From assembly GCF_004010195.1 (NCBI RefSeq), contig NC_057718.1:95769147-95833146 (forward strand): a stretch of DNA of 64,000 nt. Direction: 5' to 3'. The stretch is from Chiloscyllium plagiosum. Taxonomy: Eukaryota. The translations under genes were made by a program, and so were the position numbers. The notes below the pieces were generated by a model. The model was not told the DNA's origin. It ran no database searches and was given only the letters and a program-made list of their open reading frames with translations. Positions 1 through 64,000 of this stretch are shown piece by piece; within the stretch, counting starts at the first letter, position 1, and each line of letters starts with the position of its first letter.

Positions 1-608
1 TATTGAGTACAGGAGTTGGGAGGTCATGTTGTGGCTGTACAGCACATTGGTTAGGCTACTGTTGGAATATTGCATGCAATTCTGGTCTCCTTCCTATCGG
101 AAAGATGTTATGAAACTTGAAAGAGTTCAGAAAAGATTTACAAGGATGTTGCCAGGGTTGGAGGATCTGAGGTACAGGGAGAGGCTGAACAGGCTGGGGC
201 TGTTTTCCCTGGAGCGTCGGAGGCTGAGGGGTGACCTTATAGAGGTTTACAAAATTATGAGGGACATGGATAGGATATATAGGCAAAGTCTTTTCCCTGG
301 GGTCAGGGAGTCCAGAACTAGAGGGCATAGGTTTAGGGTGAGAGGGGAAAGATATAAAAGAGACCTAAGGGGCAACATTTCACGCAGAAGGTGGTACGTG
401 TATGGAATGAGCTGCCAGAGGATGTGGTGGAGGCTGGTACAATTGCAACATTTAAGAGGATGGGTATATGAATAGGAAGGGTTTGGAGGGATATGGGCCG
501 GGTGCTGGCAAGTGGGACTAGATTGGGTTGGGATATCTGGTCGGCATGGACGGGTTGGATCGAAGGGTCTGTTTCCATGCTGTACATCTCTATGTCTCTA
601 TATCTCTA
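1..608 (+). mobile_element. CR1 LINE (HER1-like) 3' fragment, runs off window start
   Basis: ORF 26..475 has CR1 ORF2 C-terminal motifs (LEYCMQFWSP, LERVQKRFTRMLPG, LFSLERRRLRGDLIEVYKI); short 3' UTR ends in tctcta-type repeats. Confidence 0.92.
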
Positions 609-896
609 ATATTTGTTTATATTCACCCAATTAATAACTGTAAAAGTAGCTTTTATAATTTTTATAGTAACTTTTATACAGCATGTCAAACAATGTGCTA
701 TCTGTATTGATTCCAGAACAGAACCCCAAATTGATGTTACAATCTGGCTAGAGTACAGTAACTTTTTTGTTTAAGATGGACAACGTGTGATATCCAGGTC
801 CAGACTGAGAGAATAAAGGCGCAAGATTTCATGGCATTGAGCAAACAAAAGTGAACCTTGCTGCAGAAAATTAGCATACAAGCTACAGCGTACAGA

Positions 897-1110
897 ATAA
901 AACCTGAAAAAACTGCGGATGCTGTAAATCAGAAACAAAAACAGAAGTTGCTGTAAAAGCTCAGCAGGTCTGGCAGCATCTGTGAAGAAAATCAGAGTTA
1001 TCATTTCAGGTTGAGTGACCCTCAGAGTAGTCCTGAGGAAGGGTTACTCGACCCGAAACGTTAACTCTGATTTCTCCCCACAAATGCTTTTCCAGCAATT
1101 TCTGCTTTTA
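897..1110. mobile_element. PLE pseudo-LTR foldback element (family A) with hammerhead-like core at 1033-1062 (+)
   Basis: Inverted arms; ctgaggaagggttactcgacccgaaacgtt; degenerate flanking duplication ctacagcgtacaga (883-896) / ctacaatatacaga (1111-1124). Confidence 0.75.
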
Positions 1111-1368
1111 CTACAATATACAGATGTAAGTTATACTCCAACATTGCAGAATTAAACTGAGGAAAAGATGGGTTACAGACAAGCTGGTCAAACATCCTAC
1201 TGTACATTTAAGATAACAAATGCCATCATGACAGACCCCATGGATTTCTCAAGAAGCCCACTCTGCATCCATATTATAAAAAGGTGCAGAGATAGTAGAG
1301 AGGCTGTCAAGAGGACTTGCACAGTAATGAGAAGGAAAGGAGTGACATACCAAATCTGTTTTCTCTAT

Positions 1369-1694
1369 GGGCAGCACAGTGGCTCAGTGGTGAGTACTGC
1401 TACCTCACAGCGCCAGGGTCCCAGGTTCGCTTCCCGCCTTGGGCGACTGTGTGGAGTTTGCACATTCTCCTCATGTCTGTGTGGGTTTCCTCTCGGTGCT
1501 CTGGTTTCCTCCCACAATCCAAAAATGTGCAGGTCAGGTGAATTGGCCATGCTAAATTGCCCATAGTGTTAGGTATGTTAGTCAGGGGTAAATATAGGAT
1601 AGGGGAATGGGTCTGGGTGGGGTACTCTTTTGAGGGTCAATGTGGACTTATTGGGCTGAGGGCCTGTTTCCACACCGTAAGGAATCTAATCTAA
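1369..1694 (+). mobile_element. HE1-like tRNA-derived SINE
   Basis: A box tggctcagtgg, B box ggttcgcttcc, central ggtttcctcccaca core, CR1-like tail gggcctgtttccacac ending in aatct repeats. Confidence 0.9.
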
Positions 1695-1796
1695 TACTGT
1701 GGGTCATTTAATCTCATTAAAACCTTAAAAAGGATTCACCTTTTTGAATAGCCAGGTTTGGAGCTCCTTGAAAAACCTGTGTCAAGACTGCTCATA

Positions 1797-2690
1797 GTAC
1801 GACACTAAAGTCAGTGGAGTAGTGGACAGTTTGGAAGAATGTTACAGGTTGCTGGGAACTTGGATCAACTGCAAAATTGGGCTGAGAGGTGGCAAATGGA
1901 GTTCAATGTAGCTAAATGTGAGGTGATGCACTTTGGGAAGAATAACAGGAAGGCAGAGTACTGGGTCAATGGAAAGATTCTTGGTAGTGTGGATGTGCGG
2001 AGGGATCTTGGAGTCCATGTACATAGACCCCTGAAAGTTGCCACCCAGGTTGATAGTGCTGTTAGGAAGGCATACGGTGTGTTAGGTTTCATTGGAAGAG
2101 GGATTGAGTTCCGAAGCCACAATATCATGCTGCAACTATACAAAATGGTAGTGCGGCCACATTTGGAATATTGTGTACAGTCCTGGTCTCCATATTTCCG
2201 GAAGGCTGTGGAAGCATTGGAAAAAGTACAGAGAAGATTTACCAGGATGTGGCCTGGTCTGGAGGGAAGGTCTTATGAGGAAAGGCTGAGTGACTTGAAC
2301 CTGTTCTCATTGGCAAGAAGAAGGCTAAGAGGGGATTTGATAGAGACATACAAGTTGACCAGAGGATTAGGTAGGGTAGACAGTGAAAGTCTTTTTCCTA
2401 TTATGATGATGTCAGCGTGTATGAGGGGCATAACTACAAATTGAAGGGTGATAGATTTAAGACAGATGTCAGAGCCAGGTTCTTTACTCAGAGAGTGGTA
2501 AGGGCATGGAATGCCCTACCTGCTAATGTAGTCAACTCAGCCACATTAGGGAGATTTAAACAATCCTTAGATAAGCACATGGGAGGATAATGGGATAGTG
2601 TAGGGGGAACGAGCTGAGAATAGTTCACAGGTCGGCACAACATCGAGGGCCGAAGGGCCTGTTCTGCGCTGTATTGTTCTATGTTCTAGG
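1797..2690 (+). mobile_element. CR1 LINE 3' fragment (tgttcta-tailed subfamily)
   Basis: ORF 1839..2444: WQMEFNVAKCEVMHFG, RDLGVHV, VRPHLEYCVQSWSP, RRRLRGDLIETYK; tail tattgttctatgttcta. Confidence 0.93.
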
Positions 2691-3071
2691 TTCTACGGTA
2701 GTTCTTTTTCTTTTCTTGTGTCTATGATCCTCTGCAGCCCAACCCTTACACATAGCTCCAGTATTTCACAGTCAGTTGGCTAAATCACTGCAGAACTGCC
2801 ACTGGGCAGACTTCTTGAGCTGTAATTTTGCTCATCTGTACAAACTGATACAGCTTATGGGCTTTGCCACATCCCTACTGTCAGCTGTACTGAAGTATCA
2901 ATAGCTTGTAGTTTTCACATCTCACGACTTCTCAGACTTTCCTGCACCTTCACTCCAACACTGAACTCCATTTCCTGGCTTCTCGGATTTCGCCTGGGTC
3001 CTAACTGCACAGAGCAACCCCTGAATCTCTCCCTGAACACCAAATATACAGTAGGCTTCCCAGCAACAAAG

Positions 3072-3388
3072 CTGTTGGGGAAGTCCAGAACTAGGGATGG
3101 TAGTCTAAGAATAAGGGATAAGCCATTCCGGACTGAGATGAGGAAGAATTTCTTCACTCGGAAAGTTGTGAGCTTGTGGAATTCTGTCCTATAGGAAGCT
3201 GCTTGGGTCAATTCATTAGATATATTCAAGAAGCTCGATGTAGCCCTTATGGCTAAAGGGATCGGAGTATGGGGAGAGGACGGGAATGGGGTATTGAGAT
3301 TGCGTGATCAGCCATGACCATATTGAATGGTAGTGTGTTCTCAAAGGGCCGAATGGCCTATTCCTGCACCTATTTTCTAAGTTTCTAT
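3072..3388 (+). mobile_element. CR1 LINE 3' end
   Basis: actgagatgaggaagaatttcttcactcggaaagttgtgagcttgtggaattc (TEMRKNFFTRKVVSLWNS) plus 3' UTR gggccgaatggcctattcctg. Confidence 0.82.
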
Positions 3389-3878
3389 CGTTAACGGCAG
3401 TACTTTCCTGCATAGGGCCTACTTCTGGCTGTCACTCTCTCACTCTCCAATTGCTTGTAATCTTCAAACTGTTCTATAGTGACTTGTGAACTGTTTTGAG
3501 TAATCTATCAAAACCTCAGAAAAAAATATAGCAGCTCACTGGAACTCAAAAATAGCAATTCCCTTGGAGCTATCTGTCCTCTGAGTGTTATAATGTTCAC
3601 AGCTTGTTGATTTACACAGTACAAATTGCTTGCAACAATAAGAAGATTTCAACACATACAACAGGAAATCAAGCCTCTGGTTCTGATGAAGGGCAATGCT
3701 AACATTTATTTTTCATTTACAGATGAACTGAGTGTGACCTGACCTGTCGAGTGGGTTTTGGTGTATTTGAATTTTTAGCTGAGTTTTTCAGCATTTCCGG
3801 TGCTGAGGTTTAAAATGAAGATTTAAAACTCGAGAACAAGAAACTAAGTTCCTTTCATTTGGCTTTTAGACCATCGAT

Positions 3879-4480
3879 CATAGAACATTACAGTGCAGTA
3901 CAGGCCCTTTGGCCCTCGATGTTGTGCAGGCCTGTGGAACCAGTCTGAAGCCCATCTAACCTACACTATTCCATTCTCGTCTATATGCCTATCCAATGAC
4001 CATTTAAATGCCCTTAAAGTTGGCAAGTCTACTAAGGAGAAGGAGGTGTGTCCTGTGGTGGAACTGGTCCTCCTGGGAACAGATGTGGCGGAGGCAGAGG
4101 AGTTGGGAATAAGGGATAACATTTTTACAGGAGGAGGATGGGAGGATGTGCGAGGAGGGAGTCAGTGGGTTTGTAGAAGATGTCAGTGTTGAGTTGGTCA
4201 TCTTGATGGAGATGGAGAGATCCAGGAAGGGGAGGGAGGTGTCAGTGATTTTCCAGGTGACTTGAAGGTCGGGGTGGAATGTGTTGGTGAAGTTGAAGAA
4301 CTGTTCAACCTCCTCGTGGGAGCACGAGGGAGTCAGTCACCATTGATGGAGATGGAGAGGTCCAGGAAGGGGAGGGAGGTGTCTGAGATGGTCCAGGTGA
4401 ACTTAAGGTCTGTTGCAGGCAGGGCTTTCCACACCCCTACTACCTCTGACATCTGTCCTATATCTATCACCCCTCAATTT
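3879..4480 (-). mobile_element. CR1 3' end interrupted by a PLE RT fragment
   Basis: catagaaca tail at 3879; CR1 sequence stops near 4033 and resumes near 4410 (tgttgcaggcagggctttccac). Confidence 0.8.
4034..4409 (-). mobile_element. Penelope-like RT fragment, with internal partial duplication
   Basis: Minus strand reads DLKFTWTISDTSLPFLDLSISI, FYKPTD and SCKNVIPYSQLLCLRHICSQEDQF, the PLE RT domain 6/7 and thumb motifs. Confidence 0.82.
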
Positions 4481-4594
4481 ATTATGTTGCACCGATGCTA
4501 CAGTGGGCATGCTTGCACAGCCAGTGACAATAACAGCCAAAGGGCCTGTACTGCGCAAATGTGATGCCTTAGAATGTTGACCCAGATCTTCAGT

Positions 4595-5140
4595 TTTTAT
4601 TTTATTCATTCATGGGATGTGAGCATTGCTGGCTAGCTAGCATTTCTTGACAGTCCTTGACTGTCCCAAGAAGGTGTGGTCAGCTGCCTTCTTGAACTAT
4701 GACAGTCTATTCGGTGTAGGTGCTGTTAGGGAGAAAGCTCCAAGATTTTGACCAGGCGACACTGAAGGAGCAGTGATATATTTCCTGGTCAGGTTGGTGA
4801 TTGGCTTGGAAGGGTACATGCAGGTGCTGGTTTTCCAGATACCTACTGCCCTTGTCCTTCATGATGGTGGTTGTTGTGGATTTGGAAGCAAGTATTGATG
4901 AATTTCTGCACCTTGTAGTTGCTGCTACTGAGCTTCGGTGGTGGAGGGAGTGAATGATTATCGATGTCGTGCAATCAAGCAGACTGTTTTTCTTCAGTGT
5001 TCTTGGAACTGCAACCATCCAGGCAAGTGGGGAGTATTCCATCACATTGCTGACTTGTGCCTTGTTGGTGCTGGACAGGCTTTGGGGAGTCAGGAGGTGA
5101 ACTAGTCGCCACAGAATTCTTAACCTTGTAGCCACAGCAT
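4595..5140 (-). mobile_element. CR1-group (L2/Crack-like) LINE 3' fragment
   Basis: KAQVSNVMEYSPLAW and HSLHHRSSVAA; same family and 3' end as 7903-8730. Confidence 0.7.
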
Positions 5141-5256
5141 TTAGGAGAGTAGGAGGTAGTAATTGCAGCAGCACAGAGAAGAGTTTTATGTTGGGATCCA
5201 ATGGAATTCCTGGTGGCAACTGACTCCATGGGAATTACCTGGGAAAATGAAACAGC

Positions 5257-5600
5257 CTGGCTCAGTGGTTAGCACTGCTGCCTCATACAGCCAGGGACCC
5301 GGGTACGATTCCAGCCTCGGACAACTGCCTGTGTGGAGTTTGCATATTATCCCCGTGTCCCCGTTTCCTCTGGGTGCTCCAGTTTCCTCTCATAATCCAA
5401 AGATGTGCAGTTTAGTTGAATTGGCCATGCTAAATTGCCCAGTGTCCAGGGATGTGTAGGTTAGGATGTGTATAACCTACACATCACTAATGTGTAGCGT
5501 GGTAGGCTAAGGGAATGGGTCTGGGTGTATTGCTCTTCAGAGGATCGGTGTTGGGCCAAATGGCCAGTTTCCACACTGTCGGGATGCTATGACTTCTATG
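5257..5600 (+). mobile_element. HE1-like SINE
   Basis: tggctcagtggttagcactgctgcctc head, V-SINE-type core, tttccacactg tail. Confidence 0.88.
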
Positions 5601-5899
5601 GGCACTTATCCAGTTTCCAGAACTGTCCAAAAAATTTCCTCAAGTCTGAGTCAGAAGCAAAGATTTTGGAGAGTTTCAATTTTTCTATACTAAATAGTTA
5701 AGCCAGGAAGGTTTACAGGAATTATAACCTACTCGAACTCCTCAGTAACTATAAAACTGAACCCCAACTCCCTCCCCCCACACCAAAAGTCATTACGAAA
5801 CTCCCTACCTCTCCCACCTCCCTATTCACAGCACCCCACCGACCACAGACGTGAACTCACCCCTGACTCCCATCTTCCTTAGTCCTTCCCTAACCCTGC

Positions 5900-6110
5900 A
5901 AATTCATTGCCACAGAAGGCTGAGGAGACCGGGTCATTGAGTATATTGAAGACTGTGATTGATAGGTTTTTAAGTATCGAGGGGACCAAGGGTTATGGGA
6001 AGAAAGCAGGAGAACGGGGTTGAGAAACTTATCAGCCATGATTGAATGGTGAAGCAGACTCAATGGGCTGAATGGCCTAATTTCTGCTCCTATGTCTTAC
6101 AGTCTTATGG
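5900..6110 (+). mobile_element. CR1 3' end
   Basis: aattcattgccacagaaggctgaggag...gggctgaatggcctaatttctgctcctatgtct. Confidence 0.72.
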
Positions 6111-6183
6111 AACCCCACATTTGCCATTGACCTACACCTCCTCAGCTGAACTCCATTTACCTGAATCATTGCCCCAACTCCCC

Positions 6184-6480
6184 ATGGTGGCTCAGTGGTT
6201 AGCACTGCAGCCTCACAGCACCAGCGTCCCAGGTTCAATTTCGGCCTCGGGTGACTGTCTGTGTGGAGTTTGCACATTCTCTCTGCGTGGGTTTCCTCCG
6301 GCTACTCCGGTTTCCTCCCATAGTCCAAAGATGTCCAGGTTTCGGTGAATTGGCCTTGCTAGATTGCCCATAGTGTTAGGTACTTTAGTCAGAGGGAATT
6401 GGGTCTGGGCGGGTTACTCTTCGGAGGGTCGGTGTGGACTTGTTGAGCCGAAGGGCCAGTTTCCACACTGTAGGGAATCA
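6184..6480 (+). mobile_element. HE1-like SINE
   Basis: A and B boxes, core and tail as in the other copies. Confidence 0.88.
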
Positions 6481-7902
6481 AAAAACCCTACAACATGCCC
6501 AAAACCTGCCACCCACTCCCACTTTGACTCAACTCCATTGGCGTGGCAGAATAACCTTAGCTGACCTTCCTACCTGCTGCCTGTATCCACTCTGTCCTTA
6601 GCACTATCAGCAGGGGAGCCAACCCTTACAATGTGACAAGTTGGCATGAGAAACAATGTAGTGGAAGCTGCAGTTGATTTGCGATCATTGCTAATTATAA
6701 TTGAACCCAGATGTACTATTAATCACAATGAAGAAAGGTGGTAATAGAGAAAAGAAAGAGCAAGGTATATTCATTCCGAACGGATCCTTATTGGAACATG
6801 CAAGAAAAGGATGAATGGAAGTATAAAGACCAGAAACTCTTAAGCCTGTGCATGAAATCCAATTTAGGTAAAAGGGAAGGGATGGAGGGACATTCAAACA
6901 GGTATTGTCTTACAAAACGCTTTGCACCCAGATCCTTTTCTTTCTTTAACTAGGTGGGGAAAAAAAAGACAAGACCACCCACTTTGAACAGCCATCTCAT
7001 TTTCTGCGCTCTTTTTACTGATGTAATCCTACAGATGTAGGATAAAAGTGACTGTGAAAGTGAAAAAAAAGAGGCTTTGTTTGCACTGCTGTCAACCCCA
7101 GCCTCCTTCACAGATGCTGTAAATGAAGGAAGTGAACATTAATGCTTTACGATAGCTTTTAGTCTAATTGAGCTGTGTGTAGGTACCAACTGGACATGAG
7201 TCTTCAGTGGTTAGGTTAATGCCTCTTGTAGACTTTGCTATAGATTATCTGACCTTCTTATCACAAGTGCCCTTCTCTCTGGATCAGGATCACAGTAAAC
7301 GTTGTTTTGAAATCCTTTATAAAATGACTAATGAAAGCTTTACTGAAGGAACATCCGTTATATGTCTTTTAACATGGAAATATTACTTGGGAGGAATAAA
7401 CTGGCCTGTTGTTACTGAAAGTCCTAGTTTTCTCTCATCTAGACTTTCATCGGTGAGAACTACGATAATACCAATGTCGGGAAAGAATGTGTGACTTTGC
7501 TGAAGTTTACCAAACATTTACTGATAGGGGTGTTAGAGAAGATTTGCAGCTGGATCTTGACTGTGTTCTTTTATAGTTCACACACGATTGAAATTTTTGG
7601 AACATTTGAAGTGCTCTGAAGTGAAGAGACAATTGATATTAATGGGAATATAGTTTTACTTCCCTCATGGCATTTTTATAATCACATCAAGCCTGCAGGT
7701 TCCATATCAGTATTAAAATCTGGAGCTTTGTTTGCATAGTAACATGGAACAGATTTAATTCAGCGCAACTAACCAAGTCTGCACCTCATAGGAATATTGC
7801 AAATGCTGTTTTTGCAGTGCTCCTTTCTTTGAGAACATAGAAAAATATTCATGTCCTCCTGCAAACAGCACCTGCTGTTTGGGAGAATTAGTTGCATTTT
7901 GT

Positions 7903-8730
7903 TTTTATTTATCATTTGCGGGATATGGGCATCACTGGCTGGCCAGCATTTACTACCTGTCCCTAGTTGCCCTTGTAAAGGTGGTGGTGAGCTGCCTTCT
8001 TGAACCACTGCAGTCCACATGCTGTGGGTTGACGTATTCCCTGAGAGAGGGAATTCCAGGATTTTGACCCAGTGATAGTGAAGGAACAACGATGTATTTC
8101 CAAGTCAGGGTGGTGAGTGAGTCCTTTGGAGGGGAACTTGCAGGGAATGGTGTTCCCAATTATCTGTTGCCTTTGTCCTTCTAGATGGAAGTGGTCGTGA
8201 GTTTGGAAGGTGCTGTCTGAGGATCTTTGGTGAATTTCTGTAATGCATCTTGTAGATGGTACAGACTGCTGCTACTGAGCGTCGATGGTGGAGAGAGTGG
8301 ATGCTTGTGGATGTGGTGTCAATCAAGTGGGTGGCTTTGTCCTGGATGGTGGCAAACATCTTGAGTGTTGTGGGACTCTACTCGTCCAGGCAAGTGGGGA
8401 GTATTCCATCACACTCCTGACTTGTGCCTTGTAGATGGCAGACACAGGCTTTGGGGAGTCAGGAGGTGAGTTACTTGCTGCATTACCCCTAGTCTCTGAC
8501 CTGCTCTTGTAGCTACTGTGTTGATGTGGTGAGTCCAATTGAGTTTCTGGTCAATGATAACCCCCAGGATGTTGATAGTGGAGGTTCAGTGACAGCATTG
8601 ATTGTCAAGGGTGGTGGTTAGATTGTCTCTTATTGGTGATGGTCACAGCTTGGCATATGTCTGGCACAAATGTTACTTGCCACTTGTCAGCCGAAGCCTG
8701 GATATTGTCTGGATCTTGTCAGATTTGACG
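7903..8730 (-). mobile_element. CR1-group (L2/Crack-like) LINE 3' fragment
   Basis: Frameshifted minus-strand peptides AIYKAQVRSVMEYSPLAW and IQDKATHLI..HSLHHRRSVAAVCTIYKMH; A-rich 3' end. Confidence 0.75.
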
Positions 8731-9589
8731 TTTTGGGTCAGTCTGCTGGAATGGTCATGATTACATGAGGAGGTGCCAAATTACAGAAAGCCTGAGTTTT
8801 ACTAAAGCTGGTTCTATAGGTGTCTATTCATGGTGGCTCCATCCTCTTGTCCTGTTAGCTAACAGGCTTTATGTGTAGATTTTGGTGTCCATTTGTAATT
8901 GGAGTTGAGACAATCACTGCTTGTTAAAAGTTAGAAGTGCCCATTGAAAATTAAGTTAGATTACTTTGTTAATTTAAATTGATAAATCACAGAGGCTTTC
9001 TGACGGTCGAGCACGATATTAATTGTGTACTGTCTAATGGCCAAACTATATTTTGAGTAAACTTCTGCAACCCAAATACATGTTTCTTATGGAACGTGTA
9101 ACCTTTCAGTTTTCAAAAAATATATTTGCATTGAGAGAAGTCTGAGTGAGTCCACTGTAGGTGACTTCTTACTAGACACATCCCACACCCTCAACTTTCC
9201 TTCCCTCGTCTTCTTGGTAGAGAAATGTATCCAATTCTGAAACATTTCTTTGCAACCCCTTAATGTCAGTTTACCAAATAAATAAATAGATGTCAGGTCT
9301 AGAGGAAATGTAAAAGGCAGGAAAGAACTACTGCCTGTACATGCTGTCTGAAATATTATGAGGGGCGATTATGATCTAAAATAGTTGCATTCAGTATGGT
9401 GTAAAGACAGAAAAGGTTGCAAATGCTCAGCAGGTCTGGCAGCAAGTGCAGAAGGCTAGTAACAGAGTCAATGGGCTGAATGCTCCCATATTTTTTCTGA
9501 GTAGCATTTTCACTGAGTCTCATGAAGAGATTTCTCCTGCAACCATCCTGAAATCACCTCAGTAATTATCTACCATGTCTTTAAGGTGG

Positions 9590-10600
9590 TTCTCCTCTCC
9601 AATGCTAGCCCAACTCTCCCAATCACCAGAGATGGCCATACACACCACTGCTGGGATATTTCAGGATATACTGACGTTCCTGGCATGCTGCCATATTTGA
9701 TAGGCTGGCAGTCCAGATCTGCCCTATACAGTTGAAGATATTTGCCCCAGATATTGCAGTCATGTTCCCTGCCAGCCTGATCTGAGGTCACTACCATGGC
9801 CAGTGTTGTGTCCACAGTCTGGAAAACAGCCAGCAAGGAACAGGATCAATGGCCTTCTCAGGATAAGTGCCTCTGTCTGCTCTTTGGTACCTCACGCTCA
9901 CTCAATCTCTGCGACTGCATGCACGTCCACCAAGGATCATGCTGTACCACTCCTATTGTTACAAGCAATGTCCTCGCTCCTTCACTTTGCCCCACCCAAT
10001 CTCCTCCCACCACCATTGTCCCCTGCACGGCTTACTCACTCTCTTGGGAAACCTCCCCAATCTCCCCCACCAGTACCAATAGCTGTGCTGCCCAACCTTA
10101 TCTCACTCAATCACTCCCTTTCTTCCATTACAGAAGAAGATGGCCCATAGCAAGGGGGAGAGGGCCAGGACGGGTGGTGGGGTGATGGATGTTCATCTCC
10201 TTGTCCTGTCTGAGGAGACCACCTTGACCATTGTAGTTGAAGACGTACAGAGAAGCAGAAACCTCCATGTCCCGGAAACTGAGAAGCATTTTTGTTGATG
10301 TGTGTTATTATCTCCACTGTGTGTTTATTGTTGAAATGCCTTAACTGCTGCTCCCTTTTGCTTCCAGCAGGCACCAGTGGGATGTCCACGTTGTCAAGTG
10401 GCCCATCCTACAGGGCCTTCCCAGAAGTCTTTGGACAGGATATACTCAGCGCGACAGGGCCTTCCAGGTGCAAAAGCCCTCCAGGGTCACCCAACCAAAC
10501 CTCAAAGGTCATTGGACTCCAGTGTAGGGCAGGCTCCCTCTATCTGAGCTGTGGAACCCATAAAAGCACTGGGACGAAGTGGGTGGGTGAAGATTAATGA
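9590..10600 (+). pseudogene. Decayed Harbinger/PIF transposon Myb/SANT (NAIF1-like) accessory gene with introns
   Basis: PA*SEVTTMASVVSTVWKTA, frameshift, ARNRINGLLR ending 9862 (degenerate donor ataagt); polypyrimidine-cag acceptor at 10133 then KKMAHSKGERARTGGGVMDVHLLVLSEETTL. Outer boundaries are guesses. Confidence 0.6.
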
Positions 10601-11461
10601 AGACTTTCTGAGGGCATGTCAGTGGCACTGGTGATGTGCCAGTGTAAAAAAGTGTTCATATTTGTAGACGTATGTTCACTTTTCACCATCAGCTCAGTGT
10701 GTGAGTCTTTGTCTAGCCGCAGTTGTAACAGCGAAGATACGGGACCTATGCATTCTTAGGGCTACAGAATGTTTGATGGCCCAGGGAGTGAAGTGAACAG
10801 CTCCTGCACCATATGCAGGCCGTGGCTGAATCACAAGTGATTGCTACTTTGGCAAACTAGGCTCCAACATTCCAGGTAGACAATTATTGTTATAGCACCA
10901 CAGGCATCCATGGGATTTATCCATTAGTTGCGTATGTTCAGGAGGGCTTGTGGCAAGGATTTGAACTGCCCGCTGTAGGTTAACTCCTAAGGTTTGAGAA
11001 ACGTAAGTGGGTTGTGGGTAAATTTCAGCTTCAGTGTAAAGGTATCGCTGTAATGGTGTTGAATGGGCTCACGGCTTAAAAATGAAGACCCCTTCATCAC
11101 AGAATAAAACACAAATTCCACCCTCTTTGGGAGTGGTCACCGCCATTTCCAGCTCCATTGTGCACTTGTTATTTACGGCATGATGGAAGGAAACAATGTC
11201 ACTCCTTGAGCAATGAGTCTCAGGCTTCTCTTCTCCACCTTAGTGAACCTGCAAATGTGAAAATAAGCATCAAATGTAAACGTTCTGCCCTTCCTGTCAA
11301 CCTCAAATCCCCACCCAATCCATGTCAATAAGTCTTCACCTGTCCACTTTACCACCTCAGCCTCGGCATGTCAAATAAAGATGTCTGATGTGCTAGTGTA
11401 CGGTTCTCTTTCTGCACCACCTCCCTCCTCCACACCCCATGGAAGCTGGGTCTGGTTGCGT

Positions 11462-11700
11462 TGGTCGCCCACTGGCCCCATTGATCCTTTTCCCTCCAAG
11501 TGGTCACCCACTGCTCCCATGATCCTTTTCCTTCCAAGTGGTCACCCACTGCTCCCATGATCCTTTTCCCTCCAAGTGGTCACCCACTGCTCCCCCGAAC
11601 CCTTTCTCTCCATTGATCACCCACTGCTCCCCATGACCATTTTCTGTCCAATTGAACACCTACTGCTCCCCACAACCAATTTCCCTTCAATTGGTCACCT
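11462..11700 (+). repeat. ~38-bp minisatellite, ~6 copies, degrading rightwards
   Basis: Unit tggtcacccactgctcccatgatccttttccctccaag. Confidence 0.9.
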
Positions 11701-12524
11701 CCCCTAACCCTGCATAACCCCCTTTCCCTCCCAGGCTCTATTACATCCCCCCCACCTTGTATATTGAGATGCTCTCCTTCACTATTGCAAGCCCCTCTGC
11801 ATTCCACAATTCTTAACTTCACTCTAAACACATGCTGAGCATAATGTTTCCAACCATTTACAATCATGTCCAATCTTCAGTCAAAGCCATTATGAATCTA
11901 GAGTGTCAACTCCGAGATATGAAGCCTTAGGAATATCGTTTCAGTAAGTGAGCCTGTGTTTAGTGGCTACCTTACCTTAAATTTCTCTTTCCAAGCCTTT
12001 GTGCTCCTACTTTCTTGCACCTGGGCGTATTTCTGTTTGTCTATATATTGAATCACACCTCCAGGGGGTCTTTCAACCATTCTGATATTGAAAGTGAAGC
12101 ATAAAATGTCTCAGGTAACTTGCCAGAAAAATTCTCACATACCTACACTGGAGATAAACCTAAAGGATAAGGCAATGTTGCTATACCTGCGCTGTACTGC
12201 AAATGTATACTATAGGAGAGAACTGATTGTGTAATATTATATCTTTGGGAAGGCTATGTGCCAGCAAGCAATCAAACATTATGAAAAGTGCAGTGAGAAA
12301 CATTGCAGTGTCCGTAAAAAACTGCAGTTGACAGTATCTGGAAAGGTCTGAAGGAACTTTCCAAAGACACAAGTCTCTGAAATTTAATGAAAATGATAAG
12401 TGACAGCCTGTTATCTATTACGATGATCAGTGTCCCTCTTAGGTAACTTGTTGTGGTTGCCAGCATGAGTTTAATAATCTTTAACTTCTATTTTAAACAT
12501 TCAGTAAGTCAGATATCATAGATA

Positions 12525-12902
12525 GATCATAGATCATAGCGTCCCTATAGTGTGGAAACAGGTCATTTGACCCAACAAGTGCATACTGACCCTCCGAAGA
12601 GTAACCCACCCAGACCCATTCCCCTACCCTATTACTCTACATTTACACCTGACTAATGCACCTAACCTACACATCCCTGAACACCATGGACAATGTAGCA
12701 TGGCTAATTTACCTGACCTGCACATCTTTGGACTTTGGGAGGAAACCAGAGCACCCAGAGGAAATCCATGAGTTTCACTTGGATGAAGGTGAACCTCTGG
12801 AATTTATTCTACAGAAGGTTGTGGAGGCTGGGTCACTGAGAATGTACAAACTCCACATGGACAGTTGCCCAAGGTTGGAATCGAATCCAGGTCCCTGGTG
12901 CA
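12525..12902 (-). mobile_element. HE1-like SINE with ~75-bp CR1-derived insert (~12768-12845)
   Basis: Reverse complement of SINE tail, core and B box; internal ctctggaatttattctacagaaggttgtggaggctgggtcactgag is a CR1 ORF2 end. Confidence 0.8.
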
Positions 12903-13217
12903 AAAGGGGTCTTTGTTGAAATCAAGTTCATCTTTTTTTCTCCAGAGGGCTTTGTTTCCTGGGGCATAGTATTAAAGATAAGTCACTTGAATGAACACCC
13001 AAGTTGTCTTATTAGGTTGGCTGGGACTTTGCTATGAGAGACTGTGCAGTGATAGGATCAGAACTAAAGGCTGTTTCATTGGCTAATTTAGACTGAAACT
13101 GGTCATCAGAGTTTTGGGATGCTTTCCTCGCATTTTCTCTAAGTTGCATTCGTCCATATCTTGAAGAAAGCTAAACAAAGTAAAACCTTTCCAAACATTA
13201 ACCACAAGTACGTAACT

Positions 13218-13605
13218 GATACAAAAACGGAAATTGCTGGAGAAACTCAACATGTCTGGCAGCATTGGTGGAGAGAGAATCAGGGAATCCATTGATGCTG
13301 TACATATCTATTCTTCTGAAGAGTTAACTCTGTTTCTCTTCACATATTTGAGAGTGTGGTGCTGGAAAAGTACAGCAGGTCAGGTAGCATCCGAGGAGCA
13401 GGAGAATTGACGTTTCAGGCAAAAGCCTTTTATTCCGGATGTTGCCTGACCTGCTGTGCTTTTCCAGCACCACACTCTCGACTCTGATCTCCAGCATCTG
13501 CAGCCCTCACTTTCTCCTAGTTGATTCTTTCCACATATGCTGAGATTCTCCGGGAATTTCAGTTTTTGATTCAAATCTTCGGCATCCACAGTTCTATGTT
13601 TTATT
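13218..13605. mobile_element. Family A PLE foldback with nested family B PLE foldback (13348-13524)
   Basis: Inner inverted arms gagagtgtggtgctggaaaag / cttttccagcaccacactctc; flanking duplication cacatat (13341-13347, 13532-13538). Confidence 0.75.
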
Positions 13606-13911
13606 TTAGTATCTCACTGATATTTGCTTTCCATCTATTGCTTGATTTTGTATTGAACTTTTTGGTTTTAGGCTATCCCAAAACAGCTGTGATTTTCTAT
13701 TCAAGATGGTGCAGTGGTGATTGATTCTCAGGTTTCTGCTGACTCCTAGTGTAAGGGCAGCCAGAGCTGCTATTTACTTCCACTCAGCTCCAGCTTGGCG
13801 TTGTGATTTGTGTGATTATTGTGCAAGGCAGAGAAAATGAGATTGGAACTGTAGCAGAAAATGTTCAATTGAAGTTGTTTCAATTGACGGATCATTTTGG
13901 TGTCGCACTGA

Positions 13912-14190
13912 TGTAGAAAATGGGAACAAGAGTTGTCCATTCAACCCTTTGAGCCATCATTCAATAGGACCATGGCTGATCCTTTATCCCAATGCCATAT
14001 TCCCACTTTTTTCTCCCAAACGCCATGGTGCTTTTAATATTGAAAATGCTGTCTTTCTCTTTTTGAATGTACTCAAGTGACTGTCATCCTAGTTAGGCCC
14101 ATCTATTCTGTCTGGCCCCGTTAGAATCTGATATGTTTTAATCAGATCCCCTCTAAAACTTCCTTCTAAACTCTAATGAGTACAATGTCT
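13912..14190 (-). mobile_element. Degenerate CR1 3' end
   Basis: ccattcaacccttt...ccatcattcaataggaccatggctgatc, reverse complement of CR1 3' UTRs elsewhere in the window. Confidence 0.6.
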
Positions 14191-14799
14191 CTCTCAGGCT
14201 TCAGGTATGAAGGAAGTGTCATTTCAGATTTGAAACATTAACACTGTTTTCCCCTCTGCACAGATGCTGCTATGTATCTCCAGCAGTTTCTTTTTTTTTG
14301 AGGTTTCCAGCATCCGCAATATTTCACTTTTATCGAAGGTTTAATTGGAGTGCAAATGTTTGGTGTACCCTCTGCCATGCAGTGCGCCGGTGAAAATATT
14401 CAAACACTCACTTGCTCATCTGCTGGTACATCAGGAGATACTTTCCCCACACCCTCACAGTGATGGAAGAAACATGAAAAAGCTTCTTGTTTGACTGGTG
14501 GTCCATCTCAAGCCTCTAACCTCTTTGATCCACTGCAATCTCCCTTGTCTTTATTGATACTGCTGTGTTAGTTGCTTGTCTTTTTCTCTTCTTCCTTGTG
14601 TTGTCTTTGTGTGAAAATGAAGCCTTGATCCTCTCTTTGCTACCCTTATCACATTCTTTCCTATAATCACAAATCTTAACTCCCTCAGCATTCCCTTCTA
14701 ACAATGATCTACTGGCACTTGAAGTGTAAGTTTGATGTGACCACTCAATGTTTCTTAATTTAGGTTAATGATTTACAATCTGGTTTGTGGCAGCACAGT

Positions 14800-15256
14800 G
14801 ACTTATTAAGTTAAAATGAGTGAATGAATGAGCTGGAGATATCAGTTCAAAACCCGCTGTCGTTGGGAAATTTAACTTTAGTTAATTGAATAAAGATCGG
14901 GAAATATTAAAAGAAGCTAATGTCAGTAACAGTGACCATGAACCTAATGAATTGTTGTAAAAATCCATCTCCTTCACTAATGTCTTTCAGAGAAAGACAT
15001 TTGTTGTCCTTAAGGAGAAGCTGGAGATCAGAGCTGAAAATGTGTTGCTGGAAAAGCGCAGCAGGTCAGGCAGCATCCAAGGAGCAGGAGAATCGACGTT
15101 TCGGGCATAAGCCCTGTCCTTACCCAGTCTATCACTCCAATCCAAGTCACTCAGTTATGTTGTGAAGGCAACTCACCACTGCCTCCTCCAATGCAATTAG
15201 AGCTGGACAGTAAATGCTGGCCTTGACTATGTCACTGGAACCACTTGAATAAAAAC
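14800..15256 (+). mobile_element. Old SINE whose 3' tail matches the 7903-type LINE, interrupted by a PLE pLTR (15013-15114)
   Basis: agttcaaaaccc B-box remnant; tail gcaattag..taaatgctggcc; insert flanked by tgtcctta (15005-15012, 15115-15122). Confidence 0.6.
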
Positions 15257-16369
15257 AAATTGCCTTATTTCCTAATCTTTGATGGGGAGTTGCACAATGG
15301 AGTTTGGCTCATGCCCATGTTGTTGGATTGGAAACATGTGTTAATTATCTGGGGCAATGCATTCGGTTACGGATTGGTAGCCAGAGGATTCCTTTAACCC
15401 TCATACAACAGGGTTCTGATTTCCACTCTGTGACTAAGGGAGGCGGCAAAACAAAGGAAAAGCAAGAAAACGAAGCAAGGGAAACACTTCCTTTGCACTG
15501 TTCCAGGACACTTCACAGCAGGTGGTCACAGAGTGGCAGTGACCTCTCAGTGCCTTGGGACAAAGTATGAAGAGAAAAAAATCCAAACATGCACAAATGA
15601 TTATCATTCTGTCCAAATGGCGGTTTCAGTATAGCTTCACAGTCCAGTTCACAAAGAATGTAGGGAAAATAAATGAAAATATTTGACCTTTGGACAGCCT
15701 TGAAACCTCAGCTGTTGGATCTGATTCCGACAGGCAAAACAATGAGATGTAAGTGGCTGTCTGTACAGTGATCAGTGCGGAAATAAAAAAGCAACAGGAT
15801 CACATCCAACTTTCTGATACTTGACCAGAGTTCTATCAATCTTCTGTCAAATCGAAGGAACTCTCATGGAGATCATGCCCTGGGACGTTTGTTGACACTT
15901 GTTTAGCACCACAGAGCATGCAAATCGATCATTAGAATGGTGAAACACTTGTCTGAACGTTCCGATAAAAATAACATCCTGCAGATGCCGGAAATCTGAA
16001 ACAAACACCGAGTCATGCTGCAGGAAAGTGGATGTGAGGAATGTCGGATCGGGCACAATCCTATTGAACGGTGGAGCAACATCGAGAGGCTGGATGATCT
16101 ACACTTGTTCCTATTTCATGTGGTCTTACTGGACTTGAAATATGAACTCTGTCATCTCTCTCCATGTATGTTGTCAGATCCGCTGAGTTTCACCAGTACT
16201 CTGTGTTTATTTCAGAACACGAACGTTTCCTGATTCTGGAGCAGAGCTGGACAAAGTAGAATAATAAACAATTGTTGGGTGCTTCTGGCGACTTTTCAAC
16301 TGCATCGTCAATTGGTAACGTTATTGCCTCTGAGCCACAAGGTTCATGTTCCAGCCTTGAAGGCCATGA

Positions 16370-16530
16370 ATAAAACAAAGAACTGTCAGTCCAAACCAAA
16401 ATCAGAAATAGCTGGGCAGACTCAGCAGGTCTGGCACCGTCTGTGGAGAGAAGACAGAGTCAATGTTTCGGGTCCAAAGGCCCTTTTTCAATTCTTGGGA
16501 CCTGCTAAGGTCCAGCAATTTGTGTTTTCG
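16370..16530. mobile_element. Degenerate family A PLE pLTR
   Basis: ctcagcaggtctggca..ctgtggagagaagacagagtcaatgtttcgggtc, similar to 897-1110. Confidence 0.6.
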
Positions 16531-16581
16531 ACCGAGCATCCAGGGCTTGAATTGGCACACTGACATAGATATTTGAGGGAA

Positions 16582-18250
16582 CATAGAACATAGAAAAATA
16601 CAGCACAGTACAGGCCCTTTGGCCCTCGATGTTGCGCCGATCCAAGCCCACCTAACCTACACTAGCCCACTATCCTCCATATGCCTATCCAATGCCCGTT
16701 TAAATGCCCATAAAGAGGGAGAGTCCACCACTGCTACTGGCAGGGCATTCCATGAACTCACNNNNNNNNNNNNNNNNNNNNNNNNNNNNNNNNNNNNNNN
16801 NNNNNNNNNNNNNNNNNNNNNNNNNNNNNNNNNNNNNNNNNNNNNNNNNNNNNNNNNNNNNNNNNNNNNNNNNNNNNNNNNNNNNNNNNNNNNNNNNNNN
16901 NNNNNNNNNNNNNNNNNNNNNNNNNNNNNNNNNNNNNNNNNNNNNNNNNNNNNNNNNNNNNNNNNNNNNNNNNNNNNNNNNNNNNNNNNNNNNNNNNNNN
17001 NNNNNNNNNNNNNNNNNNNNNNNNNNNNNNNNNNNNNNNNNNNNNNNNNNNNNNNNNNNNNNNNNNNNNNNNNNNNNNNNNNNNNNNNNNNNNNNNNNNN
17101 NNNNNNNNNNNNNNNNNNNNNNNNNNNNNNNNNNNNNNNNNNNNNNNNNNNNNNNNNNNNNNNNNNNNNNNNNNNNNNNNNNNNNNNNNNNNNNNNNNNN
17201 NNNNNNNNNNNNNNNNNNNNNNNNNNNNNNNNNNNNNNNNNNNNNNNNNNNNNNNNNNNNNNNNNNNNNNNNNNNNNNNNNNNNNNNNNNNNNNNNNNNN
17301 NNNNNNNNNNNNNNNNNNNNNNNNNNNNNNNNNNNNNNNNNNNNNNNNNNNNNNNNNNNNNNNNNNNNNNNNNNNNNNNNNNNNNNNNNNNNNNNNNNNN
17401 NNNNNNNNNNNNNNNNNNNNNNNNNNNNNNNNNNNNNNNNNNNNNNNNNNNNNNNNNNNNNNNNNNNNNNNNNNNNNNNNNNNNNNNNNNNNNNNNAGTA
17501 GCCTACCATGGTGAACCTTATCAAACGCCTTACTAAAATCCATTTATACCACATCTACCGCTTTCCCCTCATCAACCTCCTTCGTCACCTTTTCAAAGAA
17601 TTCAATAAGGTTTGTGAGGCATGACTTGCCCTTCACAAAACCATGCTGACTATCCTTGGTCACATTATTCCTATCCAGATGTTCATAAATCCTATCCCTT
17701 ACAATTCTCTCTAAGACTTTGCCCACAACAGAAGTGAGACTCACCGGCCTATAGTTACTCGGGTTATCCCTACTCCCCTTCTTGAACAAGGAAAGCACAT
17801 TTGCTATCCTCAGTCTACTGGCATTATTCCTGTAGACAACGAGGACATAAAAATCAAGGCCAATGGCTCTGCAATCTCCTCCCTTGCTTCCCAGAGAATC
17901 CTAGGATAAATGCCATCAGGCCCAGGGGACTTATCTATTTTCACCCTTTCCAGAACTTCCAACACCTCTTCCCTACATACCTCAAAGCCGTCCATTCTAA
18001 TTAATTGTGACTCAATATTCACATCGGCAACAATGTCCTGTTCCTGAGTGAATACTGATGAAAAGTATTCATTCAGTGTCTCCCCAATCTCTTCAGCCTC
18101 CACACGCAACTTCCCACTACTATCCTTGACTGGACCTATTCCTACCCTAGTCATTCTTTTATTCCTGACATACCTATTGAAAGCTTTAGGGTTTTCCCTA
18201 ATCCTACCAGCTAAGGACTTTTCATGTCCCCTCCTTGCTGCTCTTAGCTC
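16582..18250 (-). mobile_element. Young CR1 LINE, RT region, spans assembly gap
   Basis: KIDKSPGPDGIYPRILWE, NYRPVSLTSVVGKVLE, QHGFVKGKSCLTNLIEFFE, MDFSKAFDKV; catagaa tail at 16582. Confidence 0.95.
16762..17496. other. Assembly gap (N run)
   Basis: Run of n. Confidence 1.
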
Positions 18251-18284
18251 TAATGTGGCATTATCAGAGAATCTAATCTAGATT

Positions 18285-18455
18285 CATGTTAAACTGCCCA
18301 TAGTGTTCAGGGATGTGTAGGCTGGGTGCGTTAGTTAGGGGGAATGTAAAGTAATAGGGTAAGGGGAATGGGTCTGGATGGGTTACTCTTCGGATGGTCA
18401 ATGTGGGCTTGTTGGGCCAAAGGGCCTGTTTCTACACTGTAGGGATTCTATACTA
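18285..18455 (+). mobile_element. HE1-like SINE 3' part
   Basis: catgttaaactgcccatagtgttcagg...gggcctgtttctacactgtagggattcta. Confidence 0.8.
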
Positions 18456-18624
18456 TTCTATCAAACATACACACACACACAAAAACAGTTCAATAAACTT
18501 AGATATAAGCCAAGAACAGATGTAGGCCATTCAGCCCTTCAGGCCTGCTACATCATTCAATAAGGTCATGGCTGATCTGATTGTAACCTCAACTCTACAT
18601 TCCTGTGGTGAAGGAAGGGAGGGT

Positions 18625-18940
18625 TGGGAAGATCAGAACCAGGGTTCAGAGTTTAAGGATAAGGAGTAAGTCATTTAGGACAGAGATGAGGAGAGATATC
18701 TTCACCCAAAGAGTGGTAAGCCTGTGAAATTCACTCCCAAAGAAAGTGGGTGAGGCCAAAACATTATGTGCTTTCAAGAAGGATGGCTAAAGAGATAAGC
18801 TCTTCTGCTTTTCTTTGAAACAATGTCAGGTTGGGAGTAGGGTAGTGTTGAGCTTGATAATCAGCCATGATCTTATTGAATGATGGAGCAGGCTTGAGAT
18901 TTCGAATGGCCTACTCTTACCTTCTACGTTGCTGTATTTC
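18625..18940 (+). mobile_element. CR1 3' end
   Basis: ttaggacagagatgaggagagatatcttcacccaaagagtggtaagcctgtg; 3' UTR cagccatgatcttattgaatg. Confidence 0.72.
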
Positions 18941-19104
18941 CTGCATATTCCTGATAACCTTTAATCCCTTTAGTAATCTTTAGACAAAAACAGAAAGTGC
19001 TGGAGAAGCGCAACAAGTTCAGCAGCATCAATGGAGACAAAAACAGAGCTAACATTTCACACCCTCTGACTCATCCTTAGTGATACAATGGACAGATGTG
19101 ACGT

Positions 19105-19372
19105 CATAGAATGCCTATAGTGTGGAAGCAGCCCATTTGCCCCTTCAAATCCACACTGAAACTCTGAAGAGCCTGTCCCTCCAACCCTCAATTTCCCATG
19201 GCAAAGCCACCTAACCTGCAAATCTTCGGACTGTGGGAGGAAACCAGAGCACCCAGAGGAAGTCCACGCAGATACAGGAAGAATGTGCAAACTCCACACA
19301 GTTGCCTGAGGCTGGAATTGAACCCAGATCCCTGGCACTATGAGGCAGCAGTGCCAACCACTGAGCCACTGT
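19105..19372 (-). mobile_element. HE1-like SINE
   Basis: Reverse complement of head (ccactgagccac) and core. Confidence 0.85.
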
Positions 19373-19473
19373 ACCTCCTGGCTGAGGGATGGAGACTCTA
19401 CCACAAGAATCTTTTGCCTAATCATAAAATATGCAGAGATCATAACCTCTGCCTTTGTCCTGTTTTTTGTTAT

Positions 19474-20170
19474 TGTTACGACACGGGGTAAACCCTCCTA
19501 CTTAATTTAAAACCAGCAACACAGAAAAGATTTATCCTGTGCAGCAGTCTGTAAAATGCAAGTGGCCAAGAACTATGTAAAGTAAAAATTAACAACTTTA
19601 TTTCTTCAGCGAATAATTCACTAACCACTATTTATAACTCCTTCCTCTAACCTATCTTTTACCTTCCCTTCTATAATACCAGTCCGATAAAACTCCTAAT
19701 TAAGATTCACAAAACAACACTTCTTATCTCAAAACCAGGTAACTGTAGGTTCTTGTCTTCAGATCTTCCTGTGTCGTCTTTTCCTTTGGTTAAGGATTTA
19801 CAGGTTACTGATCAAAAAGGTGCCTTTTTGAGGGAGAGGTTTTTTCAAGTGATCTACATACTAGGTCGTGGCAGTTCTCCTCTCAAAAGTTCAATTTCCC
19901 TCCAGTCTTATACCCACAAAGCATCGGATAGTGTCCTTAGCTTTTAAGATTGTCAATATACTCACTTCAAACTGGATTGGAAATTGGTATTTTTTGGGGT
20001 ATAATGTAAATGGATTGCTGAATTCGAATTCGTTTTTGTCTCCAGGCAATGAGCTAATTGAGTTGTTGGATCAAGTGTTACATTGTTACCTTATTGAGAA
20101 CACTTGGTACTGTGTCCAGTAGTTCTGCTGCTTTTAACTCTCTTAAAGGTACACCCACATCTTCATAACA
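19474..20170. mobile_element. Solo LTR (probably Gypsy-type), 697 bp
   Basis: Termini TGTTACGA...TCATAACA (short inverted repeat); 4-bp flanks ttat/ttac. Confidence 0.65.
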
Positions 20171-20308
20171 TTACATATCACTTGCCTTCATGACTCATTG
20201 TTGGAGTCCTATTAATAAGATTTCCACCTCATCTAGCCACAACCGTTGTTTATTCATTCTATCCATGAACATTTTCTTTGGCTTTTGCACCAAACAATAT
20301 TTGTTAGA

Positions 20309-20439
20309 ATAAAACAAAAAACCATGGGCACTGGAGATCTGAAACAAAAACAGCAATTGCTGGCAAGACTTAGCAGGTCTGGAGGCATCTGTGGGAAGAG
20401 ATCAGAGTTAATGTTTCAAGTCTCGTAACTCTTCATCAG
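20309..20439 (-). mobile_element. Family A PLE pLTR with hammerhead-like core
   Basis: Minus strand gttctgatgaagagttacgagacttgaaacattaac; flanks aacaatatttgttaga (20293-20308) / aacaatgtttgttaga (20440-20455). Confidence 0.75.
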
Positions 20440-20747
20440 AACAATGTTTGTTAGATGATATCTCTTGCTGTCTGCTCTATCAAGAACCTTCTGTTGGTTC
20501 ATCCTGGCTCCTGAACTATCTTAAAGACTCTTAGGTTTCTATCCCTCATCAGTTCTGATGAAAGTTCATTGATCTAAAACTTGGTTCCTGGTCATAGATG
20601 TGCGGAATATTTCGAGCAAATCTCTTTGCTTTTATTTCAGTTTTCCAGCCACCACAGTACTTCACTTCCATGCTAACATTAAATTTATTTTATAAATGCT
20701 GATTATCTAGTTATTGTTAAATTGCAGTTTGTGGGGTTTACCAACCC

Positions 20748-21464
20748 ACCTTCCACTCCTGGCACCTTCCCTTGCCGCCGCAAGAGATGTAAAACCTGCA
20801 CCCACACCCCCCCCCACACCCCCCCCCCCCCCCACCCCACCTACGTCCAAGGCCCCACAGAATCATTTCACATCCAGCAGAGATTGTCCTGCACATCATC
20901 TACTGTGTCCATTGCTCTCGATGTGGTCTCCTGTACATTGGGAGACAGGATACTAACTCGCGGAATGTTTCAGGGAATATCTCTGGGACACACGCAACAA
21001 CAAACCCCACTGCCCTGTGGCCAACCACTTCAACTCCCCCTCCCACTCTGCCAAGGACATACAGGTCCTGGGCCTTCTTCACCACCAAATCCTTGCCACC
21101 CGACGCCTGGAGGAAGACCGCCTTCGGACCCTCCAACCCAATGGCATCAACGTCAACTTCACCAGTTTCCTCATTTCCCCTCACCCTATCTTATCCCAGA
21201 TCCAACCCTCCAACCCGGCACTGCCCTGTTAACTTGTCCTATCTGTCCATCTTCCTTCCCACCTATTCACTGCGCCGTCATCTCTGAGCTATCCATTTGC
21301 ACCTATCTTCCGAGTTACCTTCCTCCACAACCCTCTTACTTATCTCTCAGCCCACTTCCCTCCCTCATATTCCTGATGAAGGGCTTATGCCCGAAACGTC
21401 GACTCTCCTGCTCCTTGGATGCTGCCTGATCGGCTGCTCTTTTCCAGCACCACACTTTTCGACT
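20748..21464 (+). mobile_element. Penelope-like (Neptune-type) element 3' end: Cys linker, GIY-YIG endonuclease, pLTR with hammerhead
   Basis: PGTFPCRRKRCKTC; CSRCGLLYIG; VANHFNSPSHSAKDIQVLGL; TLQPNGIN; ctgatgaagggcttatgcccgaaacgtc at 21373-21400. Confidence 0.88.
21373..21400 (+). ncRNA. Minimal type I hammerhead ribozyme motif (PLE-type)
   Basis: CUGAUGA-A-GGGC(UUAU)GCCC-GAA-ACGU-C; canonical core with predicted GUC cleavage triplet. Confidence 0.75.
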
Positions 21465-21590
21465 GTGTACATTGGTAGCCATGTTTCCAACGTTACAACA
21501 GTGGCTAAATTTCAAAAGTGCTTTGTGGGCCACAAAGTGCTTTAAAATCTCCAGTGCTTGTGAGAAATGTGACATAACTACATGTTTTCC
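21465..21590 (+). mobile_element. DeuSINE/L2-type 3' tail; upstream part at ~20697-20747
   Basis: ttggtagccatgtttccaacgttacaacagtggctaaatttcaaaagtgc continues gattatctagttattgttaaattgcagtttgtggg across the PLE. Confidence 0.55.
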
Positions 21591-23264
21591 TTTCTTTAGA
21601 GAATTGCCAGAGAGAAGCTGGTGTATGTGTCCAATAAGATATGGTGCATATGCAAATATTCTTCATTATCAGGAGAAAGCATCTGAGTAGCTTGATATGG
21701 ATAACAAAACAAAAAGTTGGCAAGCTTCCTTTTTTTCCTCATTGAAATGTGGAGCACCAATTTCTCAGAGGTTTTCCAGGCCAGACGAACTTTGCAGATA
21801 TGGGCTGCACCCCCAAGTCCCTAATAATGATTAAAATGAGTCCGTCTATGGGATTTGAGATGGAAGTTAAAGATATAATCAGTGTTCTGAAGACCTGACA
21901 CACTTCTGGGTAACAGAGTAGAATTCCAGCTTTTCCAATCGCAATACACATTTGTGAGATTAAGTTCGTCCCTACAAAATGTTCTGTTTGTCAGTTTATG
22001 TTGTCATTAAAAAGTCGGAATGATTAAATTCTTTGGAAGAATTATTTAGCTTCAGTAATATTTGACTGATAGTGAAAGCAGTTTTAAATTTCAGTTTCCA
22101 TTTTCACATTATTATCGCTGGGGAGATTCAGCACTGGAATGTGACTCAAACAAAGGTTAAAACCAAATCCAATCTGTTGTTTCCCACCGCAAGTCTCTGC
22201 TTTACCTGTTAGGAGTAAGTCAAGCAGTACTGCTCTTTCTTTGTCCATCATCAGCTTGTAATCACTACTTTTATTTTCTGTTGACATTGCCAGGTGGGCT
22301 ATTCTTCTGTGTACAGGTTTGAGGCTTGTCTATCAGAGCAGCAGTGTTAGCCTCGAGCAGTTTCCATAAGCCCCTTCAAAAGGAAACATCTGAAGCACTT
22401 ACAAGCCTGTTTCTGACAAAATTCCCTGTTCAAAGGTATTGAGAACCCACAAATCTAAGGGATTCGTTTGAAACCTAAAACAAGGGTGGTACAGTGCTCG
22501 TTTGCGGAATATTTTTTTTCTCTCCGACATGAGGCCCTCAGGAAAGACGTTTGTCTGATAACTTAGAATATCATTCTTCAGCTAAAACTGAAGCCTCAGA
22601 AGTTGGACAGAAACATTAAATGATCATATGATTTCCAAAATGATACGGATACTATGCAAAAGAGTGGAACATGAGATGTGAAGCAGAGAGGAGCAGGTGT
22701 AGTCAATCGCCATATGCTTTGCTTTAGGCAATAAAACTAAATCCATACTGGTGGACACTGTGTGTCCAAAATAAAAGTATGTTATAGGCACTTAATGAGG
22801 TTGGGATTACAGGAGATCGCCACTTTAATCAGGAACATATTGGGAATTGTTCTTCACTTTGATGCAGAGAAAATTAAAGGCAGAGTCTTTTTGCTAAGCC
22901 TATGTCAAAGATTTTTAAATCTAATAAAAAATAAATATATTGGACCACTGCATTTGTATTTAAAGGCACTTTAAATAAAACAATTCTGCAGTGTTTCAAT
23001 GCCATATTGTGGTATTTAGATATTTTGCCTAAATATACATTTTTTTTAATTGATTGACTCTAAAACTGGCATATGACTTGTTGGACAAACAGGAAAAAAT
23101 TATGTAATGATTACAAGATGAGGCAGAATGTCATAGCTTCATTTACAACAGGTTCTAATTCTGGTTTGAGAATATGTTAGATCACTTCAGATTTCCTCAC
23201 AAATGTCCAAGTTGTTTGGAATGGGTTGCAAATGGTATTGTTGTTCTGCCATCCCATGTATGAC

Positions 23265-23430
23265 ACCAGATCCTCAGACACTGCATTCTGGAATTCGCTC
23301 TCTAAAACTCTTTTCTTTCTCAGTTTGTCTCCTCTAAGATGCTCCTGAAAATCTTTCTTGACTCAGCTTTTGGTCATCTGCATAAGATCTCCTCACCTGA
23401 CTTGGTGTCAAATTTTGTTTGATAGTGTTT
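23265..23430 (+). mobile_element. L2-like LINE 3' end
   Basis: tggaattcgctctctaaa (WNSLSK)...gactcagcttttggtcatctg. Confidence 0.55.
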
Positions 23431-23566
23431 TAATGAATTCTGGATACTTTTAATGAATGAACTGGACACCACACTAATGTAAACTGATATGAAAGACTTC
23501 ACTAAAATCTTCTTCACTCAAGTCCCAGTTTTATGTAATCTGACATCAATGGTGAGGCACAAAGCA

Positions 23567-23886
23567 CATGGTGGCTCAGTGGTTAGCACTGCTGCCTCAC
23601 AGCGTCAGGGACCCAGGTTTGATTCCAGCCTTGGGTAACTGTCTGTGTGGAGTTTGTATGTTCTCCCTGTGTCTGTGCTCCGGTTTCCTCCCACAGTCCA
23701 AAGATGTACAGGTTAGGTGAATTAACCATGCTAAATTGCCCATAGTGTTCAGGGATGTGTAAATTAGATGTTCTAGTCAAGGGCAAACCTAGGGTGTGGG
23801 AATGGGTCTGGGTAGGTTACCCTTCAGAGGGTCAGTGTGGACCTGTTGGGCCAAAGGGCCTGTTTCCATGCTGTAGGGATTCTATG
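23567..23886 (+). mobile_element. HE1-like SINE
   Basis: Head, core and tail present. Confidence 0.88.
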
Positions 23887-24299
23887 AAACAACAGATGGT
23901 GCTTCTAGGAAATGGCAAGAAAAGGGTTACAAGGTGTTGGCACTATATAAATGCTGGTTCTTGTTGTAAGGTATTGTAGAATAGACTGCTATTTGTGGGT
24001 TAGTGTGCCACATAAAATTAGCTTTTTCTCAGTTAATTGTAAGACTGAGAAAAGACCTGTTTGCCAAGTGTGTAGTCACACATAATTCACATGATCCTTG
24101 AGTGTGAGGGAGGAATGGGCGAAGAGTCAGAGACCACCAAGAGGAGAGGTGGAAACTCATGGTTGGAAACTAAATCAGCTCAGATTCGAGGGAGGCAAAA
24201 CTAGTAAAGGAAGTAAAGAAGTAGAAAGCAAAAATAGACAACAGATGAGGCACAAGCAAGCAGCAAATATAATTGGAATAAAGAATAATATTAAAAAAG

Positions 24300-26050
24300 C
24301 AGAAGTAAAGGCACTTGATTTGAATACATCTTGCATTCACAAAATGTCTATGATTTGTTTAAACAAATTGAGGTGAATGGGTTTTATTTGACTGTCATTT
24401 AGGAGACACAGTAAAGGGTGACCAGTATTGGAAACTGGATGTGCAAGGATGTTCAACATTTAGAGAGGATTTGCAAAGTGGCAAGGAAGGTGAGGGAGCA
24501 TCCTCAATATGGGGTGGGAATGGTGCATTGCTGGAAGGTGAGGGAACATCCTCGATGAGGGGTGGGAATGGTGCATTGCTGGAAGGTGAGGGAGCATCCT
24601 CGATAAGGGGTGGGAATGGTGCATTGCTGGAAGGTGAGGGAGCATCCTCGATGAGGGGTGGGAATGGTGCATTGCTGGAAGGTGAGGGAGCATCCTCGAT
24701 GAGGGGTGGGAATGGTGCATTGCTGGAAGGTGAGGGAGCATCCTCAATATGGAGTGGGTATGGTGCATTGCTGGAAGGTGAGGGAGCATCCTCGATGAGG
24801 GGTGGGAATGGTGCATTGCTGGAAGGTGAGGGAACATCCTCGATGAGGGGTGGGAATGGTGCATTGCTGGAAGGTGAGGGAACATCCTCGATGAGGGGTG
24901 GGAATGGTGCATTGCTGGAAGGTGAGGGAACATCCTCGATGAGGGGTGGGAATGGTGCATTGCTGGAAGGTGAGGGAACATCCTCGATGAGGGGTGGGAA
25001 TGGTGCATTGCTGGAAGGTGAGGGAACATCCTCGATGAGGGGTGGGAATGGTGCATTGCTGGAAGGTGAGGGAACATCCTCGATGAGGGGTGGGAATGGT
25101 GCATTGCTGGAAGGTGAGGGAACATCCTCGATGAGGGGTGGGAATGGTGCATTGCTGGAAGGTGAGGGAACATCCTCGATGAGGGGTGGGAATGGTGCAT
25201 TGCTGGAAGGTGAGGGAACATCCTCGATGAGGGGTGGGAATGGTGCATTGCTGGAAGGTGAGGGAACATCCTCGATGAGGGGTGGGAATGGTGCATTGCT
25301 GGAAGGTGAGGGAACATCCTCGATGAGGGGTGGGAATGGTGCATTGCTGGAAGGTGAGGGAACATCCTCGATGAGGGGTGGGAATGGTGCATTGCTGGAA
25401 GGTGAGGGAACATCCTCGATGAGGGGTGGGAATGGTGCATTGCTGGAAGGTGAGGGAACATCCTCGATGAGGGGTGGGAATGGTGCATTGCTGGAAGGTG
25501 AGGGAGCATCCTCAATATGGGGTGGGTATGGTGCATTGCTGGAAGGTGAGGGAGCATCCTCGATAAGGGGTGGGAATGGTGCATTGCTGGAAGGTGAGGG
25601 AGCATCCTCGATGAGGGGTGGGAATGGTCTATCGCTGACAATGTGCAACTGAATGATCATGATGTAGAGAATCAGTTCAGGTAGAGATAAGGGACATTGA
25701 GGAACCTTAAACAAGGTTGAAGTTGTTTATAGGTCACCAAACAGTAGTGGTAATATTATACATAATTTTAATCAAGAAATTAGTTCTGAATGTATTATGG
25801 GCAATATGGTAATAATGGGCAACTGCAAGTAACTCAGAGACTAGATTAACCAAATCAAAACAAATGATGTAGAGGATGAATCCCTGGAATGTGTATGAGA
25901 TGGATTTCTGGAGCAGTAAGTTAAGAAGCCAACTAGGGATTGGGCTCTTTTGGATTTAGTGTTATGTAATGAGAGAGGGCTAATTGATAATTATGCTCTA
26001 AAGGAGCCTTTGTGAAATAGTGACAATAATTTATTAGAATCTTTTACTAA
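24300..26050 (+). mobile_element. Decayed CR1 ORF2 APE endonuclease region hosting a minisatellite
   Basis: GDQYWKLDVQGCSTFREDLQSGKEG before the array; after it VVYRSPNSS, VIMGN, DGFLEQ*VKKPTRDWALLDLVLCNE, SDNN. Confidence 0.8.
24486..25628 (+). repeat. 48-bp minisatellite, ~23.8 copies
   Basis: Unit gaaggtgagggaacatcctcgatgaggggtgggaatggtgcattgctg; copies 8-21 appear identical. Confidence 0.98.
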
Positions 26051-26199
26051 GTTTGAATGCCGTTTAGTTTTTTGGAGAACAATGACATTGAGAGATATGG
26101 ACACAGTGTGGGAAGGTGACATTGATGTGGATGATCGGTCATAACCCAATTGAAAAATAGAGCAGGTCTAATAGTCATGATCTGGAATTTCACTGCCAA

Positions 26200-26362
26200 C
26201 AAAATTACAACGTTCAAAAAGTTGCCTATATGAATAGGAAGGGTTTGGAGGAATATGGTCCAAATGCTGGCAAATGGGACTAGATTAATTTTGGATATCT
26301 GGTTGGCATGGACGAGTTGGACCGAAAGATATGTTTCCCTGCTGTATATCTCTATGATTCTA
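26200..26362 (+). mobile_element. CR1 (HER1-like) 3' tail
   Basis: tatatgaataggaagggtttggag...ctgtatatctctatgattcta. Confidence 0.8.
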
Positions 26363-27420
26363 AGTCCTGGTGGAGAACGAAAACAAAAGTTGCTGGAGAA
26401 ACTCAGCAGATCTAGCAGCATCTACAGTCAGAGAAAAACAGAGTTAATCTTTCAAGACTAGTGATCCATCTTCCGAAGCCCTGGTGTGGGACTCAAAGCC
26501 AGAGCTTCCGATCGAGAGGAAGGACGCTACCACTGTGCAGCAACACCTCTGGCATGCTACTCACATTTTATGATAATGCAAGTTTAACATTTGAAACTAA
26601 TCTCAGCACAGAAAGTCCTCAACAATTAAAAACAACTTTGTCACCATCTCACCCTAACTGCAATATTATCACACTGACAAACGATGCTGCGATAATTCTA
26701 TCACTGGCTTTTAATAGTGTGGCCTTAGTTTCTATAAAAAGGCGTGTGAAATTATAAGTGACCACCATGATGATGGTAGGATTGAATAGAATCAAAAGAC
26801 ATCAAAGTTATAATAATCTGATTGAAATAACATTCAAAGAACCTTGTGAAGATTAAAGCTTAAAATTAGATTGTGTTTTAGGATATGAAGATTTGATGCA
26901 TTTATAAAACATTCCTCTGCTTTTTAGTTGAACAGAGATATTGTCCTATTAAATAAGCCAGTGGCTCAGTTAAATGTTGGATGAAAAAATGTACAAACCT
27001 CCCACAACTCCAACCTTGAACCTCCCCAGTCAGGTCGCTTCCACAGCACTGAATTGACCCTAATTAAGCTCCTAAGTAACACTCACTATAAATGTAATCA
27101 TTCTGTGTGATCTATTCCCGTCTTTCTTGACCTCTGTGCAATCTTTGACCTACTCCCCACCATTGTCCTTTATTTTATTCCATTCTTACCTAAATGACTT
27201 TCGACTGGACATTTCCAACAATGGCTTCTCTTGCGCCCATGCCATTACTTCTGAGACCCTCAAGGATCGATCATTGCCACTAACCCACCCCTACTTTAAC
27301 AACATGCCCATTTCAGTGCCATCTTCTCAAAGCATTTGACTGGTTCCTATAGGCTTACTGATGGCACCCTGATCTATCTGTTCAACATGTGTACTGACCC
27401 CTTCACTATCTCCTTATTTT

Positions 27421-27614
27421 GAAAGTTAAAAATCGCACAACACCAGGTTATAGTCCATCAGGTTTAATTGGAAGTACTAGCTTTCAGAGTGCCGCTCCTA
27501 CAACCACCTGATGAAGGAGCGCCGCTCCGAAAGCTAGTGTGCTTCCAATTAAACCTATTGGACTATAACCTGGTGTTGTGTGATTTTTAACTTTGTACAC
27601 CCCAGTCCAAATCA
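27421..27614. mobile_element. Family C PLE foldback with hammerhead core at 27508-27536 (+)
   Basis: Arms aaagttaaaaatc...acaccaggttatagtcca / tggactataacctggtgt...tttttaacttt; ctgatgaaggagcgccgctccgaaagcta; flanks tccttatttt (27411-27420, 27615-27624). Confidence 0.82.
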
Positions 27615-27633
27615 TCCTTATTTTCAAACTTTG

Positions 27634-28190
27634 TCATAGAGTCATAGAGATGTACAGCATGGAAACAGACCCTTCGGTCCAACCTGTCCATGCCTCTCAC
27701 CCTAAAACTATGCCCTCTAGTTCTAGACTCCCTGACCCCAGGGAAAAGACTTTGTCTATTTATCCTATCTATGCCCCTCATAATTTTGTAAACCTCTAGA
27801 AGGTCACCCCTCAGTTTCCGACACTCCAGGGAAAACAGCCCCAGCCTGTTCAGCCTCTCCCTGTAACTCAGATTCTCCAACCCTGGCAGCATCCATGTAA
27901 ATTTTTTCTGAACCCTTTCAAGTTTCACAACATCTTTCCGATAGGAAGGAGACCAGAATTGCACACAATATTCCAACAGCGGGCTAACCAATGTCCTGTA
28001 CAGCCGCAACATGACCTCCCAACACCTGTACTCAATATTCTGACCAATAAAGGAAAGCATACCAAATGCCTTCTTCACTATCCTATTTACCTGCGACTCC
28101 ACTTTCAAGGGGCTATGAACCTGCATTCCAAGGTCTCTTTGTTCAGCAACACTCCCTAGGACCTTACCATTAAGTGTATAAGTCCTGCTA
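27634..28190 (-). mobile_element. CR1 (HER1-like) 3' fragment with internal deletion
   Basis: ORF 27587..28126 has [10 protein letters not shown] and LRGDLLEVYK, joined directly to the tail. Confidence 0.9.
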
Positions 28191-28740
28191 AGTGTCTGAC
28201 ATCCAGTCTTCTCTGTGTCATGCTTTTCGGCAGGTAAACATTGGTAAGATCAAAGCCACTGATGGTAATTTAAACTCAAAAAGACAGATGTGTTTGGGTC
28301 AAGTGGGATGCTAAAATGTGAAAGTTTCAAACCCAACTATAATTTGCCTGATATAGAAACATTTTTTACCTTAATTGAGGTAGTGTGGAAGCTGAGACAA
28401 GGATAATGGAAGGAAACAAATCTACTCCCAGGAGATGATTGGGTCATTTACACTTATTGAAGCTGTCTGATAGTTGTAATATCTTCCAAGTTTGAGCCTG
28501 ACCATGTTGGCTTCCCAGGTCTTGGGAAACTAGGCATTTGATAAGAGATAGTGACTGTCTTTTCAGAAAACAAACACACCCTTTTAGCATGGCTTGTGGT
28601 GCAAGAGTAACAGGATTTTTGGATTGCATTTAACAGCTATTTTAAAATCCATCAAATGGGACTGGGAACACATCATCCTCAATCTTGAGGAAATGCCTAA
28701 GCAGAAGAGGGGAAAAAGAAGATGACATCAGTAGATGTGG

Positions 28741-28928
28741 TCAGAAGTCACGTGACACCAGGTTATAGTCCAACAGGTTTATTTGAAATCACAAGCTTTC
28801 GGAGTGCTGCACCTGACAATGGAGCAACACTCCAAAAACCTGTGATTTCAAATGAACCTGTTGGACTATACCCTGGTGTCACGTGACTTCTGACTTTGTC
28901 CACCCCAGTCCAACACTGGCACCTTCAC
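28741..28928. mobile_element. Family C-related PLE foldback
   Basis: tcagaagtcacgtgacacca / ggtgtcacgtgacttctga inverted arms plus unpaired tail gtccaccccagtccaacactggcacc. Confidence 0.78.
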
Positions 28929-30137
28929 ACTGTCTATGGACATAAAGACAAGAAAGTTTAAGGCAGAGAAAAGAGAGATTAGCAAGTTAATGGTACAACA
29001 GGACTCAGTTCTCAGTTTTTTTTTAGGTTTTGTTGTACAGGGCAGGAGAGATGTTTCAAAAATACCACAGATCAACACAGGATTCAAATCTTGTGGACAC
29101 TGGGCTTTATAAAGAGTTGAAATCCTTCTGGGGAAATAAAGCATTCAACATAAGATAGGGAACTGACCTCCTATTGCTTTTGCAACTCAGCAGATGTGGG
29201 AGCTTCAACCATGTCGAAGAGATAGTCAAATAAAAGCGATGAACAGAGAGCATCTGTTGAGAATGATGGAGCATCAGAAATGAGAGATGGCAACTTTTGG
29301 TTAAACAAAAGTGATGTGAAGAAACTGTATTCATTTTTATTGTCTCAAAGAAAAGAGAAATCAAACTAAAATGCTGAACTCCAGAGAACTCAAGACATTG
29401 AGAACCGAGTGCTGGTGATCTGAACAAAAGATTAGATCTTCAGAAAAGGAAGATACAATTTGATGATCAATGGGAAATGTTGTCAGCACAAGGAACAAAA
29501 CAAAACATTTTTGAATCAACGAGTTAACATAAAAAAGAGTTAGAGGATGAGTTACCAAATCTTTGTGGGTTTAAGAGTAAAACTGACCCTTGTGCATTGT
29601 TCTGGTAGGTACTCATATGATGTTAATTAATTTGAAGTATGCTCTATTATTAGCATTGGATCCCACTGTGAGTTCTGCTCGGAAGGAACATTGCAATCTA
29701 CTATGCGTTTCTGCTCTCGAGTAAAGAAATGTGTTCCCTTGCAGTATCAATGTGACTTTAAGCTTCTGTTCCAAGGCATGAATGTATGTCTTCATTATGG
29801 AGAAGATTTGATTGGTAGTTCAGTGTGTTCTACAGAAAATAGCAATCAATAAGTGACTTATTTCTCTACAATGAGCAAATTATTGGTGGAAGATTGACAG
29901 CTTTGTCCTTGCTGATACGGGATTTTGGAACCATGCTTGTGACATCCTTACGGAACCATCCTTATTACCGAGCTTATAATTTCCTGTTGATATTGTCACA
30001 TTTCAAATATTGCTCACATGAGACGTCTGGTCTTATTGTGCTGTAAGTGGCCAATTTACTCTTTTGACACTTGGAAAAGTTTATCAGTTTACTTCCAGTT
30101 TCCACCCTGCTCTCAATTGCACTATTTCTGGGTCCAC

Positions 30138-30715
30138 CCTTCCCTTCCTTGACGTTTCTGTTTCCATTTCTGGGGATAGACTGGCCACTAATACCTACCG
30201 TCAACGAACCGACTCCCACGGTTACCTGGACTATACATACTGACAGGTGGAAGTGGATACTGCAGATGCTGGAGAACAGAGTCAAGATTAGAGTGGTGCT
30301 GGAAAAGCACAGCAGGTCAAGCAGCATCCGAGGAGCAGGAAAAATCGACGTTTCAGGCAAAAGCAAGTTATTGGTACAACAGGACTCAGTTCTCAGTTTT
30401 TTTCTTTTTCTTAGGTTTTGTTCCACAGTGCAGGAGAGATGTTTCAAAAATACCACAGATCGACACAGGATTCAAATCTTGATGACATTGGGCTTTATAT
30501 AGAGTTGAAATCGTTCTGGAGAAAAAAAGTATTCGGCTCAAGAAATGTGCCTGAAACGTCGATTTTTCCTGCTCCTCGGATGCTGCCTGACCTGTTGTGC
30601 TTTTCCAGCACCACTCCCATCTATACATCCTGATATTCCACCTTGTGGAGAGACTTCACTCCATTCTCCCAATTTCTCCATCTCCACTGCATCTGATCCG
30701 ATGATGCTGGCTTCT
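30138..30715 (+). mobile_element. PLE RT fragment split by a family B foldback insert (30244-30620)
   Basis: PFLDVSVSISGDRLATNTYRQRTDSHGYLDYT before the insert; thumb-like ccattctcccaatttctccatctccactgcatctg after; flanks ctatacatactga / ctatacatcctga. Confidence 0.8.
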
Positions 30716-31107
30716 TGTTTGATTATTGATAGTCATCTGAATTTATAAATCATTTTCTTGCTTTAAAAGAATACTGCTTGGATTTTGATCTCCTTGGACT
30801 ACACTCGTTTTGGTGTCTTGTGGTATTTTTCACCCGTTAAATTTGTTGTTGCGTCTTTGTTATTTTAAAGAGTGCTGTTGCAGTACTAAAACTAAGCTGT
30901 TAAAGTTTCTGATGCTTAAATGCTGTTTTCAATGTAATGACCTAGAGACAGGCAGCTGAACCAAACCAGTCGTTTTACCTCTACAATCACAACAATGTAA
31001 AATTTAAACCTGCAAAGATCCTCAAACTTGATATGAGTGCTTCTGTGCAAATCCCAGACTCTGTGAATAATCATTTCTAGACACCGGTTTGTAGGTTAAA
31101 CAAAAGG

Positions 31108-31702
31108 GGGCCTCTGAAATGTCCACCTTTTTCCTCAACCAGGGATTCTCCACCACTGTGGCTAACATGGTCCTCAGCTGGGTCTGACCCATCTCCTGTG
31201 TTTCAGCCCTCACCCCTTCTCTTCCCTTCTATAACAGCAATAGGATTGCCCTCATCCTCACTTACCAACCCACCAGCATCCACATCCAAAAGACCATTAG
31301 CTGCCATTTCTGTTACCTCTAGCAGGTGCCACCCCCAGACACACATTCCCACATATTCCTTTCCCCTCACTCGTCAGCCTTCACCAGGGACCATTCCCTC
31401 TGGGATATCCTGGTTCACTCCTCCTCCACTCCCAACCCACAGCACCTTCCCATGTAACCACAGAAGGTGTAACACTTGACCATTTACCTCCTCCCTCCTC
31501 ACTATCCAAGGGCCCAAAACACCTTCCAGGTGAAGCAGCACTTCACTCAATCTCATCTACTGCATTCGCTGCTCACAATGTGGTCTCCACTACACTGGGG
31601 AAACAAAATGCAAACTGGATAAATGCTTTGCAGAACACTTGCATACTTTCTGCAAAAATGACCCTGTTACCAGTCACTTCAACACACTGCCGTATTCCCT
31701 GG
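31108..31702 (+). mobile_element. Penelope-like (Neptune-type) fragment, linker and GIY-YIG region
   Basis: STFPCNHRRCNT; atctactgcattcgctgctcacaatgtggtctccactacactggggaaaca (IYCIRCSQCGLHYTGET). Confidence 0.82.
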
Positions 31703-32202
31703 NNNNNNNNNNNNNNNNNNNNNNNNNNNNNNNNNNNNNNNNNNNNNNNNNNNNNNNNNNNNNNNNNNNNNNNNNNNNNNNNNNNNNNNNNNNNNNNNNN
31801 NNNNNNNNNNNNNNNNNNNNNNNNNNNNNNNNNNNNNNNNNNNNNNNNNNNNNNNNNNNNNNNNNNNNNNNNNNNNNNNNNNNNNNNNNNNNNNNNNNNN
31901 NNNNNNNNNNNNNNNNNNNNNNNNNNNNNNNNNNNNNNNNNNNNNNNNNNNNNNNNNNNNNNNNNNNNNNNNNNNNNNNNNNNNNNNNNNNNNNNNNNNN
32001 NNNNNNNNNNNNNNNNNNNNNNNNNNNNNNNNNNNNNNNNNNNNNNNNNNNNNNNNNNNNNNNNNNNNNNNNNNNNNNNNNNNNNNNNNNNNNNNNNNNN
32101 NNNNNNNNNNNNNNNNNNNNNNNNNNNNNNNNNNNNNNNNNNNNNNNNNNNNNNNNNNNNNNNNNNNNNNNNNNNNNNNNNNNNNNNNNNNNNNNNNNNN
32201 NN
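31703..32202. other. Assembly gap (N run)
   Basis: 500 n. Confidence 1.
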
Positions 32203-34604
32203 ATACACGTGAAATGAAAATCTTGCAGATTTTCTCCACAGATTATATGTAAGACCTGCTGGCACCTCAGTACCTACTGTGGAGAACTGTGTGACCCAAG
32301 GGTAGGGAGTCATATTGATTGAATCTTTCCTTGTTGAGAAATGTACCAAATGGAGATACTTAGTGGGAGCTGGCATCACAAACTGATCATGCAACAAGTG
32401 CTGCTATCTTTGGGAATGGGCTCATGGGTGATATGTGGCGAGAGGGGAGCTTTTTGAGGTTATAGAGCTTTATGGTTCACCCCATGATAATGAAGCACAT
32501 TGGAGCACTGCCAACTGAACACTCTGCATGACTGGAGATTGAGGAACTCTTCATGATGTTAGGCCCATCCTAGTTAATGCTTGGACATCAACTGGGGTCT
32601 TTTCGTCACCAATCTCCTGTGAGTTGGGTGACAGTTCAAATGCAGACATTTTTCTTACTACACCTGTAAGACCTATCCTGAGGTATGTACACAAAAGAAA
32701 AGCATGAAAGAAGGGAGGTTTTCCAAAGGGTTAATAGTAATGGCTGGCACCCAGAAAGGGCAAACAAAGGGAACACTGTCTCCTTCCTTCCGAGAGATGG
32801 GCCTCATTTATTCTCAGTGCATGCTGTCTTGGTGGTTAGAAATGTATAGACCACAACGTGTACTAGCACCAATTCTTCACACATTAATAGAAGGTTGAAT
32901 GTATTTTTAACTCCATTACTCATCATGAACACACACACAAAAAATACACACTGTTATATTGTTGTCCATGACCATTTACTGTACCCCAGCAAAATAAAGT
33001 AAAAAGCGCTGCACTTAGCTCATTTTGCTTTGAGGGCTTATGGGTGAGCCCTCGTTCTCACATGCTCCTTAACAGCATCTATTCTCCGATCTGCAGTGTC
33101 ATATTGATGAAAGCAGTAAAGCAGTTTGTGTAAAATTGGTGCCTGGTTTAGCGTGTTTGTATGTGCTTGTGTGTTTGAGTGAAATCCGATGCCAACAGAA
33201 GTGTGTCAGGGTAATTAGACTGAAGGCTGAATGGGGCACAGTGACAATATAGATTCAGTGTGATTTAATGCAATCCACTTTGCATCCTGACTGCCGATTT
33301 TCAAGGCAACCATGGCTGTGTTAAGGTGAAAGTACGTCCGTGTTAAAGAGAGCTGTAAAAACAACCTGCAATAATGAAATAACCAATGTGTCTGTCCTTA
33401 CACAATTATCTTTTTCATTTAAATACACTGAAGATTCTTCTAAGTGCAACTTTCACCGTCCATTATCTCCTGAAAGCATTGATTCAAACGTGGATTAGGA
33501 TTCTGTGGCTGCCAAACCTTCCTTGACATCTCACCTAATATTTCACGTGGAGTGGGAGAGAGCAGGGCAGATTGTGCCTTTGTGTAAAAATGATGATGGA
33601 AAACAGCAGCGTGCTTTAAATTTACACTGAATTCAGAATGTCTCCTAATTTTGCATTATTGAATTAGGTTTATTGTCACATGTATTCACATGAGTACAAG
33701 TCGCCACTTACAGTGCCATCTTAGGTGCAAGGGTATCTAGATACAGAACCTGCACACATGGAGATATTTCATTTGACAGGAGCTGAACCAATATCTGCTT
33801 CCTTTAGTGAGGTCATTGAACAGTGGTCAGATTGGGAACCTTCAAGTAGTGAACCCAAAGGAGCTAAAGTCAGTTATAGAGTTCCTACTTCCAGCCAGCT
33901 GTAGTCAGTGCAGACTGAGACTGATAACTGGTCCTTATCTCTCAAGGAACTTGACTTTGTCTAGTCCAGCAATGGTGTGTATATGTCAAATATACTTGTG
34001 AAATAGCAGTAGCCATTAGAACTGTATACCACAACACCTGCTTTTGCTTATCGAGACATTGACATAACGCTGTTTACATTGAGATGCAGTGCCCAGAGGC
34101 AATCTGCAAAGCATTAGATTAATGTAGCTGTCCCAGTTACACTTAATGCCCCCGTGGATTTGTGCCACATTAAAATCACGAGTTATTTTGTTTTTTTGGC
34201 CATGCGGAATTGTATACGTTGCAATTTATAATTTGACCAAAATTTAACTCGGAAAAGCTGTGTCCCTCTGGGGTTTGTCACCAAGACGTTTTGTCATGTG
34301 TCTGAATTTGTGTGACATGGACAGAGATGGAGAGGTGGTGAGGTTCAGGGAATGGGTTCCAAAGATTGGAGTACGGACAAATCAATGCAGGGCTGTCAAT
34401 GATGGAGCAATTAAAATTGAAGATGTACAAGAGGCCAGATTTGAGGAGTGTACAGATCTCAGAGGGAAGTACAGCTGAGGAGATGTCCAGAGGTGGGATA
34501 GGTGTTTCCTTGTTTGTCAGCCTTCTCCTAGGCGACAGCTAATTACCATCATACCAATTCCCGAGGCAGATTGATGTCTGGGACACTGCTACTGTCCTGA
34601 CCAA

Positions 34605-34868
34605 AGCTTCGGGCAACTGTCTGTGTGGAGTTTGCACATTCTCCACATGTCTGTGTGGGTTTCCTCCGGGTGCTCCGGTTTCCTCCCACAGTCCAAAGAT
34701 GTGCAGGTCAGGTGAATTGGCCATGCTAAATTGCCCATAGTGTTAGGTGCATTAGTCAGGGAAAATGTAGGGGAATGGGTCTGGGTGGGTTGCTCTTTGG
34801 AGGGTCGGTGTGGACTTGTTGGGCCGAAGGGTCTGTTTCCACACTGTAGGTAATCTAATCTAATCTAA
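34605..34868 (+). mobile_element. 5'-truncated HE1-like SINE
   Basis: Core and tail ending in taatc repeats. Confidence 0.88.
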
Positions 34869-35049
34869 AACAGATATTAGAGAAGGTAAGACTTCCATTT
34901 ATATAGTGCTTTAGACCACAATAGGAAATTGCTTTCTCATCAAGCAAATCATGCTCTACTATTGGGAAAATACAAAATCCTTTGACCCTCATTTCTTTTT
35001 AATATTTATTCATGGGATGCAGGCATCGCTGGCTAGCCTATGCTCATTG

Positions 35050-35290
35050 TCATAAAGTCATAGAGTCATACAGCATGAAAACAGACTCTTTGGTCCAATC
35101 AGTCCATGCTAAACATAATCCTGAACTCAATTAGTTCCACCTCCCTGCTCCTGGCCTATATGTCTTTAAACCTTTCCTATGTACTTACCTAATTGTCTTT
35201 TAAGCATTGTAACTGTGCCCAAGGCCATCTCTTTCTCAGGGAGTTCATTCCACATGTCAACCCCTCTCTGTGTCAAATGTTTACCCTTCA
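35050..35290 (-). mobile_element. CR1 3' end
   Basis: gtcatagagtcatacagcatg tail; minus strand TQRGVDMWNELPEK. Confidence 0.8.
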
Positions 35291-38200
35291 CGTCCATCCC
35301 AAAGGAGCTGTAGCTCGAAGGGACTTGAACGTCAATCCTTTCTTTGCCTGCACCTTGAAGGATAAGGAACCACCATGGTGTTCCTCTTTGTTCCGTAACT
35401 GTTGCCATATTGTTGATTTTGATTACGTTTGGGGGCAATATCAGACACTCAGCATTGGCCCCCAGCAGGCGACACTCCTGGTCTACTCTACATGAGCTGC
35501 TTGTGGCCAGCACTGGGAGAGGAAACTGGTGCCATGATCTCAGTGCTACTTGTTCACCTGTTTTCCACAATGTCCAATGTATTTTGCAGGAAGGGCTTTT
35601 CGAGTTGCTTTAACTTCTGACGCACTTATCCTTTGATGGAAAACAAAATTGGAATTTGAACTTTTCCACCAGCACGTCTCCAAACATGAGTCTTTTAACT
35701 TGGGTTTGATTCCCAGTTGCAAAATTCATTCCTCTTTGCCCTGTTCCTTGACATATTTTTGCTTTACTGACTTCTTGACAGGTTTCCTGATGAACTTTTT
35801 GGCAACCACGGCCGCACTCTTTTACTCTGCCACAGTTGCTGTCATTTGGGTGCATGTATCATTGTAATTGGTTGACTTGTGAGCTGATTTGTGAGATGGA
35901 ACTGAACCACAGGTTTCAATAGCAGGCTTATTGCGCACATGTCAGCCCACATTGTGATTTGCCAGCTGTTTGTAACGCTGATGTCTTATCCCAAGCATCG
36001 CAGACGGCACCGTGGTTGGCATGGAAACAGATGCTGTTATGACATGATGTTTGGTTTTTAACCCAGGAACGTCTACTTCCCCACTATTTGCTGTATGCAT
36101 CTTTCAAGCTGATATTTTAATGCTGAACGATGACTTCTTGTATGCATGTTATTCCCAGTAGGGACGCTTTTAAATAAGTGAAGAACATTTTTTTAACCTT
36201 AAGAAGTGTAGACTTAAGTCATTTTTGTGCTATTGCAAAGGTAGCCAAAAAGGCGCACTGAAATTATTGAATTCTGACTTTCAGGTCTGCATGTTCAAAC
36301 ATTTACTGCAGGGGGTGCTCAATGATACAATAATTCACTGGGCCCTGTCCACTTTTGTCAGGTTGCTATCTTTGGCTGTTATTTGATGCATGGAACTGAG
36401 ATTCAATACAGCCACGGAGATGAAGGTCTGTTTGCAAGTAAATGTTGATTTCATGGCAATTTCAAGACTATTTCACACTCTAAGTGATGAAATGGGAGGA
36501 AAATATCACACTCGAGGAACAGAGCCAAGGCCACACATTGGTCCCTCCAGGGAATGAGCATAATGACTAAATCTTCTGAATGCGTCAAGGCAGTCAATGC
36601 ATCTGGAGACTCAGCCTTAGCAGGCTTGTCTTGCTGGAGCTGTGCTTAATAACAGCAGCTGATTTTGACAGATCCTCAGCAATTCCCTCTCCAGCCACCT
36701 GTGCCTGTTAAGCTTATGGGCACTGCTCACGTCTGAGCAACCGAGTCCTTCTGTGACAGTATGCATAATCTTCTGGCACTCAGTGTCAGTGTGAATAATG
36801 GTCAGTTGGGTGAGGTACGTGAAGGCTGCCAGAAGCCGGGGAGCTATAGCTCAGCAAGGAATCGAGGCGTTCAGAAGGCGAGAGAGAGAGAGAGAAGAAA
36901 AATTGGCAGAGAAAACAAATCAGGTCTACCTCTCCTTGTCGTTTCTTCACTGTAATGCTGAGTTGCTCGACTGATGTTTTGCAGCTGGGTGAGAATCTCT
37001 GGCAATCTGTCTGGTTAATCATATAAGAATTTCAAATACCTGACAACATAATTGGTTCTGATCTGCCTGGCATTTGATGGCTTTGAGAGTTAGCTGTTAC
37101 TTCAAATGCACCTGTTCATTCTGTTGCATTGAGTAAGGCTGTCACATTATTGGGTCATGAAGCCACAGATGTTCAAACCTGATGGATCAATAAATGGTAA
37201 TCGATTGAATATACATTGCACCTAATAGGGAATCACCTTTGGAAGGGAGAGCTTATGAGTTTATCAGTTATGTTTTGCAAACTAAACTAGTGACTTTTCT
37301 GCATATTATGCACAAGCAGAATTCTTGTCCAAGCATCAGGTGGTTGCTACATACTATCAGAGGCCTACTTTAATGCAGAGTCATTGAAAATTAGCAGAGG
37401 ACAAAGTAATAAAATTAAAAAGGTTAATTGAAACATCGCTATTACTTAGTAGATACATCAGTTGCCTTCACAATTGATGTCTGTGCTAACGGTGTGTTTT
37501 GGTGAAACATGTACTGGCACCATAGTGACAAACTGCTCCTTTGGGTGCTACTGTCCTCATGAAGCATCCTTGCTTAGTTGATTGTTACTTGTGGAATAAA
37601 CATGTGAATCTAAACACAGTCAATGACTGAAAATTCGTGGAAATCCCAACTACAATGGAAAACTAATTTCCGCCAAAACTCTTTGGCCAAAGTTCACTAC
37701 ACTCCAAATGGAAGGGAACCTATATTATGCTCCCACTATGCCTGTAGCTCTCAGAAGTGTAGCAGAGGCTCTGGACTATTTCCCCATAATGGCAGAGAAA
37801 TAGCGACACAGTTTTAGGTGCAACCTACTGCATTTTGTCTATTATTGGAATTGGATTCACTCCTCATTAGTACTGAAATTCAAAGAGAATTACTGCCTAA
37901 TGCAGGAAGTGGAGCAATTTGAATGTATGCAAGTACTTTTAACAGCAACGGTGGTAGCCCATTGATACATTTACTAGCTTAGTACGTCAGATGCTTGGAC
38001 TACCACGCTGGAGCTGTAAGTGCAAATGCTAACTCATGTGCTTCAGGTGAGGAAATCTGCTGTGACTATTTGGTCTGGCCTACCTGTGACTCCAGGCCGA
38101 CAGCCACAGAACTCACACTAAGTGGGCCTTTGAAAGACTTTGGCAAACTACTCAGCTCTACCAAATCTACAGATAAAACCAACAAAAGTACTGTAGCTTT

Positions 38201-38679
38201 TCCTCAATTGGTACGTATCACAAAATCCATCTTTTGTCCGCATGGTATATATTGTGATCATGCTCATGGAATCATCTGGGATACCTCTGTTAGACTCACT
38301 GCCACTGACCCTTCTAATTAGTATCAGTGTAAATTATTGATACCTAATGGGAAAGGATGTCCACATGAAGTCTTTGGCAGAAGAAAGGTTCAACCTTGAT
38401 AAACACTAAGGTTATACTCAATAGTATTTAATAGCTAGTTAGATTAAATCTGAGATACAGATGGTCTCCTGTAAGATACAGGCTTGAACTTAAAGGTACA
38501 CATTACTATTAGAGATGTGGACTTGGCACTACAATGATAACTGGAACACTTTCAGGTTTGAATTGCCTTATAAAATATAAACCACATTCTTAAAGCAACT
38601 GGACCGGCCAATAAATGTTGACCTTTCCAGACATGATCACACCAGGAGCAAAAGAAAAACCGTCTTATTTTTAAATAAT

Positions 38680-39025
38680 ACCTTTAATACAATAAAATGT
38701 CCCAAGGTATTTCACAAAGGTATTATAAAGAAGAAAATGGCACCAAGCAGTTATTAGGTCAGATGACTAAAGACTTGGTCAAAGGGTTTTAAGAGTGTTC
38801 AAAGCAGCAATGCAAGGTGATGAGTTTAAGAAGGAATTCAAATGCTTAAGGCCTAAGGGCAACTGATGTCATCACCATTGATGGTGACGGCCAAAAAGGC
38901 CAGAATTAGGGAAGTGCAGGTATCTTGATTGTGGGGCAGGAGGAGCATTTAGGGATAGGGAATGGCAGAGCCAAGGTGGGATTTGGAAGCCAGAATGAGG
39001 GTTTGAAAATTGACTGTCTACCCCT
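38680..39025 (-). mobile_element. L2-like LINE 3' fragment
   Basis: gtcccaagg..ttcaca..ggtcagatgactaaagacttggtcaaag..ggttttaag, reverse complement of the 23265-type end. Confidence 0.5.
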
Positions 39026-39110
39026 TGCTGCTGTCAAGTGGCGTGCAAAACATTTCTTAAGGTTGAGTCTGCATGAAATACATTTGTCTGACCTTTCTAA
39101 CTGCAGCTAC

Positions 39111-39338
39111 GTGAGGAGAAAGAAAGGATATTGGAGACCAGAGTCTAAAAGTGTGGCGCTGGAAAAGCACAGCAGGTCGGGCAGCATCCGAGGAGCAGGA
39201 GAATCGATGTTTCGGGCATAAGATCTTCATCAGGAATGTCACCTTCCCAACGAAGGACTTATGCTTGAAATGTCGATTCTCCTGCTCCTCGGATGTTGCC
39301 CGACCTGCTGTGCTTTTCCAGCACCACACTTTTAGATT
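39111..39338. mobile_element. Family B PLE foldback
   Basis: Inverted arms; minus-strand ctgatgaagatcttatgcccgaaacatc; flanks ctgcagctac (39101-39110) / ctgcagcgac (39339-39348). Confidence 0.8.
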
Positions 39339-39644
39339 CTGCAGCGACAGACATGAGGTTGTTTTAAGAGAAGTTACTTGGGGAGTTTGAAGTCAACTGG
39401 TCTGTGCCATCTTCTACGCAACTGGCTTTCTCGTAGCTCAATGTGCATACAAATGGAACCTGCGTGTCCAAGCTGTGTGCATGTAAACCTATCCGTCAAC
39501 CGATGGAGATGCTGGGATCGGTTTGGAAGACTGATTTGAGTGTTCAGTCTGTGAAGTGAGAAACAGTGCAACATCCAAAATGCCCCATTCTCCCTTGGGA
39601 AGTTTGGCTAAAATTGGGGTTTTGTTTGAATCAGTAAAAATTGA

Positions 39645-40095
39645 TGTTGCCAGATGTTGGAGCTCCTGAATTAGAGGGCTAGGTTGAACAGCCTGAGGTT
39701 TTTTTTACCCCTGGAGTGTCAGAGACTGAAGGGTGATCTTATAGAGGGTTATAAAATCATGGGGTGCACAGATAGAATGAATTTTCAAGGTCTTTTCTCT
39801 AGGGTAGGGGAGTCCAAAATTAGAGCGCATAGGTTTAAGATGACGGCGAATGATTTAAAAGGGACCTAAGGGGCATTTTTTTTTCACACAGAGGGTGGTA
39901 GTGTATGGAGCGAACTCTCAAAAGAGGTGACGGAGGTGGGTACAATGAAATGGATGGGCACATGAATAGGAAGGGTTTAGAGGGACTTGGACCAAACGCT
40001 GGCCAGTTGGATTAGGTCAGATTGGAATGTTCGGCCTGCATGGACAAGTTGGATTGAAGGGTCTGTTCCCATGCTGTATGACTATATGATTCTAT
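39645..40095 (+). mobile_element. CR1 (HER1-like) 3' fragment
   Basis: RLKGDLIEGYKIM plus tail ctgtatgactatatgattcta. Confidence 0.85.
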
Positions 40096-40734
40096 AAGGA
40101 ATTCTTGCTAGCATATTGATAGCTCCAGTAGTAATCAACTGATACATTAATGCAATTCTGCTATTTCAGTCAAGGGTATAAACTGCAAAACTCCCTTTCC
40201 AAATATTGGAGAGAGCAGTAGGGTGAGTTCACTTGATCCCTTTTCTCACCCTGTTTGCATGAGAGCCACCAGTTAATTTCGGCATGGACTTCAAAGCGAT
40301 TTGAAGTTAATTGTGACTGTTTTAAGTTTGTTAGCAGAGAAGAATGTCAGAGTGCAGATTTAATGCAGTGCTGTAGTAGAGTGATACAGTTCTTGACCAC
40401 ATAATTGCCATAGCAACAGCTCACCCAAGAAGGCATGACAATCCTACGCAGGCTACTACTTCCAAATGTAGCACAGCTGAGCAATCCTTCCTTGTAATTA
40501 CTGTGCTCTCAGAGCAAACAAAACTGGCATTGTAGTGAGGAACGCATGATAAAGTGTATTTCTGTTGTGAGGACATGAATAACCAAACCACTGAAACGTT
40601 TGACTTGCATATGAGGTTGCATCGATATAATGGTGGGTCAGAACCTCAAACACCAACAGACATTTTTAACTCTTAGTTTCAAAACAGGATTTTTAAAAGA
40701 GGATAGCTACAATGACAAAATAACTGCGGGTGTG

Positions 40735-41535
40735 GAGTCATAGGGATGTACAGCAACAGAAATAGACCCTTCAGTCCAACCTGTCCATGCTGACCAGGTA
40801 TTCGAAATTAATCTACTCCTATTTGCCAGCATTTTGATCCATATCCCTCTCAACACTTCCTCTTCATATACCCATCCAGATGCCTTTAAATGTTGTAATT
40901 GTACCAGCCTCCACCACTTCCTCTGACAGCTTATTCCATACATGCACCACTCTCTGTGTGAAAAAGTTGCCGCTCAGATACCTTTTAAATCTTTAACCTC
41001 TCACCTAAACCCTATGCCATCTACTTTTGGACTCCCCTACACTGAGAAAAAGACCTTGTCTGTTCACCCTATCCATGCCCCTCATGATTTTATCAGGTCA
41101 CCCCTCGGCCTCCAACACTCCAGGGAAAATAGCCCCAGTCTATTCAGCCTCTCCCTATAGCTCACACTCTCCAACCCTGACAACATCCTTGTAACTCTTT
41201 TCTGAATCCTTTTACAAGTTTAACAACATCTTTCCCGTAGCAGGGAGACCATAACTGAACGCAGTATTCCAAAAGTGGCCTAACCGATGTCCTGTACAGC
41301 TACAACATGACCTCCGACCTCCTATACTCCATGCACTGACCAATAAAGGCAGGAGAACTAAGGATTTATTCATTACCCTGTCTACTTGTGACTCCACTTT
41401 CAAGGAACTATAAATCTGCAGCCCAAGGGCTTTTTGAATGACAACACTCCCTAAGACCCTACCATCAAGTGTAATAGTCTGCCCTGATTTGCCTTACTAA
41501 AATGCAACACCTCACATTTATCTAAACTAAATTCT
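40735..41535 (-). mobile_element. CR1 (HER1-like) 3' fragment
   Basis: gagtcatag tail; reverse-complement similarity to 1-608. Confidence 0.88.
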
Positions 41536-42526
41536 GCACAGGACTGAGGGAATGGACTATCTAAAAGTGTCAAAGAATTTTTAGATAGACTGGACTCTGA
41601 TCAATAGTGATAACAATGGTAACGAAGGGTGTACAATTCCTTCCGACAACACAAGCCACGCCATACAGTAACCATAGGTACATTTTACTTTATATCCTTT
41701 ATTTGAAAAATATGCAATGACAAGGGAAAAAAAGTGAGTTTCTGGAGTGTACAAATGGGACAGAACACTCTGGTGTGTCTGAACATTAACACGCTATGAA
41801 TGGCACAGTCAAAGAACTATATCCGCAATACCCTGTGTCTCGCACTCCAAGTGCTGAGATCCAGTTAACTAAAAGAATCAGGACGTCAGAACTTTAGTCA
41901 ATCTGCAAAGCCAGAAGTTGTAAAAGCAAAAGTTCAATGTTACCAGTATCCTCCACTGCAATGGCAGCAATGTTCAACAAGCAATGTTCAACAGTCTACT
42001 CATCATAAACAATTCAGAGACTGATCCATATATCATTTCTCTTCAAACATTTATCCTTTTTGACTCACCTTTTATTTCTAATCTGTGTCCATGTGTGTTG
42101 CATTTTTTAATAAACTCACTCTTTGTCAACCAAAGGAGGCCTGGTTAAATTGACTCCTTCTAAAATATTTGGATCTGGGTGAAAGGTTGAAAGGGATCCT
42201 TTTCAAACTAATATAGTTGCAACTCTCTGGGGGACAGGTTGAATAAAGAAATGACCCAGTTTATGCCTCCTCACTTGACAGCTAATAGCATTTTGGGTTA
42301 TACTGGTAGGGACTGTAATGAATTGGGAACCTCTTCAGGGGTTTGGTTATAACAGTGGTTTATCAACTAGCATGGCAAAATTGGGTCACTGTTCTGTTTG
42401 CAATATATACATTATATTAGCTTCAAAGTGAGAGTTTCATTGAAGTGTTCATCCAAAGTATTTCTTTCAAATGTCACAATGCATTTGCATTCCCTCAGAT
42501 ATCACACACTTGACTTCTTTTTTAGT

Positions 42527-43243
42527 GTCATAGAGTCATAGAGATGTACAGCATGGAAACAGACCCTTTGGTCCAACCCGTCCATGCCGACCAGATATCC
42601 CAACCCAATCTAGTCCCACCTGCCAGCACCCGGCCCATATCCCTCCAAATCCTTCCTATTCATATACCCATCCAAATGCCTCTTAAATGTTGCAATTGTA
42701 CCAGCCTCCACCACTTCTTCTGGNNNNNNNNNNNNNNNNNNNNNNNNNNNNNNNNNNNNNNNNNNNNNNNNNNNNNNNNNNNNNNNNNNNNNNNNNNNNN
42801 NNNNNNNNNNNNNNNNNNNNNNNNNNNNNNNNNNNNNNNNNNNNNNNNNNNNNNNNNNNNNNNNNNNNNNNNNNNNNNNNNNNNNNNNNNNNNNNNNNNN
42901 NNNNNNNNNNNNNNNNNNNNNNNNNNNNNNNNNNNNNNNNNNNNNNNNNNNNNNNNNNNNNNNNNNNNNNNNNNNNNNNNNNNNNNNNNNNNNNNNNNNN
43001 NNNNNNNNNNNNNNNNNNNNNNNNNNNNNNNNNNNNNNNNNNNNNNNNNNNNNNNNNNNNNNNNNNNNNNNNNNNNNNNGATAGGAAGGAGACCAGAATT
43101 GCATGCAATATTCGAACAGTGGCCTAACCAATGTTTCGTCCAGCTGCAACATGACCTTCCAACTCCTGTACTCAATACTCTGACCAATAAAAGAAAGCAT
43201 ACCAAATGCCTTCTTCACTATTCCATCTACCTGTGACTCCACT
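42527..43243 (-). mobile_element. CR1 (HER1-like) 3' fragment spanning gap 42724-43079
   Basis: LVRPLFEYCMQFWSPSY...PEEVVEAGTIATFKRHLDGYM. Confidence 0.9.
42724..43079. other. Assembly gap (N run)
   Basis: Run of n. Confidence 1.
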
Positions 43244-43249
43244 GCAACT

Positions 43250-43592
43250 TAGAGTCATAGACTCATAGAGACGTACAGCATGGAAACAGACCTTTCAGTC
43301 CAACCCGTCCATGCCGACCAGATATCCCAACCCAATCTAGTCCCACCTGCCAGCACCCAGCCCATATCCCTCCAAACCCTTCCTATTCATATACCCATCC
43401 AAATGCCTCTTAAATGTTGCAATTGTACCAGCCTCCACCACTCCCTCTGGCAGCTCATTCCATACACGTACCACCCTCTGCGTGAAAACGTTGTCCCTTA
43501 GGTCTCTTTTATATCTTTCCCCTCTCACCCTAAACCTATGCCCTCCAGTTCTGGACTCCCTGACCCCAGGGAAAAGACTTTGTCTATTTATG
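43250..43592 (-). mobile_element. CR1 (HER1-like) 3' end
   Basis: FTQRVVRVWNELPEGVVEAGTIATFKRHLD plus tail. Confidence 0.9.
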
Positions 43593-45034
43593 CTACTTCT
43601 TTGAGATACTTTGCTGGATTGAGGAACAAATTATAAAGTCAGGTTTTTTTTAAAATTTGGAATTTCGATTCCATACCTGCTGTGAATGGGATATGTATTA
43701 AAGCATGAGGTGTGTTGGGGAACTGGGTCAATCAGGCCATGAAGCCGTATCACGTCCACAGTAGATGCATAATGCAGCATGGTTCAGTTTGTATAACCTG
43801 AACTGAGTTGAACTCGCTTGTATAAAGAAGCTGCTTCTGTTCAACTGCAATGAGCCAAGCTGCATCCAAACTTTAAAAAGAAAAAAATCAATGTTAAATG
43901 TGGCATTGGTGCATACTGTTTCAAACCTAATTCCAGGAATATCTGTTGGCATTGATGAAATCCAAACCAAAAACTGGGCTGGAGTAAATTGTGGTCTGAA
44001 TCTCGATGGACAGCATGTGTTTTCTAGAAGTCTTAAAAGCTGGAAAATAAACAACAGCTGAAGAAGCTCTGTCCCAATATAGTGGCCTGGTTTAGTTCGA
44101 ATTAACGTTTCCAACAAATATTCCAGAAACTACATGTTTAGCCCTGCAGTCACATCAAGTCACTGGAATCTAGCACATAATTTTGTCAGTACTGCAGCGC
44201 TGGTATAAAATCATTACTAGAACATGTATAATTGTAACAGTCTGTGTGTGTTTCAATTTTAGCTTGGGAAGTGCAGAGAGGAGCCGCAGGAGATCTTTGA
44301 AAGAACAGAGGCAGGAATGGACTGAAGCAAGTGTATTTGGCTCTCTTTGTGACACTGCGTGATGCATTGATCTTGGCCAGATGTGCAGGTGCTGCAGGGG
44401 ATTGACAAATCTTGAAATCTTTGCATCCCACAGTTGTGGTTGTGCACCTGTGGTTATGTCTGGTTGAACCCGGATATTGCTAATGACATGTCAGCTCTTT
44501 AAAAGATCAACATATATTTGTATCTCTGACTGTGAAGTGTGATGAATGATTATTTTTTATTTTTAGGGAATGCCATCGAGATTCCAATCAACATCAGCTG
44601 AGGTGAGAAAGGCAAACTTTGTCAGATGCGTAATCTCTATTTGGTGATTCATGTGGTTGCAAAAAGCAGTGAATCTTGTGGTGGTCCAGGATTTGTAATA
44701 AAATTGCACTACTTTGAACTAATTGGAGTCAGTACAACTAACAGCTACAAGAGATCCTCTACGATAAGATTGAGCTCTGTTCTACTTTAATTCCTCCTTT
44801 GAAATAGAGTTTGGTCGCTTGATATTTTTAATAACAGCGAGTGAGCACATGGCTAAAATTACATCCAACATTGATTTTCAAGTTGATAAAAGTGCCTAAA
44901 AGATGAGGTATGGGAATTACAAGAAGTGACAGAGAAATAAAATATAATGTTGGGATATTTTGTTATTCTTAGTTGGACCTTTCTCCCACATAATTATGAT
45001 CACGAGATCAGTAATCCGGTGAAGGTATGTAATT

Positions 45035-46262
45035 CTTTGAAGTTTGCATCACATACAGACAGGGTGGTTAAAAAGGTATTTAGCACACTAAATACAAGTC
45101 ACATTGTATAAGACTCTGGTGCGGCCGCATCTGGAGTATTGTGTGCAGTTTTGGTCGCCATACTATAGGAAGGATGTGGAGGCACTGGAACGGGTGCAGA
45201 GGAGGTTTACCAGGATGTTGCCTGATATGGTAGGAAGATCGTATGAGGAAATGCTGAGGCAGTTGGGGCTGTTTTCATCGGAGAAAAGAAGGTTTAGGGG
45301 TGACTTGACAGAGGTGTACAAGATGATTAGGGGTTTAGATAGGGTTGACCATGAGAACCTTTTTCCACGTATGGAGTCAGCTATTACGAGGGGGCATAGC
45401 TTTAAATTAAGGGGTGGTAGGTATAGGACAGATGTTAGGGGTAGATTCTTTACTCAGCGAGTCGTGAGTTCATGGAATGCCCTGCCAGTAGCAGTGGTGG
45501 ACTCTCCCTCTTTATGGGCATTTAAACGGGCATTGGATAGGCATATGGAGGATAGTGGGCTAGTGAGGGTTAGGCGGGCTTGGATCGGCGCAACATCGAG
45601 GGCCAAAGGGCCTGTACTGCGCTGTATTCTTCTATGTTCTATGTTCATTGCTTAGTCTTTCGAGTATAGGAGTTGGCAAGTCATGTTGAGGTTGTACAGG
45701 ACATTAGTGAGGCCTCTTCTGGAATACTGTGTCCAGTTCTGATCATCCTGTTATAGGAAGGATACTATTAAGCTGGAGAGGGTTCAGAAGAGATTTACCA
45801 GGATGTTGCTGGATATGGAAGGTTTGAGTTGGAAAAAAAGGCTGGGTGGGCTGGGACTTTTTCACTGGAGCATAAGAGGTTAAAGGTGACCTTATAGAAG
45901 TTTATACAATAATGAGGGATATAGATAGAGTTAACGGTAGCTGTCATTTCCTTAAGATGGGGATTTCAAGACGAGGGTGGACACATTTTTAAGATGGGAG
46001 GAGGGAGAGTTTAAAAAAGACATGAGGGCAATGTTTTATACAGAGGGCAGTTAGCATGAAGAAAGAACTTCCTGAGAAAGTGATGGATATGAGTACAATT
46101 ACAAGATTTAAAAGACATTTGGGTATGTACATGAATAGGAAACGTTTGGACGAATATGAGCCAGGAGCAGGCAGGTGGGACTCGTTTAGTTTGTGATTGT
46201 GTTTGGCATGGACAAGTTGGACTGAAGGGTTTGTTTCCATGCTGTATGGTTGTATGACTCTC
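45035..46262 (+). mobile_element. Older CR1 3' fragment hosting a nested CR1
   Basis: agggtggttaaaaaggtatttagcacac resumes at ttcattgcttagtctttcgagtatagg (~45644); tail gttgtatgactct. Confidence 0.82.
45100..45643 (+). mobile_element. Young CR1 3' fragment, nested
   Basis: Open ORF 45104..45655 with [18 protein letters not shown]...FFTQRVVSSWNALP; tatgttc tail. Confidence 0.93.
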
Positions 46263-47411
46263 GGAGTTTGAATCCTACTGTGGTCATTCAAAAGTTTGAT
46301 TTCAGGTGGAAGATACCGTGAAATTGTTTAAACATCTGTTAACAGTAAAAATGACCTTGAGGCTGTTGCAAATAGTTCACGCATATCTTTTTACCAACTA
46401 TTCATACTGCACCAACGATACCATACCAGTCTAAAGGCAATATGATTGACTATTTGTTGCATTTTGAACTTGCCGAGCGAACTGTGTAGTTGGGCAGGTT
46501 AAGGGCCAAAGTGCACCATCACCTCACAAGGGAAACTTAAGGGAAGGACAATTAACCCTGGCCATGTCAACAATGCTGTCACATGCTGAGAATTCATCCA
46601 AAAACTTTGAAATAGGTTGCTAGATATCCAAATCAAAAAATAATTGCAAGATGATGCACCTTCTAGATGTTGGTACCCTGCAGAAGAAGGTTATTGGAAG
46701 AAGGGAAAATGAAAGAGGTGAGGCCTTTGTTATTTTGTGATTTTTGGACCCCTCGGTTTGCCTGAAATATGCTCCGTTATTGAATATTCTGCATCATCCA
46801 GATGCAAATACTGATTTAAAGGGCTGACAACACTCAGAGCACTCACACACCATGTTAATGCATGACTGACACCGATTATCTAAAGTGTGCTTGAGGCAAC
46901 ACATCTGTGTTTTTGGTTACACATGAGGTTGGTGATTACGCAAGGACTGGACTATTCAAAGCCGCTACGGGATTTGCACAACGTTCAGTTACTGCAAAGG
47001 TACAGGGTAGGTTTCCACATTATGGGCAACTGATTGGTGGAGTGGTCCAGTTATCCCTTAACTTCTGCCCCTGCTCAGTTATTCCTGTTATAACAGCTGA
47101 CTGCTCAATACAGAGAATTCAACTAAACAGTTTACTTGGCCATTTTCAGGGGGCAATTAGGTTCAAACACATTTGTGTTGGGCTGTATTCACATATCACC
47201 AGGTAAGGACAGCAGTATCAATTGAATTTTTATACCAATTGAATTTTTATAATGATTTCACAACTTCAGAGACACTTATACCATCAAAAGTATTTTTTTT
47301 TTTATTTCCAGAACTGTTTTTGGACTGGTTTCAAATTTTAAAACCTGCCTAAGAGCATATGAACTCATGTTCTGTGGATTACTGAACATAGCCACAACAT
47401 TCAGTTGTATG

Positions 47412-48749
47412 TGTTATGATCCCAGCTGCTGTTATCTCTGGACAAGTCAGAGCTCATCATGAAATCTGGCTTGATAGATCATAGTTTCAATACAATGTGG
47501 CAGATTTGGTTTTAACAATAAAACAAAAGAAATGTAGATAAAATATGAAAAAAAAGCCCAAGCTATTTACACATGACACAATTTTAAAGATTTATGTACA
47601 ATCAGTAAAATACAATCCATTATTCCCAAAAACACTCCTCTACAGCACTCTCACCAGAAAGCATTTTCTTCACTCGCACATCTCTGCAGCTTGATTGATT
47701 TGTGGCTTCCAAAATCCATTTTGAAAATCTGGCAGAATCTTCTTTGAGTTTCCCAACAACTAAGCATACACCTTCTCAGCATCAAAAAGCTCCTTTAGAA
47801 CTTTAGACAAGCACTTCTGGTCTGGAACTTTCAAACCAAACTACTTATACTGAGATAACCTATTTCTCAATAGTTCTAAACTACATCTTTTTGTCAGGAG
47901 TAAGTGTGTTACTCCATCCAGCTTCAGCCAAGATGTCTGCAAAATTGAAACCCAAAAGCATTTTTCCAAGTTACAGGTGTTTTCTCCTATTCAAAGGTGG
48001 ACGGGGAGAGAATCAATCAATGGGGCAGCATGGTGGGTCAGTGGTTAGCACTGCAGAGGTAAAAACAATGACTGCAGATGCTGGAAACCAGATTCTGGAT
48101 CAGTGGTGCTGGAAGAGCACAGCAGTTCAGACAGCATCCAACGAGCAGCGAAATCGATGTTTCGGGCAAAAGCCCTTCATCAGAAATAAAGGCAGTGAGC
48201 TTGAAGCGTGGAGAGATAAGCTAGGCAGCCTCAATAGCATTAGGAACCCGAGTTCGATTCCAGCCTCAGGCAACTGTCTGTGTGGAGTTTGCATATTCGC
48301 CCTGTGTCTGTGTGGGTTTCCTCCCACAGTCCAAAGATGTGCAGGTTAGGGTGGATTGACCATGTTAAATTGCCTATAGTGTTCAGAGATATGTTGGTTG
48401 GGTACATTAGTCAGAGGTGAATGTAGAATAATGGGTTTGGTTGGGATACTCTTTGGAGGGTAGGTTTGGGCTGAAGGGCCTGTTTCCACACTGTAGGGAT
48501 TATAATTTTTTAAAGCTGAATGCACAACTGTTTACGTTCTTCGTTTATAAAAAACTCTCCCAATGAAACGAAAACCCTGTCGCACACCAGGAACTCGTTC
48601 AAACTGTTTTTAAAAGAAGGCATGTGGGTATTAAAATGCAACAAGTTAATCATTAAACCCCTTCAGAAACAGAAATCAAAACCCTCATGCCACTTGCTCA
48701 AATCCAAGATCTAAAATAAATTGTATTAAAATATATACAAAGCATCACA
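47412..48749. mobile_element. Possible old solo LTR interrupted by a SINE
   Basis: Begins tgttatga, ends gcatcaca; flanking gtatg-like sequence is offset by 1 nt. Confidence 0.35.
48022..48503 (+). mobile_element. HE1-like SINE with PLE pLTR inserted in the tRNA head (48057-48224)
   Basis: ttagcactgcag|insert|gcagcctc; insert has minus-strand ctgatgaagggcttttgcccgaaacatc at 48156-48183. Confidence 0.85.
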
Positions 48750-48758
48750 GGTATGGTA

Positions 48759-49092
48759 CAGGTACACAATCCTTCATCCGAAATCCGAAAGGCTCCGAAA
48801 TTTTTCTCGTGAAGTATTTTTTCTGCATAACAAGGTTGTTTGGCATTCAAAATGGTGACCCAACTCCACACCCATTTGACTCACGTCACTCAGATGTGAT
48901 GTGGCGGCGTGGCCCAGCACTGGCAGACACCAATTGTATCTCAGTGCTCATACTAGTCACACGTGGGCCTGCTGTTAGGTAATATTTTTAAAATTTCACT
49001 GTGAAAATATAATTTATTCTGAAATCTGAAAAGTTCCAAAATCTGAAAAACAACTGGTCCCCAAGGATTTTGGATAAAAGATTGTGTACCTG
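48759..49092. mobile_element. Tc1/mariner-superfamily (Tigger/pogo-like) MITE, 334 bp
   Basis: TIRs caggtacacaatccttcatccgaaatcc / ggattttggataaaagattgtgtacctg, with TA on both sides. Confidence 0.85.
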
Positions 49093-49274
49093 TATATGTT
49101 AGTGGTATCCAATATTTATGGGTAACAAATCTTTTCCTAGGAAGAGAAAACACTGAGAAGAAGTATTTTCATGATTTTAGTTTGCATCTCCATTATTTAT
49201 TATATGATATTTAACATAACTTTACGAGATTGAAGATAAGGTTATACATCAATACTCAATATATGTCTCTACAT

Positions 49275-49748
49275 ATGATTTGGAGGTGCCAGTGTTGGAC
49301 TGGGGTGTACAAAGTTAAAAATCACACAACACCAGGTTATAGTCCAACAGGTTTAATTGGAAGCACTAGCTTTCGGAGCGCCGCTCCTTCATCAGGTGGT
49401 TGTGGAGTACACAGTTGTAAGGCACAGAATTTATAGCAAAAGTTTACAGTGTGATATAACTGAAATTATATATTGAAAAGGACCTTGATTGCTTGTTAAG
49501 TCTTTCATCTTTTAGAATAACCATGTTGGTTCCAGTTCTTCCATATGTAAATCACAAAACTTTTTAAAAAAAGGTTAACTTTTCAATATATAATTTCAGT
49601 TACATCACACTGTAAACTTTTGCTATAAATTCTGTGTCTTACAACTGTGTCCTCCACACCCACCTGATGAAGGAGCGGCGCTCAGAAAGCTAGTGCTTCC
49701 AATTAAACCTGTTGGACTATAACCTGGTGTTGTGGGATTTTTAACTTT
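49275..49748. mobile_element. Family C PLE foldback: ~170-bp inverted arms, hammerhead motif on each strand
   Basis: Arms 49311-49480 and 49579-49748; cores at 49367-49395 (-) and 49664-49692 (+); unpaired ~36-nt tail 49275-49310. Confidence 0.88.
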
Positions 49749-50038
49749 CTCCCCATGAAGTTCAGTTGATCTTCAGAATATGTATTGATGTAAAAATACC
49801 AAGGGGCAAACTGTTCAGCATCTGACGAAGAAGTTGAATAATATAGCTAATATATTTTTTGCTTATAAAATCTAGGAATAATGTATTATATTGGTGATCC
49901 ACTAGGATAGTTTAGCAAGAAGGCATGAGTTAGATATTGAAAGCATTAAGCAATTTTTTTGCATTGTAAACTCACAATAACTTTGTTCAACTATGGTTTA
50001 GAGCATAGCCTTCTTCTGATTGAAGGCTATATCTATGG

Positions 50039-50350
50039 GAGGCACGGTGCTCAATGGTTAGCAATGCTGCCTCATAGCACGGGGTCCCAGGTTCGATTTC
50101 AGCATCGGGTGACTGTGTGGAGTTTGTACATTCTCCCTGTGTCTGCGCGGGTTTCCTCCGGGTGCTCCGGTTTCCTCCCACAGTCCAAAGATGTGCAGGC
50201 CAGGTGAATTGGCCATGTTAAATTGCCTGTAGTGTTAGGTGCATCTTTCAGAAGGAAATGATTCTGGGTGGGTTACTGTTTGGAGGGTTGGTGTGGACTG
50301 GTTGGGCTGAATGGCCTGTTTCCACACTGTAAGGAATCTAGTCTAATCTA
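50039..50350 (+). mobile_element. HE1-like SINE
   Basis: Head, core and tail present. Confidence 0.88.
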
Positions 50351-50729
50351 CACTAAAAGCTACAAAGGTCGCATTACCCTCATATCACAAAGGCTGTGGA
50401 AACACGAACCCAAACACACACACACAAAAAAAGCAAGCATTAAGCAGAATTGCCACAAAGGTACTTAAAAGCAGGAGAAAACACTTAAACTACAATATCT
50501 AAAAAATTGTTTGAGAAATTCTCCTTTCCATACAGTAGTTTATGCAATTATTTTGTTTAACATTCTGGTAGTAAATTTGACCTGACCCTTAAGTCATCCC
50601 AGAGACTGGATTTTCAAAGTATCCAACCTGAATGAATTTCAAAGGCAGGTGTTGTAAAGTCACATAACCATTTACAGCACAGTCACTGAAACCTTTATAA
50701 TTTGATGGTAATATTATTTCACTTTTTTT

Positions 50730-50800
50730 GGGATGCTCTTCGGAGGGTGGGTGTGGACTCAATAGGCCTGCTTCCACGCTGTAGGGATTCTATGATTCTA
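50730..50800 (+). mobile_element. HE1-like SINE tail fragment
   Basis: gctcttcggagggtgggtgtggac...ctgtagggattctatgattcta. Confidence 0.7.
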
Positions 50801-51074
50801 AGACTCTTGTTCGGGATCTGGATCCATGCATAGTCAACATGCTCCTGTGCATTAAGCTTGTGGCTATTATCATGAGTTGAGACAATTGACGTCAACAGAC
50901 AATGCACCTTCATCGAATATCCTTCCAATTTGGTCTTAATGCAGGGGCATGTGAGCTCTTAGTCTTCAAAGCCACTCACCATGAGGAAGCAAGGGGACCA
51001 CTAAATCTGAGAAGTGTTTTTGGGAAATAGGAGGCCACTGTGTCTGCAGTGGCTCTTCAAAGGAGTACCATTTG

Positions 51075-51390
51075 GGGTGGCATGGTGGCTCAGTGGTTAG
51101 CATTGCTGCCTCACAGTGCCAGGGTCCCAGGTTCAATTCCAGCCTTGGGTGACTGTCTGTGTGGAGCTTGCACATTCTCCCTGTGTCTGTGAGGGTTTCC
51201 TCTGGGTGCTCCGGTTTCCTCCCACAGTCCAAAGATGTGCAGGCCAGGTGAATTGGCCACGCTAAATTGCCCCATAGTGTTAGGTGCTTTAGTCAGAGGG
51301 AAATGGGTCTGGGTGGGTTACTCTTTGGAGGGTTGGTGTGGACTGATTGGGCTGAAAGGCCTGTTTCCACACTGTAGGAAATCTAATCTA
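51075..51390 (+). mobile_element. HE1-like SINE
   Basis: Head, core and tail present. Confidence 0.9.
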
Positions 51391-51516
51391 AAATAAAATT
51401 TCCTACTTTTCATCCATACTCCTGCATGTTGTTTCTATCCAAATAATCATCCAGGTCCCTTTTGAATGCATCAGTTGAACTTGTCTCCATTGCACTTCCC
51501 ATTCTAGACCCGAAAA

Positions 51517-51812
51517 CGGTGGCTCAGTGGTTAGCACTGCTGCATCACAGCTCCAGGGTCCCAGGTTCGATTCCAGCCTTGGGTGACTGTCTGTGTGGAG
51601 TTTGCATATTCTCCCCATGTCTGTGTGGGTTTCTTCTGTGGTGCTCCGGTTTCCTCCCACAGTCCAAAGATGTGCAGGTCAGGTGAATTGGCCATGCTAA
51701 GTTGTCCGTAGTGTTAGGTGCATTAGTCAGAGGGAAATGAGTCAGGGTGGGTTACTCTTCGGAGGGTCGGTTTGGGCTGAAGGGCCTGTTTCCACACTGT
51801 AAGTAATCTAAA
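51517..51812 (+). mobile_element. HE1-like SINE
   Basis: Head, core and tail present. Confidence 0.9.
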
Positions 51813-52472
51813 TACTTGTAGTGTAATGTTTTTTTTTCTTGCATCACGTTTTCTCTTTATGTGAAACACTTTAAATCTCTGTTGTCTTGCTTTGCTCCTT
51901 TTGCAAACAGAAATGGCTACTCGCTATCTTCTCTGTCCAGCCCAAAAATAAGCCCTTTCTCTGATCTCCACTTAGCTTCCTTCCCTCCAGTGAGAATAGT
52001 CCCAATTTCTTCCATCTAATTTCCAGTTCCTCACCTGTGGAACCATTCTTGTAAATTGCTTCTGTATTTTTTCTACAGAGGAACTGACTAGTATTTAAAT
52101 GGGACTGTCTACTGAAAATGAAAGGATACAACCCATCGAATCTAATCTTTTCAATGAAATAATGATTGGTCTACTTATCCTCAATCCACTTTTCCTGCCT
52201 TTTCCCCATAACCCTTTACTCTCTTCCTGTTTATCTCAGCCTGGAATGACCAAATCTCTACAGCGCTCTGGGGTAAAGATTTTTGCAATTCACTAATGTT
52301 TGAAAGAAAGAATTCTTCCTCATTTCTTCCCAGAAAGAGAAACCCATTAACTCTGAAATTATGCCTCTGGTCCTGGATTCACCAAAAGGGGAGACAACAT
52401 CTTGATGCATTCCCTGTAATCCTTAAGGTTCCTTTGGTCCCCTCTTTTGGATGCTTAGCCAATTCCCTTTTA

Positions 52473-52915
52473 TAGAGTCATAGAGCTATAGAGCCATACA
52501 GCACGGAAACAGACCCTTGGGTCCAACCAGTCCATGTCGAACATAATCCCAAACTAAACTAGTCCCACCTGCCTGCTCCTGGCCCATATCCCTCCAAACC
52601 TTCCCTATTCATGCACTTATCTAAGTGTCTTTTAAACATTGTAACTGTGCCCGCAATCACCACTTCCTCAGGAAATTCATTCCACACACAAACCATCCTC
52701 TGAGTAAAAATAATTGCCCCCATGTCTTTTTAAAATTCCTGACCTCTCACCTTTAAAATACGCTGTCTAGTTTTGAAATCCCCCATCCTAGGGAAAAGAC
52801 ACCGGCCATTAATCCTATCTATACGCCTGATAATTTTATAAATCTCCCTAAGGTCACCTCTCAAACTCCCACACTCCAGTGACAAAAGTCCCACCTATCC
52901 AGCCTTTCTTTATAA
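52473..52915 (-). mobile_element. CR1 3' fragment; older CR1 debris at 51930-52470
   Basis: tagagtcatagagctatagagcc tail; minus strand SYKERLDR. Confidence 0.85.
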
Positions 52916-53384
52916 CTCATATATACAGTACAGTGATTCTCTGAGATTGAAGACTGGAGATGTACATTCAAATGTTGCTGATTTCTGAATTGATACATGT
53001 TCACCTTTAAATATTTAAAACACCGCATTGATGGAAACCCTTTCAATCATTGAATAGGTAGATCATGGATCAATGTTTCTCTACAGCGATGAAAGGGTTT
53101 GGTTTAACAACAAACAACCAATGTCCAGAGCACAAAAGAGAGAAGGGGCAGGCGTTGCTCAAAGGAAAGTCTTATGGATGGGGACAACAATGCTTTGGAG
53201 ATGATTCAGATCATTTCATTCATATGGGCCCTTAGCTACTGTGGCAGGAGGGGGTTAATTTATGCTCAATCCTGAGCATGACAATGTGTCTGAAAATTAT
53301 ATTGAATTGTATGTGTGTGGCATGTGTAAACATCGTACTTTCCATGTACTTATTATGTTTGAGAGTACTGTCTAGTCTGTTGAA

Positions 53385-53832
53385 TGGATATAAGTGCGCA
53401 AGATGCCACAGCTGCATGCACAACCCAGACAATCATGGGAACCAAGCATCCATCCATGGACTCCAATTACATGCTGGGAGAGGCTGCCAACATCATCGAA
53501 GACCCCTCTCATGCCATAATACCCTCCTACAACCTCTTCCGTCAGGCAGAAGATACAGAAGCCTGAACACACGCACCACCAGGTTAAAGAACAGCTTCTT
53601 CCCGCTGTTATCGGACTGCTGAATGGACCTCCCTAACTTCAAATAATGTTGACCTTGCTTTGCACCTCTCCTGTGCAGTTTCAACCTCGTATGCCTGGCT
53701 CTGTCTAAACACCCAATGATCTGTATGTTCTCGTTTGCTATGATCTGCCTGTACTTCTGGCAAAACAAAGCTTTTCACTGTACTTAGGTGCATGTGACTA
53801 CAATAAATCAAATCAAATATAATCAAATCAAT
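53385..53832 (+). mobile_element. Rex1/Babar LINE 3' end
   Basis: AANIIEDPSH and LLQPLPSGRRYRSLNTRTTRLKNSFFP; aataaa followed by tcaaa repeats. Confidence 0.85.
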
Positions 53833-53864
53833 AATTGAACTAATGTCCAGATCGTCTTGTGTGT

Positions 53865-54072
53865 GTGTGACTTGTCTGTGTGGCGGACATGACTTGTATG
53901 TGTGGGGGACATGACTTGTATGTATGGGGGACGTGACTTGTATGTATGGGGGACGTGACTTGTCTGTATGGGGGGCATGACATATGTGTGGGAGACATGA
54001 CTCGCATGTGTGGGGGCATGATTTGTATGTGTGGGGGACATGATTGTATGTGTGGAGAACATGACTTGTTTG
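53865..54072 (+). repeat. ~22-bp minisatellite, ~9 degenerate copies
   Basis: Unit approximately acatgacttgtatgtgtggggg. Confidence 0.85.
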
Positions 54073-55301
54073 TGCAAAGCACACTCTTTGTACTGTCCCA
54101 GAACAAAAATAACCCAACAAAGATGTGTTCGAAAAACAGGGCACACCCATAAAATTGTAGATCAAATTTGAGTATCTCAATAACGACTGTGAAGATATCA
54201 TGGCTCACTGCTGAGACAATACTGGCCTATAACTTGGCCATAAAGGTTCTCTCGCGATATTTATGTTTCCTTAAAAGATGAAAGCGATCTTGACCCTGTT
54301 AAAAAGGGGTGCTGCTAATCACACACTTATAAAGTTAAAATGAAATAGTTGACACTCAGCCTCAGAACCAGACTAATCTTAATGGTGAGTTGCCAATGGT
54401 GAAGTAACACATTGTTACAGTTTTTTCCCGATGTTTCCCTAATTATGCTGGTCACACCTAGTTTAAAATAGGCAGCTGCAGGGCTGTCTAACATGAAGGA
54501 GGCCTATCGACTCACATGTGGCACAAATTAAGTCATTTTCAATTTGCAACAGAAATCTATACCATACTTGCCCCACTCACTTGACGCAATCATTTGAAAT
54601 AGTTAGTGCCAAGCTGTGTTACAATTTGATGTTAATCACCATCCCCTCTCCCTCCTACCCTGACAAGTAAAGTTCAGGCTAATACACTTCAGCAGATTGG
54701 TTGGTCTGTTTTCAGACAATTTCTCAGTGGTGCTACTTCGGTTCTGATCATGGGAGACTGGGTATCTGGGAGCTGGTTCCCCATTCTTCCACAGTTAGCT
54801 CCGTCTCTCCAAACAAAAGAAGCATGAGTCTATCCCCAGCTTCTGAAAGGTGCTGGGAGTTGCATCATTCATCAATAGCCTTCTGTTGTCAGCCCAGCGC
54901 GTGCATACCTTCGGAGATTGCACCCTCCCATTGCTCTTAGTGTTTCTGCAGTCGGTACGGGAACTAGATGCCCCGTGATTGACCTGCACTAAGTCGGCAC
55001 TTGAAAAGCATTTGCTGACTGCGCAATTCCAACTGAGCATGAGGACTATTGACCCAAGCTCCCAACATTGATCGCCGTCCAGTCATCCCTCGGTGCATGT
55101 GGGCAATGGAGTTGGATAGAATCAGGAAGTAGCCAAATAGCCTTCTGCCAGACATCACCCAGGCCCATGAGGTGAATAGTGACCATTTGGGAAAGCTACA
55201 AGATAAGTCTGGTGTCCTTGGAGCAACAGTATCATAGAAGGTCATAGAGATCTACAGAACAGAAAAAGGCCCTTTTGCCCTTCAGATCTGTGCTAGTCAA
55301 A

Positions 55302-55500
55302 CACAAGCTGGAGGCTGGAAGAACACAGTGAGCCAAGCAGCATCTGGAGATAGAGAAGCCGACATTTCGGGTGTAACGCTTCTTCAGGACTCCACCGAAA
55401 CGTCGGCTTCTCCACTTCCTGATGTTGCCTGGCTCACTGTGTTCTTCCAGCCTCCTGCATGTCTGCCTTAGATTCCAGCATCTGCAGTGTTTTTGTCTCG
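55302..55500. mobile_element. PLE foldback (further variant) with hammerhead-like core
   Basis: Arms gaggctggaagaacacagtgagcca / tggctcactgtgttcttccagcctc; minus-strand ctgaagaagcgttacacccgaaatgtc; flanks agtcaaa (55295-55301, 55501-55507). Confidence 0.8.
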
Positions 55501-55998
55501 AGTCAAAAACAACCAGCTAACTATTCTAAATCCATTTTCCAACCTTGGATGCCTTGGCATCACAAGTGCACATCTAAATACTTAAATGTTATCACTGTCT
55601 TTGCCTCTACTACCTTAAGAGGCAATGAGTTTCAGATTCCCACCAGCCTCTGCGTGAAAAACCTTTCCCTTCTGCCCTTAACTTAAATCTACGCCCCTGA
55701 TCATTAAGCCCTGTCTCAAGTGAAAAAGTTCCTTCCCATCTACCCTAGTAATACCCCTGATAATTTTATACATCTCAATCATGTTCTTTTATGTTCCAAG
55801 GAAACAAACCCCAGTCTGTCCACCAGCCGAGGCAACATTCTGGTAGATCTTCTCTGCACCCCCACCAGTGCAATCACATCCCTCCTGTAATGTGGATTCC
55901 AGAACTGCACACTGTACTCTCACTGCGGCCTAACCAATGTTTTGTACAGTTCTACCGTAACCAACCTGCTCTTTAACTCTACACCTTGGCTAATAAAG

Positions 55999-56860
55999 GA
56001 AAAGGTGGGGACTACAGGTGGTCCAAGGAGTAGGAGCGTGGCCATTTTGAGCATAAGCCCTTCATCAGGAATGTGGGGAGGGCCCAAGGAGGTTGAGAGA
56101 TAGATGGGAGGGGGCTGGGGCTGGGGGGAAGGTAGCTAGGAATGCGATAGGTGGAGGAAGGTGGGGGTGTGATGCTGATAGATCAGAGTGGAGGGTGGAG
56201 TGGATCGGTGGGAAAGAAGATAGACAGGTAGGACAGTTCAAGAGTGCGATAGAAAGATGTCTGTTGCTCTCAATGTGGTCTCCTCTACATTGGGGAGACA
56301 GGACACCAACTTAAGGAACGTTTCAGAGAACATCTCTGGGACACATGCACCAAATAGCCTCATTACACGGTGTCCGAATACTTTTAGTCCTCCTCCCACT
56401 CCACCAAGGACGTGCAAGTCCTGAGCCTCCACCACCGCCAAATCCAAGCTACCCAACGCCTGGAGGAAGAACGCCTCATCTTCCACTTTGGGACCCTCCA
56501 ACCACACGGATCAATGTGGATTTCACCAGTTTCCTCATCTCTCCTTCCACCACCTTATCCCATATCCAACCTTCCAACTCGGCACCACCCTCTTAAATTG
56601 TCCTACCTGTCCATCATCCTTCCCACCCATCCACTCCCTTCTCCCCTATGACCTATCACCATCATGCCCCTCTTTCATCTACCTATCGCATTCGTAGCTA
56701 CCTTTCTCCCAGCCCCACCCCTCTCATATTTATCTCTCAGCCCCCTTTGGTGGCCCCTCCACATTCATGATGAAGAGCTGATGCTTAAAACATCAACTCT
56801 CCTGCTCCTAGGATACTGCCTGACTGGCTGTGATTAACCAGCGCCACACTTTTTGACCTA
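55999..56860 (+). mobile_element. Penelope-like 3' end (GIY-YIG) with upstream inverted pLTR
   Basis: CSQCGLLYIGETGHQLKERFREHLWD and RLEEERLIFHFGTLQPHG; 56045-56245 is inverted to 56590-56790; flanks ggctaataaag (55988-55998, 56861-56871). Confidence 0.88.
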
Positions 56861-57784
56861 GGCTAATAAAGACAAGTACCCATATGCCTTCTTAATCACC
56901 ATATCTCCTTGTCTTGCAACCATAAGGGACCGGTGGGCATGCACAATGAGGTTCCTCTGATCCTCACTGCTTCCCAGGGTCCTCCTGTTCGTCATATCTT
57001 TCCTTGCCTTCTTTGTCCTACCCAAATGCATCACCTCTCATTAATCCAGTCTGAATAATTAGTAATATCCTCAGGAGGTTATAGAAGTGCAGTGAAGAAG
57101 TACAGAAAGCAGAAACAGAGAAAAATAAAAATCTTTATGAAAGGAGTGTGGAAAAAAAATGAATCAGGAGTCCTCACTGCTTGAGTAGGTGAGGGAACAC
57201 AGCCAGTAACAATTGATGCCATTTAGATACAATTCAAAGACAAACTTAAAAAGACCAAAATATATATTAGCTGCTTTTAGTAAATTACGCCACTGTGTTC
57301 TCAATTGCTGTAACTGTTAGACACCAAACCTAATTGTTATCCATTTGACAAGAATACAAAAAGCTCTATTTGACGTGTAATTTCGCCACTTCACAAAGTG
57401 TACTGTAACAACCACGAGGGGTTGTCAGTTCAAACCATACTTCAGGATTTGAACACGTTGAGTTTGCTGAACTATTAAGGTTGCTGGCTCCTGTCATTCA
57501 GGACTATTGGAGCCAGCAACACCTCCTCAGTATGCACACTGGTTTTGCTAATCAATTTAACTAATTTAATGCTCAGCATTTCTGCCAGGTTTGCATTGGA
57601 AGCTGATGAACCGAACATTTAATGAACATAACATGAATATATCTGCAATGAGGCATCCAATCCCTTCTCTTCAGCTTAAGACTTTAAACGGCATCTTTCA
57701 TTGGTGCCTTTTCTTGTGTAATTTGTTGTCCTTTAGCCAGTCACTTCCGAATCACATTGATAAAAGGAGGACCTTGCAATATGA

Positions 57785-58290
57785 AAGATGTTCTTAAACT
57801 TGAAAAGGTTCAGAAAGGATTTTCAAGGATGTTGTCAGGGTTGGAGAGCTTGAACTGTAGGGAGAGGCTGAATAGGCTGGGCTGTTTTCCCTGGAACCTC
57901 AGAGACTGAGGGGATGACCATATAGATGTTAATAAGATCATGAGGGGCATGGATAGGATGAATAGACAGGGTCTTTTCCCCAGGGTAGGGGAGTCCAAAA
58001 CTAGAGGGCATAGGTTTAAGGTGAGAGGGGAAAGATTTAAAAGGGACCAAGGGGCAACTTTTTCACGAAGAAGGTGGTACGTGTATGGAATGAGCTGCTA
58101 GATAGAGTGGTGGAGGCTGGTACAATGACAACATTTAAAAGGCATCTGGATGGGTTTATGAATAGGAAGGGGTTTAGAGGGCCAAGTGCTGGCAAATGGG
58201 ACTCAATTAATTTAAGACATCTGATCAGCATGGATGAGTTGGACCGAAGGGTCTGTTTCTGTGCTGTACATCTCTATGACTCTATGACTT
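57785..58290 (+). mobile_element. CR1 (HER1-like) 3' fragment
   Basis: VRVWNELLDRVVEAGTMTTFKRHLDGFM; ctatgact tail. Confidence 0.9.
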
Positions 58291-58479
58291 GCATTTATCT
58301 AGTGCCTGTCATAGGATCAGAATATGCCAATGACGCCCCTTTTGTAGTGTTGTACCTTGGCAAACGTGGCATGCTGGAATTTTGTACATAGCAATCTCCC
58401 ATAAATGGCATGAAGAATAAATCTTGGCCAGATCTCCCTGTCTCTTGTTTAAAACAGTCACACTGGATCATCTGTTTTC

Positions 58480-58632
58480 CCTGCAGAGGGGGCCTCAGTT
58501 TGATGATTCCTCTGAAAGATAGCATCTCAGTGAGGGCAAGAGTGTCAGCCTAGGGTTTTTGGCATAAGCATCTGTCATGGGACTTGGACCCCTAACCTCT
58601 CCTGGCTCTACCCACTGTGTCATGACTGACAC
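58480..58632 (-). mobile_element. DeuSINE-like (SacSINE1/AmnSINE1-type) fragment
   Basis: ggggcctcagtttga..tcctctgaaagatagcatctc..gagtgtcagcctag..gggacttggaccc resembles the reverse complement of the Deu domain and tRNA head. Confidence 0.55.
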
Positions 58633-58789
58633 TCATTAATCAAACATTCCATCTTGAATTGTAAGGTCTCGTTATCAAAAAATAATTGTTGCATTCTCCA
58701 GAGCAAGCGGTCACCGTGCCTCAGTCATATTTTGTGTATGTAAATCATCTCAGGATGTCTTTCAGAGCTGTGATGAGGCATTTTATGAA

Positions 58790-59262
58790 TAGAGTCATAG
58801 AGTCTTAGAGATGTACAGCACGGACACAGACCCTTCAATCCAACTCATCCATGACGACCAAATATCCTAAACCTATATAGGTGGCACAGTGGTTAGCATT
58901 GCTGCCTCACAGCACCAGAGACCCAGGTTCAATTCCTGCCTCAGGCAACTGTCTGTGTGGAGTTTGCACATTCTCCCCGTGTCTGCATGGGTTTCCTCCG
59001 CAGTCCAAAAATGTGCAGGTTAGGTGAATTGGCCTTGCTAAATTGCCCGTAGTGTTAGGTGAAGGGGTAAATGTAGGGGTACGGGTCTGGGTGGGTTGCG
59101 CTTTGGCGGGTCAGTGTGGACTTGCTTGGCCGAAGGGCCTGTTTCCACACTGTAAGTAATCTAATCTATCTAGTCCCATTTGCCAGCACTTGGCCCATAC
59201 ATGCCTCTAAACTCTTCCTATTCATATACCCATCCAGATGCCTTTTAAATGTAGCAATTGTA
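58790..59262 (-). mobile_element. CR1 tail interrupted by an HE1-like SINE
   Basis: Tail 58790-58875 resumes at 59167 (tctagtcccatttgccagc). Confidence 0.82.
58880..59166 (+). mobile_element. HE1-like SINE
   Basis: Head, core and taatc tail present. Confidence 0.9.
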
Positions 59263-59529
59263 TTTTTAAAATAGATCACTGCTAATTTTAATTCTTGGGT
59301 GATGGGATGGCAGAAAAAGAATTTTCTGCAAAGAGGGGTGGCCATTTCGTGGCAGAAAACTGTATTAAGCAAGGCCAGCAAAAGTAAGAATTAGAATTCG
59401 ATTTTATTGTTGCATGTACTCAAGTACAGAGGTACAGGAGTGCATTGAAACGTGTACAAAGTTCCAATTTGGACTGGGTGCAGAAGAGTGTCAGAAGAGG
59501 ATGAATAACTTGCCCTCTTTAACAAAGGG

Positions 59530-59655
59530 TCAGTTAGACTCGAAACATCAGCTCTTTTCTCTCCTTACAGAAGTTGCCATACCTGCTGAGATTTTCCAGC
59601 ATTTTCTCTTTTGGTTTCAGATTCCAGCATCCGCAGTAATTTGCTTTTTTTTTGC
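59530..59655 (+). mobile_element. Degenerate family A pLTR
   Basis: gactcgaaacatcagctc...ttccagcat..tttcagattccagcatccgcagta. Confidence 0.6.
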
Positions 59656-59834
59656 CCACTGTCTTGGTGTCAACATGGTATTGGTGAGGGAATTCCTGGA
59701 CGATTTCAAGAATTCCATCATTCGGGCACTGTGTGGACTTCATTTGAACTGTTGTCAGCTGAAAGCAGCTGTAAGTGCTACCAAAACTCTAGGAGACATC
59801 TCAGTGCCTCATTAAGGAATGGAAGCCCAGAGAT

Positions 59835-60015
59835 CATCAAGTTTTTGTGCTCCTTCAAAGGATGTGGGTCTCAGTGGCTGGGCCAGCACTCATTACTCAC
59901 TGCCAAATTGCCTCTGAGAAGCTTGTGGTGAGCTGTCTTCCTGAGCTGCTGCAGTCCATCTGGTGCAGGTATATCACAATGCCGTCAGGAAGGGAGTTGT
60001 AGCTTTTTGATCCAA
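59835..60015 (-). mobile_element. 3' end of the 7903-type LINE family
   Basis: gatgtggg..ggctgggccagca..gtggtgagctgtcttcctgagctgctgcagtccat. Confidence 0.6.
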
Positions 60016-61056
60016 TGAGATGAAAAGGGGCCATTAAGTTTCTGAGGTGATCCCTCCTGTGTCTTTCTTAAGTTCTTTGGAACTTTTGAATGCCAGTGGC
60101 CCACCTAGAATATTTGAATGAGCCTTTCCCAGCATTTGAGTTGGCGATTGGGTACCAGAGAGGGATGCTGCTCAATTTTAATGTGCTGATACTTCTGAAC
60201 ATAGGTATACAGACACAGAGAGAACGACTTGCCGCATGAACCTGCTCCCCTCTATGAAGACCTTTTAATTCTAATATTAGAAGTGGCTCCTAAATCAATT
60301 GCACCATTCATGAGGCACTTCTTATTTAAGATCTGGCCAATGTAAGACACTTAACTGATTTTTGAAATGGGCAGTTAGTGAAGGGTAATAATTCTAGTAT
60401 TGCTTCTATGCTACTGACCAGAAATGAATGAAAAATGTCGAACTATCTTGCTTTCAAAGGTGAAGGAGCTAACTGATAATCATTGAGTAGATTCACAAAT
60501 GGGGTGTTGATTTTACTGTAGCTGATGGGGTCTCACTCCAGCCTGAAGACTTGAGAAAGCCCTGTGCAGCTATTTTTGCTTAGATCAAGGGCCCTTGGGG
60601 GTGTCCACCCTGCTGAGGGCTGCCAAAGAATGGGTGACTAGTCACTCATCATGGCTCGGCGGCACCACCAGGGGTCAGTGGCTGCAGCCGGTATTGCACT
60701 CACTCAAGGCCAATGAACACCAAGATTCCCAGGCCGAAGTGACCATGGGAAGGGGGTTGCAGAGTGGGATTTGTGGTGGAAGTGGGAACATTGGCAGCAA
60801 GGGCAAAGGAGTTTGTTCTCAGTGGCCATCCCCTTGCTGATGCTGGGTCCCTCAGCAAAGCAGTGAAAGCCTGACAATGTGATACCCTCTTCTGGAAGCC
60901 TACAAGCAATGCCAACACTTTGCTTTATAGGCTGTCAAGTTGTGTGTCCCTTACCAGCCATTATTGAAATACCATGAGGATGAAAACCGTTAATGGGCAT
61001 TGATTGCTCCTGAATAGCCTTCCCCACCACTGACTTAACTGGGACAAAGATATCAT

Positions 61057-61192
61057 CAGGTCATTCCTGATGTAAGGCGTTTGCCCAAAACATCAATTTT
61101 CCTGCTCCTCAGATGCTGCATGATCTGCTGTGCTTTTCCAGCACCACTTGAATCTTGACTCTAATCTCCACCATCTGCAGTACCCACTTCGG
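61057..61192 (+). mobile_element. Family B pLTR, degenerate hammerhead
   Basis: cattcctgatgtaaggcgtttgcccaaaacatc; flanks caaagatatcat (61045-61056) / caaagatgtcat (61193-61204). Confidence 0.75.
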
Positions 61193-62421
61193 CAAAGATG
61201 TCATAGAATTGTTACAGCGCCAATGGAAGCCATTTGACTCATACTGATTCCCTGAGCGTTTTAACTCAATGCTAATCCCCTGCTATTTCCCTAAATCGAA
61301 CCTAGAACCATCACACTTTCCCACCCACCATCCCTCCCACAGCATCAAATACTCCCTGACACCAAACTCACCAAGAGGGAGGGCATTACAGTCCGCCCAA
61401 AGACTGGCCTCGTGGTGTGGAATGCTGGCGAGTATTTATCCCAGTATCAGTCAGCGTGGTAGATGCGGAGAGAGGAAAGCATCTTTTTTGAAAGCGTTTT
61501 TTGAAAAGAGAAATGTCACTGTGAATTCAGAAGTAGAAAATCTAACCTACACCTTCGCTGAGAAACCCCCATCAATAGTGTTGAGAAGAAATCCTTGAGG
61601 AAAGGGGGAGCTTGGGACACGAATTGAAGCGATGCTTGAGAAGTGGTGGTCAGTGTGAAATGGAATGTCCAGCAGAGATACCAATTCCGTTGATTTGGAC
61701 TCTCCCCATTGACGAAATAAGGCAAATGAATAGAGTGAATAGGAGATGGAAAGTGAAACAAATTATGACATTAGCAAGCAAAAATAAAATCAAGGGGTTA
61801 GCAATTGTCTACGATTTGTAGATTTATAGTGTGCTTTTTACCCTCCAATATGTGATGGAGTCAGGCTATTACTCAGAACTTATTGGCATAATTATTTACA
61901 ATGATAGTTCATGAAACATATTTTTTGAGAGTTAATTATGTGTTATAAAACACATGCAAAGAGGTGTGGTGGTTTTGTCTGCCTGCGGAGTCTTGTACAG
62001 ATGTTTTCTTTTGCCAACCATAGCTCAGTGTATATCCTTTTCCATTTCAATGGTGTAGCAGCCTTGATTCCCTTGATATATACTTTCCATTATATAATTT
62101 CCATTCATATATTTTTTAAAAATCTAGTGAATCACATATTTTTACTGTGTAAGATAAAGGAAGAAACAGCAACTGATTCACTTCTAATTTTTTAATATGT
62201 TGGTTGATTCCATATTTTTCTGTTCAGTTATTTTTGTATCTGTAGAAATAACAATATGTAAGGTTTATACACATGCTTTACTGACATGCAAAGCCTATCC
62301 AAGATGACATTTCAAAATTGTCGTAAAAACCAATTCCATTTCCATCTTTAGTTTTTCAAATCAGCTTAGTACTTATCTTTCTCTTAATGTTTCAATTCCA
62401 GAACTATTCCTTTGAAGAATT

Positions 62422-62820
62422 TCCCCTCTCACCCTAAACCTATGCCCTCTTTTTTAGACTACCCCACCCCAGGGAAAAGACTTTGCCTATTTACCCTATC
62501 CATGCCCCTCATGATTTTATAAACCTCTATAAGATCATCCCTCAGCCTCCGATGCTCCAGGGAAAACAGCCCCAGCTTATTCAACCTCTCCCTGTAGCTC
62601 AAATCCTCCAACCCCGGCAACATCCTTGTAAATCTTTACTGAACCTTTTCAAGTTTCACAACATCCTTCTGATAAGAAGGAGACCAGAATTGCACGCAAT
62701 ATTCCAAGAGTGGCCTAACCAATGTTTCGTATAGCTGCAATCTGACCTCCAACTCCTATGCTCAATACTCTGACCAATAAAGGAAAACACACTGAACGCC
62801 TTCATCACTATCATATCTAT
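62422..62820 (-). mobile_element. CR1 internal fragment
   Basis: Reverse-complement similarity to 1-350. Confidence 0.88.
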
Positions 62821-62894
62821 GTTTCACTTCAATTCTAGTGAACCCCTTCATAACATTAATGATTGCTATTAGGTCAGCCATTAAGGAATAAGAG

Positions 62895-63305
62895 AACAGT
62901 TATAGCACAGAAAGTGAACACTCAGCCCTTGGTGTCCACGTTGGCTCTCTGCAACAGCACATTAACTGGTGATATTCCTTGCCCTTTCCCCACAGCCTAG
63001 CAGTTTTTGTCTCTTCAAGTGCTGAGCCCATTCCCTTTTGAAAACTGCAATTGAATACTCCTTCGCCATGCTTTTCGGCACTGCATTCCAAATTACAACA
63101 ACTTGTTCCGTACAAAGGTGAGGTTCCTCCTCATGTTGCTTCACCCTATAATCAGTGTCCTCTGGTTCCCATTCCTTCTGCCATGGGGACAGTTTCTGCC
63201 TATCTACCCCTGTCCAGATCTCCTCATGAGTTTGAACACCTTGATCAAACCTCCTCCCAATCTTCTCTACTCCAAGCAGAACAGTCCTATCATCTCCAAT
63301 CCATC
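62895..63305 (-). mobile_element. Degenerate CR1 3' end
   Basis: Minus strand VVVIWNAVPKSMAKEYSIAVFKRE. Confidence 0.65.
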
Positions 63306-63344
63306 TAGAATTATTAATTTTTAAGTTATGAAAGCTAATAGTGA

Positions 63345-64000
63345 AAATTTTATACAAATGGCTTGGATAAAAGGACTGATGGTATGGTGGTTAAAAAATG
63401 CTGTTGACACCAAGATAGGTAGGAAAGTGAGTTGTGAAATGGACATAAGGAGCCGTCAAAGGGATTATGGACATGTGAAGTGAGTAGGAGATGGCGGACA
63501 ATGTGGGAGAGTGTGAAATTGTCCATTTTGGCTGAAGGAATAATAAAAGAAGTATATTGCCTAAACAGTGAGAGCAGAGCTCTGAGATACAGAAGGATCT
63601 GTCTGTCCCAGTGCATTAATCATAGAGGGTTAGTCTGCAGGTACAGCAAATTATCAGGAAAGCTCATAGATTTTCTGGTCAGACCACATTTGGAGTATTG
63701 TGTGTAGCTTTGGGCCCCATGTCTCAGGAAGGATGTACTGGCCCTGGAGTGTGTTCAGAAGAGGTTCACGAGAATGGTCCCAGGAATGAAAAGCTTAAGA
63801 TATGGGGAACATTTGAGGACTCTGGGTCTTTACTCGTTGGAGTTTAGAAGGATGAGGGGGGATCTAATTGAAACATACAGAACACTGAATGGTCTGGACT
63901 GAGTGGATGTTGGGAAGATGTTTCCATAAGTAGGAGAGACTAGGACCCCAGGCATAGCCTTAGAGTAAAGGGAAGACCTTTTAGAATGTCATAAGGAGAA
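63345..64000 (+). mobile_element. CR1 fragments, run off window end
   Basis: LVRPHLEYCV*LWAP, LECVQKRFTRMVPG, RRMRGDLIETYR. Confidence 0.85.

Follow-up and report, generated by a model that had tools for sequence, protein, structure and literature searches.

Hammerhead-bearing Penelope-like repeats in a shark genome as probable end-pieces of coding elements

A 64,000-nucleotide stretch of the Chiloscyllium plagiosum genome (hereafter the window) holds many short repeats built around a hammerhead ribozyme, most of them without coding DNA, which raises the question of whether these are mobile ribozymes in their own right or remnants of larger Penelope-like elements (PLEs), and of what their ends record. 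The motif and its insertion pattern have been known since 2013–2014 and are found here in further families, such that the finding as stated is ordinary. Our preferred reading, held with somewhat better than even confidence, is that the short pieces (stubs) are the pLTR end-pieces of several coding Neptune-type PLE families, produced by internal priming and run-off on uncut RNA.

Hammerhead cores in the window

The window was searched with a loose descriptor (CUGANGA, an optional extra base, helix II of at least 3 bp, GAAA) and a strict one that adds A-N-N'-U-H and a helix I of at least 2 bp. The loose form gave 7 matches against 0.73 in 100 dinucleotide shuffles (maximum 3) and the strict form 3 against 0.0 (maximum 0); the hammerhead cores in the window are real motifs. 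A first-pass annotation had listed nine cores, and direct inspection of the window found 9/9 in place, with its helix II pairings, its ACGU/AGCU helix III remnant and its helix I pairs (CAC/GUG and GUU/AAC) all in agreement with the sequence. Three of the nine are strict (21373, 27508 and 49395); 1033, in which helix I is broken, and 20439 and 48183, in which ACAU replaces the palindrome, match only loosely; and decay has put the others beyond either descriptor, helix II being broken in 39233 and 55387 and C11.1 missing from 49664. The seventh loose match, at 11880, looks like a chance occurrence. The motif search that the annotation had envisaged succeeded by descriptor and not by Rfam, which returned no hammerhead family in the window at E ≤ 10 and only chance miRNA-hairpin matches. 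Mapping gave 31 PLE fragments in the window, 28 with the 3' part of the pLTR, an abundance that the annotation had undercounted (Table 1).

Read as a peculiarity of the window, the 'dense population' that it described does not hold. Strict motifs occur at 48/Mb here and at 59/Mb (46 matches) in a genome sample of 80 evenly spaced 10-kb stretches from the 21 largest contigs (774,426 non-N bases), and pLTR fragments at 449/Mb versus 353/Mb. Extrapolation (59/Mb × 3.56 Gb) gives approximately 2 × 10^5 strict motifs genome-wide, compared with 4,000 in coelacanth and 9,000 in Xenopus as counted with a different descriptor (Cervera and De la Pena 2014, PMC4209133).

Table 1 PLE pieces in the window (positions in brackets relative to C3 = 0 where signed)
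Feature	Coordinates	Strand	Details
Family C head-to-head hairpin	894..1109		Tailed arm 894-1026 (-), untailed arm 1029-1109 (+); core at 1033
Family C pLTR fragment without core	13214..13283	-
Family B hairpin	13351..13518		Arm 13351-13433 (-), tailed arm 13436-13518 (+)
Family C pLTR fragment without core	13538..13594	+
Family B solo stub (start +3)	15016..15120	-
Family C stub, decayed	16126..16216	+
Family C stub (start 0)	16383..16491	-	Core decayed
Family C stub (start 0), decayed	18984..19080	-
Family C tailed stub (start -3)	20306..20442	-	Core at 20439
Family B 5'-truncated copy	20740..21467	+	GIY-YIG remnant 20945-21214 (65% identity to family B endonuclease, tblastn, E 1e-33), 3' UTR, strict core 21373
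Family C stub (start -2), decayed	26376..26477	-
Family A hairpin	27422..27610	.	Strict core 27508 (+); 13/14 target-site duplication
Older family A hairpin	28738..28929	.	Tailed arm on +
Family B head-to-head pair	30245..30615	.	180-nt spacer; 12/13 target-site duplication
Family B GIY-YIG coding fragment	31537..31637	+	Pfam GIY-YIG E 0.04; adjoins assembly gap
Family B hairpin	39132..39341	.	Both arms start -6/-7; decayed core 39233 (-)
Family B copy (start -41)	48070..48224	-	Core at 48183
Family A inverted pair	49259..49752	.	Long arms to about -171 and -85; cores strict 49395 (-), mutated 49664 (+); TATAAA at -40 in both arms
Family D hairpin	55303..55494	.	Core 55387 (-); 11/12 target-site duplication
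Family B inverted pair	56022..56857	.	Arms 56022-56244 (-), 56258-56857 (+); GIY-YIG remnant 56283-56567 (58% identity to family B endonuclease, tblastn, E 3e-30)
Subfamily C' stub (start -2)	59517..59637	+	Decayed copy of U3-A8 core variant
Family B tailed stub (start -6), decayed	61061..61189	+

Ribozyme architecture and covariation

The cores have the CUGANGA, GAAA and UH elements, a G10.1-C11.1 pair that closes a helix II of 4–5 bp, and an extra base after A9, the last present in 46/46 strict matches of the genome sample. Helix III has no loop and is reduced to a palindrome at 15.2-16.2, by subfamily majority ACGU in B, C, C' and D and AGCU in A; it is paired in 14 of 19 copies, and the sequences of the other five look like products of CpG decay. 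As monomers the motifs are predicted to fold weakly (-8 to -11 kcal/mol). Cleavage by PLE hammerheads as dimers was reportedly described in a 2017 paper, and the phrase 'cleave RNA as dimers' occurs in other papers; minimum-energy cofolding, which cannot model the core and is uninformative here, gave no active dimer in 5/5 copies.

That the helices covary between families, as the annotation proposed, is supported by a count over 19 hand-picked copies that ignores relatedness among them and excludes family A because MAFFT set it one column out of register. Paired cells made up 90.5% versus 82.0% when shuffled (0/500) and at most 43.7% in slid-register controls, and two-sided changes numbered 25 versus 9.0 (0/500); the number of pairs with a two-sided change, 6 versus 4.5, was not significant (96/500). 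In subfamily C' (at least 2,894 copies) the catalytic core itself carries a swap of C3-G8 to U3-A8.

Many of these features are common to the minimal hammerheads of metazoan PLEs as described in the text of PMC4209133: the type I core, the extra base at A9/G10.1, G10.1-C11.1, the palindromic 15.2-16.2, a short helix I, several consensus families per genome, and a preponderance of single motifs from truncated PLEs together with opposite-strand pairs. Two differences stand out, namely that the U3-A8 variant, described there for Schistosoma, here occurs in a vertebrate subfamily, and that helix II measures 7–8 bp in Schistosoma. That text names no sharks, and its supplement may list shark motifs.

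Link to coding elements

GIY-YIG coding DNA lies upstream of, and continuous with, the pLTRs of families A, B and C; A and B have reverse transcriptase (RT) as well. In family B, one copy (L130) has RT and endonuclease ahead of the core, a full-length decayed copy (L076) carries a CX4CxxC linker and a third (L051) shows both the linker and the CCHH cysteines; the nearest named relatives of the family B RT are shark and ray proteins (best 89%). Family A is represented by an endonuclease C-terminus (L136; 32% to B, E 3e-9) and an inverted RT (L131; 40% to B RT), and family C by an endonuclease C-terminus (L104). Subfamily C' is weakly linked through a coding remnant of only 13 amino acids (E 0.13), and family D showed no coding link among the sampled copies. 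As Pfam gave weak matches or none for the decayed remnants of RT and endonuclease, the coding link stands on motifs, pairwise comparison and homologues. The Neptune-type class is assigned from family B, by its predicted C-terminal GIY-YIG with CCHH and CX2-5CxxC linker; the linker was not seen in families A, C and D.

Because A, B and C run into coding DNA, they are pLTR ends of protein-coding Neptune-type PLEs rather than separate non-coding families. The annotation placed minimal type I hammerheads in the pLTRs of PLEs and linked them to Neptune-type elements; the covariation and the RT and GIY-YIG coding DNA bear this out.

Hairpins and insertion pattern

About 40% of the pieces are head-to-head hairpins, most units being only 170–250 nt long, and in 49 of 57 one arm is tailed and the other untailed. 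Target-site duplications flank whole hairpins (score of at least 9 in 36/65 units versus 0.4 in shuffled flanks), loop II is identical between the arms in 9/9 pairs (22% expected), and there are two preferred 3' ends, approximately 40 nt apart. The junctions vary from copy to copy, and the differing hairpin centres among insertions indicate that hairpins are not copied as units. The arm that reaches further upstream is the tailed one in 11 pairs and the untailed one in 12 (32 ambiguous); on account of those 12, simple cDNA fold-back was rejected as the hairpin source. Long inverted arms often lie at assembly gaps, such that short pairs are favoured in the sample.

EN+ PLE units (Arkhipova et al. 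2013, PMC3846280; Craig et al. 2021, bioRxiv 10.1101/2021.04.23.441226) share with these copies the head-to-head pLTRs, the one-arm tail of 30–40 nt, the target-site duplication around the unit, extensive 5' truncation, and a CX2-5CxxC linker of the Neptune/Nematis type with CCHH endonuclease; the clustering of junctions at the 5' edge of the ribozyme seen here is not stated in the available text of either paper. Non-LTR retrozymes, known from one chondrichthyan genome, are likewise pLTR-related and carry type I hammerheads (Cervera and De la Pena 2020; Li, Clavereau and Pollet 2026, bioRxiv 10.64898/2026.07.22.740005), but, as described in the accessible parts of these sources, they are head-to-tail tandems of at least two ribozyme units, whereas in the window the copies are dispersed, either single or paired head to head. 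Of 13 tandem-repeat rows there, none overlaps any of the cores, and no same-strand pair lies within 300 nt. In the literature outside Repbase, Dfam and the supplements of PMC4209133 and the 2026 preprint, we found no description of these shark families or of their 5'-end clustering.

The annotation had suggested non-autonomous elements; as dedicated, SINE-like families these would derive from short master RNAs that start at the ribozyme, with Neptune proteins mobilising them. The common start zone described below, the absence of coding DNA from most copies and of a coding link from the sampled family D copies, and the existence of non-autonomous PLE derivatives (Chlamys; retrozymes) would all suit such an origin, and an internal promoter like the TATA-less one of D. 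virilis Penelope (PMC2377424) would permit stubs to be re-transcribed. Against this, the main short subfamilies also occur as long copies whose pLTRs reach GIY-YIG DNA, lengths run continuously from stubs up to the full-length decayed L076, hairpin centres and junctions differ between insertions, short stubs lack the upstream TATA-like box, and ribozyme units form no tandem array in the window; for A, B, C and C', no fixed unit copied whole was found. We therefore set the reading aside as main explanation and regard SINE-like families as improbable.

The 5' ends of the copies

With C3 of the core numbered 0, 152 of the 201 fragments that reach +10 end within -20..+10, as do 75 of 81 arms of tight hairpins. 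The end hazard is 4.2% per nt in this zone against 0.3–0.9% elsewhere, and the remaining 5' ends fall off into the ORF at a low, even rate. Between the random and the shared ends that the annotation had set as alternatives, the copies follow neither, in that they share a 30-nt zone and not a single fixed end. The mode in family C lies at -4 to -2; one C' end (L049) proved longer than counted once an upstream reference existed, so the hazard for family C is somewhat inflated. The pile-up in family B is approximately 30 nt wide, broader than one start site, and the upstream shift predicted for family A ends is weak (median -6 versus -2; p=0.03 over all ends, p=0.10 among solo copies). Missing upstream references were rejected as the cause of the pile-up, with only 6/75 solo stubs sharing junction-near upstream sequence, in short matches. 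In reads of a related organism, loose ends occur at +6, -3 and -7 and depth drops 4–5-fold across that point, with no site of many molecule starts or ends listed, in a single-cell poly(A) library that cannot show starts or cuts.

Another possibility is cutting of the template RNA by the ribozyme, with the copies being made by reverse transcription of cleavage products or of retrozyme-like circles. Selection on the core across families, the processing role proposed in PMC4209133 and a few family B ends at +28 to +31 (6/129) speak for cleavage, but in most copies the core is present in full on the upstream side of the cut site, and the end hazard at +25..+36 is at background (0.69% per nt). Of the fragments whose start lies at +10 or above, only 8 end before +50; 2 of these 8 come within 4 nt of the cut site, one at a locus edge. 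Among 36 copies with element sequence beyond the tail, scored by eye, none starts at +25..+31, 15 start in -20..+10 and 11 at +22 or from +36 on; the other 10 extend above -20, calling for a second, read-through template. A cleavage-product origin of the inserted copies is largely refuted, and we accord it very little probability.

Upstream of the zone lies a TATA-like box, at -38/-40 in family A (TATAAA/CATAAA, 8/10 long copies), at -35..-37 in family B (TTTATC, 16/27 copies) and at -33..-36 in family C (TATA variants, 3/4 copies), these motifs having been chosen after inspection of the sequences; TTTATC, in B and D, is a non-canonical TATA box. For C' the box was predicted beforehand, and ATAWA occurs at the expected distance in 615 of 2,894 exact cores; the 2/2 retrieved copies with upstream sequence have TATAAA at -35, followed after 31 nt by an A at -4. 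Since most pieces begin at the first letters of the motif, approximately 31 nt after the box, they likely record the RNA start of the element and not the ribozyme cut site. In the Poseidon-like family E a TATAAA lies near -50, yet only 3/17 of the ends fall in the zone and there is no pile-up near -19, where one was predicted; the pattern is therefore not general. The TATA-less internal promoter of D. virilis Penelope (PMC2377424) also weighs against a TATA-driven start.

A pile-up could also arise if reverse transcriptase stalled on a longer template at a folded, possibly dimeric or protein-bound, hammerhead. The ends do fall at the outer boundary of helix I (as in the family C mode), the zone in family B is broad, and about a quarter of the cDNAs (49/201) read through, as for a leaky stop. 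Yet the enzyme would reach the fold from its 3' side, which should place ends near +30 rather than upstream of C3; the TATA box 31 nt upstream would be left unexplained, family E shows no pile-up despite its longer helix II, and the monomer folds are predicted to be weak. Stalling thus seems to us unlikely.

A model of run-off on uncut RNA

If the stubs are run-off end-pieces, the element RNA is predicted to start at the first bases of the ribozyme, from the TATA-like promoter, and reverse transcriptase would prime approximately 90–130 nt inside uncut RNA and run off its 5' end. Both nicked target strands would be primed, one per 3' site, and the two cDNAs joined head to head. Most stubs would be dead on arrival, and the ribozyme would be under selection in the source elements even though the templates of these copies stayed uncut. 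More specifically, we see an even chance that the hundreds of thousands of stubs arose as strong-stop-like run-off cDNAs and so mark a TATA-driven RNA start at the first base of helix I, with uncut RNA read twice, once per nicked strand. A further, speculative idea, to which we attach little weight, is that the ACGU/AGCU palindrome pairs two template RNAs in the manner of a retroviral dimerisation signal.

Biochemistry of the Anolis Poseidon PLE (PAc) offers a partial parallel (Frangieh et al. 2024, PMC11167929). As set out in the accessible text, both target strands are cut and extended in vitro, reverse transcription starts internally at two sites bounding the tail, uncut RNA is the main substrate, and RNA-seq shows no ends at the cut site. 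The two 3' or RT start sites bounding the tail are common to PAc and the stubs; two-strand use and uncut RNA are, for the stubs, our proposal. PAc belongs to a different clade and its ORF starts inside the ribozyme, and genomic 5' ends and hairpin stubs are not addressed for it in that text.

What these copies add is sample size: thousands of natural insertions from which RNA starts can be predicted exactly, and which supply two priming sites as well as naturally occurring core variants such as U3-A8, for elements whose transposition cycle and whose ribozyme's job the literature still calls undefined. If run-off is the correct account, it would explain the litter of ribozyme motifs in such genomes without a separate class of mobile ribozymes, and would argue that cleavage plays no part in making new copies.

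Hammerhead cores in the window and genome

All nine hammerhead cores named in the first-pass annotation are present; three match our descriptor at the strict grade, which adds the palindromic remnant and helix I to the loose core, three match at the loose grade and three fail it through decay. Across the window, the descriptor finds seven loose and three strict matches, versus 0.73 and 0.0 in 100 dinucleotide shuffles. An Rfam scan of the window yielded no hammerhead model matching the cores. Using natural reference copies, we mapped 31 Penelope-like element (PLE) fragments (4,676 bp), 28 of which contain the 3′ part of the terminal repeat (pLTR). We regard it as very probable that the window motifs are, in identity, PLE stubs, that is, short pLTR end-pieces.

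The genome sample, 774,426 bases other than N in 80 evenly spaced 10-kb stretches from the 21 largest contigs, contained 46 strict motifs, with none in the first 40 stretches after shuffling. The dense population claimed for the window is therefore not a trait of it: 48 strict motifs per Mb compares with 59 per Mb in the sample, which extrapolates to roughly 2 × 10^5 in 3.56 Gb.

Coordinates of features in the window and at L-numbered loci outside it
Feature	Location	Remark
Family A copies	27508, 49395, 49664, 28813	
Family B copies	21373, 39233, 48183	plus others
Family C copies	1033, 20439	plus others
Subfamily C′ copy	59519	
Family D copy	55387	
Family B GIY-YIG remnant	20945-21214	65% identity
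Family B GIY-YIG remnant	56283-56567	58% identity
Full-length decayed family B element	L076:3181-6962	directly adjoins a family A copy
Triplicated YIG segment	L051:3684-4380 (-)	22 residues, in frame
Triplicated YIG segment	L126:3607-4299 (+)	22 residues, in frame
Head-to-head pairs with 160-360 nt spacer	30245-30615; L056:7400-7787; L035:1153-1523	spacers without match to the PLE references used
Tandem repeat	24485-25628	48-nt unit, 23.8 copies, 97% matches, several frames open
LINE reverse transcriptase fragments and short interspersed repeats	1809-2444, 27587-28249, 45092-45655	unrelated to pLTRs

Repeat families D2–D7 are further examples of the many LINE fragments and short interspersed repeats in the window.

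Conservation of the fold

The annotated covariation of the helices is borne out in 19 hand-picked copies of B, C, C′ and D, in which 90.5% of paired cells are complementary versus 82.0% after shuffling (0/500), and two-sided changes number 25 versus 9.0 (0/500; relatedness uncontrolled); family A was excluded because it was misregistered in the alignment. Slid-register controls on the same set pair at 43.7% or less, and the number of pairs with a two-sided change, 6 versus 4.5 shuffled (96/500), is non-significant. In helix II, replacement of G-C by A-U is inherited across a whole B subfamily (five copies), as is the change of core pair C3-G8 to U3-A8 across subfamily C′ (seven clustered copies), whose 18-letter core has 2,894 exact matches in the genome versus none for the reversed control. 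These traits agree point by point with the minimal hammerheads of PLEs in PMC4209133, which records the U3-A8 variant in Schistosoma, single motifs left by truncated PLEs, and low cleavage, seen in dimers only.

Carriers linked to coding elements

Upstream, the family B pLTR continues into a GIY-YIG endonuclease, window copies included. The first stage of a genome search with this endonuclease turned up 108,158 candidates, and scores were computed for 150 of them. Reverse transcriptase (RT) and endonuclease precede the core at locus L130, and the L076 element comprises 5′ and 3′ pLTRs, RT, linker and endonuclease, together with an inverted 5′ segment. A CX4CxxC linker occurs in L051 and L076 and CCHH cysteines in L051, both traits of Neptune and Nematis in Craig et al.; shark and ray proteins are the best homologues of the RT. 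Family A reaches the endonuclease C terminus in L136 and an inverted RT in L131 (two of eight loci fetched), and family C the endonuclease C terminus in L104. Subfamily C′ shows a 13-residue remnant across a gap (E 0.13), and the family D copies sampled show no coding link. Given the coding DNA upstream of A, B and C, the short copies are one end of a continuum, rather than the separate non-autonomous families without coding that had been proposed; that the stubs are SINE-like families derived from masters seems quite unlikely.

One family B sub-lineage carries the segment around its YIG motif as three repeats, and its presence at two separate loci indicates that the triplicated form was itself copied. 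Some proteins of rays and skates annotated as host enzymes (P0007, P0018 and P0021) include pieces of this PLE RT, probably as gene-model inclusions.

Anatomy of the insertions

The sampled stretches contain 57 head-to-head pairs, comprising 114 of 273 fragments, and in 49 of them an arm with a tail (3′ end no nearer than +105, counting core C3 as 0; mode +126 in B, +122 to +124 in A) is joined to an arm without one (mostly between +80 and +95). Flanking duplications score at least 9 in 36 of 65 pairs, the window's eight included, versus 0.4 in shuffled flank pairings, and in 14/159 solo copies. As the duplications flank whole hairpins, each hairpin is a single insertion. Its arms share a subfamily: loop II is equal in 9/9 (22% expected), and the partner arm falls within the top tenth in 32/58. 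A simple cDNA fold-back is disfavoured as their source because either arm may extend further upstream (tailed 11, untailed 12, ambiguous 32). Craig et al. and PMC3846280 have already described an inverted copy, a tail on one side and a duplication for PLEs. The window contains no tandem ribozyme array, and its elements are thus not retrozymes as Li et al. 2026 define them.

In the spacer-bearing pair of the window, the target-site duplication encloses the whole unit, and the spacer may be captured sequence. At L123, L126, L127 and L128, assembly gaps separate the arms of long inverted pairs, which leaves long hairpins under-represented in the assembly.

5′ ends cluster at the ribozyme foot

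Exclusion of 13 fragments owing to N or an edge leaves 260 uncensored ones. Of these, 201 extend as far as +10, and 152 of the 201 end in -20..+10 (A 34/46, B 80/108, C 33/41, D 5/6). The end rate there is 4.2% per nt, versus 0.34–0.86% downstream and 0.38–0.60% upstream, with the caveats that BLAST ends are off by a few bases, one counted C′ end proved longer and assembly gaps remove long hairpins. In tight hairpins, where the junction is seen directly, 75/81 arms end in this zone. Stalling at the fold could account for such a pile-up, an explanation we consider unlikely. At the predicted cut (+28 to +30), the end rate of 0.69% per nt lies at background, and copies of cleavage products are a highly improbable source of the stubs. 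Copies continuing past the tail (36 of the 40 listed, assessed by eye) start in -20..+10 in 15 cases, above -20 in 10 and at +22 or at least +36 in 11, with none at +25..+31. In raw reads from another organism, loose ends lie at +6, -3 and -7 and depth falls from ~1,050 to 230 across the ribozyme 5′ edge, with no site at which many molecules begin or end; these transcripts are probably passively transcribed genomic copies.

In long copies, an AT-rich box occupies a constant distance from the core: TATAAA/CATAAA at -38/-40 in 8/10 of family A, TTTATC at -35..-37 in 16/27 of B and TATA variants at -33..-36 in 3/4 of C, all motifs picked after inspection. The sole long D copy likewise has TTTATC, at -35. 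With a TATA-to-start spacing of ~31 nt, the predicted start is about -8 in A and -4 in B, C and D. Subfamily C′ allowed a prospective test, its upstream sequence being unmapped beforehand: ATAWA lies at the predicted distance in 615 of 2,894 cores (21%, with a few double counts and chance matches), nearly all of the matches listed fall within one common upstream sequence, and both fetched copies have TATAAA at -35, 31 nt before an A at -4. The prediction is weakened by the weak upstream shift of family A ends (p = 0.03 overall, p = 0.10 in solos) and by family E, which has a TATA box without a pile-up (3/17 ends in the ribozyme zone). A further point against it is Penelope of Drosophila virilis, whose internal promoter lacks a TATA box, although the transcript starts inside the upstream pLTR (PMC2377424). 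Family E is a fifth hammerhead family (L045, L048, L065, L070, L078 and L105), absent from the window and presumably Poseidon-like from its C-terminal motif; its helix II is longer, and its TATAAA lies near -50.

A model for stub formation

We think it fairly likely that PLE stubs are made by run-off reverse transcription of an RNA starting at the ribozyme foot. The transcript would begin at the foot of helix I; priming would occur 90–130 nt inside it, and RT would run off its end. Were both staggered nicks primed, two cDNAs would be joined head to head between duplicated target. A longer RNA primed at its 3′ pLTR would give the long, randomly truncated copies. According to PMC11167929, the PLE protein of a lizard cuts the two strands of the target and extends each of them, begins RT internally at two sites bounding the tail and works on uncut RNA.

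Literature searches outside Repbase, Dfam, most subscription journals and the relevant supplements brought up no paper that describes these shark families or the clustering of 5′ ends. The elements belong to a known class, of which the families are further members; those in the window are ordinary as a class, yet give a tangible means of putting the PLE cycle to the test.
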